This document shows, one piece after another, positions 1 to 64,000 of a DNA stretch of 64,000 nucleotides. The position numbers and the translations under genes are program-made. The stretch spans positions 288,001 to 352,000 of the forward strand of contig CAVPCT010000009.1 of assembly GCA_963702475.1 (NCBI GenBank), written 5' to 3'. The stretch comes from an uncultured Thermoleophilia bacterium (GTDB taxonomy: Bacteria; Actinomycetota; Thermoleophilia; UBA2241). The notes beneath the pieces are model-generated. The model saw only the letters and a list, made by a program, of their open reading frames with translations. It did no database searches and was not told where the DNA came from. How positions within the stretch are numbered: the stretch's first letter is position 1; the number at the start of each line of letters is the position of its first letter.

Positions 1-1
1 G

Positions 2-1498
2 GCGGAGAGGCGCCGCTGGGTGCTGCCGGACCCGTCGCTGCTCCAGCGCATCGGAGAGCACACCGGCGAGTCCCCCGACGCCATCCGCAGCGTGTCGGGG
101 CGCCTCGTGGAGACACTCGGGCACTTCGGCGTCACGGCCACGGTCATCGGCACAGTCTCAGGGCCGCGCGTGACGCGCTACGAGCTTCAGCTGGCCCCCG
201 GCATCAAGGTCAGCCGGGTGGCCTCACTCAAGGACGACCTGGCCTACGCGCTCGCCGCCACCGACATCCGCGTGCAGGCGCCCATCCCCGGCAAGACGGC
301 CGTGGGCGTCGAGGTCCCCAACGTGCAGGCCAACTACGTGTCGCTCGGCGATATCCACCAGCTGTTCCCCAGCCACGCGTCGCCCATGGCCTTCTGGCTC
401 GGCAAGGACGTCTCCGGCAAGGCGGTCATGGCCGACCTGGTCCCCATGGTCCACCTGCTCGTGGCCGGCACCACCGGCTCGGGCAAGAGCGGCTGCCTCA
501 ACGCTCTCATCAGCTCCGTGCTCCTGCGCGCCACGCCCGAAGAAGTGCGCATGATCATGATCGACCCCAAGAAGGTCGAGCTCAGCGCCTTCGACGGGGT
601 GCCGCACCTGCTGGCGCCCGTCATCACCAATCCGAAGCAGGCCACCTACGCGCTCGACAACCTCACGCGCGAGATGGACCGCCGCTACGACGTCCTGTCG
701 CGCAACAGCTGCCAGCACATCCGCGCCCTCAACAAGAAGCTGGCGAAGGCCGGCGAGGACCACATGCCCTACATCATGGTGGTGGTCGATGAGCTGGCCG
801 ACCTCATGATGGCGGCCCCGTCGGAGGTCGAGGACTCCATCATCCGTCTCGGCCAGCTCGGGCGCAGCTGCGGCATCCACCTGGTCGTCGCCACGCAGCG
901 TCCGTCGGTGGACGTGGTCACCGGGATGATCAAGACGAACATCCCCTCACGCATCGCGTTCGCGGTGTCCTCGCAGACGGACTCGCGCATCATCCTCGAC
1001 CAGGGCGGCGCCGAGAGCCTCCTGGGCATGGGCGACATGCTCTTCAGCCCGCTCGGCAGCAACAAGCTGCTGCGCGTACAGGGTGCCCTGATCACGGCGC
1101 ACGAGATGAAGCTCATCACCGAGCACTGGAAGAGGCAGGCCAAGCCCGAGTTCCGCGAGGACCTCCTGGAGAACCCGGCCGGGCCGGACGCCGAGCAGCC
1201 CGGCCAGGCCATCGGCGGCGACGAGCTGCTCGGCGAGGCCATCAAGACGGTCGTCATGACCGGCGCTGCCTCGGTGGCGCTGCTGCAGCGTCGCCTGCGC
1301 GTCGGCTACGCCCGCGCCGGTCGTCTCATCGACATCATGGAGGAGATGGGCATCATCTCGGGCTACGACGGCAGCAAGGCGCGGGCCGTGCTCATCGACG
1401 AGTCGGGCCTGCAGGCGGCGCTGGCAAGGGTGGCCGGCGACGAGCCTGTCGCGCAGACTGCGGCCCCCGACCTCGGAGAGGAGCCGGACGAGTCCTGA
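2..1498 (+). CDS. ftsK: DNA translocase FtsK/SpoIIIE (5'-partial)
   Basis: Walker A GTTGSGKS, IDPKKVELS, VVDELADLMM, C-terminal gamma domain LQRRLRVGYARAGRLID; frame open to the window edge. Confidence 0.95.
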   Translation, partial: AERRRWVLPDPSLLQRIGEHTGESPDAIRSVSGRLVETLGHFGVTATVIGTVSGPRVTRYELQLAPGIKVSRVASLKDDLAYALAATDIRVQAPIPGKTAVGVEVPNVQANYVSLGDIHQLFPSHASPMAFWLGKDVSGKAVMADLVPMVHLLVAGTTGSGKSGCLNALISSVLLRATPEEVRMIMIDPKKVELSAFDGVPHLLAPVITNPKQATYALDNLTREMDRRYDVLSRNSCQHIRALNKKLAKAGEDHMPYIMVVVDELADLMMAAPSEVEDSIIRLGQLGRSCGIHLVVATQRPSVDVVTGMIKTNIPSRIAFAVSSQTDSRIILDQGGAESLLGMGDMLFSPLGSNKLLRVQGALITAHEMKLITEHWKRQAKPEFREDLLENPAGPDAEQPGQAIGGDELLGEAIKTVVMTGAASVALLQRRLRVGYARAGRLIDIMEEMGIISGYDGSKARAVLIDESGLQAALARVAGDEPVAQTAAPDLGEEPDES

Positions 1499-1610
1499 GT
1501 GTCGCGAGAGAACCGCGCCGCCCGGTTTGTCAGGCTCCGGCGCTGTCACTAGACTGTGATTTCGGGCGCTCTCTCGGGCGCCCGTGTCAGCAAGGAGAGG
1601 CTAACCCGTC

Positions 1611-2378
1611 GTGTTCGAGATCGGCAGCACCCTGCGCGAAGCCCGTGTCCGTCGCAACCTCACGTTGCAGCAGGTGGAGGAGGACACGAAGATCCGCGTC
1701 AAGTACGTGCAGGCGATGGAGAACGAGGACTTCGACATCATGCCGGGTCCAACGTACGTCAAGGGCTTCCTCCGCACGTATTCCGAGTATCTCGGCCTTG
1801 ACCCCGACGTCATCGTCGGCGAATACCGCACACGGGAACCGCGCGGCATCGCCCGCGTCCACGAGGAGCCCTTCGGGGGTGTCTCCACCCTCGGCAAGCC
1901 GCGCAGCCATAGGGGCCGCAACACCATCGTGTTCGTGGCGGTGATCTGCCTCCTCGTGCTCGCCGTGATCTGGGCCCTCGGTCGCAACCAGACGCCGCAG
2001 TCCCAGCTGCCCACCGAACCCGACGACATCGGTCTCGCCAGCCCGTCACCCACACCGTCGCCCACGCCCATCCCCACGGTGACGCCCGTGCCGGTGCGAG
2101 ACATCGTCAAGATCACCGCCAAGGACGGCGACTGCTGGATCGAGGTCCGCCGTAACGGCCCCGAAGGCCTCAAGCTGTACTCGGGCACCGTCACCGACGG
2201 CGAGCGCAAGAAGTTCCGCGGCGAGCGCCTCTGGATCAGCTTCGGGAACCCTGTCGCCGTCCAGCTGATCGCGGGAGGGAAGAAGGTCAAGCTCGAGAGC
2301 GACGTGGGCCCGTGGCCGGTCGAGATCGTCAAGGGCAAGGTCAGGCAGGGAACAGACACGACACAGGTGGCGCAATGA
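1611..2378 (+). CDS. rodZ: RodZ-like HTH membrane protein
   Basis: N-terminal HTH (IGSTLREARVRR...YVKGFLRTYSEYLGLD), one TM helix, C-terminal DUF4115-like region (CWIEV...GNP); ftsK-rodZ-rimO synteny. Confidence 0.8.
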   Translation: MFEIGSTLREARVRRNLTLQQVEEDTKIRVKYVQAMENEDFDIMPGPTYVKGFLRTYSEYLGLDPDVIVGEYRTREPRGIARVHEEPFGGVSTLGKPRSHRGRNTIVFVAVICLLVLAVIWALGRNQTPQSQLPTEPDDIGLASPSPTPSPTPIPTVTPVPVRDIVKITAKDGDCWIEVRRNGPEGLKLYSGTVTDGERKKFRGERLWISFGNPVAVQLIAGGKKVKLESDVGPWPVEIVKGKVRQGTDTTQVAQ

Positions 2379-2866
2379 GCAAGGAATCGTCCTTCGACGT
2401 GGTCTCCAAAGCGGACCTCAACGAGGTGCGCAACGCCGTCAACATGGCGCAGAAGGAGATCGCCACCCGATACGACTTCAAGAAGAGCGTGAGTGCCGTC
2501 GCCCTGGAAGGAGACGCGCTCGTGCTGGTCTCGGACAACGACGGCAAGCTGCGCCAGGTGGTCGAGGTCCTCGAGGACAAGCTGGTACGGCGCAAGGTGC
2601 CTCTCAAGGCCCTGCAGTACGGCAAGGTCGAGGAGGCGCTCGGCGGCACCGTGCGACAGCGCGTCGGCATCGCCAACGGCATCCCCGACGAGAAGGCCAA
2701 GGCCATGAACAAGCTGTTGCGGCAGCGGTTCAAGAAGGTCAAGGTCCAGATCCAGGGCGACACCGTACGCATCTTCTCGCCCAGCAAGGACGAGCTCCAG
2801 GCAGCCATGACCGCGCTGCGGGACGAGGACTGGGGCATCCCGCTGCAGTTCGTCAACTACCGCTGA
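2375..2866 (+). CDS. yajQ: YajQ family c-di-GMP-binding protein
   Basis: SFDVVSK...NAVNMAQKEIATRYDFK...QIQGD..R...LQFVNYR; ATGA overlap with rodZ stop. Confidence 0.92.
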   Translation: MSKESSFDVVSKADLNEVRNAVNMAQKEIATRYDFKKSVSAVALEGDALVLVSDNDGKLRQVVEVLEDKLVRRKVPLKALQYGKVEEALGGTVRQRVGIANGIPDEKAKAMNKLLRQRFKKVKVQIQGDTVRIFSPSKDELQAAMTALRDEDWGIPLQFVNYR

Positions 2867-4191
2867 GCCCGACCGCCGGGGGCACCACGGGCGCGAGCTA
2901 TTTCATCCACACGCTGGGCTGCCCGAAGAACGAGGCCGACTCCGACGCCCTCGAGCGTGGCCTGAGGGCGGCCGGCCACCGTCCCACAGCGGCCGCCCGG
3001 GCCGACGTTGTCGTGGTCAACACCTGCGGTTTCATCGACGCCGCCAAGGAGGAGTCCATCGATGCGCTCCTCGATGCTGCCGAGGTCGCCCACGCGCACG
3101 GCGGTCGTGTCGCTGCCGTCGGGTGCCTGGTGCAGCGCTACGGGGACGAGCTCTCCGCCGAGCTTCCCGAGATCGACCTCTGGTGCGGTCTCGACATGGG
3201 GCCTCTGCTGGCAGCTCTGGCTGAGCCCGGGGGCGCTTCCGTGAAGCGTGAGGAGCGGGGCACGGCCGTGCCGACGCCTCGCCGTCAGCGTCCGGTGGCC
3301 GCCTACGTGAAGATCTCAGACGGCTGCGACCGGCTCTGCGCCTTCTGCGCCATCCCACTCATCAAGGGCGACTACGAGATCGTCGAGGCCGCGGGGGTGT
3401 TGCGCGCCGCCCGTGCGGCGCTCGCCGCCGGGGCCCGGGAGATCGTCCTCGTCGGTCAGGACACGTCCCGTTGGCGTCAGCCGGGCTGGGGCGGCGTCAA
3501 GCGCCTGCTCGCCGCGCTCGCCGCGCTCGACCCGGGGCCTGTGTGGCTGCGCCTTCTCTACTTGCAGCCGGACGGTATCGATGCCGAGCTGCTCGAGGCG
3601 ATGGCTGAGCACGCCGTACCCTACGTGGACGTCCCGCTGCAGCACGCCTCGCGGGACGTGCTCCGTCGCATGGGACGCAGTGGTGACGGCGCTACCTACC
3701 TGCGTCTGCTCGAACGCGTGCGCGCAGCTCTGCCCGGCGTCGCCGTCCGGTCCACGTTCATCGCCGGCTTCCCCGGCGAGACCGATGCCGACCACGAGGA
3801 GCTCCTGGCTTTCGTGCGGGCCGCCGGCCTGGCGGCGGCCGGGGTGTTCCCCTACGACGCGCAGGAGGGCACGGCCGCGGCATCGATGCCCGGCCGGGTC
3901 CCGACGGCGCTCTCCTTCGAGCGCGCCGCCGAGATCGGCGAGGTCATCGACGACGGGGCGGCCGGCTTCTGGACCGGCCTCGTGGGACGCCGCGTCGACG
4001 TCCTCATCGAGCGGGGCACCTCGCAGCCCGGCGGCGTCGCCGTGGGCCGCAACGCCCTCCAGGCGCCGGACATCGACGGTCGCACGCTGGTGCGCGGGTC
4101 CCGCTGTCGCCGCGGGGACGTCGTGCACGCCGTCGCCGTCGAAGCCGTCGGGTATGATGTCGAGGCGGTCACACAGCCGCCTCGACCATGA
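2863..4191 (+). CDS. rimO: Ribosomal protein S12 methylthiotransferase RimO (probable CTG start)
   Basis: TLGCPKNEADS, VNTCGFI, radical SAM CDRLCAFC, APDIDG TRAM region; the conserved N-terminus lies upstream of the first canonical start (3013). Confidence 0.88.
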   Translation: MSPTAGGTTGASYFIHTLGCPKNEADSDALERGLRAAGHRPTAAARADVVVVNTCGFIDAAKEESIDALLDAAEVAHAHGGRVAAVGCLVQRYGDELSAELPEIDLWCGLDMGPLLAALAEPGGASVKREERGTAVPTPRRQRPVAAYVKISDGCDRLCAFCAIPLIKGDYEIVEAAGVLRAARAALAAGAREIVLVGQDTSRWRQPGWGGVKRLLAALAALDPGPVWLRLLYLQPDGIDAELLEAMAEHAVPYVDVPLQHASRDVLRRMGRSGDGATYLRLLERVRAALPGVAVRSTFIAGFPGETDADHEELLAFVRAAGLAAAGVFPYDAQEGTAAASMPGRVPTALSFERAAEIGEVIDDGAAGFWTGLVGRRVDVLIERGTSQPGGVAVGRNALQAPDIDGRTLVRGSRCRRGDVVHAVAVEAVGYDVEAVTQPPRP

Positions 4192-4859
4192 GCAGCCAAC
4201 TCAACCTCGCCAACAGCATCACCATCGCCCGGATCCTGCTGATCCCGGTGTTCCTGGTGTTGTTGCTGGGCGGCCTGCCCGAGCCGTACGGCGACATCGC
4301 GGCGGCGGCGGTGTTCATCCTCGCCGCCGCAACCGACAAGCTCGACGGTTATGTGGCCCGACGCAGCCAGCAGATCACCACCCTGGGGCAGTTCCTCGAC
4401 CCGCTGGCCGACAAGCTCCTCATCGCCGCCGCTCTCATCGCGCTCGTCAGCCAGGACCGGGTCTCCGCATGGGTCGCCACGCTCATCATCGTCCGTGAGG
4501 TCGCGGTGAGCGTGCTCCGCATCATCGGTGTCTCACAGGGTGTCTCCATCCCCGCCGACAAGTACGGCAAGCTCAAGACGGTGTTGCAGATCGTCTACAT
4601 CGTCTACGTCCTCATCCCGACGCAGAGCATCGCCGACGTCATCAACGTGTCCACCGGCGTCGCGACTGTCGTCCAGTGGGTCCTCGCGGGGGTGGTCGTG
4701 GTCGTCACTCTGGCGTCGGGGGTGAACTACTTCCTCAACGCACGCGGTCTCATCCACATGCCCGGGGGCGAGCCGAAGCCGGACGACCGCGCCGCTGGCC
4801 CCGGGCCGGCGGCCGGGTCGTCGTCCGTCCCGGGGGACCAGCAGGACGATGAGTGGTGA
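4188..4859 (+). CDS. pgsA: CDP-diacylglycerol--glycerol-3-phosphate phosphatidyltransferase
   Basis: NLANSITIARI, DKLDGYVARR...LGQFLDPLADKLL motif. Confidence 0.92.
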   Translation: MSSQLNLANSITIARILLIPVFLVLLLGGLPEPYGDIAAAAVFILAAATDKLDGYVARRSQQITTLGQFLDPLADKLLIAAALIALVSQDRVSAWVATLIIVREVAVSVLRIIGVSQGVSIPADKYGKLKTVLQIVYIVYVLIPTQSIADVINVSTGVATVVQWVLAGVVVVVTLASGVNYFLNARGLIHMPGGEPKPDDRAAGPGPAAGSSSVPGDQQDDEW

Positions 4860-6099
4860 CCTGCCGCGGGCGGCCGTCGTCCTCAGCGGCAACGAGCTGC
4901 TGGACGGCCGCACGCGCGACACCAATGGTGCCTTCGTCGGCTCCGACCTCAGCGCGCGCGGCGTCAAGGTCACCAGCGTGCTCACCGTCGCCGACGACGC
5001 CGAACGCCTGACGGCGGCCTTCAAGTACAGCTTGGCCGCGCGTCCCGACCTCCTGGTGATCGGTGGCGGCCTCGGGACGACACACGACGACCTCACCGTC
5101 GCGTGTCTCGCGGACACCCTGGGCGTCGGGCTGCGCGAAGACCCACAGGCTCTCGCCTGGGTCGAGGAGAAGGTGCGCCTCGTCGCCAAGCGGCGCCGCA
5201 TACGCTTCGAAGACGTCTTTCCGGTGGCGCGCCGGCAGGCGCTGCTGCCCGAGGGCGCGACACCGGTACCTCCGGCCGGCGTCGCGCCCGGCATCGCTGC
5301 GCGCAGCGGGCCGACGCGCATCTTCGCGTTCCCCGGGGTGCCCTGGGAGTTCGAGGCCATGTGGCGCGGGGTGGCCGCGGGGCTTCAGAGCGAGGGCGTG
5401 TTCCCCGACGTCGCGGTGCGCGTCGTGCGCGTCTTCGGCGTCGGGGAGTTGCAGGTGGGGCCGGTACTCGACGCCACGCCGCACGACCTCCTCGAGACCG
5501 GCATCAACGTCGGCGGGGGAGAGGTCACCGTGCGCCTGAGGTACCGGAGCTCCGACGCCGCTGCGGTCCAGTCCGACGCCGTGGTCGCCGCCCTTCGGGC
5601 GGCGGTCCCCGTGTTCAGCGCCGACGGCCGTACGGTCGACGACTTCGTCGCCGACGGACTGCGCAGCTCCGGTGCCACCGTAGCGGTCGCAGAATCCTGC
5701 ACCGGCGGACTGCTCGGCGCGCGCCTCTCGCAGCGGTCGGGTGCGTCAGACTACTTTCTTGGAGGGATCATCAGCTACGCGAACCAGGTCAAGATGGACC
5801 TGCTCGACGTGCCGCCAGGCATGCTCGCCCAGTACGGCGCCGTGTCTGAGGAGGTCGCCGGCGCCATGGCCGAGGGAGTGCGCGCGGCGACCGGCGCCGA
5901 CTACGCCCTGGCCGTCACCGGCGTGGCCGGGCCCGAAGGGGGCACACCCCAGAAGCCGGTCGGCCTCGTCCACGTCGGGTGCACGGGCCCGGCGGGGACG
6001 CGCGTGCAGCGCGGTCACTACCCCGGCGACCGCGCCTCGGTGCGCGAGTTCAGCTGCACGGCGGCCCTGCACCTGTTGCGCGTGGCGCTTTCTCCATGA
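4849..6099 (+). CDS. cinA: CinA competence/damage-inducible protein (MoCF + NMN deamidase domains)
   Basis: GNELLDG..RDTN, GGLG.THDDLT, AESCTGG, SYAN..K, GVAGP.GGT..KPVG. Confidence 0.92.
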   Translation: MSGDLPRAAVVLSGNELLDGRTRDTNGAFVGSDLSARGVKVTSVLTVADDAERLTAAFKYSLAARPDLLVIGGGLGTTHDDLTVACLADTLGVGLREDPQALAWVEEKVRLVAKRRRIRFEDVFPVARRQALLPEGATPVPPAGVAPGIAARSGPTRIFAFPGVPWEFEAMWRGVAAGLQSEGVFPDVAVRVVRVFGVGELQVGPVLDATPHDLLETGINVGGGEVTVRLRYRSSDAAAVQSDAVVAALRAAVPVFSADGRTVDDFVADGLRSSGATVAVAESCTGGLLGARLSQRSGASDYFLGGIISYANQVKMDLLDVPPGMLAQYGAVSEEVAGAMAEGVRAATGADYALAVTGVAGPEGGTPQKPVGLVHVGCTGPAGTRVQRGHYPGDRASVREFSCTAALHLLRVALSP

Positions 6100-6650
6100 C
6101 CGGGGGCGAACCGCCGGACGTCCTGCGCCTGTTCGTGGCACAGGAGCTCCCGACGGACACGCTGCGTGCCGTCGAGGACTGGCAGCGTGACGCCCTCGCC
6201 CCGCACGACGAGCTCCGCCTGAACCACGCCCTGCACCTCACGCTCGCGTTTCTGGGCGACGTCGACCGCGCGCGGGTGGAGGTCCTCGTCGCGGCCCTCG
6301 GCTCCGTGCGCTACGCGCCCTGCCGTCTGGAAGCCGCGGAGGCGCTGTTCCTGCCGCAGCGGGGGCCCAAACGAGTGGTCGCGCTCTGCTTGCGTGACGG
6401 CGACGGCACCCTCGCGCGCCTGCAGTCGGACGTCTCCGCGGCGCTCGCCGGCACCGGCCTCTACGAGGCTTCGAAGCGCCCTTGGCTGCCCCACGTGACG
6501 GTGGCCCGATTCCGCCGTCCGGGTCACCCATTTTCCCTGCAAAATGTGAACATCCCGGGGTTTTGTTCCGTCCGGACCGTCTTGTATAGTAGCCTCCTGG
6601 AGCGCACCGGAGCGGTGCACACTCCTCTGGCAGATTTCCCCGCGTCCTGA
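6096..6650 (+). CDS. thpR: RNA 2',3'-cyclic phosphodiesterase
   Basis: RLFVA, two HxT motifs ([15 protein letters not shown]); cinA-thpR-recA synteny. Confidence 0.85.
6562..6590 (+). promoter_or_regulatory. Putative recA promoter embedded in the thpR 3' end
   Basis: AT-rich patch with TTTGTT/TTGTTC and -10 TATAGT (6585-6590), 80 bp before recA. Confidence 0.45.
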
Positions 6651-6669
6651 GCAGGAGAGGAGCGCTACC

Positions 6670-7764
<1,095 letters not shown>

Positions 7765-7772
7765 CCGCCGCC

Positions 7773-8468
7773 GTGCCCGTCGTCACCGCGCTCCGCGCCT
7801 CGCGCCGCGGCCGCATCGCGGTGCACGTAGACGACGAGTTCGTGTGCGCGGTGAGCGAGGCCATCGTGGCACGCTGGCGCTTGCACAAAGGGCGCGAGCT
7901 CAGCCCTGAGGATCTCGGCCTGCTCGTCGCTGAGGCGACGGCCGATCTCGCCCTGGCCGACGCGTTCCGCCTGCTCGGCCATCGGGCGCGCAGCACGGCC
8001 GAGGTGCGTCGGCGTCTGCTCGCCAGGGAGCACGCGCCGGAGGCCGTCGAGGCAGCGCTACAGACGCTCATCGACGACGGCCTTCTCGACGATGCGGCGT
8101 TCGCCGCGAGCTACGTCGCGGACAAGCGGCGGCTGGCGGGGTGGGGCACGCAGCGCATCCGCCGCGGGCTCTCCGAGGCGGGTGTCGCACGGCCGGACGT
8201 CGAGGCCGCGCTCGACGGAGCCTCGGCCGGTGACCCCGACGACGCAGAGCTGCAGCGCGCCCTCGATGCCCTGCGCCGACGCGCGCCCCGGGGCGGGCGC
8301 CCCGACGATGCCGCTCGCCGCCGCGTCTACCAGCTGCTGCTCAGGCGAGGCTTCGACTCCGGCGTCGCCTACGCCGCTGTGCAGAAGTGGAGCGGGGAGG
8401 AGGTGCGGCGGACCCAGGGCACCGGCGATGAGGTCGAGCCGCCCTCACCTGACAGCGCGGACGCCTGA
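7773..8468 (+). CDS. recX: Recombination regulator RecX
   Basis: RARSTAEVRRRL, LLDDAAFA, WGTQRI, LLRRGF; directly after recA. Confidence 0.9.
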   Translation: MPVVTALRASRRGRIAVHVDDEFVCAVSEAIVARWRLHKGRELSPEDLGLLVAEATADLALADAFRLLGHRARSTAEVRRRLLAREHAPEAVEAALQTLIDDGLLDDAAFAASYVADKRRLAGWGTQRIRRGLSEAGVARPDVEAALDGASAGDPDDAELQRALDALRRRAPRGGRPDDAARRRVYQLLLRRGFDSGVAYAAVQKWSGEEVRRTQGTGDEVEPPSPDSADA

Positions 8469-8498
8469 CCGTCTTGGCCCACGTGGGCCGCAGCCGCT

Positions 8499-10118
8499 TC
8501 AGCGATCGAGCGGGGCCTCGGTGAACCACACTTCGAGCTCTGTGCCGCGGCGCGCTCGCCGGTACAGCCCCGAGATCAGGTACACGCCGAACGAAGCCGC
8601 GTACAGCAGGAGAGTGGCGACGATGGGCACCACGAGGCCCAGGCCGAGGCTCAAGCCGTAGTCGACCGCGTACCGAGCCACGACCCACACGGTGAACACC
8701 AGGAACGCGGCCCCTGCAAGGGTGATCGCAGGCACTCCGAAGAGCTCATAGCGGGATGCCGCCGTCTCGCGGTACAGCTCGCGGCGCACGAACGGAAAGG
8801 CCGCGCCCGTAGCGCAGGTCACGGCGAACGCCAGGATGTTGACCAGCGCCACCGTGTTGAGCGTCAGGCGCCAGTAGGGTGTGAACGCGTACACGACGCA
8901 GGGCACGACGCACATCACGCTGAACAGCGTGATCGCCTTCACCGGAGCCTTGGTGGTCGCGTTCAGGTGGCCCACCCAGCGGGGCAGGATGCGGTCCGAC
9001 GACATCGCCATGAGCACGCGCGAGGCCGCGAGCGTGGGGTTGGGGGCGTTCATCCAGAAGAGAGCGTTGAGGAGCAGCGCGACCGCGACGGCGAACACGC
9101 TCGCCGCGGGCGAGACGTCGGCCCACCACAGGAACGGCACCGTGGGGAGCGGCATGGCCTCCGGGTGCTCCAGAAAGAGAAACGCTGCCGCTCCGAGCGC
9201 CTCCGGGCCCAGCTTGGCGGCCACGAGCCCGCCCAACAGCGCCGAGAGCGCACCCGAGACCAGCATGGCGCCCAGGATGATGAACACCTGGGCGCGCAGG
9301 CGGTCGGCGTCGCGCGTCTCGCCGGCCTGCTGGGTGCTCCAGCCGGCATAGACGAGCATGTAGCTCGCCAGGGGGACGATCGCGACGGTCTGCGCCAGGT
9401 ACGACTGCGTGTCCGGCGCGTAGCCCAGGCTCGCCGCGCGTGCCATGGCCTCTCGGTAGACCGGCAGACTGCCCAGGTCGTGCGCGCGCAGGAGGGCGAC
9501 CACCACGACACCAAGACCCACGGCCCCCGCCAGTGAGAACCATCGCTGCCACGTCGCGTACGTGGGCATGCCCAGGATGATGGGAACGGCCGCCCACACG
9601 ATGACGACCATGGACAGCGCCAGCACACCCCAGGCGCTGCGCGTCCATACGGCGGCGTCCAGCAGTGATTGGGAGTCGAAGGCGACACTCAGCGAGAAGA
9701 GCAGAGGGCCGACGGCGAACGTGGCCGCACACCACCCCGACACCGCGATCCACAGGGTGCCCCCCAGCACGATGGCGGAAAAACAAAAGACCGAGCCTGT
9801 GCCGGTGGAGAGGATGCGAGCCTGGAAGTAGTACTCGCCGCCGCTCCGGGGCATGCAGGCCGCGAGGAACGCGTAGACCAGCGCCTCCGCGACGCAGAAC
9901 ACCACGGCGATGCCGGTGGCGACCACCCAGTCGCCGTGGGGATAGACCATGTACGCGGTGAGGAACGCGAGCGCGAAGCCCATCAGCACGTTCATGACCT
10001 GCGCGTTGTAGAGCAGCGCGTCGAATGGCGACCAGACGCGCTCTACGCGCCGGCTCGGCAGGAGGGTGACCACCAGATCCTGACCGGCCTCGGCGCCCGT
10101 CTGGCGCGTCGCGGTCAA
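8499..10118 (-). CDS. APC family amino acid/amine permease
   Basis: Many TM helices, ACMPRSGGEY and SRVLMAMSSDRILPRW motifs; start uncertain (TTG 10118 overlapping the regulator stop, or GTG 10073). Confidence 0.8.
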   Translation of the reverse strand: MTATRQTGAEAGQDLVVTLLPSRRVERVWSPFDALLYNAQVMNVLMGFALAFLTAYMVYPHGDWVVATGIAVVFCVAEALVYAFLAACMPRSGGEYYFQARILSTGTGSVFCFSAIVLGGTLWIAVSGWCAATFAVGPLLFSLSVAFDSQSLLDAAVWTRSAWGVLALSMVVIVWAAVPIILGMPTYATWQRWFSLAGAVGLGVVVVALLRAHDLGSLPVYREAMARAASLGYAPDTQSYLAQTVAIVPLASYMLVYAGWSTQQAGETRDADRLRAQVFIILGAMLVSGALSALLGGLVAAKLGPEALGAAAFLFLEHPEAMPLPTVPFLWWADVSPAASVFAVAVALLLNALFWMNAPNPTLAASRVLMAMSSDRILPRWVGHLNATTKAPVKAITLFSVMCVVPCVVYAFTPYWRLTLNTVALVNILAFAVTCATGAAFPFVRRELYRETAASRYELFGVPAITLAGAAFLVFTVWVVARYAVDYGLSLGLGLVVPIVATLLLYAASFGVYLISGLYRRARRGTELEVWFTEAPLDR

Positions 10119-10750
10119 TCCAGCAGGCCCTTCCTCATGGCGACGGCGACCGCGTGGGCGCGATCCGAGACCTCCAGTGTTCGGTAGATGGCCTCGAGGT
10201 GGCTCTTGACGGTCTCGACGCTGATGAAGAGGTGGAGCGCCACCTGGCGGTTCGTCGCGCCCGCCGCCACCATGCGCAGGATCTCGAGCTCGTGCGGCGT
10301 GAGGAGGTCTTTGTCGCGGGCGCGTTGCTCGTCGCTCAGGAACGCCTTGACCACCACCTCGTCGAAGTGGCGTCCGCCCGCGGCCACATGGCGGATGGCG
10401 CGCACGAGCTCGTCCGCCGACGCGTTCTTCATCACGTAGCCGCTGGCGCCCGACTTGACGGCGCGCAGCACGATCTCGTCGTCGTCGTGGATGGTGAGCA
10501 CGATGACCTTCGGCCACTCCCGGCCGTCCTTGACCAGGTGAGGGATCACCTCCAGGCCGTGCATGCCGTGCATCTGCAGGTCGAGGAGGACGATGTCGCA
10601 CTCGACCCTGGCCGCGAGCGTCACGGCCTCCTCGCCGCTGGCGGCTTGGCCCACCACCTCGAGGTCGTCGCAGGCGCTCAAGATCCCCTCAAGCCCGCGG
10701 CGCACGACCTCGTGGTCGTCGACGATGACTATGCGTATCGGCGCGTCCAT
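10115..10750 (-). CDS. NarL/LuxR family response regulator
   Basis: IVIVDDHEVVRRG, LLDLQM receiver domain, C-terminal LuxR HTH (LFISVETVKSH). Confidence 0.93.
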   Translation of the reverse strand: MDAPIRIVIVDDHEVVRRGLEGILSACDDLEVVGQAASGEEAVTLAARVECDIVLLDLQMHGMHGLEVIPHLVKDGREWPKVIVLTIHDDDEIVLRAVKSGASGYVMKNASADELVRAIRHVAAGGRHFDEVVVKAFLSDEQRARDKDLLTPHELEILRMVAAGATNRQVALHLFISVETVKSHLEAIYRTLEVSDRAHAVAVAMRKGLLD

Positions 10751-10775
10751 GACATCCCTGCTGCGCGTACCCCGC

Positions 10776-12926
10776 TCACCTTGAGAGCGGGACGTCGAGT
10801 GTGACCACCGTTCCGCGCTCGCGCGCGGACTCGAGCGAGAGCCGCGCGCCGATGACGGTGGCTTGCTCCTCCATCATGGCACACCCGAAGTGCGCCGCAT
10901 TGCGCATGGACGTGACGTCGAACCCCACGCCGTCGTCCCGCACGCTCAGCCGCGCGGAACGGCCTGCATCGCTCTGCACTTCCTCCAGCCTGATCCAGAT
11001 GTGGCTCGCTTCAGCGTGCCGGCTGGCGTTCAGGGTCGCCTCCCGGGCGACCTTGTAGACGGCCGTCGCCGTCTCGCGGTTGAGCGCGGGTATCTCCTTG
11101 ACGGCGGTGTGGACGAGCGTGGACCCGTAGGCGTTGCCCAGGCGCTGGCCGAGCGCGGCGAGCGACGCCTCGAGCCCCAGCTCGTCCAGGACCGGCGGGC
11201 GCAGCTCCCAGACGATCCGGCGGGCGTCGTCCACGGTCTGCTGAAGCACCCCCACGGCCTCATCGAGGATCTCGGCGGAGGCATCCGGGTGTCGCCGCAG
11301 GAACGACTCGAGAAGATACCGCGCCCCCACGACGGACTGGATGATGTCGTCGTGCACCACACTGGCGAACGTCTGGCGCTCGTCCTGGCGTATCTCCACG
11401 ATGCGGTGGGCCAGCGACTGGATCGACTCGCGGCTGTGCATCAGGTCGCGGTAGAGCCGCGCGTTGTGGATGGCGATGGCCGCCTGTTCGGCGACTTCGC
11501 CGGCCCGCGCCATGTCCTGTTCCGAGTACCGCGTGCGGCGGCCGACCGAATACAGGACAAGCGATCCGATGAGCTCGCCCTGTGACAGCACGGGCACGAT
11601 GAGCGCCGAGCGCAGGTTGAGCAGGCGCCGCGCCTCGGAGTCCACACCGGCGCCGGCGATGAGGTCGTCCACGAGGATGCTGCGGCGGTCCTGCAACATC
11701 GCCGCCAGGCTCTGCCCGGTGCGGAACCGCACGCGCAGGCCTATGAGGCTGGCTGCGTCGGCATCCGACGCAGCCACCGTGACGAGGTCGCCTGTCTCGT
11801 TGTTGAGCTCGAGCAGGAGACAGCTCGAGCCGCTCACCGTGGCCACGGCGCTCATGGCGATCTCCTGGTAGGTCTCATTGAGGTCCAGACTCTGGGAGAT
11901 CGTGTGCAGGACGGCCTGGGACGAGTGCAGGATGACCTGGTCCCGCTGGCTGCGTTCCACGAGGATGTGGCTGTGGACCAGGGGGCCGATGGCCTCGCAC
12001 GCCGTAGCCAGGGTGCGGGCGCTCTCCAGCGCGAGCTCGCGCTCGTGTGACGTGCTCACCACCACCCACGCCGACACGGCGTGCCCGGCGAGAGCCGGTG
12101 CGAGCGCGGCGAAGCGAAACCCGCGACTCATGACCGCCTTGAGGCTCCGCTGTAAGGCGTCGTGAGGCTGGAGGACGGTGAGCTGCGGCTGCTGGGCCAG
12201 ACGGACCATGGCCGGGTCGGTGAGGTCGAGATCCTCGTAGGGGTAGCCCCGCTGGCGCGTGGACCCGTGGATCGCCATCAGCCGTGCCGCCCGGCTGTCA
12301 CCGCACACGAACACGGCGCCTGCGTCCATCCCCAGCGCGTCCAGAAGGTGGGGCAGGGTGGTCGAGAGGCCCTGCCTCAGGTCCCGGTCCTGGTTGAGCG
12401 CTGAGAGGATGGTCTGGCCGATGCCCGCCTGCCGCTGCAGCCGCAGCGCGGTCTCGAACACGTGGTTCGGCGTTCGTCCCGACTCGGCCTGCAGCGACAG
12501 AAGCAGGCTGCTCTTCGCGCCGCGGACGCCGGGCCGGTAGTCGAGAGCACACAACCACACACGCGCGCCGACGCGCGCGAAGAACTCGCCGGCGAGGTGG
12601 CGGCGCTCCGCGAAGGCCGCGTCCACCGACACGGCGGTGCTCGGGTCCCAGCGGCCGAGGAAGTCGTGCAGCGGCTCTCCGGCGCGCGCCTGCCACAACC
12701 GTCGGACGCGTCTGTCGGGGCACTCCGCCCTGGTGATCTCGCCGCGCTCGTCCACGTCGAGTGCGAGAAAGCAGCCTGCCCCCTGTTGGGGGGGCGCTAC
12801 GGCCGTCTCAGGCTCCGTGCCGGCGCGAGTCTCCCCCGGCGCGTCGACCGGGGGAACGTCGTTCTCTTCACTGCGTCTCAGAGACCGAAGAAGCGGCACG
12901 CCACGGCTTCCGATGCGAGCCCTCAT
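10776..12926 (-). CDS. Soluble GAF-domain sensor histidine kinase (HisKA_3)
   Basis: Two GAF-like regions, ERQTFASVVHDDIIQ H-box, EATLNASRH N-box, VRDDGVGF G1 box; no TM helix; start uncertain. Confidence 0.85.
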   Translation of the reverse strand: MRARIGSRGVPLLRSLRRSEENDVPPVDAPGETRAGTEPETAVAPPQQGAGCFLALDVDERGEITRAECPDRRVRRLWQARAGEPLHDFLGRWDPSTAVSVDAAFAERRHLAGEFFARVGARVWLCALDYRPGVRGAKSSLLLSLQAESGRTPNHVFETALRLQRQAGIGQTILSALNQDRDLRQGLSTTLPHLLDALGMDAGAVFVCGDSRAARLMAIHGSTRQRGYPYEDLDLTDPAMVRLAQQPQLTVLQPHDALQRSLKAVMSRGFRFAALAPALAGHAVSAWVVVSTSHERELALESARTLATACEAIGPLVHSHILVERSQRDQVILHSSQAVLHTISQSLDLNETYQEIAMSAVATVSGSSCLLLELNNETGDLVTVAASDADAASLIGLRVRFRTGQSLAAMLQDRRSILVDDLIAGAGVDSEARRLLNLRSALIVPVLSQGELIGSLVLYSVGRRTRYSEQDMARAGEVAEQAAIAIHNARLYRDLMHSRESIQSLAHRIVEIRQDERQTFASVVHDDIIQSVVGARYLLESFLRRHPDASAEILDEAVGVLQQTVDDARRIVWELRPPVLDELGLEASLAALGQRLGNAYGSTLVHTAVKEIPALNRETATAVYKVAREATLNASRHAEASHIWIRLEEVQSDAGRSARLSVRDDGVGFDVTSMRNAAHFGCAMMEEQATVIGARLSLESARERGTVVTLDVPLSR

Positions 12927-13362
12927 CGTTCTGGAGCGACGCCGCGGCGCTCACGCCACAGCATGGCGCGGCTCCGGCCCGGAGGGCTGTTGCTGGGGCG
13001 CAGTCCATTGTCAGTCATGGCCACGACGGATGCAACGGTTGGCCCAGATGGCGCAGCCCTACCCCCAGGCGGGTATTGCCAGCGACCCGCGCAGGTATTG
13101 TAAGCTGGCCCGCGCGGGTGGTGACGGCCGTTTCGTGGCTGCAGTAGTCTCGGACCCCAAGCCGGGATGCAGCCGGCGGTCACCGTCCACGGTCTGTCCG
13201 TCCGATGGGCGCTTGACGGTGAATCGCATCTCGCCGGTGCAGGGCTGGGAAAGCGTTCCGCCATGAACTCGCCTCAAGCGGTCACAGAGGGGGTGATGCT
13301 CTCCACTCGAGTCCTTGGGTTCTTACCTACGTCGTCAGCAAGAGTCCGGAAGGAGGAGCCAC

Positions 13363-14769
13363 ATGGCTGGACCTGGGACGAAAGCCCAGCGAGCGCGCAT
13401 GACGGTCTTCGAAGCGTACGAGAGGGCCCGTAAGGGTCCCAAGTTCGATGAGGCGGTCTGGAACTTCGAGCTCATCCCACAGACCGCCAAGCGGTTGAAG
13501 GAGAAGTACGAGATCGTGATGGACAAGTCCGTCATGGTCCCAACCGATCCCGAGCTCATGACGAAGCTGTACAAGGCCGGCCTTGAGATGCTGGTCGAGT
13601 GCGGCGTGTACGTCATCGACACGAAGCGCATCATCAAGTACACCGAGGAAGAGATCCTCCTCGGCCTCGCGACGGCGCCCAAGACGTGCGTGATCGGCGA
13701 AGGCCTCCACGCGCGCCCCATGGAGTACCGCACCCACAAGGACTCGCGCCCGCCGCTGGTCCAGGGCGGTCCGACCGGCGCTCCCTGCAGTGAGCAATAC
13801 TTCTTCCCGATCCACGAGTCGTACGTCAAGGAAGGCATCGTCGACTGCATCGTGGACGGCGTGCTCTCCACCGTGAACGGCTACAACCCCGCCCCCGACA
13901 CGCCCTGGGAGGTCCTCGCCGGCCGCCAGGAGATCATGATGGTGCGCATGGCGCAGGCCAAGTGCGGCCGCGCGGGCATGGGGTTGTAGGGTCCCGAGAC
14001 CACGCTGAACGCAGCCGCCACGATCTCTCAGGACTTCCCGGGCGGCATGCGTACCTCGGACAACCACGAGGTGTCGCAGCTGAATGAGCTGAAGACCGAC
14101 CTAGGAGCGTTGCTCTTCACCTCTCATTACAGTCTCGCTGCGAACAACATCATGGTTGAGCAGATGCCGATCTTCGGCGGGTTCGCCGGTGGTCTCGAGG
14201 AGACGACCATCGTCAACGTCGCCACGCATATCAACTCGTTCGTGACGTTCGGCGGCACCTGGCACCTCGACGGTCCTGTCCACATGCGGTGGGGCATCAC
14301 GACGACCAGGGAGGCCCTGGCTATCGCGGGTCACGCCATCATGGCGGTCAACTCCGTCTGGCCGATCCTGAGCGGCAACCAGTACTACACCATGGCCGGT
14401 CCCTGCACCGTCATGTGCCTCCTGGAGACGGCTGCACAGGCCATCACCGATACCGCCAGCGGTCGCGAGATCATGTCCGGCGTCGCCGCCGCCAAGGGCG
14501 TCATCACCGACAAGACCACCGGCATGGAAGCCCGCTTCATGGGCGAGTGTGCGCACGCTGTCGCCGGCATGCCGACCGAGCAGACCAACGAGGTCCTCGA
14601 CGCGTTGGTGAAGATGTACGAGGGCGACTACAAGACGGCCGACCAAGGCAAGTTCTTCTACGAGTGCTACGACGTGGAGAAGGTCGTGCCCACGGACGAG
14701 TACCTCGAGGTCTACGACAAGGCTTGCGAAGTGATGAAGGGCCTCGGCGTCAAGCATCCACTCTGGTGA
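13363..14769 (+). CDS. mtmB: Monomethylamine:corrinoid methyltransferase, in-frame TAG 13987-13989 = pyrrolysine (codon 209)
   Basis: ORFs 13315-13989 and 14047-14769 are in frame across TAG: GRAGMGL*GPETTL matches MtmB GMG(V)OGPET; ELKTD, GNQYYTMAGPCT, TGMEARFM; SD AGGAGG 13351-13356. Confidence 0.95.
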
Positions 14770-14817
14770 GACGCGCCCGGTCAGTGAACACGCCGAGTCA
14801 GAGGAGGCTCTAGGCAA

Positions 14818-15459
14818 ATGGGAGACGCTGAGTTCATCAATGAAGCGATCGACTCGCTCCTGAACTACGACAAGGACAGGGCCGTCGACGTCGCAAACAA
14901 GGCCATCGCCGCCGGCATGGCACCAGACAAGCTGATGGCCGAGGGATTCGTGATCGGCATCCGCCAGCTGGGCGACAAGTTCGACGAGGGCGAGGTCTAC
15001 CTGCCCGAGCTCATGCTCGCGGCGGCCGCCATGGAAGCTGCCATGGCGATCTGCAACGCCGCGCTGCCTGAGGGCAAGAGCGAGGTACGCGGCAAGGTCG
15101 TCATCGGCACCGTCGAGGGCGACGTGCACGATATCGGCAAGGCCATCGTCTGTGCGTACCTGCGCGCCAACGGCTACGAGGTCTGGGACCTGGGCCGCGA
15201 TGTGCCGGTCGAGGACTTCGTCGACAAGGCCGAGGAGGTCGGCGCCGACATCATCGGCGCCAGCGCCCTGCTCACGGCCACCATGCGCAAGCAGTCGGAG
15301 ATCGTGGCGGAGCTCAAGGACCGCGGTATCCGCGAGAAGTACAAGTTCGTCGTCGGCGGCGCGCCCTGTACGCAGGAGTACGCCGACTCCATCGGCGCCG
15401 ACGCCTACGCGGCCGACGCCAGCGACGGCCTCAAGAAGATCGAGGAGCTCGTCAAGTAA
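14818..15459 (+). CDS. mtmC: Monomethylamine corrinoid protein
   Basis: B12-binding GTVEGDVHDIGK, SALLT, VVGGAP; follows mtmB. Confidence 0.92.
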   Translation: MGDAEFINEAIDSLLNYDKDRAVDVANKAIAAGMAPDKLMAEGFVIGIRQLGDKFDEGEVYLPELMLAAAAMEAAMAICNAALPEGKSEVRGKVVIGTVEGDVHDIGKAIVCAYLRANGYEVWDLGRDVPVEDFVDKAEEVGADIIGASALLTATMRKQSEIVAELKDRGIREKYKFVVGGAPCTQEYADSIGADAYAADASDGLKKIEELVK

Positions 15460-15499
15460 GAGTTGAGCCGGCGGCAGGCCGGCAGACACACCTGCCTGG

Positions 15500-15532
15500 A
15501 GGGCGGCGCTCGCACCACGCGGGCGCCGCCCT
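15500..15532 (+). terminator. GC-rich hairpin after mtmC
   Basis: AGGGCGGCGCTCGC-ACCAC-GCGGGCGCCGCCCT. Confidence 0.55.
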
Positions 15533-15622
15533 TCGCCGTACAGCAGAGATTGTGCTGAGTGTCACGTTCACATAAGGCACCTTGGCGGCCCATCAGTCGC
15601 CTTCACTTGGGGAGGTAGCCGA

Positions 15623-15667
15623 ATGAAGAGCAGATCGCACCTGCACGACGACGGAGCGGCGCCATGA
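15623..15667 (+). CDS. Putative 14-aa leader peptide MKSRSHLHDDGAAP
   Basis: SD GGGGAGGT 15609-15616, ATG 6 nt later; stop overlaps the next start (ATGA 15664-15667). Confidence 0.35.
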   Translation: MKSRSHLHDDGAAP

Positions 15668-16023
15668 GCACCCCGGACGTCGACTCCATCGTCGAACAAG
15701 CACTCGAAGCGGAAGTGCACGGCGGCAAACACGACCCGCGCATCGACAAGCTCTTCCGCCAGGACGTCATCACCATCTACGTCTTCGTCATCGCCCTGTG
15801 GCTCGTGCTCTGGACGGTGTTCTTCCTCGTCGCCAACCCTGTGATCGACGACGACAAGCTGCGCTGGCTCCTCATCGGACTCGGCGTGTTCGCCTCGATC
15901 TTCAACAGCGTCGGCATGATCTCCAACACCCGCAGGCTCAAGCACGAGGCCGTGCGCTTCTACTCGCAGGACCTGTTCTGGCAGGACGAGAAGAAGCGGC
16001 GCAAGGCCGCAGGGCTGCTGTGA
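15664..16023 (+). CDS. Small 2-TM membrane protein (permease-associated)
   Basis: Two hydrophobic helices, good codon bias, first gene of the permease operon. Confidence 0.75.
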   Translation: MSTPDVDSIVEQALEAEVHGGKHDPRIDKLFRQDVITIYVFVIALWLVLWTVFFLVANPVIDDDKLRWLLIGLGVFASIFNSVGMISNTRRLKHEAVRFYSQDLFWQDEKKRRKAAGLL

Positions 16024-16053
16024 GCGGGCCGTGGTTCGGGAAGGAGGCACGGA

Positions 16054-16236
16054 ATGACTGACCTGGACAACCAGCCGCCGCAGGTCCAAGAGGAGGAGTG
16101 GGTGCCGTACAAGGGGTACGTGCCGCCCACGCAGAGCAAGGTGTGGCAGGTCATCGACGTACTGTTCGTGATCATCCTCTGCTACGTCTGCCTGCTCATC
16201 CCGATCCTGCTCACCGGCAAGATGATCGTGGGGTGA
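16054..16236 (+). CDS. Small single-TM protein (60 aa)
   Basis: SD AAGGAGG; YVPPTQS followed by a TM helix. Confidence 0.7.
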   Translation: MTDLDNQPPQVQEEEWVPYKGYVPPTQSKVWQVIDVLFVIILCYVCLLIPILLTGKMIVG

Positions 16237-16239
16237 CCG

Positions 16240-16578
16240 ATGAGCCTACGTTCACTCACCCGCACCGGACGCGGCCGCAGGTCGCGCCGCGCCGCGGTGC
16301 TCCTGACCTTCGTGGTGCTTGCGGCGGTGCTGTTTCTGAGCGTCGCCGGCGGCGCCCTGGCCGCAGACGACACCGCCGTGTTCACCGAGGGCAACCCGAA
16401 CGTGCAGACGGCGGAGGGCCTGGAGGCCCCCGAGCTCGACTACAACTTCGTGTGGTGGACCTTCATCCTCACCTTCGGTCTTCTGATCGTGTACTACCTC
16501 GTGATCCTCCGGATCTCCGAGACTGAGTTCAAGAAGATCGTCGATGCCCACTTCGGGCCCAAGCGCGAAGGGAGGTGA
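16240..16578 (+). CDS. Small membrane protein with signal-peptide-like N-terminus
   Basis: Basic N-terminus, hydrophobic stretch, ALA motif; C-terminal TM (LDYNFVWW...ISETEFKKIV). Confidence 0.7.
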   Translation: MSLRSLTRTGRGRRSRRAAVLLTFVVLAAVLFLSVAGGALAADDTAVFTEGNPNVQTAEGLEAPELDYNFVWWTFILTFGLLIVYYLVILRISETEFKKIVDAHFGPKREGR

Positions 16579-16585
16579 CGGGGAG

Positions 16586-16774
16586 ATGCAGGCAATCAAC
16601 TACGTCATCTGGGCGATCGCCATAGCCCTGCTCGTCTGGCTCGTCTACGACGCGTTCCGCATCGAGACGACCTACGACGCCGAGCTCCTCGTCAGCTCCG
16701 TCGAAGGCGAGATCGAGAAGGAGATCCTCGACCACGCGCACCCGAGCACGCCGCCGCAGGGGGGTGCTAGCTGA
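16586..16774 (+). CDS. Small single-TM protein (62 aa) coupled to the permease
   Basis: MQAINYVIWAIAIALLVWLVYDAF...LLVSSVEG; TGATG overlap with the permease start. Confidence 0.75.
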   Translation: MQAINYVIWAIAIALLVWLVYDAFRIETTYDAELLVSSVEGEIEKEILDHAHPSTPPQGGAS

Positions 16775-18195
16775 TGGCCGCCCACGAAGTCGCAGCCGTC
16801 GGCGGCGCCGACATCACGCAACCGAAGCGCCTGAGCCTGCTCCGCGTCCTCGGCCCCATGCACGTGTGGGCTCTGGGCGTCGGCATCGTGCTCGTGGGCG
16901 AGTTCATGGGCTGGAACTTCACCGTGGCCAAGGGCGGCGTGTTCGGCGGCCTCGTGGCCTGCTGGTTCTCGGGCATCCTGTACTCCTGCGTCGCCATGAT
17001 CGACTCCGAGGTGAGCTCGACGGTGGCGTCGGCAGGCGGGCAGTACGCCCAGGCCAAGCACATCCTCGGCCCGCTCGCCGCGTTCAACATCGCCCTGTTC
17101 ATCATCTTCGAGTACTGCATGCTGTCGGCCGGCGACGCCCTCGTCATCGGGGCCCTGGTCAACAGCCTCGATCCCGCCCTCAGCCCCACGCCGGTCGTCG
17201 TGCTCACCATCGCCTTCCTGGCGTGGCTGAACTACCGCGGGGTGCACACCACGCTGACGTTCAACTTCATCATCACCGCCATCGCGTTCGTCACGATCCT
17301 GATCCTGATCGCGGGGGCGGAGTTCTGGAACCCGGGCCACATCACCCAGACCGAGGCTCTCTTCGCGCAGCCGCCCGGTGGCCTCGACCCGAAGTTGCCG
17401 TACGGCTGGCTCGGCATCCTGGCGGCGCTTCAGTTCGGCATCTGGTACTACCTCGGCATCGAAGGTACGTGCCAGACGGCCGAGGAGTGCCGCTCCGCGC
17501 CGCGCGCGCTGCCGGTGGGGACCATGTCGGGTCTGATCACCCTGCTGCTGGCAGCCACGCTCACCTGGTACATCTGCACCGCACTGGTGAACTGGATCTC
17601 CCTGGGCGAGTCGGTGTACCCGCTCTACGACGCCGCCGTGAACACCGGCAAGGGCTGGCTGATGGTGATCCTCTGGATAGGGTCGCTGCTCAGCTGTCTG
17701 GCGTCGTCCAACGGGTGCATCAACGACGCCTCGCGGGCCTGGTTCGCCATGGGGCGCGACCAGTTCATCCCCCGCTGGTTCGGCGGCGTCCACCCGAAGT
17801 ACAAGACGCCCTACCGCGCCATCCTGTTCCTGGTGCCGATCATGATCGCCTTCGGCTACACCGGGCTGCTCGACCAGGTCATCACCTTCTCGATCATCTC
17901 CGGCTGCCTGATCTACTTCATCATGCCGCTGAACATGATCAGGTTCCGCCGGCTCTACCCCATGGACTCGATCAAACGAGGGTACGTGTCTCCGTTCCAC
18001 CCGCTACCTTCGTACGTGTTGTTCGCGTTCGTGCTGCTGACGTTCATCGCCATGTACTTCGGCTACTGGCGCAACCTCGTCGCAGCTTTGGTCTTCTACG
18101 GCCTGTGCTCGCTCTGGTTCGTGCTGCACAGGTACAAGTTCGTGGACCGCACCAAGCTCTACACGATGCCGTGGCCGCGGCCCAAGGGCTACTGA
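16774..18195 (+). CDS. APC family amine permease (MtmP/ethanolamine permease-like)
   Basis: HVWALGVGIVLVGEFMGWN, AGGQY, WYYLGIEG...AEEC, SRAWFAMGRD, HPKYKTPYRAI. Confidence 0.85.
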   Translation: MAAHEVAAVGGADITQPKRLSLLRVLGPMHVWALGVGIVLVGEFMGWNFTVAKGGVFGGLVACWFSGILYSCVAMIDSEVSSTVASAGGQYAQAKHILGPLAAFNIALFIIFEYCMLSAGDALVIGALVNSLDPALSPTPVVVLTIAFLAWLNYRGVHTTLTFNFIITAIAFVTILILIAGAEFWNPGHITQTEALFAQPPGGLDPKLPYGWLGILAALQFGIWYYLGIEGTCQTAEECRSAPRALPVGTMSGLITLLLAATLTWYICTALVNWISLGESVYPLYDAAVNTGKGWLMVILWIGSLLSCLASSNGCINDASRAWFAMGRDQFIPRWFGGVHPKYKTPYRAILFLVPIMIAFGYTGLLDQVITFSIISGCLIYFIMPLNMIRFRRLYPMDSIKRGYVSPFHPLPSYVLFAFVLLTFIAMYFGYWRNLVAALVFYGLCSLWFVLHRYKFVDRTKLYTMPWPRPKGY

Positions 18196-18208
18196 GCGAG
18201 GGGAGGAC

Positions 18209-18655
18209 ATGATGTTCGAGACTCTGCTGGTAGCTACCGACGGGTCCATAGCCGCGGAGAAGGCCGTGACCTGGGCCGTCGACTTCGCCAAACGGCACGA
18301 CTCGAAGCTCGTCGTGCTCAACGTCACACCTGACAAGCGTGTGCGGCTCCAGGACCAGGAGCCCAACGCCCCGCCCGCCGGCGACGTGTCGCCGGCGGAC
18401 GCCGGGGATCTCGTCTCGGACGAGGCCCTGGCCCGGGCCGAGAGGCTGGCCAAGGAAGCGGGCGTGACCTACGTGCTCGAGGAGGTCTACGGCCGCAATA
18501 TCGCCGCCACCATCGCCAAGGAGGCGCTCAACGTCGGCGCCGACCACATCATCATCGGCTCCACCGGGGTGACCGCGCTGGCCACCTGCGTCCTCGGCTC
18601 GGTCGCGCAGAACGTGGTGCACTACGCGCACTGTCCCGTGACGGTGGTCAGGTAA
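18209..18655 (+). CDS. Universal stress protein
   Basis: LLVATDGS, IIIGSTG...LGSVAQNVVHYAHCPVTVVR. Confidence 0.92.
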   Translation: MMFETLLVATDGSIAAEKAVTWAVDFAKRHDSKLVVLNVTPDKRVRLQDQEPNAPPAGDVSPADAGDLVSDEALARAERLAKEAGVTYVLEEVYGRNIAATIAKEALNVGADHIIIGSTGVTALATCVLGSVAQNVVHYAHCPVTVVR

Positions 18656-18701
18656 TGCGACGCCGAGGCCGCAGCCACGGCGCGGGGGAGGTGAGGACCA
18701 C

Positions 18702-19370
18702 ATGGACGTCACCCTCATCATCAAGATAGCCGTCATCGTGGCTGCGGCCCTCGGCCTCGGTTACCTGTACGTCACGTACGTCTATCGCGACCGCCACCGG
18801 ACGCAGCACATGCTCGACGGCTTCCTGCCAATCCTGGAAGGGCCGACGGTAGGGAGAAGTTCCTGGGGCTACGAGCGCCTCGAGGGCGTCCTGGATGGAG
18901 ACCGGGTCAAGATCGACCTGCTCCCGGACTCGCTCATCACGCGGACCCTTCCCACGCTCTGGCTCGAGGTGTGCCTGTGCCGTCCTTTCGACGCGTTCCT
19001 GTGTGTGATCACATTGTGCAACGGCATGGAGTACTTCGCCGACGAGGTCGACGAGGGCACGCTCCTCAACACGCCGAGCACCTGGCCCGAAGGCGTGAGG
19101 GTGCGAGGCAAGAGCTTCGGCAGCGTGGGGCTCCTGCGGCGCGTCGCGGACGTCGACATCGGGGCCTACCCGCACCTCAAGCTGCTGGTCTTCAGCGAGA
19201 CCGGACTCAAGGTGGTCATGCGTGCCGCCCGCGGGGACGTCTCCCAATACAGGGTCATGCGGTCGGCAACCTTCGCTGAAGACTCAGTCAAACCCGAACT
19301 CGTCGACGAGACGGTCCGGCTCGTGCGCCACCTCGAGCGCGTGCTGGTACGTGGAGAGGAGATAGCGTGA
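18702..19370 (+). CDS. Hypothetical protein with N-terminal TM anchor
   Basis: SD GAGGA, TM helix, PDSLITRTLPTLWL motif, good codon bias. Confidence 0.7.
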   Translation: MDVTLIIKIAVIVAAALGLGYLYVTYVYRDRHRTQHMLDGFLPILEGPTVGRSSWGYERLEGVLDGDRVKIDLLPDSLITRTLPTLWLEVCLCRPFDAFLCVITLCNGMEYFADEVDEGTLLNTPSTWPEGVRVRGKSFGSVGLLRRVADVDIGAYPHLKLLVFSETGLKVVMRAARGDVSQYRVMRSATFAEDSVKPELVDETVRLVRHLERVLVRGEEIA

Positions 19371-19831
19371 GCAAGGTGCGCCGGGCCCGGCGGCCCCAGA
19401 AGCCGGCCCCCAAAGGCGAACTCAAGAAGCCGCGTCCGGTGTGGTTCGTCACGCTGCTGGCGTTCGTCCTGCCCGGGAGCGGCCAGTGGCTGAACGGCGC
19501 CCCCATCAGAGGCATGGTCATGCAGTTCAGCATGGTGCTGGGCGCGTACCTCACGTACCAGCTCACCACGCCCGAGATCTCGCCGGTCGGCCGCCTTGCC
19601 GGAGGCCTGCTGGTATGGGTCTTCTCGATCGTGGACGCCCATGGGATCGCCACCCGCAGGGTGAAGGCGTGGGCGCGCATAGAGGCGTCGCAGGCCGCCT
19701 CGCCGAACCCACCGCAGGCGAAGAAGGCCGGCGGCGCGAGCGACGGCAAGCCGTCCGGAGGCGCCCCGCGACGCATGCAGCCGAAAGGCGCCTCCCGGCG
19801 GCCGGCGACCTCGGGGAGTCACGACACCTGA
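19367..19831 (+). CDS. Hypothetical membrane protein
   Basis: GTGA overlap with upstream gene; LPGSGQWLNG..RG motif and about 3 TM helices. Confidence 0.7.
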   Translation: MSKVRRARRPQKPAPKGELKKPRPVWFVTLLAFVLPGSGQWLNGAPIRGMVMQFSMVLGAYLTYQLTTPEISPVGRLAGGLLVWVFSIVDAHGIATRRVKAWARIEASQAASPNPPQAKKAGGASDGKPSGGAPRRMQPKGASRRPATSGSHDT

Positions 19832-20003
19832 GCGGTGCCGAAGGCCCGCAGGTGCAGAGCGGCCCGGGCGACGCCCGGGCCGCTCTGCGTACGCGGCCCT
19901 CACACCGCGCGCCACGTGGGACCAGGTGTGGGAGGCGCCCACCTGCGGAAGAACCGACCCACCGGCGGCAGCGGCCGCCGGCCGCAACTGACCGGGGGTG
20001 CCC

Positions 20004-20213
20004 ATGAGCATCACGCTCTACACGCGACCCGACTGTCGCTACTGTGACGCGGCGCGCCGCTACTTGGACGAGCGCGGCGATGCCTATGAAGAGCGGGACA
20101 TCAGCGCCGACGTCGAGGCCGAACGGGAGGTCATCGCCATCACCGGCGGACCCCTGAGCGTGCCGATCACGGTCGAGGACGGCGACGTCAGGGTCGGCTT
20201 TCCGTATCAATGA
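20004..20213 (+). CDS. Glutaredoxin-like protein (CRYC)
   Basis: YTRPDCRYC, SVP cis-Pro motif, VGF C-terminus. Confidence 0.82.
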   Translation: MSITLYTRPDCRYCDAARRYLDERGDAYEERDISADVEAEREVIAITGGPLSVPITVEDGDVRVGFPYQ

Positions 20214-20413
20214 GGAGGGGCGCGAGGGCGTACGCGCTGGATCTTCCAGCACGACCCCGAGCGCCGGCGCGCGTGACGCGCCTGGACCCGCCACACCTGA
20301 GCTGACCGGGCGAGCCCTGCTCCATTATGGAGCACGTTCTTGATTGACTTGTCCAATCTGGTATTCTGTGCCCGGATTGCAGTCTTTTCGCATGCCCCAG
20401 AGCCCCGAAAGCC

Positions 20414-20442
20414 TTGACGGACACTCCGAGGCTACATACATT
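20414..20442 (+). promoter_or_regulatory. Putative sigma-A promoter of mtbBC
   Basis: TTGACG-17bp-TACATT. Confidence 0.55.
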
Positions 20443-20730
20443 GTGTCGCACACGCGAGGCCGGCTGTGCCCAAACGGCATACGCCTTGTACTGAAGCTAT
20501 ACTTCGTGGCCTCACGAGGTGACCAGCTATCGACTCCGAACGCTCGACGCGGTACCCCCGCGAACGGCAAAGGGAGGCCCGTCCTGTGTCGACGGACCAT
20601 GCGATGCGATCCACCGAGCGTGCCGCGTCACCAGGGGGCTCGTTGCCTTGGATGACCGACGACGCCCCACGCCCACCGCCCGTGCGCGGTCTGTCTCCGC
20701 GCTCTCTCACCACAATGGAGGTGTGACGCA

Positions 20731-22131
20731 GTGAGCAAGATCTGGACCCGAATGGGTGACGGCAACGCCGTCGAACTGACCCCAGACGAACTCCGCCAGG
20801 ACATCATCGCGGCGACTGAAGACGCCGCGGACAAGGGGCACATCCCGCCCCTTGAAGAGAACGAGATCGACCACCTGTATGACCTCTTCGCGGCGCCGTA
20901 CCGCATCATCGGCGTCGAGCCCGGCCATGAAGTGCCGCTGACCAAGGACGAGACGGCGTGCACCCTCGTCTCCTCGCAGCTGTCGAGTGGTTCACACCTG
21001 GCGATAAGCCGCGAAGACGCAGTCGAAGTCTTCGAGCGCGTGTTCGCGTTCGACACCATGGAGCTGGGCTGGATCGACTACTCCTTCAAGCCGGCGAAGC
21101 CCATGGTCTCTCTGGACCAGGTCTCCATCGAGCGCATCATGGCCACCACCGTGTTCCCGGTGCTCTACGGCGCCATGCCGAACATGGGCCTCTACTACAC
21201 GCCGGACGGGCCGTTCACCAACCCGGCCGACCTCCTCGGCATGATGAAGGTCGAAGAGGCGCGTGAGGAGGAGATGAAGGCCGCCGAGCTCTGCATGGAA
21301 GACATGATCTTCGTGTGCGAGCGCATGAACGAGATCGGCGCCGACGGCATCGACTTCGACACCACGGCCTCCGCGGGTGACGCCGACTTCTGGTCGGTCC
21401 TCAAGACGGTCGAGCATCTCAAGGCCCACACCGACCTCGGCGTCGAGATGGGCATGTCCGGCGAGTTCATCCTCGGCATGCACGGCGAGGTCGAGTACAA
21501 CGGCAAGAGGCTCGCCGGCATGTTCCCGCACCAGCAGCTGAAGTGCGCGGAAGAGGCGGGCGTCGACATCTTCGGCCCCGTGGTCAACACCAAGACCAAC
21601 AAGTCCTGTGCCTGGAACGTCGCCCGCGCCGTCACGTTCGTCAAGGAAGTCTGCAAGCAGGCCACCATCCCGATCCACGCGAACGTGGGTATGGGCGTAG
21701 GCGGCACGCCGATGTTCGAGACACCGCCGATCGACGCTCTCAGCCGCGCGAGCGTAGCCATGGTCGAGATCGCCAAGGTCGACGGGTTGTAGGTCGGCGT
21801 CGGCGATCCCTACGGCATGTCCATCATGCACTCGATCGCATCTGGAATGGGTGGCATCCGCACCGCTGGAGACCTGGTGGCAAGGATGGAGCTCAATCAC
21901 CGGATGAGGCTTCCCGAGGCGAAGAAGTACGTGGCCGACAAGCTCGGCGTCAGCGTGTTCGACCTGTCGGACTCCACCGTCATGCGCAACCTGCGCGAAG
22001 AGCTCAACATCGGCGTGATCGAGGCGATCCCGGGCCTGGCGAAGGGCTACACCGCCAAGGCGCGCATCGCCGATCTCCTCGACATCAAGATCAACGGCGT
22101 CGAGCGCCAGATGGCGAAGATGCCGGCTTGA
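20731..22131 (+). CDS. mtbB: Dimethylamine:corrinoid methyltransferase, in-frame TAG 21790-21792 = pyrrolysine (codon 354)
   Basis: TRMGDG start, [21 protein letters not shown] matches MtbB DG(I)O(I)[20 protein letters not shown]; both ORF halves are in frame. Confidence 0.95.
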
Positions 22132-22191
22132 TGCGGGAGTCAGCGACTCTCTCGCAGGTTCAGCGAACTCTGACCCACGGAGGTCACGGGA

Positions 22192-22839
22192 ATGGCGAAT
22201 GAAGACTTCTATGCGGATGCGAAAGCCGCAATCCGCGCGTGTGACGCCGACAAGTCCGCTCAGGTGGCAACAGACGCCCTCGCGGCCGGCGTAGCGCCCG
22301 ACGACATGCTGAAGCTGGGATTCATCCCGGGCATCAGCGCGATGGGCGATCTCTTCGAGCGCGGCGAGGTGTTCCTCCCCGAGCTCGTCCTCGCGGCGAA
22401 CGCCATGACGGCGGCTGCTGCGGTGTGTAACGCGGCCCTGCCCGAGGGCGAGGCGGAGGCGAAGGCCATCGTCGTCATCGGCACCGTCCAGGGCGACGTG
22501 CATGATATCGGCAAGACCATCGTCGTCGCGTTCCTCAGGGCCAACGGCTACAACGTGTTCGACCTTGGTCGCGATATCTCGGGCGACAAGTTCATCGCCG
22601 CCGCGGAGGAGAAGGGCGCCGCCGTCATCGGTATGAGTGCCCTGCTCACCACCACCATGCGCGAGCAGACGCGTGTCATCGAGGCTCTCAAGGCCGCGGG
22701 TCTGCGCGACAAGTACAAGGTCATCGTCGGCGGCGGCGCCTGCACCCAGCAGTGGGCCGACAAGATCGGCGCGGACGCGTACGCCGAAGACGCCAACGAC
22801 GGCATCCGCAAGATCAACGAGCTCACGGGAAACGCGTGA
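22192..22839 (+). CDS. mtbC: Dimethylamine corrinoid protein
   Basis: GTVQGDVHDIGK, SALLTTTM, WADKIGADAYAEDA; follows mtbB. Confidence 0.92.
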   Translation: MANEDFYADAKAAIRACDADKSAQVATDALAAGVAPDDMLKLGFIPGISAMGDLFERGEVFLPELVLAANAMTAAAAVCNAALPEGEAEAKAIVVIGTVQGDVHDIGKTIVVAFLRANGYNVFDLGRDISGDKFIAAAEEKGAAVIGMSALLTTTMREQTRVIEALKAAGLRDKYKVIVGGGACTQQWADKIGADAYAEDANDGIRKINELTGNA

Positions 22840-22862
22840 CCGCACGTTGTTAGGGCGGGATC

Positions 22863-22899
22863 CCGGCGGCGCGGTGGAGCTACTCCGCCGCGCCGCCGG
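22863..22899. terminator. 17-bp hairpin between convergent genes
   Basis: CCGGCGGCGCGGTGGAG-CTA-CTCCGCCGCGCCGCCGG. Confidence 0.6.
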
Positions 22900-22904
22900 C
22901 GCCC

Positions 22905-23786
22905 TCAGCGTTCACGCACCCATTTCGCGTAGATGTTGGCAGCACGCCGGTCCATCTCCTCGGTCTCGGTCACACCGCTGCGCTCAAGCGCCTCGGCCGC
23001 ACCCTTCACTCGTGCCCGGCGCAGACAGATCAGCGTGACGACAAGCAGGCTGCGCGTGCCCTTGTCGGCCGAGGGCAGCGCCTCCTCGATCGGGGGGATC
23101 ACCCCTCCGCCGAGCTCTTCCAGGCCGAGTGCGAGCAGAGGGCCCACGACGGCCTCGCCGTACTCGGACGCCACGGAGATGACGTGCCGCACGCCGGCGT
23201 AGCGCATCGCCGAGATCTTCGCGCGAGCCTCCGTGCGGCCCGAGTGGACCGTGGAGTACATGCGCATGATCGTGCTCCCTCGGTCCAGCTGCATCCGTGT
23301 CAGACTGGCGCTGATGCGCGAGAGCTGCCGGTCGATCTCCTCGTTGCGGGTCCGCGTCAGTTGCTCGACCTGCTCGCTCATCGCCGCGGCCGGTCCGGCG
23401 AGGTCGGGGCGCGATGCATCCGACGCGACAACGCGCAGCAGCTCGTGGGCGGCGGGCAGGTCACGGTAGCGGGCGTAGAGGTACACGGTGTACAGAGCGC
23501 CGCGGCGGCGCACGTCGTCGTCGGCGTCCAGCTGCCCGGCGACGTCGGTGAACGTCGCTTCGCCGAGCTCGACGAGCACGGCGCCGGCCTTGCGCTGCAG
23601 GCTCTCGTCCCCGAGGCAGGTCAGCAGCGACTCCCGGCCGTTCTGACCGAGGTCGGCGAGAGCCGCGAGGATGGGCCGGCGCACGTCGCGCCTGGTGGCC
23701 GCCGCGTACAGCTGCGTGAGGCCGGCCACATCACCGGCGTCGTGAAGGCTGGTGATGTCGCTCTGGCTCGGCATCTGGTTGCTCAT
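22905..23786 (-). CDS. Hypothetical alpha-helical (HEAT-like) protein
   Basis: C-terminal part of the 958-aa ORF with SD GGGGAG before MSNQMPSQ; HEAT-like segments (VRRPILAALADLG, AGAVLVELGE). Confidence 0.6.
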   Translation of the reverse strand: MSNQMPSQSDITSLHDAGDVAGLTQLYAAATRRDVRRPILAALADLGQNGRESLLTCLGDESLQRKAGAVLVELGEATFTDVAGQLDADDDVRRRGALYTVYLYARYRDLPAAHELLRVVASDASRPDLAGPAAAMSEQVEQLTRTRNEEIDRQLSRISASLTRMQLDRGSTIMRMYSTVHSGRTEARAKISAMRYAGVRHVISVASEYGEAVVGPLLALGLEELGGGVIPPIEEALPSADKGTRSLLVVTLICLRRARVKGAAEALERSGVTETEEMDRRAANIYAKWVRER

Positions 23787-23916
23787 CGGCTCTCCCCGGG
23801 ACGTTCGCTGACATGCCGGCCACACGCCGGCGACGGACAGCGTACCCGCGCCGGTCGCGCAAGGCCAGCGAGGCACCCGGCTGCGGGCGAGCCACGGCCG
23901 GGCCCATGCAAGGGTA

Positions 23917-23948
23917 TTGACTCCTCGGGTAGACGCAAGGTACCTTGC
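23917..23948 (+). promoter_or_regulatory. Putative promoter with palindromic operator over the -10 box
   Basis: TTGACT-18bp-TACCTT; perfect palindrome GCAAGGTACCTTGC 23935-23948. Confidence 0.55.
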
Positions 23949-24197
23949 CTCATCCTTCGGCCCGCCGCGCCCCATCGGGGGAGCGCCGGCGCGACCGACA
24001 GAGGTGTATCCCTGGTCCTGCGTGCACGGCATCCGGGGGGATCGCCGTCGCACTGGGGAGGTGGTGCCGCAACCTGAGCCGCCGGACGACCACCGGTCTC
24101 GCGCCCGGTGCCGGCCCGTTTCATGCCGGCACGTCACCGGGCCAAAGCCATGGTCCCGGGATCTCTCACACAACGTCAACGAGCAGAGGGGGGAGCA

Positions 24198-25817
24198 ATG
24201 ATAGTGGCAGCCGCGATCAGTCCAGTCTGGTACTGGGTCATCGTGCTCGGCTACATGCTCGTGCTGATCGGGATCGGCGCCTGGACGTACCGCTACCAGA
24301 AGCAGCAGAAGTCCGCGACCGACGAGCACGACGACTACTGGATCGCCAAGCGCCGCAACAACGCCCTCGTGGTGGGCTGCGCCATCGCTGCAGGCTGGTT
24401 CCTGATGGGCTTCATCACCTGGGCCATGTACAACACCTACATGTACGGCATCGGCGGCATCTGGGCCATGGTCGTACCGTGGACGGTGCTGCTGTTCTGC
24501 ATGGTGATCCTCGTGCCGTGGGTACGGCGCATGAAGGCCATCTCGCAGCCGCAGATGCTCCAGCAGCGCTTCGGACTGGCTCTGCGCGTGCTCGTGAGCC
24601 CGTTCAACATGTTCTGCTTCATCATCTGGGCCGCGGCGGAGATCTGGACGGTCTCGCTGTACATGGCGTCGGCATTCGGCGTCCAACCCTGGGTCCTCTA
24701 CATCGTCTTCGCCGTGCCCTGCGCCCTCTACATGGCCCTGGGCGGCTTCCACGCCGTCATCAGCGCCAACCTGCTGCAGTTCGCCATGGGCGTCACCTTC
24801 GTCACCATCATCTTCTTCGTGATGGTCTTTGAGGCGTGGGACGCCCTGCCCAGTGGCCAGAGCATGATCGACTACCTCGGGAGCGTCGTACCGGCGGGCA
24901 ACTCGGAAGGCGACAGTGCGCTCACGCTCTTCAGCCTGGGCATACCGTTCGCCATCTTCTCGCTCATCGCACTCCTGCCGGGGTGGGTGATCGAGGAGGA
25001 CTGGTGGCTCAAGGCGCAGTCGGCCAAGAGCACGCGTGCCGCACGGCAGGGCATCTGGGCCAACCTGAGCTACAACCTCATCTGGATCCTCGGCCTGCCG
25101 AGCCTCATCGGCCTCTTCGCCCTCGTGCTTTATCCGCCGGAAGTGCTCGACACCAAGCTGGCCGGGAACGCCTACGAGCTCATGCCGGTGTTCCTGGGTG
25201 ACTACTTCCCGCCTTGGCTGCAGATGATCGTGTTCTGCCTCATGGCTGCACACGCCGTAGCCACGGTGGCTACGTTCACCAACGTGTCGGCCCTCAACAT
25301 CAGCTACGACGTCCTGCAGCCGCTCGTATACCGCAAGCGCGGGTGGGGTGACGCCAGGATCGTGCTGGCCAGCCGCATCGCGTCGCTGTTGGTCGTCATC
25401 GCCACCCTGGGCGTGACGTTCCTCATCGACATGCTGCCGCAGGGCCTGTGGGACGCGTACTACCTGTCCAGCGGTGTGCTCTCTGCTGCCGTCGGCGTCT
25501 CCGTACTCTCCATCTTCTGGAAGCGCGCCAACTTCGCCGGTGCTTTCGCTGCGTCGCTCGTCGGTGGCGTCACCACACTCGTGCTGTTCATCGTGGAGAA
25601 GTACGTCTGGGAGTACGACTGGCCGATCCCGATCCCGGATTCCATGGTCGCTACCGGCTACGCCTACGCGGTGGTCGGCGTGATCCTCGCCATCATCACC
25701 CTGGTCGTGGTCACGCTGCTGACGCCCAAGCCGCCGCAGATCAACCTCGACTCCATCTCGGCGCAACCCGTTGACGATCACGCCGAGTTCTTCGCCGGCG
25801 TGCGTGAGACGTACTGA
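24198..25817 (+). CDS. Sodium:solute symporter family protein
   Basis: DDYWIAKR, LQQRFG, YMALGGFHAVISANLLQF, FWKRANFAGAFA; many TM helices. Confidence 0.88.
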   Translation: MIVAAAISPVWYWVIVLGYMLVLIGIGAWTYRYQKQQKSATDEHDDYWIAKRRNNALVVGCAIAAGWFLMGFITWAMYNTYMYGIGGIWAMVVPWTVLLFCMVILVPWVRRMKAISQPQMLQQRFGLALRVLVSPFNMFCFIIWAAAEIWTVSLYMASAFGVQPWVLYIVFAVPCALYMALGGFHAVISANLLQFAMGVTFVTIIFFVMVFEAWDALPSGQSMIDYLGSVVPAGNSEGDSALTLFSLGIPFAIFSLIALLPGWVIEEDWWLKAQSAKSTRAARQGIWANLSYNLIWILGLPSLIGLFALVLYPPEVLDTKLAGNAYELMPVFLGDYFPPWLQMIVFCLMAAHAVATVATFTNVSALNISYDVLQPLVYRKRGWGDARIVLASRIASLLVVIATLGVTFLIDMLPQGLWDAYYLSSGVLSAAVGVSVLSIFWKRANFAGAFAASLVGGVTTLVLFIVEKYVWEYDWPIPIPDSMVATGYAYAVVGVILAIITLVVVTLLTPKPPQINLDSISAQPVDDHAEFFAGVRETY

Positions 25818-25861
25818 GCCGGGTCGGCGAAGGCCACTTCAGGCAAGAGAGGACGGTCAGC

Positions 25862-26317
25862 ATGGCATACACAATCGTGGTGGGGTACGACGGGTCCGAG
25901 CCGGCCAAGAAGGCGCTGGCCGCGGCCATCGAGTTCGCCAAGACCACACCCGACGCCGAGATCGTGGTCGTCTGCGGCCAGGACCGCAGGCCGGGGTACT
26001 TCTACTATGACGACCAGCCACTGTGGAAAGAGGCCATCAAGCTCGACCAGATGTGGGAGCACATGGAGGCCAAGATCGAGGAGGACCTCCAGGAAGCGGT
26101 GAAGGTCGTCCAGGACGCAGACGTGAAGGCGACCGCTGCCTGCGGTCGCGGACGGCCGTCTTCGATCGTGCTGAACGTGGCGCGAGAGACCGGCGCCCGC
26201 CTCATCGTCGTGGGCACACACGGCTCCGGCAAGGACGAGGAGACCACGGTGATGGGCTCCACGACGACGGAGCTGCTTCACCAGACGCACGTGCCAGTGC
26301 TGGTCGTGCCTCACTGA
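25862..26317 (+). CDS. Universal stress protein
   Basis: IVVGYDGSE, IVVGTHGSG...GSTTTELLHQTHVPVLVVP. Confidence 0.92.
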   Translation: MAYTIVVGYDGSEPAKKALAAAIEFAKTTPDAEIVVVCGQDRRPGYFYYDDQPLWKEAIKLDQMWEHMEAKIEEDLQEAVKVVQDADVKATAACGRGRPSSIVLNVARETGARLIVVGTHGSGKDEETTVMGSTTTELLHQTHVPVLVVPH

Positions 26318-26348
26318 CCACCGTGCGCGCCTGACGCGCACGGAGTGC

Positions 26349-26385
26349 CCGGCCGCCGGCGAGTCTCTGGCTCGCCGGCGGCCGG
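26349..26385 (+). terminator. 15-bp hairpin after USP
   Basis: CCGGCCGCCGGCGAG...CTCGCCGGCGGCCGG. Confidence 0.55.
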
Positions 26386-26512
26386 TAGTACGGCCCGGCC
26401 CGGGCCGTGGAACATACGGGGAGAGTCGCGACCGGCGGCCGTCCGGGGGCTCGTTCGTCTGAGCCCGGAGGTCCACCGGTCGTGTCCCCTCTTAACATCC
26501 TTGGGGGAGTCG

Positions 26513-27367
26513 GTGACCTTCGACGAATTCGCACTCATGCTCACAGCTGGGCCCAGGGCCAAGCTGCGGGCGGAAGTCTCCCTGGAGGACCGCGAGCGCA
26601 TCCTGCGCTCCCTCATGGGCCGCCTTCCCGTCATGGTCTACCGCTGCGCCGACGACGCCCAGTGGACCATGGAGTTCGTGAGCGCCGGAGCAGAGGAGAT
26701 CACCGGCTACAAGCCGGAGGAGCTCGTTGGCAACGCCCGGCTGGCGTACACCGACCTGGTGGTGCCGTGGCACTACGAGGGCGTCTGCCGCGACATCCAG
26801 CACGCCATCGAGAAGCACAACGCGTGGACGACGTCCTACCCCATCATCACCGCGTCAGGCGACCGCAAGTGGGTGTGGGAGCGCGGTGTGGCCGTGCTCG
26901 ACGACGCCGGGGAGGTGATAGCGCTTGCAGGGATCATCATCGACATGACCGTGGAGCGCGAGGCCGAGGAGTCACTCGAGCTCGCGCTCGCCGAGTGGCG
27001 CCAGGTGTTCGACGCCATGGACGACGCCGTGATGGTCCTGGACGGCGACGGCGAGGTGCTGCGAGCCAACGCGGCGGCAGCGGCTCTCAGCGGACTCGAT
27101 CAGGCCGAGATGGCCGGGCTCAAGTGCTCGGACGCGCTGCAGGAGCTCTGCGGCCAGGCCCAGGGCATGTGTCCTCGCGACAGGGTGCTGCTGTCGGGGC
27201 GGACGGAGATGACCTACGTGGAGCACGAAGGCAGGCTGCTTCGCCTGACGTTCAAGCCGACCCCGGTCATGGACGGACGCGTCAACGGCGGCTTGTACGT
27301 CGTGAGCGACGTCACGGACGCCGTCCGGGCACGGCCGCAGGACGCACCGGGTACGTCCTACGTGTGA
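26513..27367 (+). CDS. Stand-alone PAS/PAC-PAS domain protein
   Basis: WTMEFVS..EEITGYKPEEL, RKWVWERG...GIIIDMT, second PAS (VFDAMDDAV...RAN); no output domain; GTG start after GGGGAG. Confidence 0.78.
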   Translation: MTFDEFALMLTAGPRAKLRAEVSLEDRERILRSLMGRLPVMVYRCADDAQWTMEFVSAGAEEITGYKPEELVGNARLAYTDLVVPWHYEGVCRDIQHAIEKHNAWTTSYPIITASGDRKWVWERGVAVLDDAGEVIALAGIIIDMTVEREAEESLELALAEWRQVFDAMDDAVMVLDGDGEVLRANAAAAALSGLDQAEMAGLKCSDALQELCGQAQGMCPRDRVLLSGRTEMTYVEHEGRLLRLTFKPTPVMDGRVNGGLYVVSDVTDAVRARPQDAPGTSYV

Positions 27368-27406
27368 GACGCGGCGGGCGCCGCCCGCCGCGCGTCTGCA
27401 CCGGCG

Positions 27407-27748
27407 TCAGGATGCTGAGCGTCTGAGGAGGTCGGCCGCACTCGCGAAGAGCCATTCGGTGCGGGTGCGACACGTGACTATCGTGGCCAGGTCGAGCTCG
27501 CCCGGCAGCTCTTCGTCGACGAACGCGGCCGCAAGGTCCTTGACGCGGATCGGCTCCTGGCCGCCCCTCTCCATCTCGGCCAGTTCCATCATCACGGCCA
27601 CGCCCTTGCCGTCCCACTCATTGGGGACCACTGCGCACGAGAAGACGAAGGGGTGACCGTCGAGCTCGTATTCCTGGATCTCCCGCCGGCGCGCCAAAGA
27701 GACGGGATCGGTTGCCGGGTCCCCGCTGCGAACCAGCCACTCGCTCAT
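27407..27748 (-). CDS. Hypothetical protein (113 aa)
   Basis: SD GGGAGGA before MSEWLVRS, typical codon bias. Confidence 0.6.
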   Translation of the reverse strand: MSEWLVRSGDPATDPVSLARRREIQEYELDGHPFVFSCAVVPNEWDGKGVAVMMELAEMERGGQEPIRVKDLAAAFVDEELPGELDLATIVTCRTRTEWLFASAADLLRRSAS

Positions 27749-27963
27749 CGTGTCCTCCCGCTCGTTCGCTCGGCGCATCGCCCGCCTCGAGTGCCAGTGT
27801 GGAAGTGCGAGAGCGGAATCTTGTGCCGTTCTGGCGAATTCAGTGCCCTGTGGGGCCTTATGCGGTAGAGTACTGCGCAACAGGGTGCGGGAAGCGGCAA
27901 AACAGATGTTCACTGTGTCCATCTATAAGCTACGCACTAGGCCATAACAAACAACATTGAGCC

Positions 27964-27993
27964 TTGATGCAGGGGTCGCGTATCTCCTATAGT
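27964..27993 (+). promoter_or_regulatory. Putative promoter of mttBC
   Basis: TTGATG-18bp-TATAGT downstream of an AT-rich tract (about 27899-27960). Confidence 0.5.
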
Positions 27994-28261
27994 CGCGCTC
28001 ACCACCGTCCATAACGGCGACACATCGAGAAGGCTCTGTGTACTGTCTGGGTGCACGGCCTTTCTCATCGCACGTTGTCACACTCCGGGCTTCGGCCCAC
28101 GCGTCGACCATGACGGGCCACGTTCCCACCGTCGACTGGATCGTGGCGCGAACCGCGCTCAAGGGAGGAGGCGGGATGACGAGATGAGGGCGAGCCCACG
28201 AGGCCCTGCGGCCGGGTTCGCCCAGAACCGCTATCTGCAAAGTGCGTAAGAAGGAGGCGGA

Positions 28262-29737
28262 ATGATTCGAAGTCAAAGGTCAGGCATCAACCACCAGGGC
28301 GGCATCGGCATCGATGTCTTCAGCGAGGATGAGAGGCAGGCCATCCACTGGGGCACCGTCGAGGTGCTCGAGACGGCCGGCATCTGGGTGGAGGACGACG
28401 AGGCCCTCGACCTGTTCGCCGACGGCGGCTGCAAGGTCGACCGCTCGACGCGCAAGGTGCGGATCCCGCAGCACGTGCTCGAGGAGTGCATCAGTTGGGC
28501 GCCCTCCACGGTCACCCTCTGCGGCCGCGACCCCGCCAAGGACCTCGTCATGGAGGGCCGGCGGGTCGCGTTCACCAACTTCGCCGAGGGAGTGAAGGCC
28601 GTCGACCTGTACGACGGCAAGCTTCGCCCGACCACCAAGAAGGACGTCGGCGACCTCGCCCGTCTCGTCGACGCGCTCTCCGACATCGAGGTCTACACGA
28701 TCGCGGTGACGGCCACCGACGTGCCCCCGGAGGTCGCCGAGGCGCACCTCATCGAGCAGTCGTTGCTGAACACGACGAAGCCCATCTGCAGCCTGGCCCT
28801 CGCCCATCACGGCGCCCGCCTCCACATCGACGCCGCGGCCGCCGTGGTCGGCGGCCACGACAAGCTGGCCGACCGGCCGATGCTGCTCTTCCTCAGCTGC
28901 CCGGTCAGCCCGCTCAAGCTCATGGGCGAGTTCAGCGGGTGCATCATCGAGGCGGCCCGCGCCCATCAGGTCGCGATGCCGCTATCGATGGCCATGTCAG
29001 GCGGCTCCGCCCCGGTCACCCTGGCCGGCACCATGGTCACGCACAACGCCGAGGTGCTCGCCGGCATCGTCCTGGCGCAGCTCGCCGAGAAGGGCGCCAA
29101 GTGCGTCTACGGCACCTCCACCACCGCCTTCGACCTGCAGCGCGCGGCCGCGACCGTGGGCACCCCGGAGCTCGGCCTCATCAGCGCGGCCGTGGCCGAG
29201 ATGGGCCGCTACTATGGCCTGCCGACCTACGGCGCCGGGTTGTAGAGCGATTCCAAGCTCGGCGGCGACGCCCAGGTCGCGCACGAGAAGACCGTCACCG
29301 GCCTCCTGCCAGCGTTGGGAGGGCTCAACCTGATCTATGGAGCCGGGATGATCGAGTCGGGCGTCACCATCGACTACGGCACGCTCGTCATGGACAACGA
29401 CATCGCCCGTATCTGCAAGTACGTCCTGCGTGGCATCCCCACGAACGACGCGACGCTGATGGTTGATGAGATCATCGAGGTGGGGTCCGAGGAGGACTTC
29501 CTCTCGAGGATGAGCACCCTGAAGCTGATGCGTGAACACCAGTCCAAGGCCGGCAACATCGACCGCCGCGTGCGCGAGGAGTGGGAGATGGACGGCGGCA
29601 AGGACATGTACAGCCGCTGCAACGAGATGGCCAAGGAGCTCGTCGAGAGCCACACGGTTCCCGAGCTGCCGAGCGACGTCAAGGACCAGATCAGGGCCAT
29701 CGTCGTCAAGGCCGAGAAGGACGCTGGAGTCGCCTGA
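28262..29737 (+). CDS. mttB: Trimethylamine:corrinoid methyltransferase, in-frame TAG 29243-29245 = pyrrolysine (codon 328)
   Basis: CPVSPL, LSMAMSGGSAPVTLAGT..THNAEVL, GLPTYGAGL*SDSK..DAQ.AHEKT matches MttB OSD(A/S)K; both halves in frame; SD AAGGAGG. Confidence 0.95.
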
Positions 29738-29786
29738 GAGCTCAGCGCTCCGCAACGAACGCACGACGTGGAGGACATAGGATCCT

Positions 29787-30413
29787 ATGGCAGACTTTGA
29801 CTCTCTCAAGCAGATGATCGTCGACGGCAACGACGCCGCCACGGCCGCCACCCAGGCGCTCGTGGACGGCGGCGCCTCCGCCCGCGATATCCTCGACAGC
29901 GCCCTGCTTCCCGGCATGGACATCGTCGGCGCGCAGATGAAGAGCGGCGACAAGTTCATCCCCGAGGTGCTGCTCAGCGCCCGCACCATGCAGGGCTGCC
30001 TCGACATCATCAAGCCGCTTCTTGGTGAGGGCGGCGGCTCCCTCGGCACGGTCGTCATCGCCACCGTCGAGGGCGACATGCACGACATCGGCAAGAACCT
30101 CGTCGCCATGCTGCTCAGCGGCGCCGGCTTCGAGGTCGTCAACCTCGGCAAGGGCATCACCTGCGCCGACATGGTCGCCGCCTGCAAAGAGCACGACGCC
30201 GACATCCTCGGCATGAGCGGCCTGCTGACCACCACCATCCCCAAGATGCCCGAGACCATCCAGGCCCTCAAGGACGCCGGCCTGCGCGACAAGGTCAAGG
30301 TCATCGTCGGCGGCGCCCCGGTCAGTGCCGAGTGGGCCGCCGAGGTGGGCGCCGACGCCTACGGTGCCAACGCGTCCCTCGGCGTCGAGAAGTGCAAGGA
30401 GCTCATGGGCTGA
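29787..30413 (+). CDS. mttC: Trimethylamine corrinoid protein
   Basis: TVEGDMHDIGKNLV, SGLLTTT, VIVGGAP; follows mttB. Confidence 0.9.
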   Translation: MADFDSLKQMIVDGNDAATAATQALVDGGASARDILDSALLPGMDIVGAQMKSGDKFIPEVLLSARTMQGCLDIIKPLLGEGGGSLGTVVIATVEGDMHDIGKNLVAMLLSGAGFEVVNLGKGITCADMVAACKEHDADILGMSGLLTTTIPKMPETIQALKDAGLRDKVKVIVGGAPVSAEWAAEVGADAYGANASLGVEKCKELMG

Positions 30414-30462
30414 GTCCCAGCCCGTGAGGGCGGCCTCGCCGCCCTGGATGAGCTGCGTGACG

Positions 30463-30503
30463 GGGAGCGCCCCCGCCGCCTACCCGGCGGCGGGGGCGCT
30501 CCC
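30463..30503 (+). terminator. Perfect 18-bp hairpin after mttC
   Basis: GGGAGCGCCCCCGCCGCC-TACCC-GGCGGCGGGGGCGCTCCC. Confidence 0.65.
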
Positions 30504-30538
30504 TTGTCGTCCGCCTCCCCCGAAGCCACGAAACCCTG

Positions 30539-30566
30539 TTGACGCGCGCCGAGACCGACGTATGGT
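30539..30566 (+). promoter_or_regulatory. Putative promoter of the APC permease-USP pair
   Basis: TTGACG-16bp-TATGGT. Confidence 0.4.
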
Positions 30567-30759
30567 TCGTTGTACAAAGGGCAGGGGCCCACGCCGGGCC
30601 ATGGACACAAGGAGGATGCGACAGCCGAAGCAGACAAGGGACCCGGCCCCGCACGGTCTCGGCGACATGTCAAGGGCCCGGATGGGCACCGACGCCCTCA
30701 GCGCCACCAAGGGCCAGGCGCCAGAGTGAACGTCAGGCAGCGTACGCACGGGGGAGAGC

Positions 30760-32370
30760 ATGGCACAGAACGACTACCTTGAAGGGTACTCAGAGGAGTA
30801 CAAGGCATCCCGGATGAACACGAACATGCGCCGCGACCTGAGCTGGGTCGGCGCTTTCTTCGTCGCCGCCGGAGTGCCCGCGCTGGTCCTCTTCCAGATG
30901 GGCGGCGTCTCCGGCATGACCGGGGCGGTTGCAGCGCTCGTCTGGACGATCTCGGTCCTCATCGGCTTCGTCGACGCGTTCACCTACGCGGAGATCGCCG
31001 GGCTGCACCCCAAGAAGTCAGGCGGCACGGCCGTCCACGGCGCCACCGCCTGGATCCGCTACATCCGCCCGACGGCGGCCATCTCGCTGTGGTGCAACTG
31101 GCTGGCGTGGACACCGGTGCTCGCCATCGGCGCCGGCCTCGGGGCCTCGTATCTTCTGTCCATCTTCTACGCACCCGACTCCACGATCATGACGTGGCAG
31201 TGGACCATTGCCGACCTGGGCTTCCTCAAGGACGGCCTCACGCTGCGTATCAACGCCGTGTTCATCGTCGGCGCCGTCATCATCCTGGCCGTCTGGAACA
31301 TCCAGCACTACGGCATCCTGCGCACCGCGCGCGTACAGACGATCCTCACCATCGGCGCCGTCACGCCGCTGCTGGTGCTCTCGATCGTGCCGCTGGTCAC
31401 CGGCGACGTCGTGATGAGCAACTTCTCGCCCTTCACGCCCGTCAACGGCGCCTGGGACATCACCGGCTGGGAGTTCTTCCTCGGGGCCCTCTTCATCTGC
31501 GCCTGGACGACCTACGCCTTCGAGACCGCCGTCTGCTACATGAGTGAGTTCAAGAACCCGGCGAAGGACATGTCGAAGGCGATCATCATCTCCGGCCTGT
31601 TCTGCATCCTGTGCTTCACGCTCATCCCGTTCGTGTTCCAGGGTGTGCTCGGCACCGAGTACATGCTGCAGGCCGACGTGATCTCCGGTGCGGCGGTGCC
31701 CCAGGCCTGGGCCGACGTCGTGAGCGCCGGCAGCTTCCTGACCAACGTCATCATCGTGCTCCTGTTCTTCACGGTGGTCGTCGCGATCATGACGGCCATG
31801 TCCGGCTCGTCGCGCACGCTGTTCCAAGGCGGGCAGGACGGCTGGCTGCCCAAGTACCTGTCGCACCTGAACAACCACAAGGTGCCCACGTACGCCATGT
31901 GGACCGACCTCGGCGTCAACCTCGTGCTGCTGCTCATGTCGGACTACCTGTTCGTGCTGGCGGTGTCCAACTGCAACTACATGATCTTCAACTTCCTGAA
32001 CCTGAACGCAGGCTGGATCCACCGCATCGACAACGCCAAAGTGCCGCGGCCGTACAAGGCGCCGCTGCCCCTGTTCGTGCTCGGCGCCTGCTTCGCCTAC
32101 TTGAACGCGTTCCTCCTCGGTGCCGGCGCGAACGCGTGGGGCTCGGGGACGCTCCTCATGGGCTGGATCACGGCGCTCATAGCACTGCCGTTCTTCTACT
32201 ATCGCCACTACGTGACGGACAAGGGCCAGTTCCCCAAGCACATGTGGGACGACCTGCTGCTCGAGGGCGAGACGGAGCTCGGGCCGACGAAGGCCGGCAT
32301 CAAGCCGTACATCGCGGTGGCCGGCGGCCTGGCGTCCATGGCGCTCGGCTACGTCATCTTCTGGGTCTGA
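30760..32370 (+). CDS. APC family amine permease (MtbP-like)
   Basis: AGVPALVL, YAEIAGLHPKKSGG, WTTYAFETAVCY..EFKNPAKD, GSSRTLFQ...DGWLP. Confidence 0.85.
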   Translation: MAQNDYLEGYSEEYKASRMNTNMRRDLSWVGAFFVAAGVPALVLFQMGGVSGMTGAVAALVWTISVLIGFVDAFTYAEIAGLHPKKSGGTAVHGATAWIRYIRPTAAISLWCNWLAWTPVLAIGAGLGASYLLSIFYAPDSTIMTWQWTIADLGFLKDGLTLRINAVFIVGAVIILAVWNIQHYGILRTARVQTILTIGAVTPLLVLSIVPLVTGDVVMSNFSPFTPVNGAWDITGWEFFLGALFICAWTTYAFETAVCYMSEFKNPAKDMSKAIIISGLFCILCFTLIPFVFQGVLGTEYMLQADVISGAAVPQAWADVVSAGSFLTNVIIVLLFFTVVVAIMTAMSGSSRTLFQGGQDGWLPKYLSHLNNHKVPTYAMWTDLGVNLVLLLMSDYLFVLAVSNCNYMIFNFLNLNAGWIHRIDNAKVPRPYKAPLPLFVLGACFAYLNAFLLGAGANAWGSGTLLMGWITALIALPFFYYRHYVTDKGQFPKHMWDDLLLEGETELGPTKAGIKPYIAVAGGLASMALGYVIFWV

Positions 32371-32385
32371 GGCGAGGTGGCAGTG

Positions 32386-32826
32386 ATGGCATACAGCATC
32401 GTGGTGGGCTACGACGGTTCCGAGCACTCGGTGAGGGCGCTCGACGCGGCCATCGAGTGGGCGAAGCTCCGTGGTGACGCCGAGATCATGGTCGCCTGCG
32501 CGCAGCACCGTTCGGCGCCGGGCGTGGGGTTCCGCGGCCTCGACTTCGGCGTGGAAGAGATGTGGGACAAGATGCAGGTCCGCATCGAGGCGGAGCTCGA
32601 TGAGGCCGCGGCCCGTGTGAAGGCGGCCGGCATCGCGGTCGCCACGGCCTGCACCCCGGACCGCGCCGACGAGAGCATCATCAAGATCGCCCGCGACACG
32701 GGCGCGCAGCTCATCGTGCTCGGCGTCAAGGGCGCGGGTTCTGTGGAGAAGCAGCGCACTGCCGTGGGCTCGACCACGACGCGCGTGCTCCAGGAAGCGG
32801 GCGGCATACCCGTGCTGGTCGTCTAA
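32386..32826 (+). CDS. Universal stress protein
   Basis: MAYSIVVGYDGSE, GSTTTRVL...PVLVV; paralog of 25862-26317. Confidence 0.9.
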   Translation: MAYSIVVGYDGSEHSVRALDAAIEWAKLRGDAEIMVACAQHRSAPGVGFRGLDFGVEEMWDKMQVRIEAELDEAAARVKAAGIAVATACTPDRADESIIKIARDTGAQLIVLGVKGAGSVEKQRTAVGSTTTRVLQEAGGIPVLVV

Positions 32827-32855
32827 GGGCGCGACACCCCGCGCCCGCAGCGTTC

Positions 32856-32900
32856 GAGGCCGCGGCGAAGCCCAGCTCTACCGGGCTTCGCCGCGGCCTC
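32856..32900. terminator. Perfect 18-bp hairpin between convergent genes
   Basis: GAGGCCGCGGCGAAGCCC...GGGCTTCGCCGCGGCCTC. Confidence 0.6.
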
Positions 32901-33447
32901 CGGCGTCGCGGTCGCCGTTCTCCACGGACTCTTCGTCGTCGAGATCGTCGTCCTCGTCGTCCAGCAGCCCCCGCGCGTCAAGCCACTCCACCACGTCGCG
33001 CGCCCGCTGGGCGACGTCCTCGTGAGGGTCTTCTGCGAGCCACCTCAGGCCGTCGCCTGCCGGAGCGCCGATGCGCTGCAGACACTCGAACGCGAGGATC
33101 TGGAACAGGACCCTGACCCGCTCGTCCCCGTACTCGTCAAAGGCTCGCACCGCCGCCACGAGCGGGTCGACGGCCGGCTCGCCGAGCTTGACGAGGACGA
33201 CGACGCACTGATCCAGCATCTTGATGCTACGCTGCGGCAGCATCTTGCGGCGGCCGACGGCGTGATCCTGAGCCCAGACGGCGGTCTCGTAAAGGTACTC
33301 CACGAGGGCCGGCACGTCTTTGCGTAGCGACGCCAGAGCCGCGCGACCGACCTTGGGCTCCTTGGTGTACAAGGCCCAGTCCACCAGGCGCGGAAAATCG
33401 CCCTTGCGCCTCATCTGCTCGAAGTCCGGGCCGTCGAAGATGCCCAC
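32878..33447 (-). CDS. HEAT-repeat-like hypothetical protein
   Basis: GTG after GGAGG; MGIFDGPDFEQMRRKGD, LVKLGEPAVDPLVAA, LQRIGAPA; acidic tail; TAG stop. Confidence 0.65.
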   Translation of the reverse strand: MGIFDGPDFEQMRRKGDFPRLVDWALYTKEPKVGRAALASLRKDVPALVEYLYETAVWAQDHAVGRRKMLPQRSIKMLDQCVVVLVKLGEPAVDPLVAAVRAFDEYGDERVRVLFQILAFECLQRIGAPAGDGLRWLAEDPHEDVAQRARDVVEWLDARGLLDDEDDDLDDEESVENGDRDAGGRGEAR

Positions 33448-33686
33448 ATCCACCTCCACGGCGATCCCCTGAGGTCCGTCGCCGCGCTCGCAGTGTACCG
33501 GCGCCCTGACCGGCACGCCAGTGAGGTATACACCCTCAGCGCCGGCCGGCGGGGCGGCAGTGGCGACGTCCCGGGCGTACCATGGATGCGAGAGAGGCGG
33601 AGACCGCGAGCCGCGTTTGACGCCAAATACCCCCATAGGTATGTTGTCCCACAACCGCACGAGCGCTACCGAAGAGAGGAGAGGGC

Positions 33687-34031
33687 ATGCAAGGCCGCGT
33701 GGACATCGAGGCCGGGATCTGCCTCCACAAGACCTCGGCCGTGGCTTCCACGGACGACATGCGCATGGTGACCTTCAGCATGGAGACGACCTGCGCCAAC
33801 ATCGAGCGCCTCATGGAGATCGTGGCCAACGGCGAGGCGTTCGACGCGTACCACGAGATCGACACGCGCGTGGAGAGCGACATCGTCGCGGCGGGGAAGA
33901 CGGCGCGCGTCTGCACCGACTGCGTCGTCCCCGTCTCGCTGCTCAAGGCCATGCGCATCGCCGCGGGACTGGCGATGGTCAAGGACGTACATGTCTCCGT
34001 GGTGGAGGGCGACCAGCCGGCTCAGAGCTGA
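33687..34031 (+). CDS. Small Cys-containing protein (DUF6951-like)
   Basis: IEAGICLHKT, ETTC.NI, CTDCVVPVSLLKAMRIAAGLA; SD GAGGAG. Confidence 0.65.
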   Translation: MQGRVDIEAGICLHKTSAVASTDDMRMVTFSMETTCANIERLMEIVANGEAFDAYHEIDTRVESDIVAAGKTARVCTDCVVPVSLLKAMRIAAGLAMVKDVHVSVVEGDQPAQS

Positions 34032-34201
34032 CGCCCGCGCCGGTCTGTACGGCGGAGGGGGCGCCCGCGCTCCTTCCTGGCCTTGCCAGCGCTTGCCGGG
34101 CGGCCCACAATACGCTGAAGCGCGAGCCACAGGGATCGGGTACCTGAGGCGCTCCGTCCCTGAGGCTCGCGCTCGTTCGTCCCCGGCCAGGAGGAGTGAG
34201 G

Positions 34202-35011
34202 ATGACGCCCGACGTCACAGCCGATGCCGCAGCCATGAAGGAGGCTTGGCGCGCCGCCGCCGCCGAGCACGGGTTCGAGCTCTTCGGAGCTGTCTCAGCC
34301 GAGGTGTTGGCCGAGGTGCCGTTTCCGCCCAACCGCTGCCTGGACGTGCCGGAGGGCTTCCTGCCGGGCGCGCGCAGCGTGCTCGTCCTCGGCATGCACA
34401 TCTGGGACCCCATGCAGAACGCCGTGGTCACCTCGGTGCTGCCCGATGGCGCCATACCCTTCGACGACGTGCCCGGCTCGCAGTACTACAACATGTACTA
34501 CGAGCTTACCGAGGCGCGTGCGCACCGCTTCTCCGAGACCGTGCGTGAGGCGGGCTACCGCACGGCCGTCACGCACTTCGTCCACGCCAAGGCAGCCGCC
34601 ACGCTCGCGGGCCTCGGCTGGGTCGGCAGGCAGACGCTCGTGCTCACGCCCGAGCTCGGCCCGCACGTACGCTGGGCCTGCGTCGTGACCGACGCCGTGC
34701 TGCCATACGACGAGCCCTTCACGGATGATCTGTGCGAGGGGTGCCCCGACCTGTGCATCAAGGCCTGCCCGACACAGGCCATCGCCCCTGGGCCGTCCAA
34801 GGGGGTCGAGCCCGGCAAGAAGGTCGACTTCTGGAAGTGCATCGTGCCGCAGGAGATGCTGGCCGAGCCCAACAAAGCCTGGGAGAAGTGGGCCGGCCAC
34901 TACTCGGAACGCGGCAGCCACGAGTGCCTCATCTGCCTGGACGCCTGCCCTGTGGGCAGGGAAGAGCACGAGCGACGCGTGGCCGCGTACCGCACGAAAC
35001 CGACGGCCTGA
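34202..35011 (+). CDS. Epoxyqueuosine reductase (QueG)-like 4Fe-4S protein
   Basis: PGARSVLVLG, AATLAGLGWVG...TPELGP.VR, CEGCPDLCIKACP and CLICLDACP. Confidence 0.8.
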   Translation: MTPDVTADAAAMKEAWRAAAAEHGFELFGAVSAEVLAEVPFPPNRCLDVPEGFLPGARSVLVLGMHIWDPMQNAVVTSVLPDGAIPFDDVPGSQYYNMYYELTEARAHRFSETVREAGYRTAVTHFVHAKAAATLAGLGWVGRQTLVLTPELGPHVRWACVVTDAVLPYDEPFTDDLCEGCPDLCIKACPTQAIAPGPSKGVEPGKKVDFWKCIVPQEMLAEPNKAWEKWAGHYSERGSHECLICLDACPVGREEHERRVAAYRTKPTA

Positions 35012-35021
35012 GCGGCCCGTC

Positions 35022-35062
35022 GGGGCGGCGCCGGAGGTCGTCAGGACCTCCGGCGCCGCCCC
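35022..35062 (+). terminator. 18-bp hairpin at the right edge of the island
   Basis: GGGGCGGCGCCGGAGGTC-GTCAG-GACCTCCGGCGCCGCCCC. Confidence 0.62.
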
Positions 35063-35107
35063 CGATGAGCCAATGTGACATCGTCAAAGCCTGCGCTTTG
35101 CAGCGAA

Positions 35108-35137
35108 TTGACTTTGTGAGCGTGCATCACCTACTAT
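35108..35137 (+). promoter_or_regulatory. Putative sigma-A promoter upstream of ncRNA/rny
   Basis: TTGACT-18bp-TACTAT. Confidence 0.6.
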
Positions 35138-35177
35138 CCTCGTGCGCGTCGCGTGCGCGTGCTTTGTGTCTTACATT

Positions 35178-35340
35178 CTCGCTCTTGCATAGCGATACGA
35201 GCGGTGCTCAGGCGCCGATTGGCTGAAACCACCGAGACAGGGGTCAATTTGGGAGCTTTGGGAGGTTGCACTACCTGATCCATCCGTCCCGACCCCTGGA
35301 CGTCGACAGCTGAGACCTATCTATCGTGTGCACGAGTGAG
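35178..35340 (+). ncRNA. Rod-shaped structured RNA, 6S-like candidate
   Basis: Nested pairings CTCGCTC/GAGTGAG, TGCAT/GTGCA, GCGATA/TATCGT, CTCAG/CTGAG, CAGGGGTC/GACCCCTG, GGGA/TCCC with an internal bubble; flanked by a promoter and a U-tailed terminator; upstream of rny. Confidence 0.5.
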
Positions 35341-35349
35341 TGCGGCACT

Positions 35350-35375
35350 GGCCGGGCGCGTCGCCCGGCCTTTTT
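35350..35375 (+). terminator. Intrinsic terminator
   Basis: GGCCGGGCG-CGT-CGCCCGGCC-TTTTT. Confidence 0.75.
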
Positions 35376-35405
35376 CGTGCCGCGTGACCTGCGAAGAGAT
35401 AGGAC

Positions 35406-36941
35406 GTGATGATGATTGCCGTGTACATCGTGGTGGGCCTGGCGGTCGGCTTCGCGGTCGGCTACCTGGTCCGCCGCAACCTCGCCTCCAGCAAGCTGGC
35501 GGGGGCAGAGCGAGAAGCGGAGCGAACGCTACGCGAGGCCAGACGTGAGGCGGACACCCTTCTGAAGGAGGCGCGCCTCGAGGCCAAGGAAGAGGTGCAC
35601 AAGGTACGCAGCGAGGTCGAGGCAGAGCTGCGTGACCGGCGGGACGAGATCGCGAAGACCGAAGCACGCGTCCTGCAGCGCGAGGAGCAGCTTGACGCCC
35701 GCGCCGCCGAACAGGACCGTCGCGAGCAGTCCCTGCGCGACCGCGAGGCGAACTCGCAGCGCCTCGCCGACGAGCTGCAACTCGCCCACGACGAGGCCAT
35801 GATCCAGCTCGAGCGCATCTCAGGCCTGAGTGCCGCGCAGGCCAAGGACATGCTCCTCAAACAGACCGAGGACGAGGCCCGCCACGAGATGGCCAAGCTC
35901 ATCCGCCAGGTCGAGGAGGAGGCGCGCCGCGAGGCCGACCGGCGCGCCCGCAACGTCCTTTCGCTGAGCATCCAGCGCACGGCCGCCAACCACGTGGCCG
36001 AGACCACCGTCTCCGTCGTCAACCTGCCGTCGGACGACATGAAGGGGCGCATCATCGGCCGCGAGGGTCGCAACATCCGCACCCTCGAGAACATCACCGG
36101 CATCGACTTCATCATCGACGACACGCCCGAGGCCGTCGTGCTCTCCGGCTTCGACGGCGTGCGCCGCGAGACCGCCCGGCTCACCCTCAGCAAACTCATC
36201 ACCGACGGGCGCATCCACCCGGCGCGCATCGAGGAGACCTACAACCAGGCCAAGGCCGAGGTGGAGGCCGCCATGGAAGAGGCCGGTGAACAGGCCTGCT
36301 TCGACACCAACGTGCACGGCGTGGCGCCCGAGCTCGTCAAGGTCCTCGGGCGCCTCAAGTACCGCACCAGTTACGGCCAGAACGTGCTCAACCACTCCAT
36401 CGAGGTCGCGCACCTCGCCGGCATCATGGCCGCGGAGCTCGGCGCCAACGTCAAGATCGCCAAACGCGCCGGCCTGCTGCACGACATCGGCAAGGCGGTC
36501 GACCACGAGGTCGACGGATCGCACGCCGACATCTCCAATCAGCTCTGCAAGAAGTACCGCGAGTCGCAGAGCGTGTGCCACGCCATCCAGGCGCACCACC
36601 AGGACATCGAGCCGCAGACGGTCGAGGCCGTGATCGTCCAGGCCGCGGACGCCATCTCGGCGGCCCGCCCGGGGGCGCGCCGCGAGTCGCTGGAGAACTA
36701 CATCCAGCGCCTGGAGGCCCTGGAGCACATCGCGGAGAGCAAGAAGGGCGTGGAGAAGTGCTTCGCCATGCAGGCGGGGCGCGAGGTGCGCGTGATGGTC
36801 AAGCCCGCCGAGATCGACGACGACACCACGGTGCTGCTGGCTCGCGAGATCGCTCGCGACATCGAGGACCAGCTCGACTACCCGGGGCAGATCCGCGTCA
36901 CCGTCATCCGCGAGAGCCGGGCCGTCGACATCGCGAAGTAA
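35406..36941 (+). CDS. rny: Ribonuclease Y
   Basis: TM anchor, coiled coil, KH ([14 protein letters not shown]), HD (GLLHDIGKA), [11 protein letters not shown]. Confidence 0.97.
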
Positions 36942-36977
36942 GGCGCGCCGTCGGCGCGCCCATCGCGAGAGGCCACG

Positions 36978-38297
36978 ATGAGCGGCACGTACTACCTGCG
37001 CTCGTTCGGGTGCCAGATGAACGAGCACGACGCCGAGCGCATCCGCGCGCTCCTCGAGGGGCGCGGCCTCGAGCAGACGGCCGCGCCCGACGACGCCGAT
37101 GTGCTCGTGTTCAACACGTGCACGGTGCGCAAGAGCGCGGACGACCGCCTGGCCGGACACCTGGGCACCGCGGCCCGGCTCAAGCGGGAGCGCCCGGGCC
37201 GCATCGTGCTCGTGACCGGCTGCCTGCCGCAGGCGGAGCAGGCAGGCTTCTTCGCGCGCTTCCCGTTCGTGGACGGAGCCCTGGGGCCGCAGAACCTGCA
37301 CCGCCTGCCCGAGCTTCTGGATGTGGCCGTGGAGCCCGCCGGCCGGCCGGTCGGGTTCTTCGACGACGGACCGGCGATGAGCGGCGACCTGGCCGCGCGG
37401 CGCGAGCGCCCGTACCAGGCCTGGGTGCAGATCATGAGCGGCTGCACCAACTACTGCTCGTACTGCATCGTGCCCTACGTGCGCGGGCCCGAGCGCAGCC
37501 GCGAGCCGGAGAGGGTGGTGGCCGAGGTGCGCGACCTCGTGGCCGACGGTGTGCGCGAGGTCACCCTCCTCGGCCAGAACGTCAACTCCTACGGGCTTGA
37601 CCTGCCGGCGGCGGGGAGTGGGGAGGCGCCGGACTTCCCGGCTCTGCTCCGCGCCCTCGACGAGATCCCCGGCCTCGGCCGCGTGCGTTTCATGACGTCA
37701 CACCCCAAAGACCTCTCCGACGGTCTGGTGCGCGCCATCGCCGAGCTGCCGAGCGTGTGCGAGCACGTGCATCTGCCGGCGCAGTCGGGAGACGATCGCA
37801 TCCTGGCCGCCATGAACAGGGGCTACAGCGCCGCCGAGTACCTGGGCCGCGTGCGCGCGCTGCGCGAGGCCGCCCCCGACCTCTCGCTGACCACCGATCT
37901 CATCGCCGGCTTCCCCGGCGAGACCGAGGTGGAGTTCGAGCGCACGCTGCAGCTGGTCCGCGAAGCCGCCTTCGACGCCGCGTTCACCTTCGTGTTCTCG
38001 CCCCGGGACGGCACGGCCGCTGCGACCTTGCCCCATCAGGTGCCGGATGACGTCAAGCGCGACCGCGTGGAGCGCCTCATCGCGCTCACCCAGAAGCTGG
38101 CTCTGGCCTCGCGCACGCGCTGGGTCGGACGCCGCGCCGAGATCCTCATCGAGGGTGCCAGCCGGGACGGCCGGCTGCTGCGTGGGCGCACCCGCCAGAA
38201 CGTCACTGTGAACGTCGACGGTGCTGCGGAGCCCGGTGCTATAGTGGAGACACGCATCACCGCGGCGACCTCGACCACGCTGCGCGGCACGATCTGA
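36978..38297 (+). CDS. miaB: tRNA-i6A37 methylthiotransferase MiaB
   Basis: SFGCQMNEHDAE, NTCTVR, CTNYCSYC, GQNVNSYG, TSHPKD. Confidence 0.95.
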   Translation: MSGTYYLRSFGCQMNEHDAERIRALLEGRGLEQTAAPDDADVLVFNTCTVRKSADDRLAGHLGTAARLKRERPGRIVLVTGCLPQAEQAGFFARFPFVDGALGPQNLHRLPELLDVAVEPAGRPVGFFDDGPAMSGDLAARRERPYQAWVQIMSGCTNYCSYCIVPYVRGPERSREPERVVAEVRDLVADGVREVTLLGQNVNSYGLDLPAAGSGEAPDFPALLRALDEIPGLGRVRFMTSHPKDLSDGLVRAIAELPSVCEHVHLPAQSGDDRILAAMNRGYSAAEYLGRVRALREAAPDLSLTTDLIAGFPGETEVEFERTLQLVREAAFDAAFTFVFSPRDGTAAATLPHQVPDDVKRDRVERLIALTQKLALASRTRWVGRRAEILIEGASRDGRLLRGRTRQNVTVNVDGAAEPGAIVETRITAATSTTLRGTI

Positions 38298-38321
38298 CGG
38301 CGGACGCAGGAGGTGCCCACC

Positions 38322-39116
38322 ATGCAGGGCTGCATCTGTCCCCACCCTCCGTTGCTCATTCCCGAGGTCGGCGGCTCTTCCATCCGCAGGGTCGCAGCCA
38401 CGAAACAGGCCCTGGAGCGACTCGCCGAGCTCGTCGGGGAGCCCGAGACCGCGGTCGTCATCTCGCCGCACACCGACGGGTACGGCGACGCCCACGTGGT
38501 GCGCACGGCGCCCAGGCTGCACGGTGACTTCGGGCGCTTCCGCCGTCCGGAGGCCGCCTTCAGCTACGACAACGACCTCCCTTTCGCGGAGTTGCTCCTG
38601 GCCCTCGCCGGTGACTCGAAGAAACTCCGCGTCGTGCCCGACGACGGCGACGTGCTCGACTGGGGCGTGCTCGTGCCGCTCAGCTTCCTGCGGGTGCAGC
38701 GCGTCGTCTCTCTCTCCATCGTCAGCTCCTACAGCGAGCACCGCGCTCTGGGCCAGCTCGTGCGCAGGTGCGCGGAGGAATTGGGACGCGACACGCTGTT
38801 CCTCGCTTCGGGCGACCTCTCGCACGCCCTCACGCACGACGCGCCGGCGCCGTACGACCCGCGCGGCAAGCTGTTCGACGACGAGGTCGTGAGACTGATG
38901 CGCAGCGGCGACTTCGTCGGCCTGAGCATGATGGACCCCATCCTGCTCGAAGGCGCAGCCGAGTGCGGCCTGCGCAGCTTCATCACCCTGGGAGGCTTTC
39001 TCGGCGACGACGCCACAGCCGACCCCAAGGTCCTGAGCTACGAAGGACCGTTCGGCGTGGGGTACCTCGTGGCCCACTTCGGCAAGCCGCCGGTCACGGC
39101 CGAGCCGGCTCCGTGA
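38322..39116 (+). CDS. AmmeMemoRadiSam system protein B (LigB/Memo-like)
   Basis: PHPPLLIPEVG, ISPH, ASGDLSH, AECGLRS, SYEGPFGVGY. Confidence 0.85.
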   Translation: MQGCICPHPPLLIPEVGGSSIRRVAATKQALERLAELVGEPETAVVISPHTDGYGDAHVVRTAPRLHGDFGRFRRPEAAFSYDNDLPFAELLLALAGDSKKLRVVPDDGDVLDWGVLVPLSFLRVQRVVSLSIVSSYSEHRALGQLVRRCAEELGRDTLFLASGDLSHALTHDAPAPYDPRGKLFDDEVVRLMRSGDFVGLSMMDPILLEGAAECGLRSFITLGGFLGDDATADPKVLSYEGPFGVGYLVAHFGKPPVTAEPAP

Positions 39117-39700
39117 ACAGGCACGCCGGCGAGGGAGAAGCCCACGGCGGATCCCTCGGCGACGAGCGCGTCGAGGGCCCGGCCGACTACGCGCGAGCCT
39201 GCGTGGCCGCGCACGTCACCGGCAGACGCGTGCCGGAGCCGCCGGACCACCCGCTGTACGGGCGTCCGGCGGCCTGCTTCGTCTCGCTGAAGGAGCACGG
39301 TGACCTGCGCGGATGTATCGGGACGCTGGAACCGGCCGAGGCGTCGCTCGGCCGGGAGATCGTGCGCAACGCCTACTCGGCGGCACTGTGCGACCCGCGC
39401 TTCTTCCGCGTGCGACCGGAGGAGCTCACGCTGCTCACCTTCTCGGTGGACGTGCTCAGCCCCAGCGAGCCGTGCGCGCAGGCCGACCTCGACCCGAGAG
39501 CCTACGGCGTCATCGTGCGCTGCGGGAGCCGGCGCGGCGTGCTGCTGCCGGACCTCGAGGGCATCGACGCCGTCGAGCAGCAGGTCGCGATCGCCCTGCA
39601 GAAAGCCGGCATCCTGCCCACTGAGCCGTACGACATCGAGCGGTTCACCGTCGCACGCTACCGGGAGGGCGACCCGCCGCGGGCGGACGACGCGGCGTGA
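39113..39700 (+). CDS. AmmeMemoRadiSam system protein A (AMMECR1)
   Basis: CFVSLK..GDLRGCIGT, DPRF, SVDVLS, GVLLPDLEG; GTGA overlap. Confidence 0.88.
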   Translation: MNRHAGEGEAHGGSLGDERVEGPADYARACVAAHVTGRRVPEPPDHPLYGRPAACFVSLKEHGDLRGCIGTLEPAEASLGREIVRNAYSAALCDPRFFRVRPEELTLLTFSVDVLSPSEPCAQADLDPRAYGVIVRCGSRRGVLLPDLEGIDAVEQQVAIALQKAGILPTEPYDIERFTVARYREGDPPRADDAA

Positions 39701-40659
39701 CCCGGCCCGGCGCCGGCGAGAGCCCTGTGGTCGAGGCGCCACCCGTCCTCGCACTGTTCGGGGCCACGGCGCTCGGCAAGTCGGCCGTCGCCGACTGTCT
39801 CGCCGCGCACCTCGACGCAGCTATCGTCGTGGCCGACTCCATGCAGGTCTACCGAGGCCTCGCCATCGTCACCAACCAGCCTGCTCCTGACGCCCTGCCG
39901 CAACGACATCTCGTGGGCTTCGTGGCGCCGCAGGCCGAGTGCGCGGTTGCGGACTACGCGCGGAAGGCGCACCGGGTCATAGACGCTCTCCGAGCCGAAG
40001 GCAGGGCAGTCATCGTCGAGGGTGGCTCCGGTCTCTACGTGCGTGCGGCACTCGGCGACCTCGCCTTCTCCGAGGCGCCGGAACCGGCCCTGCGGCGCGC
40101 GCTGGAGGAGCGCTGGAAGAGCGATCCCGGCAGCGTGCTCGACGAGCTCAGGCTCCGCGACCCGCGGACGTATGCGCGCGTGGACGTCGCGAACCCGCGG
40201 CGCGTGGTCCGCGCCCTCGAGTCCGTGCTGCTGCGCGGCGGCCCGCTGCCGTGGGACGCCGGCACGCACCTGTGGAGGGCGGGGGAGCGCTACCCGCACG
40301 TGCTCGCCGCGCTGGTCCCGGACCAGGATCGCGCGGCGCTGCGCGAGCGCATCGACAGGCGCGTCGAGGAGATGCTGCGCCGCGGCGCCCTGGAGGAGGT
40401 CCGCGCCGCTCGCGAGGCGGGGCCGTTCTCGCGGACCGTCGAACAGGCCATCGGCGTCCGCGAGCTCTGCGCCGTCCTCGACGGCGAGCTCTCCCTTGAG
40501 GACGCGGCGGCGCGCATGAAGACCAGGACCCGGGCCCTGGCGCGCCGTCAGCTCACCTGGATGCGCAAGCTGCCGGAGGCCGCCCTCGTGCCTGCGGCGG
40601 AGCGGCCTCCCGAGCAGGTGGCCGCCGCGGTACTCGCTCTGCTGCCACGCGGTGCGTGA
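39697..40659 (+). CDS. miaA: tRNA dimethylallyltransferase
   Basis: GATALGKS, ADSMQVYRGL, GGSGLY, RRVVRALE, ARRQLTW. Confidence 0.93.
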   Translation: MTRPGAGESPVVEAPPVLALFGATALGKSAVADCLAAHLDAAIVVADSMQVYRGLAIVTNQPAPDALPQRHLVGFVAPQAECAVADYARKAHRVIDALRAEGRAVIVEGGSGLYVRAALGDLAFSEAPEPALRRALEERWKSDPGSVLDELRLRDPRTYARVDVANPRRVVRALESVLLRGGPLPWDAGTHLWRAGERYPHVLAALVPDQDRAALRERIDRRVEEMLRRGALEEVRAAREAGPFSRTVEQAIGVRELCAVLDGELSLEDAAARMKTRTRALARRQLTWMRKLPEAALVPAAERPPEQVAAAVLALLPRGA

Positions 40660-40720
40660 TAAGATTCGCGCTCCGGCGCGCCGCGACCGCGGCGGCCTCT
40701 TCGCACAGGGGGTCGGGCGA

Positions 40721-41587
40721 GTGACGCCAGCATGGCAGGGCCTGGGCAAGGTCCAGTTCTCCAAGTGGCAGGGCCTCGGCAACAACTACATCGTGATGCA
40801 CGAGGAGCAGCTCCCGTTCGAGCTCACGCCCCAGCGCGTCCGTTTGCTGTGCGACCGCAACGTGGGTATCGGCTCCGACGGCATCATGCTCATCGGGGAG
40901 CAGACCGGAGAGGCGCGCTGGAAGGTCCGCATCTTCAACCCCGACGGCAGCGAGGCGGAGATGTGCGGTAACGGCGTGCGCATGGTCGCGCGCAAGTTGC
41001 AGATGGAAGGGTCCATCGTCGACACCGTCGTCCTCGAGACGGCTGCGGGTGAGATCGTCCCGAGACTGGGAGACGGCTTCCAGGTCACCGTCGACATGGG
41101 CGTGGCCCGCTTCGGTGGCGAGAAGCTCAACGGGTTCGAGGGCGACTGCGTGGAGCAGTCGCTGCATGCTGCGGGCCGCAACTTCACCTTCACCTTCGTG
41201 GACGTAGGCAACCCGCACGCGGTCATACAGTCGCCGTGGCCGCTGGAGCTCGTCCCGCTGCACGAGATAGGCCCCATGATCGAGGAGCACAAGTACTTTC
41301 CGCGCAAGGCCAACGTGGAGTTCGTCAAGGTCGTGAGCCGGCACGAGGCCAAGGTGCGCGTCTGGGAGCGGGGCGTGGGGGAGACCAGGGCGTGCGGGAC
41401 AGGCGCCACGGCGACCGCCGTCGCCCTGGTACGTACCGGCCAGTGCGACACGCCCGTCACGGTCGAGCTGCCCGGCGGCAAGCTGGTCGTTGACGTGGCC
41501 GACGACTGTCGCGTGCACATGACCGGGCCCGCAGAAGAGATCTACCACGGCGACCTCTCCCGGGAGTTCCTTGCCCACCTGGAGTAG
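40721..41587 (+). CDS. dapF: Diaminopimelate epimerase
   Basis: FSKWQGLGNNY, AEMCGNG, VGNPH, ERGVGETRACGTG; start uncertain; TAG stop. Confidence 0.93.
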   Translation: MTPAWQGLGKVQFSKWQGLGNNYIVMHEEQLPFELTPQRVRLLCDRNVGIGSDGIMLIGEQTGEARWKVRIFNPDGSEAEMCGNGVRMVARKLQMEGSIVDTVVLETAAGEIVPRLGDGFQVTVDMGVARFGGEKLNGFEGDCVEQSLHAAGRNFTFTFVDVGNPHAVIQSPWPLELVPLHEIGPMIEEHKYFPRKANVEFVKVVSRHEAKVRVWERGVGETRACGTGATATAVALVRTGQCDTPVTVELPGGKLVVDVADDCRVHMTGPAEEIYHGDLSREFLAHLE

Positions 41588-41590
41588 CGG

Positions 41591-42754
41591 ATGAAGTTCT
41601 CACAGCGAGTCGAAGGCCTGCCGCCGTACCTGTTCGCCGGCATCGAGCGACAGATCGCGGAGCGCCGAGCCCGCGGCCTCGACGTCATCAGCCTGGGCAT
41701 CGGCGATCCCGACCTGCCCACGCCGCCTCACGTCGTCGAGGCGCTCGCCGAGGCCGCACGAGATCCGGCCGTGCACCAGTACCCCAGCAACCAGGGGGAG
41801 CAGGGCTTTCGCGAGGCGGTCGCTTCCTTCTACGGCTCGCGCTTCGGCGTCGAGGTGCACCCGGCCACAGAGATCGTCCCGCTGCTGGGCGCCAAAGAGG
41901 GGATAGCCCACATCGGCCTCGCCCTGCTCGATGTGGGCGACGTGGCCCTCGCCGCCGACCCCGGCTACCCCGTGTACGTCACAGGTCCCCTGCTGGCCGA
42001 CGGCGTCGCCGTGCCGGTGCCGCTCATCCCCGAACTGGGCTTCCAGCCCGACCTGGGGACGATCCCCGCCGAGACGGCGGAGAAGGCCAAGCTCATCTTC
42101 GTGAGCTATCCCAACAATCCCACCGGAGCGGTGATCGAGGACGACTTCTTCTCCCGCCTCGTCGGCTGGGCCAAGGCCCATGACGTCGTGGTGGTCCACG
42201 ACAACGCCTACGCAGACATCACCTACGACGGCTACGTGGCGCCGAGCTTTCTCGCGACGCCTGGGGCCTTGGAGGTCGGTGTCGAGATGTTCAGCCTGTC
42301 GAAGAGCTACAACATGACCGGCTGGCGGTCGGGCGCCATCGTGGGCAACGCCGAGATCGTCGACGCGTTCTGGCGGCTGAAGACGAACATGGATTCGGGC
42401 ATGTTCGGCGCCGTGCAGCGGGCCAGCGCCGTGGCTCTGTCGAGCTCGCAGGACTGCGTGCGCGAGATGTGCCGCGTGTACGCGAGGCGGCGCGACCTGC
42501 TGGTCGAGGCCCTGCGGTCGCTCGGCATGCACGTGGACCCGCCCAAGGGGACCATCTACCTGTGGGCGCCGGTGCCGGACGGGTATACGTCGGCGAGCTT
42601 CACCGAGACGGTGCTCGAGCAGGCCGACGTGGTGGTCACGCCGGGGGCCGCCTACGGCGCCGCCGGCGAGGGCTACGTGCGCCTGTCGCTGACGATCGCC
42701 GACGAGCGCCTCGAAGAGGCCGTCCGCCGCATCGAGGAGCGGGTACGACTCTAG
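41591..42754 (+). CDS. dapL: LL-diaminopimelate aminotransferase
   Basis: PPYLFA, LGIGDPDLPTP, YPNNPTGA, SLSKSYNMTGWR, KTNMDSG; next to dapF. Confidence 0.85.
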   Translation: MKFSQRVEGLPPYLFAGIERQIAERRARGLDVISLGIGDPDLPTPPHVVEALAEAARDPAVHQYPSNQGEQGFREAVASFYGSRFGVEVHPATEIVPLLGAKEGIAHIGLALLDVGDVALAADPGYPVYVTGPLLADGVAVPVPLIPELGFQPDLGTIPAETAEKAKLIFVSYPNNPTGAVIEDDFFSRLVGWAKAHDVVVVHDNAYADITYDGYVAPSFLATPGALEVGVEMFSLSKSYNMTGWRSGAIVGNAEIVDAFWRLKTNMDSGMFGAVQRASAVALSSSQDCVREMCRVYARRRDLLVEALRSLGMHVDPPKGTIYLWAPVPDGYTSASFTETVLEQADVVVTPGAAYGAAGEGYVRLSLTIADERLEEAVRRIEERVRL

Positions 42755-42791
42755 ACGAGCCTCCACAGGACGGCGCCTCCCGCAGGCCCGC

Positions 42792-44123
42792 ATGAGCGAC
42801 GGCACCCACATCACTGAGACCGGCGCCACCGAGACGCGACCCCGCGCCGTGGTCTTCGCCGTGGTGCCGGGCGGCGCCGGCGAGCCCGGAGAGGCCGAGC
42901 CGCTCAACGAGATCAAGGAGCTGCTGAGTTCGGCGGACATGGACTGGGTGGCCGACGTGATCCAGCACAAGGAGCGGCCACACCCGCACTCGTACCTCGG
43001 CAAGGGCAAGCTGGACGACCTCAAGCGGGCGGTCGAGGAGACCGGCGCCACCGTGGCCGTGTGCGAGGACGACCTGAGCCCCGGGCAGGTGGCGGCGGTG
43101 CTCGACGCGATCGACGCCGACGTGCTCGACCGTACCGAGCTCATCCTCACGGTGTTCAGCAAGCACGCCCACTCGCTGGAGGGCACCCTGCAGGTGCACC
43201 TGGCGCAACTCGAGTACGAGCTCACGCGAATGCGCGGCAAGGGCATGATCCTGTCGCGCCTGGGCGCCGGTGTGGACATGCGCGGTCCCGGCGAGACCAA
43301 GCTGGAGGTCGACCGTCGCGTGGTGCGCAAGCGCATCCAGACGCTGCGTGCGCGCATCGACCACATGGCCCGCACCCGCCGTACCCAACGGGCGCGACGT
43401 CTGCGCGCGGCGGTCCCGCTCATCGCGCTCGCCGGGTACACGAACGCCGGCAAGTCCACTCTGCTCAACGCCCTGACAGACGCGAGCGTGCCCGTGCGGG
43501 ACCGCCTCTTCGAGACGCTCGACCCGACGTCGCGGTCCTATCGTTACCGCGACCGCGACTACGTGCTCACCGACACCGTCGGCTTCATCAGGAAGCTCCC
43601 TCACCAACTGGTCGACGCGTTCGCCAGCACGCTCGAGGAGACCACCCTCGCCGACGTGGTCCTCGTGGTGGCCGACGCGCACCTGGAGGCCTCGGAGGTC
43701 GCGGTGCGGCAGCAGACGGTGGCCGAGGTGCTCGACGAGCTGGGGGCGACGGCGCCGCGATTGCTCGTCTTCAACAAGACCGACCTGGCCGACGAAGGCA
43801 AGCTCGCGCGCCTGCGGGCGCTCTACCCGGAAGCAGAGTTCATCGCCGCGGCCAGTGGCGAGGGCCTGGAGCGCCTCCAGGAGCGGCTGACGGCCTTCTT
43901 CGACCGCGCCCTGCGACCCGTACGGCTCCTGTTCCCGTATGCAGACGCCGCCGAGATGCATCGCCTGCGCGGCGTGGCCAGCAATGTACGCGAGGAGCAC
44001 ACACCCGAGGGCGTCGTGTTCACGGCCCGCCTCCCGGTAGCGGAGGCGGCGCGGTACGCGCGCTACGCGGTCGACCGCGCGCCCGGCGACGACAACGACG
44101 ACACGCACGAGTACTCCCCGTGA
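42792..44123 (+). CDS. hflX: GTPase HflX
   Basis: RGPGETKLEVDRR, GYTNAGKSTL, TDTVGFI, NKTD. Confidence 0.95.
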   Translation: MSDGTHITETGATETRPRAVVFAVVPGGAGEPGEAEPLNEIKELLSSADMDWVADVIQHKERPHPHSYLGKGKLDDLKRAVEETGATVAVCEDDLSPGQVAAVLDAIDADVLDRTELILTVFSKHAHSLEGTLQVHLAQLEYELTRMRGKGMILSRLGAGVDMRGPGETKLEVDRRVVRKRIQTLRARIDHMARTRRTQRARRLRAAVPLIALAGYTNAGKSTLLNALTDASVPVRDRLFETLDPTSRSYRYRDRDYVLTDTVGFIRKLPHQLVDAFASTLEETTLADVVLVVADAHLEASEVAVRQQTVAEVLDELGATAPRLLVFNKTDLADEGKLARLRALYPEAEFIAAASGEGLERLQERLTAFFDRALRPVRLLFPYADAAEMHRLRGVASNVREEHTPEGVVFTARLPVAEAARYARYAVDRAPGDDNDDTHEYSP

Positions 44124-44596
44124 GCAGCGACCCGCGCTCCGGTGAGCTCGGCGGCCCCAGCGCCGCGGTGGTCCCGGTCAGGCTGCTCTCGCCCGAAGCC
44201 TCGCTACCCACGCGCGCCTACGAGCACGACGCCGCCTACGACCTCTGCGCGGCCGAGGAGCTCGTGATCGAGCCGCTCGGCCGCGCGGTGGTCGGCACCG
44301 GCGTCGCCCTCGGCCTGCCGCCCCACCTCGCCGCCCTCACGTTGCCGCGCTCCGGGCTGGCGGCCCGTCACGGCATCTCGATCGTCAACGCTCCCGGCCT
44401 CATAGACCCCGGGTACCGCGGTGAGCTCCGTATCGTCCTCCTCAACACCGATCGAAACGAGGCCTTTCCTGTGCGGCTCGGCGACCGCATCGCCCAGTTG
44501 CTGTTCTTGAGCCTCACGGACGTCACCTTGGCCACTGCAGATGATCTCGAGGACACGCGCCGGGGGGCTCGCGGCTTCGGCTCCAGCGGTCGCTGA
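44120..44596 (+). CDS. dut: dUTP diphosphatase
   Basis: PRSGLA, IDPGYRGE, GDRIAQL, RGARGFGSSG. Confidence 0.93.
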   Translation: MSSDPRSGELGGPSAAVVPVRLLSPEASLPTRAYEHDAAYDLCAAEELVIEPLGRAVVGTGVALGLPPHLAALTLPRSGLAARHGISIVNAPGLIDPGYRGELRIVLLNTDRNEAFPVRLGDRIAQLLFLSLTDVTLATADDLEDTRRGARGFGSSGR

Positions 44597-44699
44597 CGGC
44601 CGGGAGGTACGCTCGGCTCGTTGACTGCGCATCGCCTCGCCAGTAGTCTGTCGGTTCATCGGGCTGCGCTCGGCAGTCTTGGGGGGTAGGGGGAAGAAC

Positions 44700-45206
44700 A
44701 TGACGCAGCAGGAAGCGGAGCGTCCTGAGTCTGCTCGAGATCCGGCGCCCGACGTGACGGCGTCGCCAGACAAGCCTACTATACGTGTAGCAGGCCTCTT
44801 GGTGCACGACGGCCGCATCCTGATGGTCGAGCAGGGCAGGGAGGGGGAGAGGTACTGGCTCCTCCCCGGCGGCGGCGTGCGCTTTGGCGAGACCCTCTCC
44901 GACGCCCTTCGCCGCGAGTTCATCGAGGAGCTCGGCATCCGCGTCGGCGTCTCCAAGCTGCTCGCCATCGTCGAGTCCGTCTCACCCGATCCGAGTTACC
45001 TCAAGCACGTCGTGCACCTTGTCTTCGAGGTGTCCGCACCGTTCGACTCCGACCCTGAGCCGCACGACCCGAAGGTGCTCTCGGCAGCGTTCCTCGACGA
45101 GCTCCAGCTTCAGCGCATAGACGTGCGCCCGCCGATCACCGAGTTCCTCAGCGGCTGTGTCCGCGAGTTGCCGTCCTCGCCCCAGTATCTCGGGCGCCGC
45201 TGGTAG
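44700..45206 (+). CDS. NUDIX hydrolase
   Basis: LPGGGVRFGETLSDALRREFIEELG Nudix box. Confidence 0.88.
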   Translation: MTQQEAERPESARDPAPDVTASPDKPTIRVAGLLVHDGRILMVEQGREGERYWLLPGGGVRFGETLSDALRREFIEELGIRVGVSKLLAIVESVSPDPSYLKHVVHLVFEVSAPFDSDPEPHDPKVLSAAFLDELQLQRIDVRPPITEFLSGCVRELPSSPQYLGRRW

Positions 45207-45316
45207 CGTCCACGGCTCGGCGCCCGAGAGGGTACCCGCCGCAGCCTGGGCTCCACGCGACACCACCCCTGCGCCGCCTGACGATGCGGGCCGCTGCGGC
45301 CGTCGTGCGTGGGATA

Positions 45317-45344
45317 ACGCACGATAATCATCGTTATGTAAAGT
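45317..45344. other. dif: dif site (XerC/XerD chromosome dimer resolution)
   Basis: ACGCACGATAA-TCATCG-TTATGTAAAGT fits 11-bp XerC arm, 6-bp spacer, 11-bp XerD arm; gene polarity switches here. Confidence 0.85.
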
Positions 45345-45589
45345 AGCACCTCCGACGCCGGGGATCTCGGCCCGCCGGGGTTTCACGGCCAGGCACCGCC
45401 CCCCTCCCTCGGTCGGCGACGACTCTCTCGGGTGGCGTCCCCCGCGGCGCCGTGCATCGTCTGCGCTCAGGGACGCACTGCGCCCTTACGGACACGGCGC
45501 GCGCCGTCGCACGTCGCCGGCCGAGCCCCGCTCCGGCGTCGAGCCCCGCCAGGAGGCGTCAACCCGGTCCGCCGGCTGCCCGGCTACCC

Positions 45590-46199
45590 GTCACCGGCAG
45601 ACCGTTCGTCGACCTGCTGGCCGGGCTCCTCCTCGAGCCTCTGGGGATGGACTACAGCGATCCCGCCGTCACCCTGGAGTCCCGGACGACGGTGGCGCTG
45701 CCGCACCAGCGCATCTACGACGACCGTCCGACGCATCCCGGTCACCCGTGGATGGTCAGCCCGTGGTACGAGACGGCGACGGCGGACGGCAGCATCGTCT
45801 CCACGGCGGCCGACATGTGCGCCTATGCGCGACTCCTGCTCGGCCGTGGTGCGACACCGGCGGGACGGTTGTTCTCCCGGAAGAGCTGGGCGTTGCTCGT
45901 CCAGCGCGCCGTCGAAGACCCCGGTGAACCAGGCTCCTGGTGTGGGCCACTACCGTTCCTGGAACGTCTGGCTGCCCGACGTCCGCGTCTTCGCGCGCAA
46001 GGGCGCCCTCGTCCTCTCCAGCCCCTGTCTGGAGGCCCCGGCCGGCGAACTGGAGCTCGTAGAGCTGGGTCCCGGCCTCTTTCGTGTGGGCCTCGAGGAC
46101 TGGCGCCTCGACCGTCTCCAGTTCGATGCCGCGATCGACGGGCAGGCCACGCGTGTGCGCTACAACCAGGCCGCCCTGTACCGGGCCTTCACGCCGTGA
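45590..46199 (+). pseudogene. Degenerate serine hydrolase (beta-lactamase family) fragment
   Basis: VTGRPF...LLEPLGM...ADGSIVSTAADMCAY in one frame, GHYRSWNVW...LYRAFTP in another; no SxxK-bearing N-terminus. Confidence 0.65.
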
Positions 46200-46268
46200 C
46201 GCGACCGTCGAGGCGTGACTTCCCTGAGCTCCCAAGTCGGCCGCAGGCACGTCGCACGACAGTGCTAC

Positions 46269-46282
46269 CGAACACGTGTTCG
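46269..46282. promoter_or_regulatory. LexA (SOS) box
   Basis: CGAAC-ACGT-GTTCG, perfect Gram-positive consensus CGAAC-RNRY-GTTCG. Confidence 0.55.
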
Positions 46283-46523
46283 TGCGGTCTTCCCCGCAGC
46301 CTTCGTCGTCGACCTCGGCCGGGGCAGCCGAGGTGTACCTGGGAGGCATCATCGATGCCGTAGGAGCCGCAGCCGTCCTCAAAGGCGATGGCGATGGTGC
46401 TTGTTGATGGCGGTGAGCGTCGGCGTGGTGCAGCCGTCCTTGGAAAGCACGGTCAGCACGTGGACGTAGTCCGCCGGCACGGCGCCGCCAGAAGGAGCGC
46501 CGCCCTCGCGGGCGGCCCGGCGC

Positions 46524-47051
46524 TCAGTACGTGATCAGGCTGAAGACGTCGTAGCCTTCGAGCTTCCTGCGTCCGCCCAGGGCGCCGAGCTCGATGATGA
46601 AGGCGACGCCGACGACCTTGCCGCCGAGCTTCTCGACCAGCTCGATCTTGGCCTTGGCCGTGCCACCAGTCGCCAGCAGGTCGTCGTGCACGAGGACGTT
46701 CTGACCCGGCTTGATGGCGTCGGCGTGCACCTCGAGCTTGTCGGTGCCGTACTCGAGGGCGTACTCGGCCGAGACGGTGTCGTGCGGCAACTTGCCCGGC
46801 TTGCGTGCACACACGAATCCGGCGCCGAGGCCGTAGGCCACCGCGGCGCCGAGGATGAACCCGCGCGCCTCGGCCCCCATCACCACGTCCACATGCCTGC
46901 CGACACCGTATTCCACCAGCCGGTCGACCGCCTCGTGGAGCGCCTTGGGCTCCTGCAGAAGCGGCATGATGTCGCGGAACAGGATGCCCTCCTTCGGGAA
47001 GTCGGGGATGTCGCGCACGTGGGAGCTGAGGTCGAAGCCGAGGTCGGTCAT
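46524..47051 (-). CDS. apt: Adenine phosphoribosyltransferase
   Basis: DFPKEGILFRDI, EARGF, RKPGKLP, DDLLATGGT. Confidence 0.96.
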   Translation of the reverse strand: MTDLGFDLSSHVRDIPDFPKEGILFRDIMPLLQEPKALHEAVDRLVEYGVGRHVDVVMGAEARGFILGAAVAYGLGAGFVCARKPGKLPHDTVSAEYALEYGTDKLEVHADAIKPGQNVLVHDDLLATGGTAKAKIELVEKLGGKVVGVAFIIELGALGGRRKLEGYDVFSLITY

Positions 47052-47070
47052 GGAGTCTCCTTGAGGTGTG

Positions 47071-47802
47071 TCAGCGGCCGGAACGGCCCCCGCTGAGCCG
47101 CCGCACACCGCGAGCGAGCAGCAGCTGGCGGAGCTGAGTCGTGGCCTGGACGATGTCGTCGAGCTGCTCCAGGCCTTCGCGCCGGCGGTCCTGCCGGGTG
47201 GAGCCGAGCGCCGGGAGCAGGACCTGCTCGATGAGACCGATCTCGCGATCGACCGCGCTCTTGACCACGCGCAGGTTCTTGGGGCGCAGCCCCAGCTGCG
47301 CGAGCTGCGCCGCGGCGCCGACGATGCCGGCGTCGGTCTCGGTGTAGCGGCGCACGCCGCTCACCTGGCGGGCGTGCACCAGCTCGAACTCCTCGAGCTC
47401 GGAGAGGAGTGCCGCGTCGGCGCCGGTCATGGCGTGGATCTCTTCGGCCGTGAACTCGCGCTCCTCCCCGCCGACCAGCAGGTCGACCTTGCGCAGGCTG
47501 GGCCGCGCGGACGGCAGCGGGTTGGCGGGGTTGCGCTCGAGCTCGCGGCGGATGACCTTGAGCGGCAGGTACTCGTCGCGCTGCATGGTGAGCACGCGCA
47601 CCAGTCGCGTGAAGTCGTCTTGCGAGTACAGGCGATACCCTGCCTTGGTGCGGCGCGGCGTGACCAGTCCCTGCTCCTCGAGGTACCTGAGCTTGCTGAC
47701 GCTGATGTCGGGGAACTCCCCGCGCAGGCGCTCGACGACCGAGCCGATGGTGAGGAGCTTCTCCTCCCCGACGTCGAACAGGAGCTCGGCCGGGTCGCTC
47801 AC
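47071..47802 (-). CDS. MerR family transcriptional regulator (FtsR-like)
   Basis: LTIGSV..L..EFPDISVSKLRYLE..GLV.P.RT..GYR, YLPLKVI. Confidence 0.88.
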   Translation of the reverse strand: MSDPAELLFDVGEEKLLTIGSVVERLRGEFPDISVSKLRYLEEQGLVTPRRTKAGYRLYSQDDFTRLVRVLTMQRDEYLPLKVIRRELERNPANPLPSARPSLRKVDLLVGGEEREFTAEEIHAMTGADAALLSELEEFELVHARQVSGVRRYTETDAGIVGAAAQLAQLGLRPKNLRVVKSAVDREIGLIEQVLLPALGSTRQDRRREGLEQLDDIVQATTQLRQLLLARGVRRLSGGRSGR

Positions 47803-48257
47803 GTGGGCACGATGAAGGTGAGCTTGTACTTGCCGATCTGGATCTCGTCGCCGTCGGCCAGCACCGTGCGGTCGCCGCGGCGGCGGTTCACGTACGTGCC
47901 GTTGAGGCTGCCCTCGTCGACGATGACCCACGACTCCCCCTCGCGCACGACGACGGCGTGGTTGCGGGACACCGTGACATCGTCGAGGAAGATGGCGGCG
48001 TCGGGGTGACGGCCGATGGCCACGCGGTCGGCGCGCAGCGCGTATGTCTCGCCGGCGCGGCCGCCGCCGCTGCGGATGACCAGGCAGGCGTCGTCGCCGG
48101 CCACGCAGGCGAGGGGATTGGCCTCGCCGTCCTCCTCCCCAGGCACGAAGCTCAGGGTGGTGGCGGACTCGGGCTGGTCGGCGATGAGGCTGACGCCGCA
48201 GCGGACGCAGAAACTGGCTCCCTCCGAGTTGCGGATGCCGCACTCCGGACAGAACAC
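47799..48257 (-). CDS. Zinc-ribbon + FHA domain protein (GarA-like)
   Basis: CPECG..N....FCVRCG; GRHP..IFLDDVTVSRNH, GSLNGTYVN. Confidence 0.9.
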   Translation of the reverse strand: MFCPECGIRNSEGASFCVRCGVSLIADQPESATTLSFVPGEEDGEANPLACVAGDDACLVIRSGGGRAGETYALRADRVAIGRHPDAAIFLDDVTVSRNHAVVVREGESWVIVDEGSLNGTYVNRRRGDRTVLADGDEIQIGKYKLTFIVPT

Positions 48258-48258
48258 G

Positions 48259-48531
48259 TCACACGTCTCCCGGGTCCTCCGGGTCGGCAGGGCCCGGGCC
48301 CTGGCCGGCCAGGATACGCGACAGACGCTCGACGTCCACCTCGGTGATGATCGGCGCTCCTTCGTTGTGCTTGCGCTGCAGACGGAGCACCAGCTCCGCG
48401 CGCAGGATGTCGAGCTTGCCGTGCAGGATGCGGCGGCGGCGAGAGATCTCGCGCTCCTCCGTCTCGAGCTCGGCAACCAGGGCGCGCAACTCCTCGTCGG
48501 AACGCGAGACAAGGTCGACGATGTCGTCCAT
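48259..48531 (-). CDS. RsiG-like anti-sigma factor with one c-di-GMP motif
   Basis: EREISRRRRILHGKLD fits E(X3)S(X2)R(X3)[Q/H](X3)D; 90-aa coiled coil. Confidence 0.7.
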   Translation of the reverse strand: MDDIVDLVSRSDEELRALVAELETEEREISRRRRILHGKLDILRAELVLRLQRKHNEGAPIITEVDVERLSRILAGQGPGPADPEDPGDV

Positions 48532-48587
48532 GGAGCTTCTCCTCGTGATGCGTGGAGGGCTGAACGCCGATGCTACCTGACCGACCC

Positions 48588-49178
48588 TCAACGTTCAAGC
48601 TCAGGTTGAGGCAACGGCGGCGAGGTCTCGTCCTCGGCGGCTACTTCGACGCGCACGACGCCGCGTTCCTCGAGTGCGGCGATGGCCTCAAGGGCGTCGT
48701 ATTCGTCCGCGTGCGCGCCCAGCAGCAGTCCGTGGACCACATCGCCGAGCCGGCGCGCGCCGGGGCCCAGGTAGCCGAGGACGCGCGCCTCGAGCGGGTC
48801 GCGCGGCGCGCCGGTGACCAGTCGGATCCTGGACGGCGCCGGCAGGCGCTTGCGCAGCCGTCTGGTCTCGTCCAGCCGGCGCATGCCCTCCATGAGCAGC
48901 GTCTCAACGGCCAGACTGGCACCCTCGGCCTCGTCGAGGGACGGGTCTTTCTCGAAGCAGAAGGACCCGTCACGCTGCGCCAGCAGGGCGTAGAACGACT
49001 TTTCGGGCGAGAGCGACCCGCAGCGGGCGCCCACGATGCTCCCCCTGCGGAACTGGAGCTCGCCCTTCTCGTCTCCCTGCTCCGTGTACACGGTCAGGCG
49101 GCCCGTCTTTCGCCCCACGGACGTCATCTGCACGAGGTCCGAGAACGGAAGCTCATCGAGACCTCCGGTCAAGCCCAC
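48588..49178 (-). CDS. DUF4388 domain protein
   Basis: LTGGLDELPFSDLVQM....KTGRL, LLMEGMRRLDE. Confidence 0.78.
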   Translation of the reverse strand: MGLTGGLDELPFSDLVQMTSVGRKTGRLTVYTEQGDEKGELQFRRGSIVGARCGSLSPEKSFYALLAQRDGSFCFEKDPSLDEAEGASLAVETLLMEGMRRLDETRRLRKRLPAPSRIRLVTGAPRDPLEARVLGYLGPGARRLGDVVHGLLLGAHADEYDALEAIAALEERGVVRVEVAAEDETSPPLPQPELER

Positions 49179-49370
49179 GTCTCCGTCTCCCTTGCTCGCC
49201 GCCGTGCGCAGAAGGCGGACACGGCTTCGCTTCTCCATCCTGCCTCTCGTCATCGGCCACTCATGCCGAGAGCATGAGACGACGATACAGGGGCCACGAC
49301 GGCGAGGTATATACTTCGCTCGCCGTGGGCCGCAATGGCCCGTGGGTCGGGGGGACGGGAGGAGCGCAGG

Positions 49371-49856
49371 GTGGCGCGACGCAAGGGACTGGTCATCAAC
49401 GACAGGCAGCTCGACCGCTGCGACGACCTTCTCGCAAAGCTGAAGGAGGTGTCCGGATCGAGCTTCCTCGCGCTCATCAGCACCTCGGGCCAGCCCATCA
49501 CCACGGCGTCGGACGCGTACCACCCGGAGACCCTCTCTCTCGCCTCGCTCGCCGCGAGCTCGTTCGCCGCCACACAACAGCTCGCCAAGATCCTCGACGA
49601 GAACGAGTTCACGCTGCTGTTCCACGAGGGCAAAGGCCTGAACCTGCACGTCTCGCAGGTCACGGACCAGGTGCTCCTCATCGTCACCTTCGGACGCGAC
49701 ACGCAGGTGGGCAAGGTCCGCCTGTACACTCAGCGCGCCATCGAGTCCCTCCGCCAGATCTTCGAGGGGCCGGACGAGGAATCGACGCAGGTCATGGACG
49801 CGGACTTCGAGACGGCCGCCGGCGACGCGATGGACGACCTCTTCAAGGACCTGTGA
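49371..49856 (+). CDS. mglB: Roadblock/LC7 protein MglB
   Basis: SLASLAASSFAATQQLAKILDE.EF..LFHEG, GKVRL; upstream of mglA. Confidence 0.85.
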   Translation: MARRKGLVINDRQLDRCDDLLAKLKEVSGSSFLALISTSGQPITTASDAYHPETLSLASLAASSFAATQQLAKILDENEFTLLFHEGKGLNLHVSQVTDQVLLIVTFGRDTQVGKVRLYTQRAIESLRQIFEGPDEESTQVMDADFETAAGDAMDDLFKDL

Positions 49857-49866
49857 GGATTCACCG

Positions 49867-50445
49867 ATGCCGCTGATCAACTTCGCCGCACGCGAGATCA
49901 ACTACAAGATCGTGTACTACGGCTGCGGACTGTGCGGGAAGACCACCAACCTCCAGTACATCCACCGCAAGATCAACCCGGATGCCCGCGGCAAGCTCGT
50001 CAGCATCGCCACCGAAGAGGAGCGCACGCTGTACTTCGACTTCATGCCGCTGACGCTCGGGACTGTGAAGGGCATGCAGACGAGGTTCCACCTCTACACG
50101 GTGCCGGGACAGAGCTACTACAACGCCAGCCGCAAGCTGGTGCTCCAGGGCGTGGACGGCGTGATCTTCGTGGCCGACTCCCAGATCACGCGCCTCGACG
50201 AGAACGTGGAGAGCTACCTGAACCTCTGGGACAACCTGCTCAGCCAGGGCGACGACCTCACCAAGCTCGGCTTCGTCATCCAGATGAACAAGCGCGACCT
50301 CACCGACATCTTCTCGGTGAGCGACCTCAACGAGCTGCTCAACCACACCCAGTCGCCGGTGATCGAGAGCAGCGCCGTATCGGGCGGCGGCGTGTTCGAG
50401 ACGCTCAAGACCGTCTGCAAGCAGGTCATCGCCAAGACGGGGTGA
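49867..50445 (+). CDS. mglA: Small GTPase MglA
   Basis: INF..REIN.KIVYYG.GL.GKTTNL, RTLYFDF, YTVPGQ, NKRDL. Confidence 0.92.
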   Translation: MPLINFAAREINYKIVYYGCGLCGKTTNLQYIHRKINPDARGKLVSIATEEERTLYFDFMPLTLGTVKGMQTRFHLYTVPGQSYYNASRKLVLQGVDGVIFVADSQITRLDENVESYLNLWDNLLSQGDDLTKLGFVIQMNKRDLTDIFSVSDLNELLNHTQSPVIESSAVSGGGVFETLKTVCKQVIAKTG

Positions 50446-50457
50446 GCCGGCGGCGGC

Positions 50458-52326
50458 TCAGGTCCCGACGCGTTTGACCCAGTCGAGCGGTTCGTAGCGC
50501 GAGACGAAGGTGTCCTTGAACAGGACCTTGCCGGCCGTGTCGCGCACGGTGCGCACGACGCGCACGCTTCGTCCGTCGATGCCCTGCTCCCAGCGGACGA
50601 CCCCGGGACCAAGGTCGGAATCGTAGATGAGGCGCGGGTGGCTCTTGCCGTACGACGGCTTGCGCACGTCGTAGAACCCGCTGGTCTCGAAGCTGGCCTC
50701 CCTCCCCGTCTTGCCGACGATGGCCACGGTGAGGTGGTCACCCTCCACCCAGCTGCGGATCATGAGCGGCTTGCCCGTGTCGTTGCGGAACTTGAGGTCG
50801 GCGCTGCCCCAGGACACGGTGGCGTCGCGGCCGATCGGGTAGTGCGAGATGTACAGGGAGTGCGCCTCGCGCTCCACGATGGGCAGGCCCGCGACCAAGG
50901 CCGCGTTGAACAGCGTGGTCGCGTACTGGCAGATGCCCCCGCCGACGCCCTGGCGCAGGACCATGTCGGAGGCGATGACGGGGGCGTAGTCGAAACCGCG
51001 GTTGGTGGTGCGCGGCCCCATCGTCCCGTTGAGGGAGAAGACGTCTCCGGGCTGGATCACAGTGCCGTCGACGAGCTTGGCGGCGCGCCCTATGTTGGTG
51101 GCGCGCGCCGTGTTGCGAGGGTCGAAGTACGTCACGAATTGCGACCCGAGCGACGCCAGGCCCATGGTCTGCACGTCCTCCGTGCTCAGCTTGGGCCAGG
51201 CGCTCGTGAGCGCGACGAACACCGTGCGCAGACCGCCGCTCGTGGCCGCGTCGTCGAGGTCCTCGAGCAGCACGTCCATGTCCAGGACCATGCCCTCGCG
51301 GCTGGGCTCCACAGTGATCCAGCCCTCGTCGTGCACGACGATGCGGGCGTCGCGCGCCGGCGTCTCCGCGAAGCTGAACAAGCGGTGGAGCACGGCCCTG
51401 GCCTCGGCGTTGCGGAAGGTGAGCGGGTACTCGTCGGCGGAGGACCCCTTGTTGACGCTGAGCATCCCGGCCATGAGCGCCGGCGTGAGGACGACCTCCC
51501 GGTCGCGGTAGCGCAAGGTGATGGGCCGCGACAGGTACAGGTCCGCGGCCCCTGCCCGGGAGCGCGCTTCGGCCGTGCTCACCTGCGGCGCCACGGCCTT
51601 CATCGGCACGGCTCCGGCGTACGCCTTGCCGGCGGAGACTGCCGCGGTGACGGCGCGGGCCAGGGCGGAGACGTCGACGCCGGAGCCGTCTCTGGAAGGC
51701 GCGACGCCCACCGTGCCGCCGCCGATCTTGAGGCGCGCGTCGCGCGGCGGCACGTCGACCTCCGCGGCGACACCTTCGAGCCCCTGCGTGAAGCCCGCCG
51801 CGTCGACGCGCACGACGGGTGCCACGTCTCCCCCGCTCCCGGGCAGCCAGACGTCGCCGACGAGCGGGACGTCGTGCCGCCCGGAGGCCAGCGCAGCGTC
51901 TGCGGTCGCCGCGAGGTCGACGCTCACGCCCAGCTGCGACAGCGGCAAGAAGAAGCGCTCGCCCGACGGCGCGATGAGCGTGACGGTCTGCACGCGGGGG
52001 ACGACCTCGCGCGCGAGCACGGAGTGCACCTGCGCGCGCGTGAGCCCCTGTACTGGCACACCGGCGACGGTGACGCCGTCGCCGGCGCGGCCGGCCACGG
52101 CGAGTTGCATGATGAGGAAGCCGGCGGCGAGGACGAGGAGGACGGCGACCGACGTCGCCGCCCACACGTGTCGCCGGTACCACGCCCCGAAGGCGCGCAG
52201 GCGACCGCCGCGCAGAGCCCCGGCGCAGCTCTCCCGCGCCCCGAGGACCGCGGCCGTACCCGACGGCGGCTCCGTTTCGACGGCCGCCGTCACGTTCGAG
52301 CGCTGACTCATCATGCCGTCACCCAT
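50458..52326 (-). CDS. VanW family protein with peptidoglycan-binding repeats
   Basis: TM anchor, R..NI..AA, FSLN, GGGICQYATTLFNA, GRDATV, DLKFRN; start uncertain. Confidence 0.85.
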   Translation of the reverse strand: MGDGMMSQRSNVTAAVETEPPSGTAAVLGARESCAGALRGGRLRAFGAWYRRHVWAATSVAVLLVLAAGFLIMQLAVAGRAGDGVTVAGVPVQGLTRAQVHSVLAREVVPRVQTVTLIAPSGERFFLPLSQLGVSVDLAATADAALASGRHDVPLVGDVWLPGSGGDVAPVVRVDAAGFTQGLEGVAAEVDVPPRDARLKIGGGTVGVAPSRDGSGVDVSALARAVTAAVSAGKAYAGAVPMKAVAPQVSTAEARSRAGAADLYLSRPITLRYRDREVVLTPALMAGMLSVNKGSSADEYPLTFRNAEARAVLHRLFSFAETPARDARIVVHDEGWITVEPSREGMVLDMDVLLEDLDDAATSGGLRTVFVALTSAWPKLSTEDVQTMGLASLGSQFVTYFDPRNTARATNIGRAAKLVDGTVIQPGDVFSLNGTMGPRTTNRGFDYAPVIASDMVLRQGVGGGICQYATTLFNAALVAGLPIVEREAHSLYISHYPIGRDATVSWGSADLKFRNDTGKPLMIRSWVEGDHLTVAIVGKTGREASFETSGFYDVRKPSYGKSHPRLIYDSDLGPGVVRWEQGIDGRSVRVVRTVRDTAGKVLFKDTFVSRYEPLDWVKRVGT

Positions 52327-52432
52327 ACGAGCATTGTACGGCAGGGGTTCGCGGCGCTCTTCCCGCGTCCTGCGCGGCAACGCCGGCCGACCCGGCGCAG
52401 GCGGCGTCGCCGTCGGGGTCGCGGCGGTCGCG

Positions 52433-54955
52433 CTACCCGTTCTCGCGGATCACGCCGCGCACGATCTCGAGCAGCTGCTCAGCCAGACGCTCGGACGCCA
52501 TGCGGTTGCGGCCCTCAGCGTACACGTGGAACACGGGCTCGTCGGCGTCGGGCAGCAGCTGCACCCAGCCGCCCTCGCTGTGCACCTGGATGCCGTCCAC
52601 GAGGCTGATCTCGTCGCCGTCCGCGGCCGTGCGCTGCAGGTGCTCGGTGGCGGTGCGCATGACCGTGCCCTTGAGGGTCCACGGGCACGCCACCGTCTTG
52701 TGCACGAGCGTGCTGGCCGGGATCTGCGCCAGCTGCTCGCTGAGCGGGAGCGCCTGTGGGGCGAGCAGCTCGAGGAGCTTGCCGAGGCTCATGACGGCGT
52801 CGTACGCCGGCACCATCTCGGGGAAGATGTACCCCCCTCCCAGGGTGCCGGCGAACACGACGCCGTCGGCCAGCGAGGCCTTGGCCAGCTCCGGCAACGA
52901 CACCTTGGTGCGGTCGATCTCCACATCGAACTCGCCGGCCAGGCTCTCGGCGAGACGCGTCACGGTGAGCGGCAGCACGATCCTGTCGCCACGTCCGGCG
53001 TTCTGTGCGACGAGCTTGACCAGGAGCAGCAGGGCCTTCTCGAGCGGGACCTCGTGCCCCTGGTCGTCGACCAGGAAGATGCGCTCGGCGCCGGGGCCGA
53101 TGACCACGCCCAGGTCGGCCTCCATCGTGGTGACCAGACGCTGGACCTCCTGGATGTTGCGGCCCAGCTCTTCGGCGCTGATACTGGCGTGCCGCTTGTC
53201 GCTGAAGGCGCGCATGCTGAGCACCTCGGCCTCCAGGTCGCCGAGGATGCTGGGCAGCGCCAGGGACGCCGGTGAGTACGAGTAGTCGATCACCAGCCGG
53301 TACGCGCGGCTGCGGATGCGCTCGATGTCCCAGGCGGTGTGCAGGGCCCGCACGTAGGTCTCCATGGCCCTGTCGGGGAACTCGAGCTCGCCGAACTCGC
53401 TGTAGAACGCCCGCCGGAAGTCGCGACGGCCGTAGTACTTCTCGATGTCCTTCTGGCGCTTCTCGCTCAGGCTGATGCCCGGCGGCTCGAACACCTGGAT
53501 CTGGATCATCTCGGGGTCCCAGCTGGAGATGCGCACGTGCATCCCGCCCTGGGACGCCCCGCTCTTGACCTCGAAGCGATTCACCGCGCTGCTGGCGACG
53601 CGCAGGTCGCGGACCACGACGCCGGTGGAGCTGAGGCCGCAGATGAGAGCGCGCTTGATGACCCGCGACGCCGGATGGGCGTCGCGGCTCGTGGTCACTC
53701 GCGCGCCCTTCTTGAGCACGGTGCCGTACGCCATGGCCACGTTGAGGGCCAGCTCCGCCGTGATGTCGACGTTGATGAGGCCGACGATGCCGTCGCGCCC
53801 GAACAGCTGCGCGCTCCCGCGCGACTCCCAGATGATGCTGGAGTGGACCTGGGCGCCCGCCTCGACCGTCTTGTACGGGTAGATCTTGACGTCCGGGGCC
53901 ACGTAGGCCTGCTCGCCGATGACACTCTCGTCGCCGATCGCCACGCCCTCGCTGAACGTGGCGCCGGCCTTGACGTCGCAGTTGCGGCCGAGGATCGTCC
54001 CGTAGACCTTGGCCGAGGAGCCGATGTAGGTGTTGGACCCGACGACGCTGTTGCGCACGTCCGCATGGTCCTTGACCACCACGTTGTTGCCCAGGACCGT
54101 GTAGCGCCCGATGTTGGCCGTCGGCGCGATCTTGGCGTAGTTGCCGATATAGGCCGGGCCCGTGATGTTCTCGAGCGAGTCGAGGTTGATGCTCTCGCCG
54201 ACGAAGATGCGGTCGTGCAACTCGATGCCGGGGATCTCGGCAGTGAGCTTGCCGTCGAGCAGGTCGCGATTGGCGGCCAGATACTGCGGCAGGCTGCCGA
54301 TGTCCTGCCAGTACCCATCGGCGACGTACCCGTAGAGGGGCGCGCCCATGGCGAACAGTTTGGGGAACAGGTCCTGGCTGAAGTCGAACGGGCCGTCGGC
54401 GGGGATGTGGTCGAAGACCTCCGGCTCGAGGATGTAGATGCCGGTGTTGACGGTGTCGCTGAAGACCTGGCCCCAGGTGGGCTTCTCGAGGAAGCGCTCG
54501 ATCCCGCCTTCTTCGTTGACGACGACGACACCGAACTCGAGGGGGTTCTCCACGCGTTTGAGAGCGATGGTGACCATGGCGCCGCGCTGCCTGTGGAACG
54601 CCAGGATCCCGCCGAGGTCGAAGTCGGTGAGGGCGTCGCCGCTGATGACGATGAAGGTGTCGTCGCGCAGGGCGTCCTCGGCCAGCTTGACGCTCCCGGC
54701 GGTGCCGGCCGGGGACTGCTCCACCGAGTACTGCATGCCCATGCCGAGGGCCGAACCGTCACCGAAGTAGTCGCGGATGGCCTTGGGCAGGAACATCAGA
54801 GTGACGACGGTCTCGTCGATACCGTGGCGGCGCAGCAGCTCGAGGATGTACTCCATGCACGGCTTGCCGCAGAGCGAGACCATAGGCTTGGGCTGGTTGC
54901 TGGTCAGCGGCCGCAGGCGGGTGCCCTCGCCGCCGGCCATGACGACTGCACGCAC
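52433..54955 (-). CDS. Mannose-1-phosphate guanylyltransferase / phosphomannomutase-like fusion
   Basis: [27 protein letters not shown], hexapeptide region, LFGRDG and PGM/PMM-like domains. Confidence 0.88.
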
Positions 54956-55013
54956 GTGCCTCACCTGTTCTTTCGCCCCAGGGGATCGGTGGGTTGCTGC
55001 TGCCGGAATCCTA

Positions 55014-55577
55014 TCAGAGGGCCCGCGGCCGGGCCCGGCCGCGGGCGCTCATGACCCAGACGATCGCCCGATACCCATAGAGCAGGCCGGCGGCCACGTA
55101 CAGGGTGGCGCCGACGGCCCAGAAAGCCCAGCCGACCGCGCGTACGTCGATGATGAACCACTGGATGGCACAGATGAGGATGAAGTTGCTGGCCTTGCCC
55201 CAACGGCTGATCTGCGGACCCTGGTCGGTGTAGCGCCGCATCGGCACCGCGAGCGCCAGGATGACGCCGTCGCGGATCAGGAGCGGCAGCACGGCCCACC
55301 AGGGGAGCGTGTCGAAGTACCACAGCATGGCGACGAGCGCGAAAAAGAAGACGCGGTCGACGATGGGGTCGACCCAGCGGCCGAACTCACTCTGCACGTC
55401 ATACCGGCGGGCGATGAGGCCGTCGGCCACGTCGCTCAGCGCCGCGAACAGGACGATCCATGCCGTCGTCCAGGCGGCGTGCTCATGATAGAGCGCGTAG
55501 GTCCAGACGACGAAGGGCAGGGACGCGGCGCGGGCCACCGTGAGGATGTTGGGCAGGTGGCGGACGACGCGGGACAT
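55014..55577 (-). CDS. CDP-alcohol phosphatidyltransferase
   Basis: [20 protein letters not shown]...[11 protein letters not shown]. Confidence 0.88.
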
Positions 55578-55738
55578 GCGTCGGAGTGTACCAGCCGGTC
55601 GGCCTCGCTTCGCGCCGGTGCGCGCTGACGTCCATCACGCCCCCATTCAGGCCTATACTTGCGATTGCCGGACCTGGTCGCGCACCAGCCCACATCCCGG
55701 CACACTTGGGTGCCGGGGCCGACTGAGGGGGGCGTCAC

Positions 55739-57583
55739 ATGGAGCAGTCACGGACCCGACCTTCGACCCACGGCGCACACTGGCCCATCCTTCTCCTGCT
55801 GCTCGCAACGGTCGTGCTGCTGGCCGCCAGCGTAGCGGTCGCGGCCGGCGGCGCGAGCGCGCCCGCCGTGTCGGCGTCGCCGCACAGCACCCAGACTCCC
55901 GTACCCCGCGGTTCGGCGATCAAGCTCTGGGACATCATGAACGTGTACGCCGTCGACAACGGCGGCGTGTCACCGACGGTCCAACTGAACGACGACTACT
56001 TCATCACCGAGATCTGGACCTACCACTGGAACTACGGGCACGGGGCCCAACCGGGCACCATCTCGCTGAGGACGCTCTACGGCTACGACTTCGGACCGTG
56101 GGACGCCACGACCACCCCGGGGCAGGGAGGCGTTCGCAACGCCAACTGGGTCGTGAAGCCGATGCAGGTCATCCCGGCCGGTGCGTACTACGTCATCGAC
56201 TCGGACCCGTCGACCTGGTCGCAGAACTCCGCCACCGGCCACCAGGGCATGACCTGGGCCTACGGTACCCTGGCCACGTCCAGCCCGAGCCCGTCGCCCA
56301 CGACGTCCCCGAGCCCGACGCCGACCCCCACCCCGACACACTCCCCCTCCCCCACTCCGACACCTACGCAGACGCCGACCCCCACCCCGACACCGACGAC
56401 CAGTCCATCGCCGGTCGACCCCACGACGGGCTGGACCACGCAGCCGTCGGGGACGACCTCGACACTGCACGGCACCGCCGCCACGGACACGTCGCATAGC
56501 TGGGCAGTGGGCGATGGAGGCACCATCGTCACGACGAGCAACGGCGGGCAGACATGGGCCGACCAGGACTCGGGGACGACTGCCAGCCTGCGCGACGTCT
56601 TCTTCCTCGGCGGCGGCTCGGCACAGGCCAAGGGCATCTCCGCGAGCCGCGGCTGGGCGGTCGGCGACGGCGGCACGATCCTGGCGACCCAGAACGGCGG
56701 GGCGAGCTGGGCCAAGCAGCAGTCCGGCACCACATCCGACCTCCTCGGAGTGACCTTCACCGACGCCCAGCGGGGCTATGCGGTCGGCACCAACGGAGCC
56801 ATCCTCGTGACCATGAACGGTGGCACCAGCTGGACCACACGCCCGAGCCCCGGTGCCGTGACGCTGACCGACGTCACGTTCGCCGATGCCATGCGCGGCT
56901 GGGCGGTCGGTTCCGGCGGGACGATCCTCTCCACGCCGAACGCCGGCGCCACGTGGACGCAGCAGACTTCGGGCAGCGGCGTCCAGCTCACCTCCGTCAG
57001 CTTCGCGAACGGCACCAACGGCTGGGCGGCGGGTGCCGGCGGCACTATCCTCTCCACGACGAACGGCGGTACCACCTGGCTGCCGCAGGCCGTGGGCGCC
57101 GGTGGCATCGACCTCAACGCGATCGCCTTCGTCGACGCGCAGCGCGGCTTTGCCGTCGGGGCCGGCGGCAACGTCCTGACGACCCAGAACGGCGGCATCA
57201 CCTGGGCCGTGAAGAAGCTGCTCGCCGACCGGGCGCTCCTCGGCCTCGTCTTCCCCTCCCTCATGAAGGGGTGGGTGGTCGGTCAGCGCGGCACCATCCT
57301 CTTCACCGACACCGGGGGGATGCCGCCAAGGCCGATCGTCTCATCACTGAAGCCGGCGTCCGGCAAGCGCAAGGCGGTGGTGACCGTCAACGGGGCCAAC
57401 TTCGGAGCAGCGCGCGGTACGAGCTACGTACGCTTCGGGTCGGCGAAGTGCTCGTCGTACCTCATCTGGACGCAGACCAAGATCATCTGCAAGGTGCCTG
57501 CGAAGGCGAAGAAGGGCAAGGTGCAGGTCGCCGTGACGACGGTCCTGGGCCGCAGCAACGCCAAGTCGTTCAAGGTGAAGTGA
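55739..57583 (+). CDS. Secreted protein: unknown N-domain, Pro/Thr linker, YCF48-like propeller, IPT/TIG domain
   Basis: Signal peptide; repeats of GWAVG.GGTIL.T.NGG.TW; C-terminal VTVNGANFG..RG.S.V.FG. Confidence 0.85.
   Translation: MEQSRTRPSTHGAHWPILLLLLATVVLLAASVAVAAGGASAPAVSASPHSTQTPVPRGSAIKLWDIMNVYAVDNGGVSPTVQLNDDYFITEIWTYHWNYGHGAQPGTISLRTLYGYDFGPWDATTTPGQGGVRNANWVVKPMQVIPAGAYYVIDSDPSTWSQNSATGHQGMTWAYGTLATSSPSPSPTTSPSPTPTPTPTHSPSPTPTPTQTPTPTPTPTTSPSPVDPTTGWTTQPSGTTSTLHGTAATDTSHSWAVGDGGTIVTTSNGGQTWADQDSGTTASLRDVFFLGGGSAQAKGISASRGWAVGDGGTILATQNGGASWAKQQSGTTSDLLGVTFTDAQRGYAVGTNGAILVTMNGGTSWTTRPSPGAVTLTDVTFADAMRGWAVGSGGTILSTPNAGATWTQQTSGSGVQLTSVSFANGTNGWAAGAGGTILSTTNGGTTWLPQAVGAGGIDLNAIAFVDAQRGFAVGAGGNVLTTQNGGITWAVKKLLADRALLGLVFPSLMKGWVVGQRGTILFTDTGGMPPRPIVSSLKPASGKRKAVVTVNGANFGAARGTSYVRFGSAKCSSYLIWTQTKIICKVPAKAKKGKVQVAVTTVLGRSNAKSFKVK
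56276..56413 (+). repeat. Low-complexity Pro/Thr/Ser linker
   Basis: (SP/TP)n codon repeats between domains. Confidence 0.8.
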
Positions 57584-57609
57584 CGAGGACTGGACGACAG
57601 AACCGACCC

Positions 57610-58488
57610 ATGCAACACCCGCGGATCATCCGCGTCTGGTGCTTCGGCGACAGCACCTCCGACAACGGCGCCGCACACCGCCTGACGACCGCGCTGGTCC
57701 GGAGGCTTGGGGCGTCGCCTGAGGCTACGGTCCTGGCGGCGCCGCCTGCGTACCCCAGCGGCCGCTTCACCAACGGCCCCACTGCTGTGGAAGTGCTGGC
57801 CGCGGAACTCGGCGCCGCCCTGCACGACTTCGCCGTGGGCGGCGCCCTGAGCGGCTACGGCAACTACTACGCCTGGATCGACCACTTCGAACAGACCGGC
57901 CTCCTCGCCCAGGTGGACGCCTTCACGGCCCGGCTCGCGGGAGCAACCGCGGATCCACACGCGCTCTACGTCGTCCAGCTCGCCGGCAACGACTACGCCG
58001 CCTGGGCCGACGGCGTGCTCGCCGGACCGGCGACTGTGGACGATGTGGCGCGGGCGATGGCCGCCAACGAGTGCGAAGCCGTGCGCCGGCTGACCCTGGC
58101 GGGGGCCCGGCGCCTCCTGGTGATCGGCCCGAAGCTCGTCTCCATCTGCCCGTGGGAGGTGACCGCCGGCCGCACTGGCCTCGCCGGCGGCTTCACGTAC
58201 GCCCTCAACGGACTCCTCCCTGCCGAGCTGGACAGGCTGCACTCCCAGCTCGGGGTGGAGGTCGTCTACTTCGACCTCGTGTCTGCCTGGCGCCGGCTTC
58301 GCGTCGCGGCCAGCTCGTACGGGCTCACCGAGCTGGACCGCCCGTTCATCCGCACCTACCCGGAGTACGTTCCGGGCGTGGGCGACCCCGACACCTACTT
58401 CTTCTGGGACGAGTCCCACGCGACGGCCGCCGTGCACCGCGTGCTCGGCGAGCACCTGGCGGCGAGCCTGCCGCGGGACTGGCGGTAG
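57610..58488 (+). CDS. SGNH/GDSL hydrolase
   Basis: FGDSTSDNG, GRFTNGP, AGNDY, FWDESHAT. Confidence 0.88.
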   Translation: MQHPRIIRVWCFGDSTSDNGAAHRLTTALVRRLGASPEATVLAAPPAYPSGRFTNGPTAVEVLAAELGAALHDFAVGGALSGYGNYYAWIDHFEQTGLLAQVDAFTARLAGATADPHALYVVQLAGNDYAAWADGVLAGPATVDDVARAMAANECEAVRRLTLAGARRLLVIGPKLVSICPWEVTAGRTGLAGGFTYALNGLLPAELDRLHSQLGVEVVYFDLVSAWRRLRVAASSYGLTELDRPFIRTYPEYVPGVGDPDTYFFWDESHATAAVHRVLGEHLAASLPRDWR

Positions 58489-58610
58489 CGCCGCGGCCAA
58501 TGCGCCGCCCGCAGCGGCGCTTCTGCCGCCCGCGCCGTGCGGCGCTTCGGCCGCATCCCGCCGGCACGGCGAGCCGGCCGCCGGCCCTGTGGTAGAATGC
58601 CCGCTACGGT

Positions 58611-58688
58611 CGGCGTGTGGCGCAGCCTGGTTAGCGCACTAGTCTGGGGGACTAGGGGTCGCCAGTTCAAATCTGGCCACGCCGACCA
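58611..58688 (+). tRNA. tRNA-Pro(GGG)
   Basis: Acceptor CGGCGTG/CACGCCG, anticodon arm CTAGT-CTGGGGG-ACTAG, TTCAAAT loop, encoded CCA; -10 TAGAAT at 58593. Confidence 0.95.
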
Positions 58689-59074
58689 TTACCTTTTCCC
58701 TGCACACGGCCGCTTGCCGCTTGGTCGGTTCGGCCGTCGTCGGCCCCGTCACAGGCCCGAATGCTCCGGTTTCCGCCGCCGCTCTGCCGCCAGGCCATTC
58801 CCTGCCGCCGCGCGCCTGCTCGCGTGCAGTAGGGCAAGGTGCAGTATCGACGCGATCGACGCATGCACCACCAGAAGGACCGGCGGCGCGAGCCCCCGCT
58901 GCGCGCCGCCGGTCATAGGTGGACCCAGTGTGAGTGCGTCCGTGCTGCCTGTATCGGAGCGGACGGCGCGCGCCACATGGAACAACCGTCTATGCCGTCG
59001 ATGGTTCCACCCGGACGATCCGAGGGCTTGCGACCGCGCTGGACGGGGCGCCTCTCCCCCACGTCGCGCCCGGA

Positions 59075-59375
59075 TCAGGCGTTCCTGCGGGCGCTGACTG
59101 CGTAGCTGTGCGCTTCTTGACCGGGGCGCCGTCGCGGCGCTTGTCGAGCAGCGGCGCCACGTGCTGCCCGGCCGCCCACAGCGGCAGGAGCACCGCCTCG
59201 CGAAGCCGCCGGGCCCGCGGCCTGCCGTCCAGGAACCGCCGCGTGCGGTAGTTGAACTGAGAACTGCGGTCGTGCAGTACCCGCCGAGCGGTGCGACCGA
59301 CGGCACCTCGAAGCCGACCTTGCCGAGCAGGTACCGCAGGCCGAACGGCGTGTGACGGAAGTAGCCCGTCGGTCC
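59075..59375 (-). pseudogene. Frameshifted C-terminal remnant of a class I SAM methyltransferase
   Basis: PTGYFRHTPFGLRYLLGKVGFEV..VAPLGGY / QFNY...LLPLWAAGQHVAPLLD / SYAVSARR spread over three frames. Confidence 0.5.
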
Positions 59376-59393
59376 CGGGGCCGCCCGTGCACC

Positions 59394-59627
59394 TCAGCAG
59401 CTGAAGATCCAACTCACCAGGAGCACCGCGAGCACGGCGACCACGGCCCAGGAGAAGCAACCCAGACAGCCGTCGAAGAGGGTGTGGGCCCGCCCGCGCT
59501 CAGCGGGAGGCTGCTGCAGCTGGATGGTGGCGTGCTGCTCGGGCGGCTGCCCCAACCGGTGCCCGCAGGCGCCGCAGTACCTGGCGTTCGGCGGCGCCGG
59601 GACTCCACACCTCTCACAGGCGGCCAC
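59394..59627 (-). CDS. Small zinc-ribbon membrane protein
   Basis: CERCG...ARYCGACG, C-terminal TM helix; SD AGGGAG. Confidence 0.7.
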   Translation of the reverse strand: MAACERCGVPAPPNARYCGACGHRLGQPPEQHATIQLQQPPAERGRAHTLFDGCLGCFSWAVVAVLAVLLVSWIFSC

Positions 59628-59786
59628 TGCGCCCTCCCTTGGCTCCCTCGTCTCACGTCGAGAGTAGCCCGGGGGGAGGACGGAAACGCGGTGTGACGCG
59701 CATCGTGACCGGCAGGCGTCGAGAGACGCGGCCACGGCGCTCGACAGCTGGCCGGTGGCGGTGGCACCGGCCGGGAGACTACGAGG

Positions 59787-60185
59787 TCAGAAGCCGACGG
59801 CCGCGGGCCGCCGCACCACACTCATGTCGTGCAGGCGCTTGAGCGACTCACCGAGGTCGTCGGGTACAGGCTGATCGCGGAGCAGGATGCCGTACAGCTG
59901 GTCGGCCAGCGCCGGATCCCCGTCGAGCACCTCGGCCACCTGACGCAGGCGGTACTCCACGAAGAAGTCCGGCTCGACCAGCAGGGCCTCGGCGATGACC
60001 TCGATCACGGGGTCGGACGGCACCGGACGCGTCCCCTTGGTCAGATGGTTCAGATACCCCGCCGACAGCTTCGTCTTGTACGCCAGCTGTCTGTAGCTGA
60101 GGTGACGTTCCTCCATCAGGCCCTTCAACGCGTCCGGAAAGCGCTCCTGCGAGAACCGGTTCCTGGCTATGGGTGTCATGTACAT
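59787..60185 (-). CDS. XRE family HTH regulator
   Basis: LSYRQLAYKTKLSAGYLNHLTKG.RP.PS. Confidence 0.82.
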   Translation of the reverse strand: MYMTPIARNRFSQERFPDALKGLMEERHLSYRQLAYKTKLSAGYLNHLTKGTRPVPSDPVIEVIAEALLVEPDFFVEYRLRQVAEVLDGDPALADQLYGILLRDQPVPDDLGESLKRLHDMSVVRRPAAVGF

Positions 60186-60454
60186 GGCACACATGTCCTC
60201 TTTGGTATCGCCGTTAGCCGCTGATACTTGAGGGGCAAGTGTGCCCTCGTTGTCCGGGAAGCTTACAGGTATGACGCAGGGCGTAGCCTGACGGTGCCGG
60301 GGACCTTTCTCCCTCGGCGACGACACCCGGACGGAACGCCTGCGGGCCTACGACGGCCCGGCGCCGGAACACGAGGCGTGCGCTGGTGAGTCCGGGGATG
60401 TGCTCTCCGTGCGTCGTCCGCCGACTCGTGTGCCGCCTCGCCCCCGCGACGCGT

Positions 60455-62209
60455 TCAGGTACAGCAGAGAAGCTCGCGCAACGCCGCGACGATGTCGGCC
60501 ACGGCTACGTCGCGGCGCTCGCCGCTCGCCCGGTCCTTGACCTCCACGATGCCCTCCGGCGCGCGCTTGCCCACCACGACCTGCACCGGGCAGCCCAGCA
60601 GGTCGGCGTCCTTGAACTTGATGCCGGGGCTCATGTCGCGATCGTCGTAAAGGACGTCGAGTCCGGCCGCCGGCAGCTCGGCGTACAGGCTGTCGGCGAG
60701 GCCGCGCTGCACGTGGTCGGAGGCGCGCACGAGCACGAGATGGACGTCGAACGGCGTGATGGCCGGCGGCCAGATGATGCCGTTGTCGTCGTGGTGCTGC
60801 TCGATGGCGGCGGCGGCGATACGGGCCAGGCCGATGCCGTAGCTGCCCATGACGATGGGCCGCTCCTTGCCCTCCTCGTCCAGGAACTGCGCGTGCATGT
60901 GCTCCGAGTACTTGGTGCCGAGCTGGAAGATGTTGCCGACCTCGATGACGCGGGCCCCCTCGAGGTCGCCGGCGCAGCGCGGGCACGGGTCGCCGGCGCG
61001 CGCCATGCGCAGATCGGCGAACGTGGCCTGTGGGAAGAGCGCCGAGCTCACCCCGGTGCGGTGGTGGTCCTTCTTGTTGGCGCCGGCCACGTAGTAGCCT
61101 GTCTGGAGGACCTCGTCGGCAAAGACGGGCAGCGGCGTTGGCTCGGGGCCGACGTAGCCGGCCTCGACGCCCTGCGCCTCGAGGACCTCCTCGGCCGTCG
61201 CAAGGCGGAACTCGGCGCCCAGCGCCTTGCGGAGCTTGAGGTCACCGAGCTCGTGGTCGCCACGCAGCAGCACGAGCACCTGCGTGCCGGCCTTGGGACC
61301 GCTCTCGACGGTGACGACCAGCGACTTGAGGAAGGCGCGCGCGGGCAGGCCGAGGAAGGCGGTGACCTGCTCGATAGTGCGCGTACCGGGAGTGTGCTTC
61401 ACCTCGTCGACCAGCAGGTTGACCACGCCGGTGGGCGATGCGGCGGAGTCGGTGCCCGGCTCCAGCTCACTGTGCGGCGGCTCGCGGTCGGCGCCGGCGA
61501 GAGCCGTCTCCACGTTGGACGCGTAGCCGCACTCGCGGCAGAAGACGATCTCGTCCTCGCCGGCGTCGGCGAAGGCCATGTACTCGTGGCTGACGGCGCC
61601 GCCCATCATGCCGGAATCGCCCTCGACCATCATGGCGTCGACGCCGCAGCGGCCGTAGATGCGGTCGTAGGCGACGATGTGCTTGCGGTAGCTCTCCTGC
61701 AGGGCGTCGTAGCTCACGTCGAGGCTGTAGGAGTCCTTCATGATGAACTCGCGGGTGCGCAGCACGCCGCTCTTGGGGCGAGCCTCGTCGCGCTCCTTGG
61801 TCTGGATGTGGTACCAGAGCTGGGGGAGCTGCTTGTAGCTGTGGATCTCGCGCGCGGCCAGCCAGGTGATGACCTCCTCGTGGGTCATCGCGAGGGCCAT
61901 GTCGGCGCCCTTGCGGTCTTTGAAGCGGAAGAGCTCGTCGCCGATGGCGTCCCAGCGGCCGGACTCCTGCCAGATGTCCGCCGGGTTGATGACCGGCATG
62001 AGCATCTCCTGGCAGCCGATGGCGTCCATCTCCTCGCGGATGATGGCAGCGATCCTCTGCATGACGCGCCAGCCGGCCGGCAGGTACACGTAGATGCCCG
62101 CCGAGAGCTGGCGCACGAGGCCGGCGCGGACCATCAGCTTGTGGCTGACGGCCTCCGCGCCGGCCGGATCCTCTTTGACGGTCGGCAACAGCAGCTGACT
62201 GGCGCGCAT
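60455..62209 (-). CDS. proS: Proline--tRNA ligase
   Basis: SHKLMVRAG, WQESGRW, RTREFIMKDSYS, GSYGIG, editing domain. Confidence 0.97.
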   Translation of the reverse strand: MRASQLLLPTVKEDPAGAEAVSHKLMVRAGLVRQLSAGIYVYLPAGWRVMQRIAAIIREEMDAIGCQEMLMPVINPADIWQESGRWDAIGDELFRFKDRKGADMALAMTHEEVITWLAAREIHSYKQLPQLWYHIQTKERDEARPKSGVLRTREFIMKDSYSLDVSYDALQESYRKHIVAYDRIYGRCGVDAMMVEGDSGMMGGAVSHEYMAFADAGEDEIVFCRECGYASNVETALAGADREPPHSELEPGTDSAASPTGVVNLLVDEVKHTPGTRTIEQVTAFLGLPARAFLKSLVVTVESGPKAGTQVLVLLRGDHELGDLKLRKALGAEFRLATAEEVLEAQGVEAGYVGPEPTPLPVFADEVLQTGYYVAGANKKDHHRTGVSSALFPQATFADLRMARAGDPCPRCAGDLEGARVIEVGNIFQLGTKYSEHMHAQFLDEEGKERPIVMGSYGIGLARIAAAAIEQHHDDNGIIWPPAITPFDVHLVLVRASDHVQRGLADSLYAELPAAGLDVLYDDRDMSPGIKFKDADLLGCPVQVVVGKRAPEGIVEVKDRASGERRDVAVADIVAALRELLCCT

Positions 62210-62328
62210 GGGACCTCGCGATGATGGCCGGTGGACGGGACCGCCGCAGCGGGCCTCTATGCTACCAAACGGCGGACGGCCGCCGGAGCCCGCAGGGGCG
62301 GCGGCACGGCGGGTCCGCCGCCTCTCCC

Positions 62329-63498
62329 CTACTCCCGGTGGTTGCGGACCGGGAACCCCTCCGCCGTGAGGTAGTCGTCGCGGCGCGCCTGCACGAGGTC
62401 CTCAGCGAGCATCTCGCGCACGAGCCCGGGGAAGGTCACGGCGGCCCGCCAGCCCAGCCGCTCGAAGGCCTTGGTGGGATCCCCGAGAAGGGTGCTCACT
62501 TCCGTCGGACGGTAGTACCGCGGGTCGACCCTGACGACGACCGACCCCGGCAGCACCGGCCCCTCGCCGTCCGCAGGGGCCCGTCCATCGCCGTGGCCGT
62601 GGCGGGCGGCGGTCAGCCGGCGCAGGTCAACGGTGTCGGCGACGCCGGCCTCCTCCTCCCCGCTCCCCTCCCAGCGAATGCGCACTCCGACCTCGGCGAA
62701 CGCAAGCTCGGCGAACTCGCGCACGCTGTGCTGCTCACCGGTGGCGATGACGTAGTCGTCCGGCACGTCCTGCTGCAGCATGAGGTGCATCGCACATACG
62801 TAGTCGCGGGCGTGACCCCAGTCACGCAGCGAGTCGAGGTTGCCGAGCCAGAGCTGCTGCTCGAGACCGAGGGCGATACGGGCCACTGCCCGCGTGATCT
62901 TGCGCGTCACGAACGTCTCGCCACGGACGGGGCTCTCGTGATTGAACAGGATGCCGTTGCTGGCGTGCATTCCATAGGCTTCGCGGTAGTTCACGGTGAT
63001 CCAGTACCCGTAGACCTTGGCGGCGCCGTAGGGGCTGCGCGGGTAGAAGGGCGTGGTCTCCCGCTGCGGGACCTCCTGCACCAGCCCGAACATCTCGCTG
63101 GTGGAGGCCTGGTAGAACCGGACCTTCTTCGCCAGATCGAGGATGCGGATGGCCTCGAGCAGGCGCAGCGTACCCAGGGCATCGCTGTTGGCCGTGTACT
63201 CGGGCGTCTCGAAGCTCACCTGCACGTGACTCTGGGCGGCGAGGTTGTAGATCTCGTCGGGCTGCGTCTCCTGGATGATGCGGATGAGGTTGGTGGCGTC
63301 GGTCATGTCGCCGTAGTGCATGAAGAAGCGGCCACCGGGCACGTGCGGGTCCTGGTACAGGTGGTCCACACGGTCGGTGTTGAACGAGCTGGCCCGGCGC
63401 TTGATGCCGTGCACCAGGTAGTCCCGGTCGAGCAGGTACTCGGCCAGGTAGGCGCCGTCCTGGCCGGTGACGCCGGTGATGAGTGCCGTCTTCGTCAT
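62329..63498 (-). CDS. gmd: GDP-mannose 4,6-dehydratase
   Basis: [39 protein letters not shown]. Confidence 0.97.
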
Positions 63499-63543
63499 GT
63501 CCCCCCCAGGGCGCGGCCGGCGCCTGTTGTCAGTGCCCGCCTG

Positions 63544-63798
63544 TCACAGCTCGCCGTCGACCAGCTCGGGATGCCGGCTCAGCCAGTCCAGCACGGCGTC
63601 GCGCACGCGCAGGATGTCGGCGGTGCGATGGGCGCAGATGTCGTAGAGCTCGGCGGTCGTGACCTCGTCGACGTCACGTGGATCAGCCTGGAACGCGTCG
63701 AGGCTCTGGAGCGGAAGCCCGTCGAGACCGCGGACCAGGTCTGTGACGAGAGCCGACTTGTGGAGCACGATGGCCGCGCGGACCTTGGCAGGGCTCAT
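63544..63798 (-). pseudogene. Internally deleted HEPN (HepT/DUF86-like) toxin
   Basis: 84 aa; N- and C-terminal HEPN-like parts joined (FQADPRDV/DEVTTAELYDIC); no RxxxxH motif; ATGA overlap with the MNT gene. Confidence 0.6.
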
Positions 63799-64000
63799 AG
63801 CTCCGTCCCGACCTTGTCGCGCCATTGCTCGCGGAGGAAGGGCACCAGGTCTGCCGCTCTGCGCACGTAGTACAACTGGACCTCTGCTTCGGCGTCGAGG
63901 TCGGTGGCCAGGAGCAGCTCGCCGCGCACGACGTCGGCGGCGAGGAACGCCTCTGCCTCCGGCAGGATGACGAGGTCCACGCGGTCGACCCCGAGCAGAT
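63795..64000 (-). CDS. MNT nucleotidyltransferase antitoxin (5'-partial)
   Basis: LLGVDRVDLVILPEAEAFLAADVVRGELL. Confidence 0.7.
   Translation of the reverse strand, partial: LLGVDRVDLVILPEAEAFLAADVVRGELLLATDLDAEAEVQLYYVRRAADLVPFLREQWRDKVGTEL

What the first reader, a model, noticed from the sequence alone, without database searches (positions are those of the whole stretch)
13363..30413. Complete pyrrolysine-dependent TMA/DMA/MMA demethylation set in a probable actinobacterium
Seen: three apparently split ORF pairs are each continuous through one in-frame TAG (13987, 21790, 29243), at codons 209, 354 and 328, and each is followed by a DxHxxG corrinoid protein. Known: Methanosarcina MtmB, MtbB and MttB carry Pyl at residues 202, 356 and 334 in the same motifs, and bacterial Pyl users are described mainly in Firmicutes and Deltaproteobacteria. 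Inference: a Thermoleophilia-like organism uses the 22nd amino acid to strip all methyl groups from trimethylamine anaerobically. Standard annotation would call these six fragments or pseudogenes.
Basis: partly seen in the sequence, partly recalled or inferred. Interest (0 to 1): 0.9.

Follow-up and report, generated by a model that had tools for sequence, protein, structure and literature searches.

The report
Pyrrolysine methylamine island in Thermoleophilia bacterium
Three genes that look broken by a stop codon are real enzymes that read that stop as the rare 22nd amino acid pyrrolysine, letting a little-known soil and sediment actinobacterium strip methyl groups from tri-, di- and monomethylamine; the trait is real but has already been glimpsed in this group.

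Summary
mtmB, mtbB and mttB each carry one in-frame TAG (13987, 21790, 29243). Each TAG sits exactly on the pyrrolysine (Pyl) position of the reference enzyme or family model, and each gene is followed by a DxHxxG corrinoid protein.

The same 4.3-Mb MAG holds a complete Pyl system on contig C3: pylBCD, pylT (CUA), pylSn and pylSc. The codons after each TAG are under the same purifying selection as those before it (dN/dS 0.10-0.17 against 0.13-0.20). RecA on the window's own contig is nearest to Thermoleophilia/Actinomycetota MAGs.

The three cassettes sit in a ~27-kb accessory island between recX and rny, found in about 8-10 of 53 congeners. The genome has 26 TAG-bearing methyltransferase loci, 21 of them intact-looking. 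PylSc is found in 51 of 55 sampled genomes of the family.

TAG still ends ~14% of long ORFs and RF1 is present, so UAG has two meanings. Acetyl-CoA synthase, RamA-type activases and selA/selB/tRNA-Sec are also present, as is a heme-copper oxidase.

Novelty is modest. PylRS of a Thermoleophilia MAG (Guo 2022) and expressed Pyl-mttB/mtbB in Actinobacteriota MAGs (Ellenbogen 2023) are in print. Verdict: supported; a new member of a known kind, with a strikingly large set of Pyl genes.

The parts
6670..8468 (+). recA (6670-7764, ends in TAG) and recX (7773-8468): left flank of the island, core genes
   Evidence: Pfam RecA 457 bits and RecX domains. In 3 congeners without the island, recX is followed directly by rny.
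8499..10601 (-). 700-aa ORF with a weak APC-permease match; first gene inside the island
   Evidence: Pfam AA_permease_2 40.6 bits. No counterpart at 50% identity or more in the G028 island.
10776..12926 (-). GAF / HisKA_3 / HATPase_c sensor histidine kinase; candidate regulator
   Evidence: Pfam.
13363..14769 (+). mtmB, monomethylamine:corrinoid methyltransferase, in-frame TAG (Pyl) at 13987-13989; start uncertain (13315/13363/13399)
   Evidence: Pfam MtmB 661 bits. E 3.6e-159 to M. barkeri MtmB, with the TAG on residue 202. PYLIS_1 47.8 bits starting at 13987, below its gathering score of 70. dN/dS 0.144 before and 0.105 after the TAG against G028.
14818..15459 (+). mtmC-like corrinoid protein (DxHxxG)
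   Evidence: B12-binding_2 + B12-binding. TIGR02370 227.6 bits, cut-off 215.3. Motif GDVHDIGK.
15664..16023 (+). 119-aa ORF of unknown family, conserved in the island of G028 (82% identity)
   Evidence: No Pfam or NCBIfam match; tblastn.
16774..18195 (+). APC-family permease (ethanolamine-permease-like); candidate methylamine transporter
   Evidence: Pfam AA_permease 107 bits. TIGR00908 207 bits, below its cut-off of 382.
18209..18655 (+). universal stress protein (first of three, one behind each transporter)
   Evidence: Pfam Usp 103 bits.
18702..20213 (+). two ORFs of unknown family (18702-19370, 19367-19831) and a glutaredoxin (19998-20213)
   Evidence: No family for the two ORFs. Glutaredoxin 48.6 bits. 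All three are conserved in G028.
20731..22131 (+). mtbB, dimethylamine:corrinoid methyltransferase, in-frame TAG (Pyl) at 21790-21792
   Evidence: TIGR02368 544 bits, cut-off 369; the halves match profile 7-355 and 357-461. PYLIS_2 78.1 bits, gathering score 36, from 21790. dN/dS 0.195 before and 0.17 after the TAG.
22192..22839 (+). mtbC-like corrinoid protein (DxHxxG)
   Evidence: Pfam. TIGR02370 212.3 bits, just under the cut-off of 215.3. Motif.
24108..25817 (+). sodium:solute symporter family transporter
   Evidence: Pfam SSF 71 bits.
25862..26317 (+). universal stress protein (second)
   Evidence: Pfam Usp 83 bits.
26345..27367 (+). PAS-domain protein; candidate sensor
   Evidence: Pfam PAS_4, PAS_9 and PAS_3.
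28262..29737 (+). mttB, trimethylamine:corrinoid methyltransferase, in-frame TAG (Pyl) at 29243-29245
   Evidence: TIGR02369 619 bits, cut-off 525. E 5e-110 to MttB chain 7xcl, with the TAG on X334. PYLIS_3 52.8 bits, gathering score 38, from 29243. dN/dS 0.13 before and 0.165 after the TAG (first 92 codons).
29787..30413 (+). mttC-like corrinoid protein (DxHxxG)
   Evidence: Pfam. Motif GDMHDIGK.
30760..32370 (+). APC permease, equivalog of the trimethylamine N-oxide permease model
   Evidence: NF053774 753 bits, cut-off 690.
32377..32826 (+). universal stress protein (third)
   Evidence: Pfam Usp 61 bits.
33687..35011 (+). DUF6951 protein (33687-34031) and a QueG/reductive-dehalogenase-like Fe-S protein (34196-35011); right end of the island
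   Evidence: Pfam DUF6951 69 bits. TIGR00276 and TIGR02486 matches, both below cut-off. The Fe-S gene is also present in the G028 island.
35406..36941 (+). rny (RNase Y): right flank, core gene
   Evidence: Pfam RNase_Y_N + HD; synteny.

Best explanation
The window holds a ~27-kb accessory island (about 8.5-35.1 kb) inserted between recX and rny of a Thermoleophilia-like actinobacterium. The island carries three cassettes, each made of a methyltransferase, a corrinoid protein, a transporter and a universal stress protein. They serve monomethylamine (mtmBC), dimethylamine (mtbBC) and trimethylamine (mttBC).

Each methyltransferase gene has one UAG that is decoded as pyrrolysine by the genome's own system on another contig: tRNA-Pyl(CUA), split PylSn/PylSc synthetase and PylBCD biosynthesis. 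These points are shown by sequence.

The following steps are inferred from what is known of the families:
- The Pyl enzyme passes the substrate's methyl group to Co(I) of its partner corrinoid protein.
- A second methyltransferase passes the methyl group on to a C1 carrier, most likely tetrahydrofolate. Candidates are the URO-D-family genes beside a RamA-type activase on C8, or a pterin-binding enzyme.
- RamA-type activases re-reduce oxidised cobalt.
- Methyl-THF then enters the Wood-Ljungdahl machinery (CODH/ACS cluster on C5), to be made into acetyl-CoA or oxidised.

UAG remains an ordinary stop for about one long ORF in seven, and RF1 is present. Pyl insertion must therefore compete with termination, as in other Pyl bacteria. 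Whether it is helped by regulated expression of the pyl genes or by mRNA context is unknown.
For: - One TAG per gene, on the Pyl column.
- Family scores above curated cut-offs for mtbB and mttB and 661 bits for MtmB.
- pyl genes in the same assembly, with bits against cut-off: pylB 435.6/348, pylC 323.8/248, pylD 209.6/150, pylSn 126.5/51, pylSc 314/178.
- ARAGORN calls a tRNA-Pyl(cta) directly behind pylD. It has a 6-bp anticodon stem, a 3-nt variable loop and one base between the acceptor and D stems.
- In congener G028 the three TAGs are conserved. dN/dS after the TAG is 0.105, 0.17 and 0.165, against 0.144, 0.195 and 0.13 before it.
- Every full-length ortholog in the genus has the TAG: mtmB found in 10 of 53 other species, mttB in 8 of 53, mtbB in 8 of 53.
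- All 10 genomes with the mtmB ortholog also have PylSc.
- Island synteny: recX and rny are adjacent in G002, G007 and G073. The island lies between them in G000 and G028, and by coordinates in G006.
- Downstream parts: three RACo/RamA loci, a CODH + AcsB + CdhD + pterin-binding cluster, and URO-D-family genes beside a RamA.
- Contigs from RNA libraries of two studies lie across the mtmB and mtbB TAG sites at 93-97% identity. This is a weak hint of transcription only.
Against: - No protein evidence: Pyl incorporation is inferred, not seen.
- The assembly is a MAG (93.8% complete, 6.5% contamination), and the pyl genes are on a different contig (C3) from the island (C9).
- TAG ends 379 of 2624 long, codon-bias-confident ORFs (14.4%). 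There is no excess of nearby back-up stops, and RF1 scores 477 bits against a cut-off of 423. How read-through is confined to the right genes is therefore unexplained.
- Only mtmB shows an unusually stable fold after its TAG (z -2.75, 1 of 200 shuffles). mtbB (-0.83) and mttB (-1.29) do not. Nine mtmB orthologs show no compensatory pair changes.
- The second methyltransferase and the methyl acceptor are not identified by any specific test.
- A heme-copper oxidase subunit I is present, so strict anaerobiosis is not established.
- The read laying tables do not show whether the RNA contigs keep the TAG (40 of 960 difference rows were printed).
Confidence: 0.9

Rival explanations
1. The three genes are pseudogenes or yield only truncated products: TAG is a true stop and the downstream pieces are decaying remnants.
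For: TAG is a normal stop in 14.4% of long ORFs and RF1 is present. Five of the genome's 26 TAG-bearing methyltransferase loci are frameshifted or fragmentary, so decay does happen in this family.
Against: The segments after the TAG evolve under the same purifying selection as those before it (dN/dS 0.10-0.17). They keep the coding GC3 of 0.86-0.89 and have no further stop or frameshift. The TAG is kept at the same codon in every full-length ortholog and falls on the catalytic Pyl column. A full Pyl system is present.
Confidence: 0.03
2. Binning artefact: the island (contig C9) and the pyl genes (contig C3) come from different organisms, so this organism may not decode UAG as Pyl.
For: The MAG has 6.5% estimated contamination and the two loci are on separate contigs.
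Against: All nine contigs have 69.5-70.9% G+C. C3 itself carries TAG-bearing mtbB and mttB paralogues. PylSc is found in 33 of 36 other species of the genus and 51 of 55 genomes of the family, all independent assemblies. It is found in all 10 genomes that hold the mtmB ortholog. The island contig carries recA, whose nearest named homologues are Thermoleophilia/Actinomycetota, the same label as the nearest PylSc loci.
Confidence: 0.03
3. The genetics are as described but the physiology differs. The island serves methylamines as a nitrogen source or an auxiliary methyl source in a facultative, possibly microaerobic heterotroph, rather than anaerobic methylotrophic growth. Alternatively, the mttB cassette acts on TMAO-derived TMA.
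For: A heme-copper oxidase subunit I scores 541.6 bits. The permease behind mttC is an equivalog of a trimethylamine N-oxide permease model (753 bits, cut-off 690). The island is accessory, with orthologs in only 8-10 of 53 congeners. A universal stress protein gene follows each transporter.
Against: A CODH/ACS cluster with its own activase and methyltransferase is present. The genome also has three RamA-type reductive activases and Sec machinery. These fit an anaerobic C1 metabolism. Relatives of this group are described from anoxic habitats (McDaniel 2020, passages read).
Confidence: 0.25
4. UAG in these genes is read through by something other than Pyl, such as near-cognate suppression inserting a standard amino acid.
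For: No direct evidence. Two close MttB paralogues in this genome have Leu at the Pyl column, which shows the position can be held by a standard residue.
Against: pylBCD, pylSn, pylSc and a CUA-anticodon tRNA with tRNA-Pyl architecture are all present above cut-offs. The TAG, and not a sense codon, is conserved across orthologs at 82-93% identity.
Confidence: 0.02

Closest known systems
Methanosarcina barkeri MtmB / MtbB / MttB with MtmC / MtbC / MttC (Pyl-dependent methylamine:corrinoid methyltransferases)
   Same: Same three enzyme families, the same single UAG on the catalytic Pyl position (202 / 356 / 334), and the same pairing with a DxHxxG corrinoid protein and a nearby permease. Rfam PYLIS models built on these genes start on the same codon.
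   Different: The host is a high-G+C actinobacterium, not a methanogen, and the methyl acceptor is presumably tetrahydrofolate rather than coenzyme M (inferred). PylS is split into PylSn + PylSc, as in bacteria. The gene order here is B then C. From recall, the archaeal operons are written mtmCB and mttCB.
Bacterial Pyl users: Desulfitobacterium hafniense, Acetohalobium arabaticum, and the Olavius algarvensis delta1 symbiont
   Same: Split pylSn/pylSc, pylBCD and pylT, TAG-bearing mttB/mtbB, UAG still used as a stop, and no common PYLIS structure. These points are stated for D. hafniense and delta1 in Zhang & Gladyshev 2007 (passages read). Sec and Pyl systems occur together, as in delta1.
   Different: - Different phylum. 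On the PylSc tree the 40 Actinomycetota-labelled rows, the query and one Zixibacteria-labelled MAG form one clade (SH-aLRT 97), apart from Bacillota, Dehalococcoidales and Thermodesulfobacteriota.
- mtmB is present here; delta1 had 0 MtmB, 6 MtbB and 2 MttB.
- 26 TAG loci here against 8 in delta1.
- TMA-induced expansion of the code in A. arabaticum is recalled, not read.
Actinobacteriota / Thermoleophilia MAGs already reported with Pyl genes
   Same: - The supplement of Guo et al. 2022 lists PylSc of 'Thermoleophilia bacterium' and 'Actinobacteria bacterium ADurb.BinA094'. By eye these are clearly related to, but not identical with, this genome's PylSc.
- Ellenbogen et al. 2023 state that some Actinobacteriota MAGs express Pyl-encoding mttB and mtbB (passages read).
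- NCBI names the homologues 'pyrrolysine--tRNA(Pyl) ligase large subunit [Thermoleophilia bacterium]'.
   Different: In what I read, those papers do not describe any of the following: a Pyl-mtmB or a full TMA/DMA/MMA set in this lineage; the recX-rny island; the size of the paralogue family; the family-wide spread of PylS; or TAG usage. In the Ellenbogen supplements I ran term searches only.
Non-Pyl MttB superfamily (MtgB glycine betaine, MtpB proline betaine, MtcB carnitine, MtyB gamma-butyrobetaine methyltransferases)
   Same: Same fold family. This genome holds 45 further tblastn matches to MttB that have an ordinary residue at the Pyl column. PDB glycine betaine methyltransferases match the window's MttB at E about 1e-57.
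   Different: The window's mttB has the UAG and passes the trimethylamine equivalog model TIGR02369. It belongs with the Pyl enzymes, not with the quaternary-amine enzymes.

Membership tests
MtmB (PF05369), Pyl-dependent monomethylamine methyltransferase | Full-length match to the family model | tested here: met
   661 bits, profile 1-449 of 450. E 3.6e-159 to M. barkeri MtmB structures. No NCBIfam model matched at E <= 1e-4.
MtmB (PF05369), Pyl-dependent monomethylamine methyltransferase | In-frame UAG at the position of Pyl202 | tested here: met
   The placeholder at query residue 225 aligns with residue 202 of chain 1tv2 in the motif MG[LV]-O-GPET (my count). PYLIS_1 model position 1 falls on 13987 (score below the gathering score).
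MtbB (TIGR02368 / PF09505) | Score above the curated equivalog cut-off | tested here: met
   544.4 bits against 369.1. Pfam 656 bits.
MtbB (TIGR02368 / PF09505) | In-frame UAG at the Pyl position (356 in M. barkeri, recalled) | tested here: met
   The halves match profile 7-355 and 357-461. PYLIS_2 78.1 bits (gathering score 36) starts at 21790. No solved structure to align to.
MttB (TIGR02369), Pyl-dependent trimethylamine methyltransferase | Score above the equivalog cut-off and UAG at Pyl334 | tested here: met
   619.2 bits against 525. The TAG aligns with X334 of 7xcl. PYLIS_3 52.8 bits (gathering score 38) starts at 29243.
Cognate corrinoid proteins (TIGR02370) | B12-binding_2 + B12-binding domains with the DxHxxG cobalt-ligand motif, encoded next to the methyltransferase | tested here: met
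   3 of 3 have both domains and the motif. TIGR02370 scores are 227.6, 212.3 and 169.2 bits against a cut-off of 215.3, so only the first passes that subfamily cut-off.
Pyrrolysine system | tRNA with CUA anticodon and tRNA-Pyl architecture | tested here: met
   ARAGORN tRNA-Pyl(cta) at C3:641046-641118, with a 6-bp anticodon stem and a 3-nt variable loop. That these are the hallmarks of tRNA-Pyl is recalled.
Pyrrolysine system | [quoted passage not shown] | tested here: met
   All five are above NCBIfam cut-offs.
Pyrrolysine system | Pyl actually inserted at UAG | not testable with these tools
   Needs mass spectrometry. Indirect support comes from dN/dS after the TAG.
PYLIS cis-element | Conserved RNA structure after the UAG, supported by covariation | tested here: inconclusive
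   Rfam matches are 2 above and 1 below the gathering score, but these models cover coding sequence. Fold z-scores are -2.75, -0.83 and -1.29. There were 0 pairs with changes on both sides in 9 mtmB orthologs.
Bacterial methylamine-to-THF route (MT2 + RamA + Wood-Ljungdahl) | Methylcorrinoid:THF (or CoM) methyltransferase specific for these corrinoid proteins | tested here: inconclusive
   Candidates exist: URO-D family genes at C8:49409-51587 beside a RamA, and pterin-binding genes at C5:452332 and C3:503817. None lies in the island and no specificity test is possible.
Bacterial methylamine-to-THF route (MT2 + RamA + Wood-Ljungdahl) | RamA-type reductive activase and CODH/ACS present in the genome | tested here: met
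   Three RACo_C_ter loci. Prismane CODH 535 bits, AcsB (CdhC + ACS_CODH_B_C), CdhD and a pterin-binding protein are clustered on C5.

The most novel reading that the evidence does not exclude
This Thermoleophilia family is a clade of Pyl specialists. PylSc is found in 51 of 55 sampled genomes of the family. This genome has 26 TAG-bearing methyltransferase loci, 21 of them intact-looking: 1 mtmB, 7 mtbB and 13 mttB. That would be one of the largest sets of Pyl proteins (pyrroproteomes) known in any bacterium.

The many deeply diverged Pyl-MttB and Pyl-MtbB paralogues are 44-59% identical to the window's copies, and most have no corrinoid gene beside them. They may act on methylated amines other than TMA and DMA. 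All of this happens while UAG stays a working stop in about 350 other genes with RF1 present. That would make the lineage a natural test case for how a bacterium handles a codon with two meanings on a large scale.
Probability: 0.3. Interest if true: 0.7.

Novelty: new member of a known kind. Interest (0 to 1): 0.5.

Why it matters
Standard annotation would split these genes or call them pseudogenes. The capacity of this widespread soil, peat and sediment lineage to consume methylamines would then go unseen. Methylamines are the substrates of methylotrophic methanogens, so Pyl-using bacteria that compete for them bear on methane budgets. Ellenbogen et al. 2023 raise this theme for thawing permafrost.

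For genetic-code biology, a high-G+C bacterial family holds more than 20 Pyl genes per genome, keeps RF1 and uses TAG as a stop in 14% of long ORFs. It also encodes selenocysteine. This offers a large natural data set on how UAG read-through is tolerated or controlled. The island itself, three tidy cassettes dropped between recX and rny in a subset of species, is a clean example of modular gain of a substrate range on top of a code expansion the lineage already had.

Tried and rejected
1. PYLIS structure. 120 nt after each TAG were folded. Only mtmB stood out (z -2.75). RNAalifold on 9 mtmB orthologs gave no pair with changes on both sides. Not enough variation; left inconclusive.

2. att-like direct repeats at the island borders. 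The repeat finder on 8300-35500 returned only the paralogous corrinoid and Usp genes, with no flanking repeat pair. No tRNA lies at the borders; the only tRNA in the window is tRNA-Pro at 58611.

3. Genome-wide screen for further TAG-interrupted genes by codon bias. It gave 89 candidates. Most are probably neighbouring genes that happen to share a frame. I did not sort them beyond the methyltransferases, so other Pyl proteins are neither found nor excluded.

4. A first ungapped dN/dS run gave 0.93 for the mtmB C-terminal part. This came from a misaligned segment. The protein-guided codon alignment replaces it.

5. Expression. RNA-library contigs from 2 studies lie on mtmB, mtmC, mtbB and mtbC and bridge two TAG sites. 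The tool warns that DNA can be present in such libraries, that depth cannot rank genes, and I could not lay a silent control stretch. Parts without cover mean nothing.

6. Earlier notes of this scan for this genome: nothing returned.

7. Adjacent corrinoid genes for all 26 loci. Only the three window genes and three others (C6:374647, C3:1126964, and the degraded C5:932086) have one within about 1 kb.

8. Exact GTDB name of the genus. The nearest named PylSc loci are Thermoleophilia MAGs, including 'UBA2241' and a 'Chersky' isolate. The Ellenbogen supplement shows an order RBG-16-64-13 in Thermoleophilia with a genus Chersky-299. The link to this genome is a guess and is not claimed.

Full report
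**Observation.** Under the standard bacterial code the region shows three split ORF pairs on the + strand: 13315..13989 / 14047..14769, 20731..21792 / 21817..22131, and 28262..29245 / 29315..29737. With TAG read through, each pair becomes one frame with exactly one odd codon, of 484, 466 and 491 residues. The TAGs lie at 13987, 21790 and 29243. Each read-through product matches one Pfam family from end to end across the TAG: MtmB 661 bits, Dimeth_Pyl 656 bits and MTTB 300 bits. The window is 66-70% G+C, and the coding third-position G+C stays at 0.86-0.91 on both sides of each TAG.

**Is the TAG on the pyrrolysine (Pyl) column?** Four independent alignments say yes.
- The mtmB TAG aligns with residue 202 of M. 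barkeri MtmB (chains 1tv2/1l2q, E 3.6e-159) in the motif MG-[LV]-O-GPET (my count).
- The mttB TAG aligns with the X at residue 334 of MttB chain 7xcl (E 5e-110, my count).
- mtbB has no solved relative. Its two halves match the equivalog model TIGR02368 at positions 7-355 and 357-461, so the TAG is position 356.
- Rfam's three PYLIS models, whose first three positions are the UAG, start exactly at 21790 (78.1 bits, gathering score 36), 29243 (52.8 bits, gathering score 38) and 13987 (47.8 bits, below the gathering score of 70).

mtbB and mttB pass NCBI's equivalog cut-offs: 544 against 369 and 619 against 525. All three downstream genes encode B12-binding_2 + B12-binding proteins with GD[VM]HDIGK, that is DxHxxG.

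**Pyl machinery.** The window is C9:288001-352000 of a 4.31-Mb, 9-contig MAG that is 93.8% complete with 6.5% contamination. Contig C3 holds, all above NCBIfam cut-offs:
- pylB (ends at 638949), pylC (638946-640193) and pylD (640190-640996);
- a tRNA-Pyl(cta) at 641046-641118;
- pylSn (642189-642515);
- a corrinoid protein and a further TAG-bearing mtbB (655728-657365);
- pylSc (657644-658501, minus strand).

ARAGORN draws the tRNA with one base between the acceptor and D stems, a 3-bp D stem, a 6-bp anticodon stem, a 3-nt variable loop and an encoded CCA. That these are the hallmarks of tRNA-Pyl is from recall.

**Are the downstream halves translated?** In congener G028 all three TAGs are conserved. 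A protein-guided codon comparison gives dN/dS of 0.144 before and 0.105 after the TAG for mtmB, 0.195 and 0.17 for mtbB, and 0.13 and 0.165 for mttB (first 92 codons after the TAG). An earlier ungapped run was misaligned and is superseded. Across the 53 other species genomes of the genus, window-type orthologs were found in 10 (mtmB, E <= 1e-80), 8 (mttB, E <= 1e-200) and 8 (mtbB, E <= 1e-200). Every full-length hit has the TAG, and one G020 mtmB copy has two. All 10 genomes with the mtmB ortholog also have PylSc. This rules out pseudogenes and makes a binning artefact very unlikely.

**Organism.** recA lies on the same contig, 5.6 kb upstream of mtmB. Among the 120 best of its homologues, the 5 that carry a source name are all 'Actinobacteria/Actinomycetota bacterium' (89% identity) or 'Thermoleophilia bacterium' (85, 83 and 82%). 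The nearest named PylSc homologues and loci are also Thermoleophilia/Actinomycetota MAGs. The GTDB order could not be read from the unnamed handles.

**Context: an accessory island.** The flanks are core genes: ftsK, pgsA, cinA, recA and recX on the left, and rny, miaB, a LigB-family gene and further on proS on the right. In three congeners without the orthologs (G002, G007, G073), cinA-recA-(recX)-rny-miaB-ligB are contiguous. In G028 the same island, gene for gene, lies between recX and rny. In G006 recA sits 3 kb before mtmB. The island spans about 8.5-35.1 kb, has 0.66 G+C against 0.70 in the flanks, and contains:
- a sensor kinase;
- three cassettes of methyltransferase, corrinoid protein, transporter and Usp;
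- a PAS protein, a glutaredoxin, a DUF6951 protein and an Fe-S protein;
- several ORFs of unknown family.

The transporters are an ethanolamine-permease-like APC protein, an SSF symporter, and an equivalog of a TMAO permease model at 753 bits against a cut-off of 690. No flanking direct repeats or integrase were seen.

**The genome-wide picture is larger than the finding.** tblastn of the three proteins against the genome found TAG at the Pyl column in 1 mtmB, 10 mtbB and 15 mttB loci, 26 in all. Twenty-one are single full-length matches (1, 7 and 13; one mttB is cut by a contig end). Five are frameshifted or fragmentary: C7:37206-38562, C4:85-1439, C5:362174-363528, C5:363609-365021 and C5:931603-933068.

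The paralogues are 44-59% identical to the window's copies, except the frameshifted C7 mtbB copy, whose aligned segment reaches 70%. Two close MttB paralogues have Leu at the Pyl column. A further 45 MttB matches and 4 MtmB-family matches have ordinary residues or gaps there. The genome has 24 corrinoid-protein loci, but only six of the 26 TAG loci have one within about 1 kb. For comparison, the Olavius delta1 symbiont had 8 Pyl methyltransferases (6 MtbB, 2 MttB, 0 MtmB) and was called the bacterial record in 2007 (passages read). I did not survey later literature for larger counts.

**Spread of the trait.**
- Within the genus, PylSc (TIGR02367 above cut-off) was found in 33 of 36 other sampled species.
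- In an even draw of 300 other genomes of the class, it was found in 51 of 55 of the window's family, 9 of 55 of a second family, and 0 of 190 in ten other families. That is 13 of 105 genera, counting the window's own.
- In the 1.84-billion-protein representative library only 49 clusters reach E <= 1e-30. Outside the lineage's own cluster the nearest are about 50% identical.
- 568 stretches of the species-genome collection encode a PylSc relative, from Bacillota, Thermodesulfobacteriota, Dehalococcoidia, Aminicenantes, Spirochaetes and others.
- On a quick IQ-TREE of 82 rows (L064 was dropped as too short), the 40 Actinomycetota-labelled rows, the query and one Zixibacteria-labelled MAG form one clade (SH-aLRT 97). 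Its sister relations are unresolved.

This fits one acquisition of the Pyl system in this actinobacterial lineage followed by vertical descent, with the TMA/DMA/MMA island gained later by a subset of species.

**How UAG is handled.** Of 2624 ORFs of at least 200 codons with strong codon bias, 2170 end in TGA, 379 in TAG (14.4%, including the upstream halves of the Pyl genes) and 75 in TAA. The distance to the next in-frame stop is no shorter after TAG (median 62 codons) than after TGA (58). RF1 is present at 477 bits against a cut-off of 423. UAG is therefore a dual-use codon, unlike the all-TAG-is-Pyl archaeal code (Kivenson 2025, seen only as a citation). A PYLIS-like structure is neither supported nor excluded.

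**Downstream metabolism (inferred).** The genome has:
- three RACo/RamA-type activases, one beside two URO-D-family methyltransferase genes and a B12-binding protein on C8, and one beside three non-Pyl MttB genes on C4;
- a CODH, AcsB, CdhD, RACo and pterin-binding methyltransferase cluster on C5;
- selA, selB and tRNA-Sec.

These fit anaerobic C1 metabolism through methyl-THF. A heme-copper oxidase subunit I is also present, so a facultative lifestyle cannot be excluded.

**Expression hint.** Near-identical DNA occurs in sediment, wastewater and freshwater-sediment metagenomes from several studies. Contigs of RNA libraries from two studies lie on mtmB, mtmC, mtbB and mtbC at 93-97% identity and bridge the TAGs at 13987 and 21790 (records 26, 30 and 16). 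The tool cautions that DNA may be present in such libraries. The printed tables do not show whether the TAG is kept.

**Prior knowledge.**
- Guo et al. 2022 found PylRS genes in 81 bacterial genomes, including 'two Actinobacteria' (section passage). Their supplement names 'Thermoleophilia bacterium' and 'Actinobacteria bacterium ADurb.BinA094'.
- Ellenbogen et al. 2023 write that some Actinobacteriota MAGs express Pyl-encoding mttB and mtbB, and name RBG-16-64-13 as the most active actinobacterial methylotroph genus (passages). Their supplement places an order of that name in Thermoleophilia.
- McDaniel et al. 2020 describe anaerobic, hgcA-bearing Thermoleophilia of order UBA2241 (passages).
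- Searches for pyrrolysine with Actinobacteria, Thermoleophilia, Actinomycetota or Actinobacteriota, for Thermoleophilia with trimethylamine methyltransferase, for UBA2241, and for RBG-16-64-13 with methyltransferase turned up no dedicated description of the Pyl system, of a Pyl-mtmB, or of the island in this lineage. Subscription journals are not covered.

**Verdict.** This is a new, well-equipped member of a known kind of system, in a lineage where the trait has been noted but not studied. The points worth following up are the size and diversity of the set of Pyl genes, the family-wide retention of Pyl alongside normal TAG stops and RF1, and the modular recX-rny island.

Noticed in passing
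G000 C3:147145-150506 and C3:167171-167268 (outside the window): selA (522 bits, cut-off 268), selB (310 bits, cut-off 242) and a tRNA-Sec(tca) are present. The genome therefore encodes both the 21st and the 22nd amino acid.
   Followed up: partly
G000 C4:59964-61364 and C4:42548-43981 (outside the window): Two MttB paralogues, 44% identical to the window's Pyl-MttB and as similar to it as the TAG-bearing copies, have Leu (motif AGGL[SG]DGK) where the others have TAG. They are possible natural Pyl-to-Leu replacements within the Pyl clade.
   Followed up: no
G000 C5:362174-365021; also C7:37206-38562, C4:85-1439 and C5:931603-933068: Frameshifted or fragmentary TAG-bearing mtbB/mttB copies. They are either decaying paralogues or assembly errors.
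   Followed up: partly
window 6670-8468 (recA, recX): recA ends in TAG, and recX starts 9 nt later in another frame. Several database homologues at 94-95% identity over ~90% of RecA are far longer (583-630 aa) and carry RecX domains, i.e. they were called as RecA-RecX fusions in relatives (P0151, P0164). Whether that reflects gene calling, frameshifts or read-through was not examined.
   Followed up: no
window 18209-18655, 25862-26317, 32377-32826: A universal stress protein gene follows each of the three transporters. The last two are 80% identical over their first 81 nt. In G028 the second and third lie on the opposite strand. Their role in the cassettes is unknown.
   Followed up: no
L063 (MAG labelled candidate division Zixibacteria): Its PylSc nests inside the Actinomycetota clade (65% identity to the query). 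This is either a mis-binned or mislabelled contig, or a transfer.
   Followed up: no
G020 C14:682083-691813: This congener has two mtmB copies 8 kb apart, both 91% identical to the window's. One has two in-frame TAGs.
   Followed up: no
G000 C3:223689-225029 and C5:442765-453172: A heme-copper oxidase subunit I (542 bits) and a CODH/acetyl-CoA synthase cluster occur in one MAG. This means either a facultative lifestyle or contamination.
   Followed up: no
window 30760-32370: The permease behind mttC passes the equivalog model for a trimethylamine N-oxide permease (NF053774, 753 bits, cut-off 690). The cassette may therefore import TMAO as well as, or instead of, TMA. No TMAO reductase was looked for.
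   Followed up: no

Follow-up and report, generated by a model that had tools for sequence, protein, structure and literature searches.

Where bacterial pyrrolysine (Pyl) methyltransferase genes carry leucine directly before the Pyl codon UAG, at position −1, that leucine is spelled UUG, at times UUA and almost never CUN, at any GC content. This pattern is purifying selection on the synonymous −1 site, linked specifically to UAGs whose decoding has to yield Pyl. Comparison of the sequences shows the constraint itself, how specific it is to Pyl sites, how widely it holds among bacteria and that archaeal-type genes lack it.

Pyrrolysine codons and 3' elements in the window

The window is a stretch of 64,000 nucleotides from an uncultured Thermoleophilia bacterium. 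An earlier note on this DNA had proposed GGG-TTG-TAG as the common context of the Pyl codons of mtmB, mtbB and mttB, and a window search for GGGTTGTAG (GGG-TTG-TAG) bore this out, locating three in-frame sites on the forward strand at 13981-13989, 21784-21792 and 29237-29245. When TAG is read through, each lies in frame within a protein matching Pfam MtmB, Dimeth_Pyl or MTTB, and each TAG is the pyrrolysine codon of its gene (mtmB, mtbB or mttB) in this bacterium. The 9-mer occurs four times in the window compared to 0.13 expected, a count reached in 0 of 100 shuffles. We rejected the fourth copy (13881-13889, reverse strand) as a feature, as it is the antisense of C-TAC-AAC-CC (Tyr-Asn-Pro) in mtmB. 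Genome-wide there are 39 copies, 28 of them away from Pyl sites, and 23 of those 28 fall in antisense-like frames.

The monomethylamine methyltransferase gene mtmB (13315-14769, forward strand, its true start probably the ATG at 13399) has its Pyl TAG at 13987-13989 and matches Pfam MtmB with 661 bits; the PF05369 match covers 13399-14748 and contains one TAG. Its product matches M. barkeri MtmB1 with 534 bits, the TAG aligning with the Pyl position of the structure. The dimethylamine methyltransferase gene mtbB (20731-22131, forward; Pyl TAG 21790-21792; Dimeth_Pyl, 656 bits) has homologues in 25 other genomes that each contain a single TAG at the same position. In the trimethylamine methyltransferase gene mttB (28262-29737, forward; MTTB, 300 bits), the TAG at 29243-29245 aligns with the Pyl position of M. 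barkeri MttB (7XCL/7XCM; 374 bits). Each gene is followed on the same strand by a corrinoid protein gene with Pfam B12-binding and B12-binding_2 domains (14818-15459, 22192-22839 and 29787-30413). The last start was set from the onset of the domains, which occupy residues 90-281 of the translated ORF 29532-30413.

PYLIS_2 (RF02509), the known 3' element of mtbB, is matched at 21790-21889 (forward strand; 78.1 bits, gathering score 36). Within the match lies a hairpin at 21864-21879 (CGCUGG-AGAC-CUGGUG) that across 40 sequences has 97.9% of cells paired compared to 87.9% in shuffles (0/500), with a covariation score of 0.316 compared to 0.109; its loop holds a GGA codon in 61 of 63 sequences (14.3 expected). 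The mttB element PYLIS_3 (RF02510) is matched at 29243-29345 (forward; 52.8 bits, gathering score 38), and a hairpin at 29314-29329 (GUUGGG-AGGG-CUCAAC) inside this match, outside the Rfam consensus structure, shows compensatory changes. It forms five to six of its six pairs in all 15 Pyl-type mttB copies of the genome; the 45 non-Pyl paralogs average 2.96 pairs and none has six. For mtmB we found a sub-threshold PYLIS_1 (RF01982) match at 13987-14086 (forward; 47.8 bits, gathering score 70) and a small hairpin at 14077-14091 (CAGCU-GAAUG-AGCUG) whose stem is largely dictated by the amino acids QLNEL.

Leucine codons before UAG

The genome has a GC content of 70%, and in 2845 long ORFs TTG makes up 3.56% of leucine codons (CTC 46.7%, CTG 46.1%) and GGG 17.9% of glycine codons (GGC 68.7%, GGT 7.9%), so that both are indeed minority codons, as had been claimed. 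Given Gly-Leu, the chance of GGG and TTG in three of three genes, a calculation that the earlier note had proposed, is 2.6e-7. Across the genome we counted 26 Pyl-TAG sites, in one MtmB, 10 MtbB and 15 MttB genes, with −1 codons TTG (16), GCG (3), TAC (2), CAG (2), CTG, ATG and TTC (one each). TTG thus accounts for 16 of 17 leucine codons before Pyl TAGs, compared to its 3.56% genome-wide; the exception is an mtbB adjoining pylS that has GGT-CTG-TAG.

This preference is confined to Pyl sites. Non-Pyl paralogs in the same genome with leucine at the aligned position use CTC or CTG in six of six cases. Among 326 other TAG-ended ORFs, leucine at −1 is CTG in 23, CTC in five and TTG in three, and we discarded the three TTG-TAG ends as antisense shadow ORFs rather than real stops. 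TTG therefore precedes a genuine terminal TAG in 0 of 28 own-genome cases, compared to 16 TTG and one other codon at Pyl sites (Fisher test, p = 2.6e-11; p-values in this work overstate independence, since the sequences are related). Before TGA stops TTG is 3 of 124 leucine codons, and in codon-pair controls it is 3.4% of 1539 leucines followed by TAC and 5 of 156 in Gly-Leu-Tyr triplets. The strong selection at −1 is specific to Pyl UAGs: terminal TAGs, non-Pyl paralogs and Leu-Tyr codon pairs do not show it. Within the window, recounting from ORFs of at least 120 aa gave seven terminal TAGs, preceded by GGG, GAG, CTC, AGC, GAG, TGG and CCG and never by TTG, which upholds the claim that none carries the motif. 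An earlier list had eight such TAGs and broadly agrees with this recount; the gene calls differ slightly.

Free variation among synonymous −1 codons in relatives, which the earlier note had named as evidence against a signal, did not appear: leucine there is nearly always TTR. At 31 mtbB sites in loci L001-L030, from the same genus and one other family, we found TTG 29 times, TTA and ATG once each and CTN never, and the third positions flanking the −1 codon vary. MtmB gave TTG at 12 and TTA at one of 13 sites in 13 genomes of three genera, with no CTN, and all 10 Pyl-type mttB copies seen with leucine at −1 use TTR (TTG 9, TTA 1). We also searched metagenomes for mtbB with a pattern that left the −1 codon free, obtaining genes of 43-72% GC. 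Among the matches listed, 122 sites had TTG (106), TTA (4), CTN (3), TAC (3), ATA (2), GTA (2), GTC (1) or TTC (1). TTR is 110 of 113 leucine codons in these matches, compared to 24.1 expected from each gene's own leucine usage, and 44 of 44 compared to 2.9 expected above 62% GC.

In 63 representative mtbB sequences with less than 85% amino-acid identity, the −1 column is TTR in 55 of 57 cases, and 14 other conserved leucine columns are 2-32% TTR. The −1 column ranks first of 239 testable columns for synonymous constraint (TTG 52 of 57, expected 9.1, z 16.1), and TTG is spread over the whole of the bacterial-type mtbB tree. TTG before TAG is not confined to the window; it characterizes bacterial-type mtbB in general, over a gene GC of 43-72%. 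The TTG signal is not obligatory at Pyl sites. Leucine itself is not universal at −1 of mttB: many Pyl-type copies instead have alanine (as GCG), glycine (in all four codons, freely varying), Met, Tyr or Gln there. Archaeal-type genes lack TTG and have −1 codons ATA, GTA, GTC and CTT. The residue before Pyl was said to differ among archaeal enzymes, and it does: in M. barkeri it is valine in MtmB1 (Gly-Val-Pyl) and serine in MttB (Gly-Ser-Pyl).

Glycine codons at −2

Glycine at −2 is also found in M. barkeri MtmB and MttB, and is a protein-level constraint, imposed by the enzymes. Its GGG spelling is found at 15 of 26 own-genome sites compared to 17.9% expected (p = 6e-6), with GGC, GGT and GGA also in use, and in metagenomic mtbB GGR is enriched at −2 in all three GC bins among the matches listed. 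This spelling is a weaker bias toward GGR. GGT stands at −2 in 13 of 27 mttB representatives (expected 4.2); it dominates one mttB subfamily and is near-invariant in the mttB subfamily with GGT-GCG-TAG. By standard wobble rules GGU and GGC are read by one tRNA-Gly(GCC), so GGT in this subfamily is not explicable by tRNA identity, which suggests that part of the constraint acts on mRNA bases. Of the selection on P- and E-site codons that the earlier note had proposed, that on the −1 synonymous site is upheld, specifically at Pyl UAGs and in three unrelated families; GGG at −2 is only enriched.

Decoding at the pyrrolysine codon

We infer that the constraint affects how tRNA competes with release factor; its determinant would be either the tRNA species in the P site or U(−3) and G(−1) of the mRNA. 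The account that we favor, and hold to be somewhat better than an even bet, is a bacterial 5' codon context in which UUG with tRNA-Leu(UUR) would occupy the ribosomal P site while UAG is in the A site. A GGR glycine codon in the E site would contribute to a lesser degree, Pyl-tRNA(Pyl)·EF-Tu would decode the UAG with greater efficiency relative to RF1, and the context would act jointly with the 3' PYLIS-type hairpins. RF1, tRNA-Pyl, PylS and all five tRNA-Leu species are present in the genome, and TAG is the stop of about 14% of its genes. A role in favoring Pyl-tRNA over RF1 would fit the presence of RF1 and of 323 genuine TAG stops.

The same bases could instead form an mRNA-level element (R at −4, U at −3, G at −1) that is independent of the P-site tRNA, as a structure or a protein or RNA binding site, possibly cooperating with the PYLIS hairpin ~75 nt downstream. 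We regard this as unlikely, if worth weighing. It would account for the preference for TTG over TTA, which persists in low-GC lineages despite their many TTA codons (14 of 14 compared to 8.0 expected, among the matches listed), for synonymous biases at −2 that go beyond tRNA identity (GGR in mtbB, GGT in mttB), and for the strong synonymous constraint that also marks the hairpins at +71 to +89 in mtbB and mttB. However, RNAalifold gave no structure involving −6 to +3, no position within ~±210 nt covaries with the variable −4 column (73% standard pairs at best), and while the A site holds UAG, positions −6 to −1 lie in the E and P sites, paired to tRNAs. Slow or rare codons (UUG, GGG/GGT) might also pause the ribosome one codon ahead of UAG, giving a downstream structure time to refold or letting ribosomes move apart, without acting on A-site competition. 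TTG, GGT and GGG are minority codons in this genome (3.6%, 7.9% and 17.9%), and according to passages of PMC13663744, ribosome profiling of M. acetivorans shows pausing at UAG sites. But among the matches listed TTG remains fixed at −1 in low- and mid-GC lineages where it makes up 16-40% of the gene's leucine codons, TTA, the rarest leucine codon of high-GC genomes, is not preferred, and mttB with glycine at −1 uses four codons freely, all of which make pausing improbable.

That 20 of the 26 own-genome −1 codons are one base from TAG (TTG 16, TAC 2, CAG 2), and that TAC is the commonest non-leucine −1 codon in bacterial mtbB (3 of 122 sites among the matches listed), could mean that a near-cognate codon lets peptidyl-tRNA re-pair on UAG when Pyl-tRNA is scarce, a one-codon hop serving as a back-up against termination. 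With such a hop the catalytic Pyl would be lost and the enzyme inactive, to no apparent benefit, TTA, ATA, GTA, GCG and GGN occur at −1 too, and we saw no evidence of bypassing, so we give this very little credence. Least credible is the absence of selection, under which TTG would be left over from a common ancestor or a horizontal transfer, or would follow from general codon-pair bias or from avoidance of CTAG. In its favor, the paralogs and homologues are related to one another, and C-ending codons are generally avoided before TAG, as the five CTC compared to 23 CTG at terminal TAGs illustrate. Yet the data contradict it: CTG-TAG is common at genuine stops, codon-pair controls reach only 3-4% TTG, and in the same alignments, which are not dominated by near-identical sequences, neighboring third positions and the 14 other conserved leucine columns vary freely; the pattern moreover extends from 43% to 72% GC and over three unrelated families.

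Like the favored 5' codon context, the PYLIS elements are cis sequences of the same three families, presumed to help UAG to be decoded as Pyl. Their three models start at UAG and cover only the 100 nt 3' of it, whereas the present feature lies one to two codons 5' and is a constraint on sequence or codon choice with no detectable structure. SECIS-directed selenocysteine insertion and the prfB (RF2) frameshift site likewise let local mRNA context settle the fate of an in-frame stop, but here the element consists of one favored sense codon and implies no dedicated elongation factor, frameshift or obligatory structure. Effects of 5' codon context and P-site tRNA on nonsense suppression and termination in E. 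coli were reportedly described by Smith and Yarus and by Bjornsson, Mottagui-Tabar and Isaksson. There too the last one or two codons, tRNAs or amino acids shift the balance between suppressor tRNA and release factor, although in engineered laboratory reporters, whereas the present case is one of natural conservation, of a particular synonymous codon at a site of programmed recoding. In the literature searched we found no data on UUG in particular favoring UAG suppression. Excerpts of a preprint (bioRxiv 10.64898/2026.04.16.718949) report that the codon just 5' of UAG affects tRNA-Pyl-dependent incorporation in E. coli, with upstream hydrophobic residues (Phe, Leu, Ile, Met, Tyr, Trp) and Gln favoring difficult monomers. 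Natural Pyl sites have Leu, Met, Tyr, Gln, Phe and Ile at −1, but also Ala, Gly, Val and Ser; the excerpts give the effect by amino acid, for engineered tRNAs carrying non-natural monomers, and do not address UUG versus CUN.

Passages of PMC1976440 and PMC12626013 treat a cis cue in bacteria as expected but not known, and our literature searches, like the earlier note, turned up no description of a 5' Pyl context signal. The codon choice reported here, with UUG kept before the Pyl UAG even where it is very rare among leucine codons, points to a signal ahead of UAG, undescribed until now, that may aid the ribosome in choosing pyrrolysine over stop.

Three Pyl genes and their decoding host

Read-through of a single in-frame TAG in each gene yields three full-length proteins on the plus strand of the window, encoded by mtmB (TAG at 13987-13989), mtbB (21790-21792) and mttB (29243-29245). 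They match the Pfam profiles for MtmB (PF05369, 661 bits), Dimeth_Pyl/MtbB (PF09505, 656 bits) and MTTB (PF06253, 300 bits), each against a cut-off of 25. The mtmB and mttB TAGs align to the Pyl residues in the M. barkeri structures of MtmB1 and MttB; we found no solved MtbB structure, and for mtbB the structure-based check was replaced by the finding that its one TAG falls in the same column in homologues. Directly downstream of all three genes lies a gene for a corrinoid protein with B12-binding domains, with permeases and sensor kinases encoded between the three methyltransferase/corrinoid units. Tested for family membership, the three genes thus combine a profile match, an in-frame TAG, an adjacent corrinoid gene, and tRNA-Pyl and PylS in the genome. 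A GAF-domain histidine kinase (10776-12926, minus strand) and a PAS-domain protein (26345-27367, plus strand) flank the methylamine gene clusters and are possible regulators of methylamine use.

The genome that carries the window (4.3 Mb, 70% GC) encodes tRNA-Pyl(cta) on contig C3 (641046-641118), the C-terminal catalytic domain of PylS (314.6 bits, cut-off 178), RF1 and all five tRNA-Leu species. TAG ends 346 of 2390 filtered ORFs in this genome and only 20 of the 346 are Pyl sites, so UAG serves as both stop and Pyl codon. A tRNA-Sec(tca) is also present (C3, 167171-167268), and the host may use both the 21st amino acid and the 22nd. The methyltransferase families are greatly expanded here, the MttB superfamily having about 60 copies that span the Pyl position, 15 of them with TAG. 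MtbB with TAG occurs in 10 copies (congeners have 2-17 MtbB matches each), and MtmB is represented by one Pyl-type copy and four non-Pyl paralogs.

A synonymous constraint 5' of the Pyl UAG

An earlier note had proposed that a GGG-TTG-TAG context shared by all three amber codons is a candidate 5' cis recoding signal. The 9-mer, GGGTTGTAG, is indeed present on the plus strand at 13981, 21784 and 29237. It occurs four times in the window compared to 0.13 expected (at least four copies in 0 of 100 shuffles), the fourth copy being the antisense of Tyr-Asn-Pro codons. As the note had stated, both are minority codons; genome-wide, TTG makes up 3.56% of Leu and GGG 17.9% of Gly codons, and the probability of GGG plus TTG in three of three genes, given Gly-Leu, is 2.6e-7. 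The idea that the motif would predict further Pyl proteins did not hold up: a genome scan returned 39 GGGTTGTAG sites and no new Pyl gene. Eleven are methyltransferase Pyl sites, 23 of the 28 others lie in antisense-like frames, and the four in sense-like frames proved to be junk translations or shadows of a repeat protein.

Searches with tblastn identified 26 TAG sites at the Pyl position in this genome (1 MtmB, 10 MtbB and 15 MttB, including a few fragmentary or frameshifted copies). The codon directly 5' of the TAG (−1) is TTG at 16 of them, with CTG at 1, GCG at 3, TAC and CAG at 2 each, and ATG and TTC at 1 each; the codon before it (−2) is always Gly (GGG 15, GGC 7, GGT 4). The resulting consensus is GG-N-U(73%)-U(73%)-G(88%)-UAG-R(100%). 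The base after UAG is a purine at 26/26 Pyl sites compared to 57% of the 323 genuine TAG stops, and T at base −3 occurs at 73% compared to 9%. The sole mtbB with CTG at −1 (GGT-CTG-TAG, C3:657009, region 655995-658372) adjoins a gene for the PylS catalytic domain on the opposite strand (C3:657647-658372).

Four controls within this genome speak against a trivial origin of TTG at −1. All six non-Pyl paralogs whose aligned residue is Leu encode it by CTC or CTG. Of the other TAG-ended ORFs, 326 in number, those with Leu at −1 encode it by CTG (23), CTC (5) or TTG (3), and all three TTG cases are antisense shadow ORFs, leaving TTG at 0 of 28 Leu-preceded genuine stops. Terminal TAGs thus lack the motif, as had been claimed from the window, and the comparison of TTG/CTG at Pyl sites (16/1) with TTG/CTN at genuine terminal TAGs (0/28) gives a Fisher p of 2.6e-11. 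TTG accounts for 3 of 124 Leu codons preceding TGA stops. It also makes up 3.4% of the 1539 Leu codons before TAC and 5 of 156 in Gly-Leu-Tyr triplets.

The −1 codon does not vary freely among synonyms in relatives either. In 31 mtbB sites, drawn from the own genome, 24 congeners and a single genome from a different family, it is TTG in 29, TTA in 1, ATG in 1 and CTN in none, while the third positions next to it do vary. In MtmB from 13 genomes spanning three genera of the family, −1 is TTG in 12 and TTA in 1, and −2 is GGG in 9, GGC in 3 and GGT in 1. Sampling of 301 genomes across the phylum found MtmB in only 2. A scan of named genomes with two N-terminal peptide patterns yielded four loci, all from Thermoleophilia or Actinomycetota, and a search of a plasmid collection for MtbB found none.

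To reach beyond these genomes, metagenome contigs were scanned with D-G-x-O-V-G-x-G-D-P fixed as amino acids and the −1 codon left free, which returned at least 119 stretches. Metagenomic mtbB Pyl sites number at least 122, from genes of 43-72% GC; those listed carry at −1 TTG (106), TTA (4), CTN (3), TAC (3), ATA (2), GTA (2), GTC (1) and TTC (1). Among these listed matches, Leu at −1 is TTR in 110 of 113 cases compared to 24.1 expected from per-gene Leu usage, and in the highest-GC bin in 44 of 44 compared to 2.9. From 101 full-length genes among the matches listed we drew 63 representatives, kept below 85% amino-acid identity. TTR stands at −1 in 55 of 57 of these; at 14 further columns of conserved Leu its share is 2-32%. 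TTG at −1 ranks first of 239 testable synonymous columns (52/57 against 9.1 expected, z 16.1) and GGG at −2 ranks sixth (29/63 against 11.7, z 5.8); p-values overstate independence because the sequences are kin, and this contrast between columns of one alignment is unaffected by kinship. Where TTA is common, mtbB still has TTG over TTA (14/14, 8.0 expected), and GGR at −2 is enriched in each GC bin. In this lineage the TTG context is met in three unrelated families, mtmB, mtbB and mttB.

The UUG rule is not universal in mttB. Among 27 Pyl-type representatives, −1 is GCG in 8, TTG in 6, GGN in 8, ATG in 2, TAC in 2 and CAG in 1. Where Leu does stand at −1 in Pyl-type mttB, it is TTR in all 10 cases seen. 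Copies with Gly at −1 use all four Gly codons. Every listed copy with Ala uses GCG, and all but one (GGC-GCG) have GGT before it, a rare codon that accounts for 7.9% of Gly codons in the own genome. The copies with Ala before Pyl lie at C6:954, C4:179954 and C7:36709 in the own genome, and at loci L006-L019, L065, L068, L089, L091, L107 and L134. GGT before GCG-TAG is a second synonymous constraint, one for which tRNA identity cannot account.

In a FastTree mtbB phylogeny with midpoint rooting, TTG is spread over the whole tree except for one clade with CTT, GTA, GTC and ATA. One contig has GGC-ATA-TAG in both its mtmB and its mtbB, and its MtmB aligns to M. barkeri MtmB1 with 884 bits. The MtbB fragment of this contig lies nearest to the TTG-less clade, which is therefore the archaeal type. 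The residue before Pyl differs among archaeal enzymes, as the earlier note had stated, with Gly-Val-Pyl in M. barkeri MtmB1 and Gly-Ser-Pyl in MttB. The arrangement G-x-O, with Gly two residues before Pyl, is common to three families that share no sequence similarity, in bacteria and in M. barkeri. Because M. barkeri keeps this Gly but has Val or Ser after it, Gly at −2 is a cross-family protein constraint and Leu-UUG a bacterial trait.

Hairpins 3' of the UAG

The Rfam PYLIS models describe the 3' side, and the 5' context lies outside all three because each model starts at UAG. The window mtbB matches PYLIS_2 (78.1 bits, gathering score 36) and mttB matches PYLIS_3 (52.8 bits, gathering score 38), whereas mtmB reaches 47.8 bits with PYLIS_1, below the gathering score of 70. 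In mtbB and mttB, the same column scans also showed synonymous constraint to be clustered 70-90 nt 3' of the UAG. In mtbB the clusters correspond to a hairpin, N-GCCGG-AGAU-CUGGU-N at +74 to +89, that is already known as part of the PYLIS_2 consensus structure. Its GGA codon is kept in 61 of the 63 representatives from the matches listed, 97.9% of its cells are paired compared to 87.9% in shuffles (0/500), and its closing pair covaries. The in-frame GTG after GGAG was considered as an internal start and rejected, the codon being GTG in only 31 of 63 sequences.

A second hairpin, GUUGGC-AGGN-GCCAAC, lies +71 to +86 after the UAG of mttB (29314-29329 in the window), outside the PYLIS_3 consensus structure. 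Among its compensatory changes are a CUG-AGC pairing and, in the mttB of the window, the replacement of C-G by G-C. All 15 Pyl-type copies in the own genome have the hairpin, whereas 45 non-Pyl paralogs, same-motif paralogs included, average 2.96 of 6 pairs, with the full stem in none. The available text of PMC3639795 reports conserved structure for mtmB and mtbB and none for mttB. The mttB and mtbB hairpins stand at nearly equal distance from the UAG, with GGAG or GGGG at +78 to +81 in each. A small mtmB hairpin, CAGCU-GAAUG-AGCUG (encoding QLNEL; 14077-14091, 90-104 nt after the UAG), was also observed, with a stem that the amino-acid sequence largely dictates. Of seven MtmB genes examined, six, among them that of the archaeal-type locus L111, retain AAT, a rare Asn codon.

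Codon context and the choice between Pyl and stop

The 5' context shows three features of a cis recoding signal, namely synonymous conservation beyond codon usage, absence from the host's genuine stops and recurrence in several families and lineages, and we class it among stop-codon context signals. Judged from the sequence comparisons, the best reading is a codon-context effect that would favour Pyl-tRNA over RF1 at UAG. At decoding, the 5' bases would occupy the E and P sites, and a P-site UUG with tRNA-Leu(UUR) would tilt the competition at the A-site UAG toward Pyl-tRNA and away from RF1, which must still terminate at 323 other TAGs in this genome. In E. coli, the UUR-reading tRNA-Leu and the CUN readers differ in their anticodon-loop modifications, and suppression is affected by which tRNA occupies the P site.

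Rivals to this codon-context effect are an mRNA-level motif, a pause codon and a near-cognate hop. As for RNA structure at the 5' context, the downstream hairpin was all that RNAalifold gave with sets of 40 and 63 mtbB sequences, and a scan of mtbB for a covarying partner of bases −4, −3 and −1 found none. Since the codons at +21 to +23 vary, an 8-bp stem seen by eye in the window mtbB (−4 to +4 with +19 to +26) lacks conservation. Neutral history is contradicted by the controls. General codon-pair bias and CTAG avoidance are ruled out by the Leu-TAC and Gly-Leu-Tyr rates and by the common CTG-TAG stops. Frameshift avoidance and an internal promoter were weighed by reasoning only, and neither separates UUG from CUG or has support; the same reasoning found neither support nor UUG-CUG discrimination for CTRYAG restriction-site avoidance, a Pus7-like UGUAR or UUG re-initiation.

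A more specific version of the codon-context effect is a two-part mark. Its 5' half would be GGR-UUG in the E and P sites, with UUG acting by specific contact of the P-site tRNA-Leu(UUR) with the A-site tRNA-Pyl or RF1, and its 3' half would be a small hairpin in a fixed place, +71 to +89, whose 5' arm and loop hold the GGAG or GGGG. That GGR-UUG and the 3' hairpin together form the cis signal by which RF1-containing bacteria distinguish Pyl-UAG from stop-UAG, with UUG acting through this tRNA, strikes us as rather unlikely.

In the main texts of the open literature, we found no account of a UUG context 5' of Pyl codons. The available portion of a 2007 paper states that a cis element for bacterial Pyl was expected and that none was found (PMC1976440), and the part of a 2025 paper that is available states that neither a sequence cue of broad conservation nor a mechanism for targeted insertion is known (PMC12626013). 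If UUG had no effect on read-through, the strong synonymous constraint would still want another explanation. If the context works, it would give a simple design rule for better bacterial amber suppression with PylRS/tRNA-Pyl, and would help to predict Pyl genes from metagenomes. How bacteria that keep UAG stops insert Pyl at chosen UAGs has been a question in print since at least 2007, as far as the available text shows (PMC1976440), and a near-invariant synonymous codon directly before the Pyl UAG, kept across 43-72% GC and missing from the genuine stops of this genome, is a concrete candidate cue.
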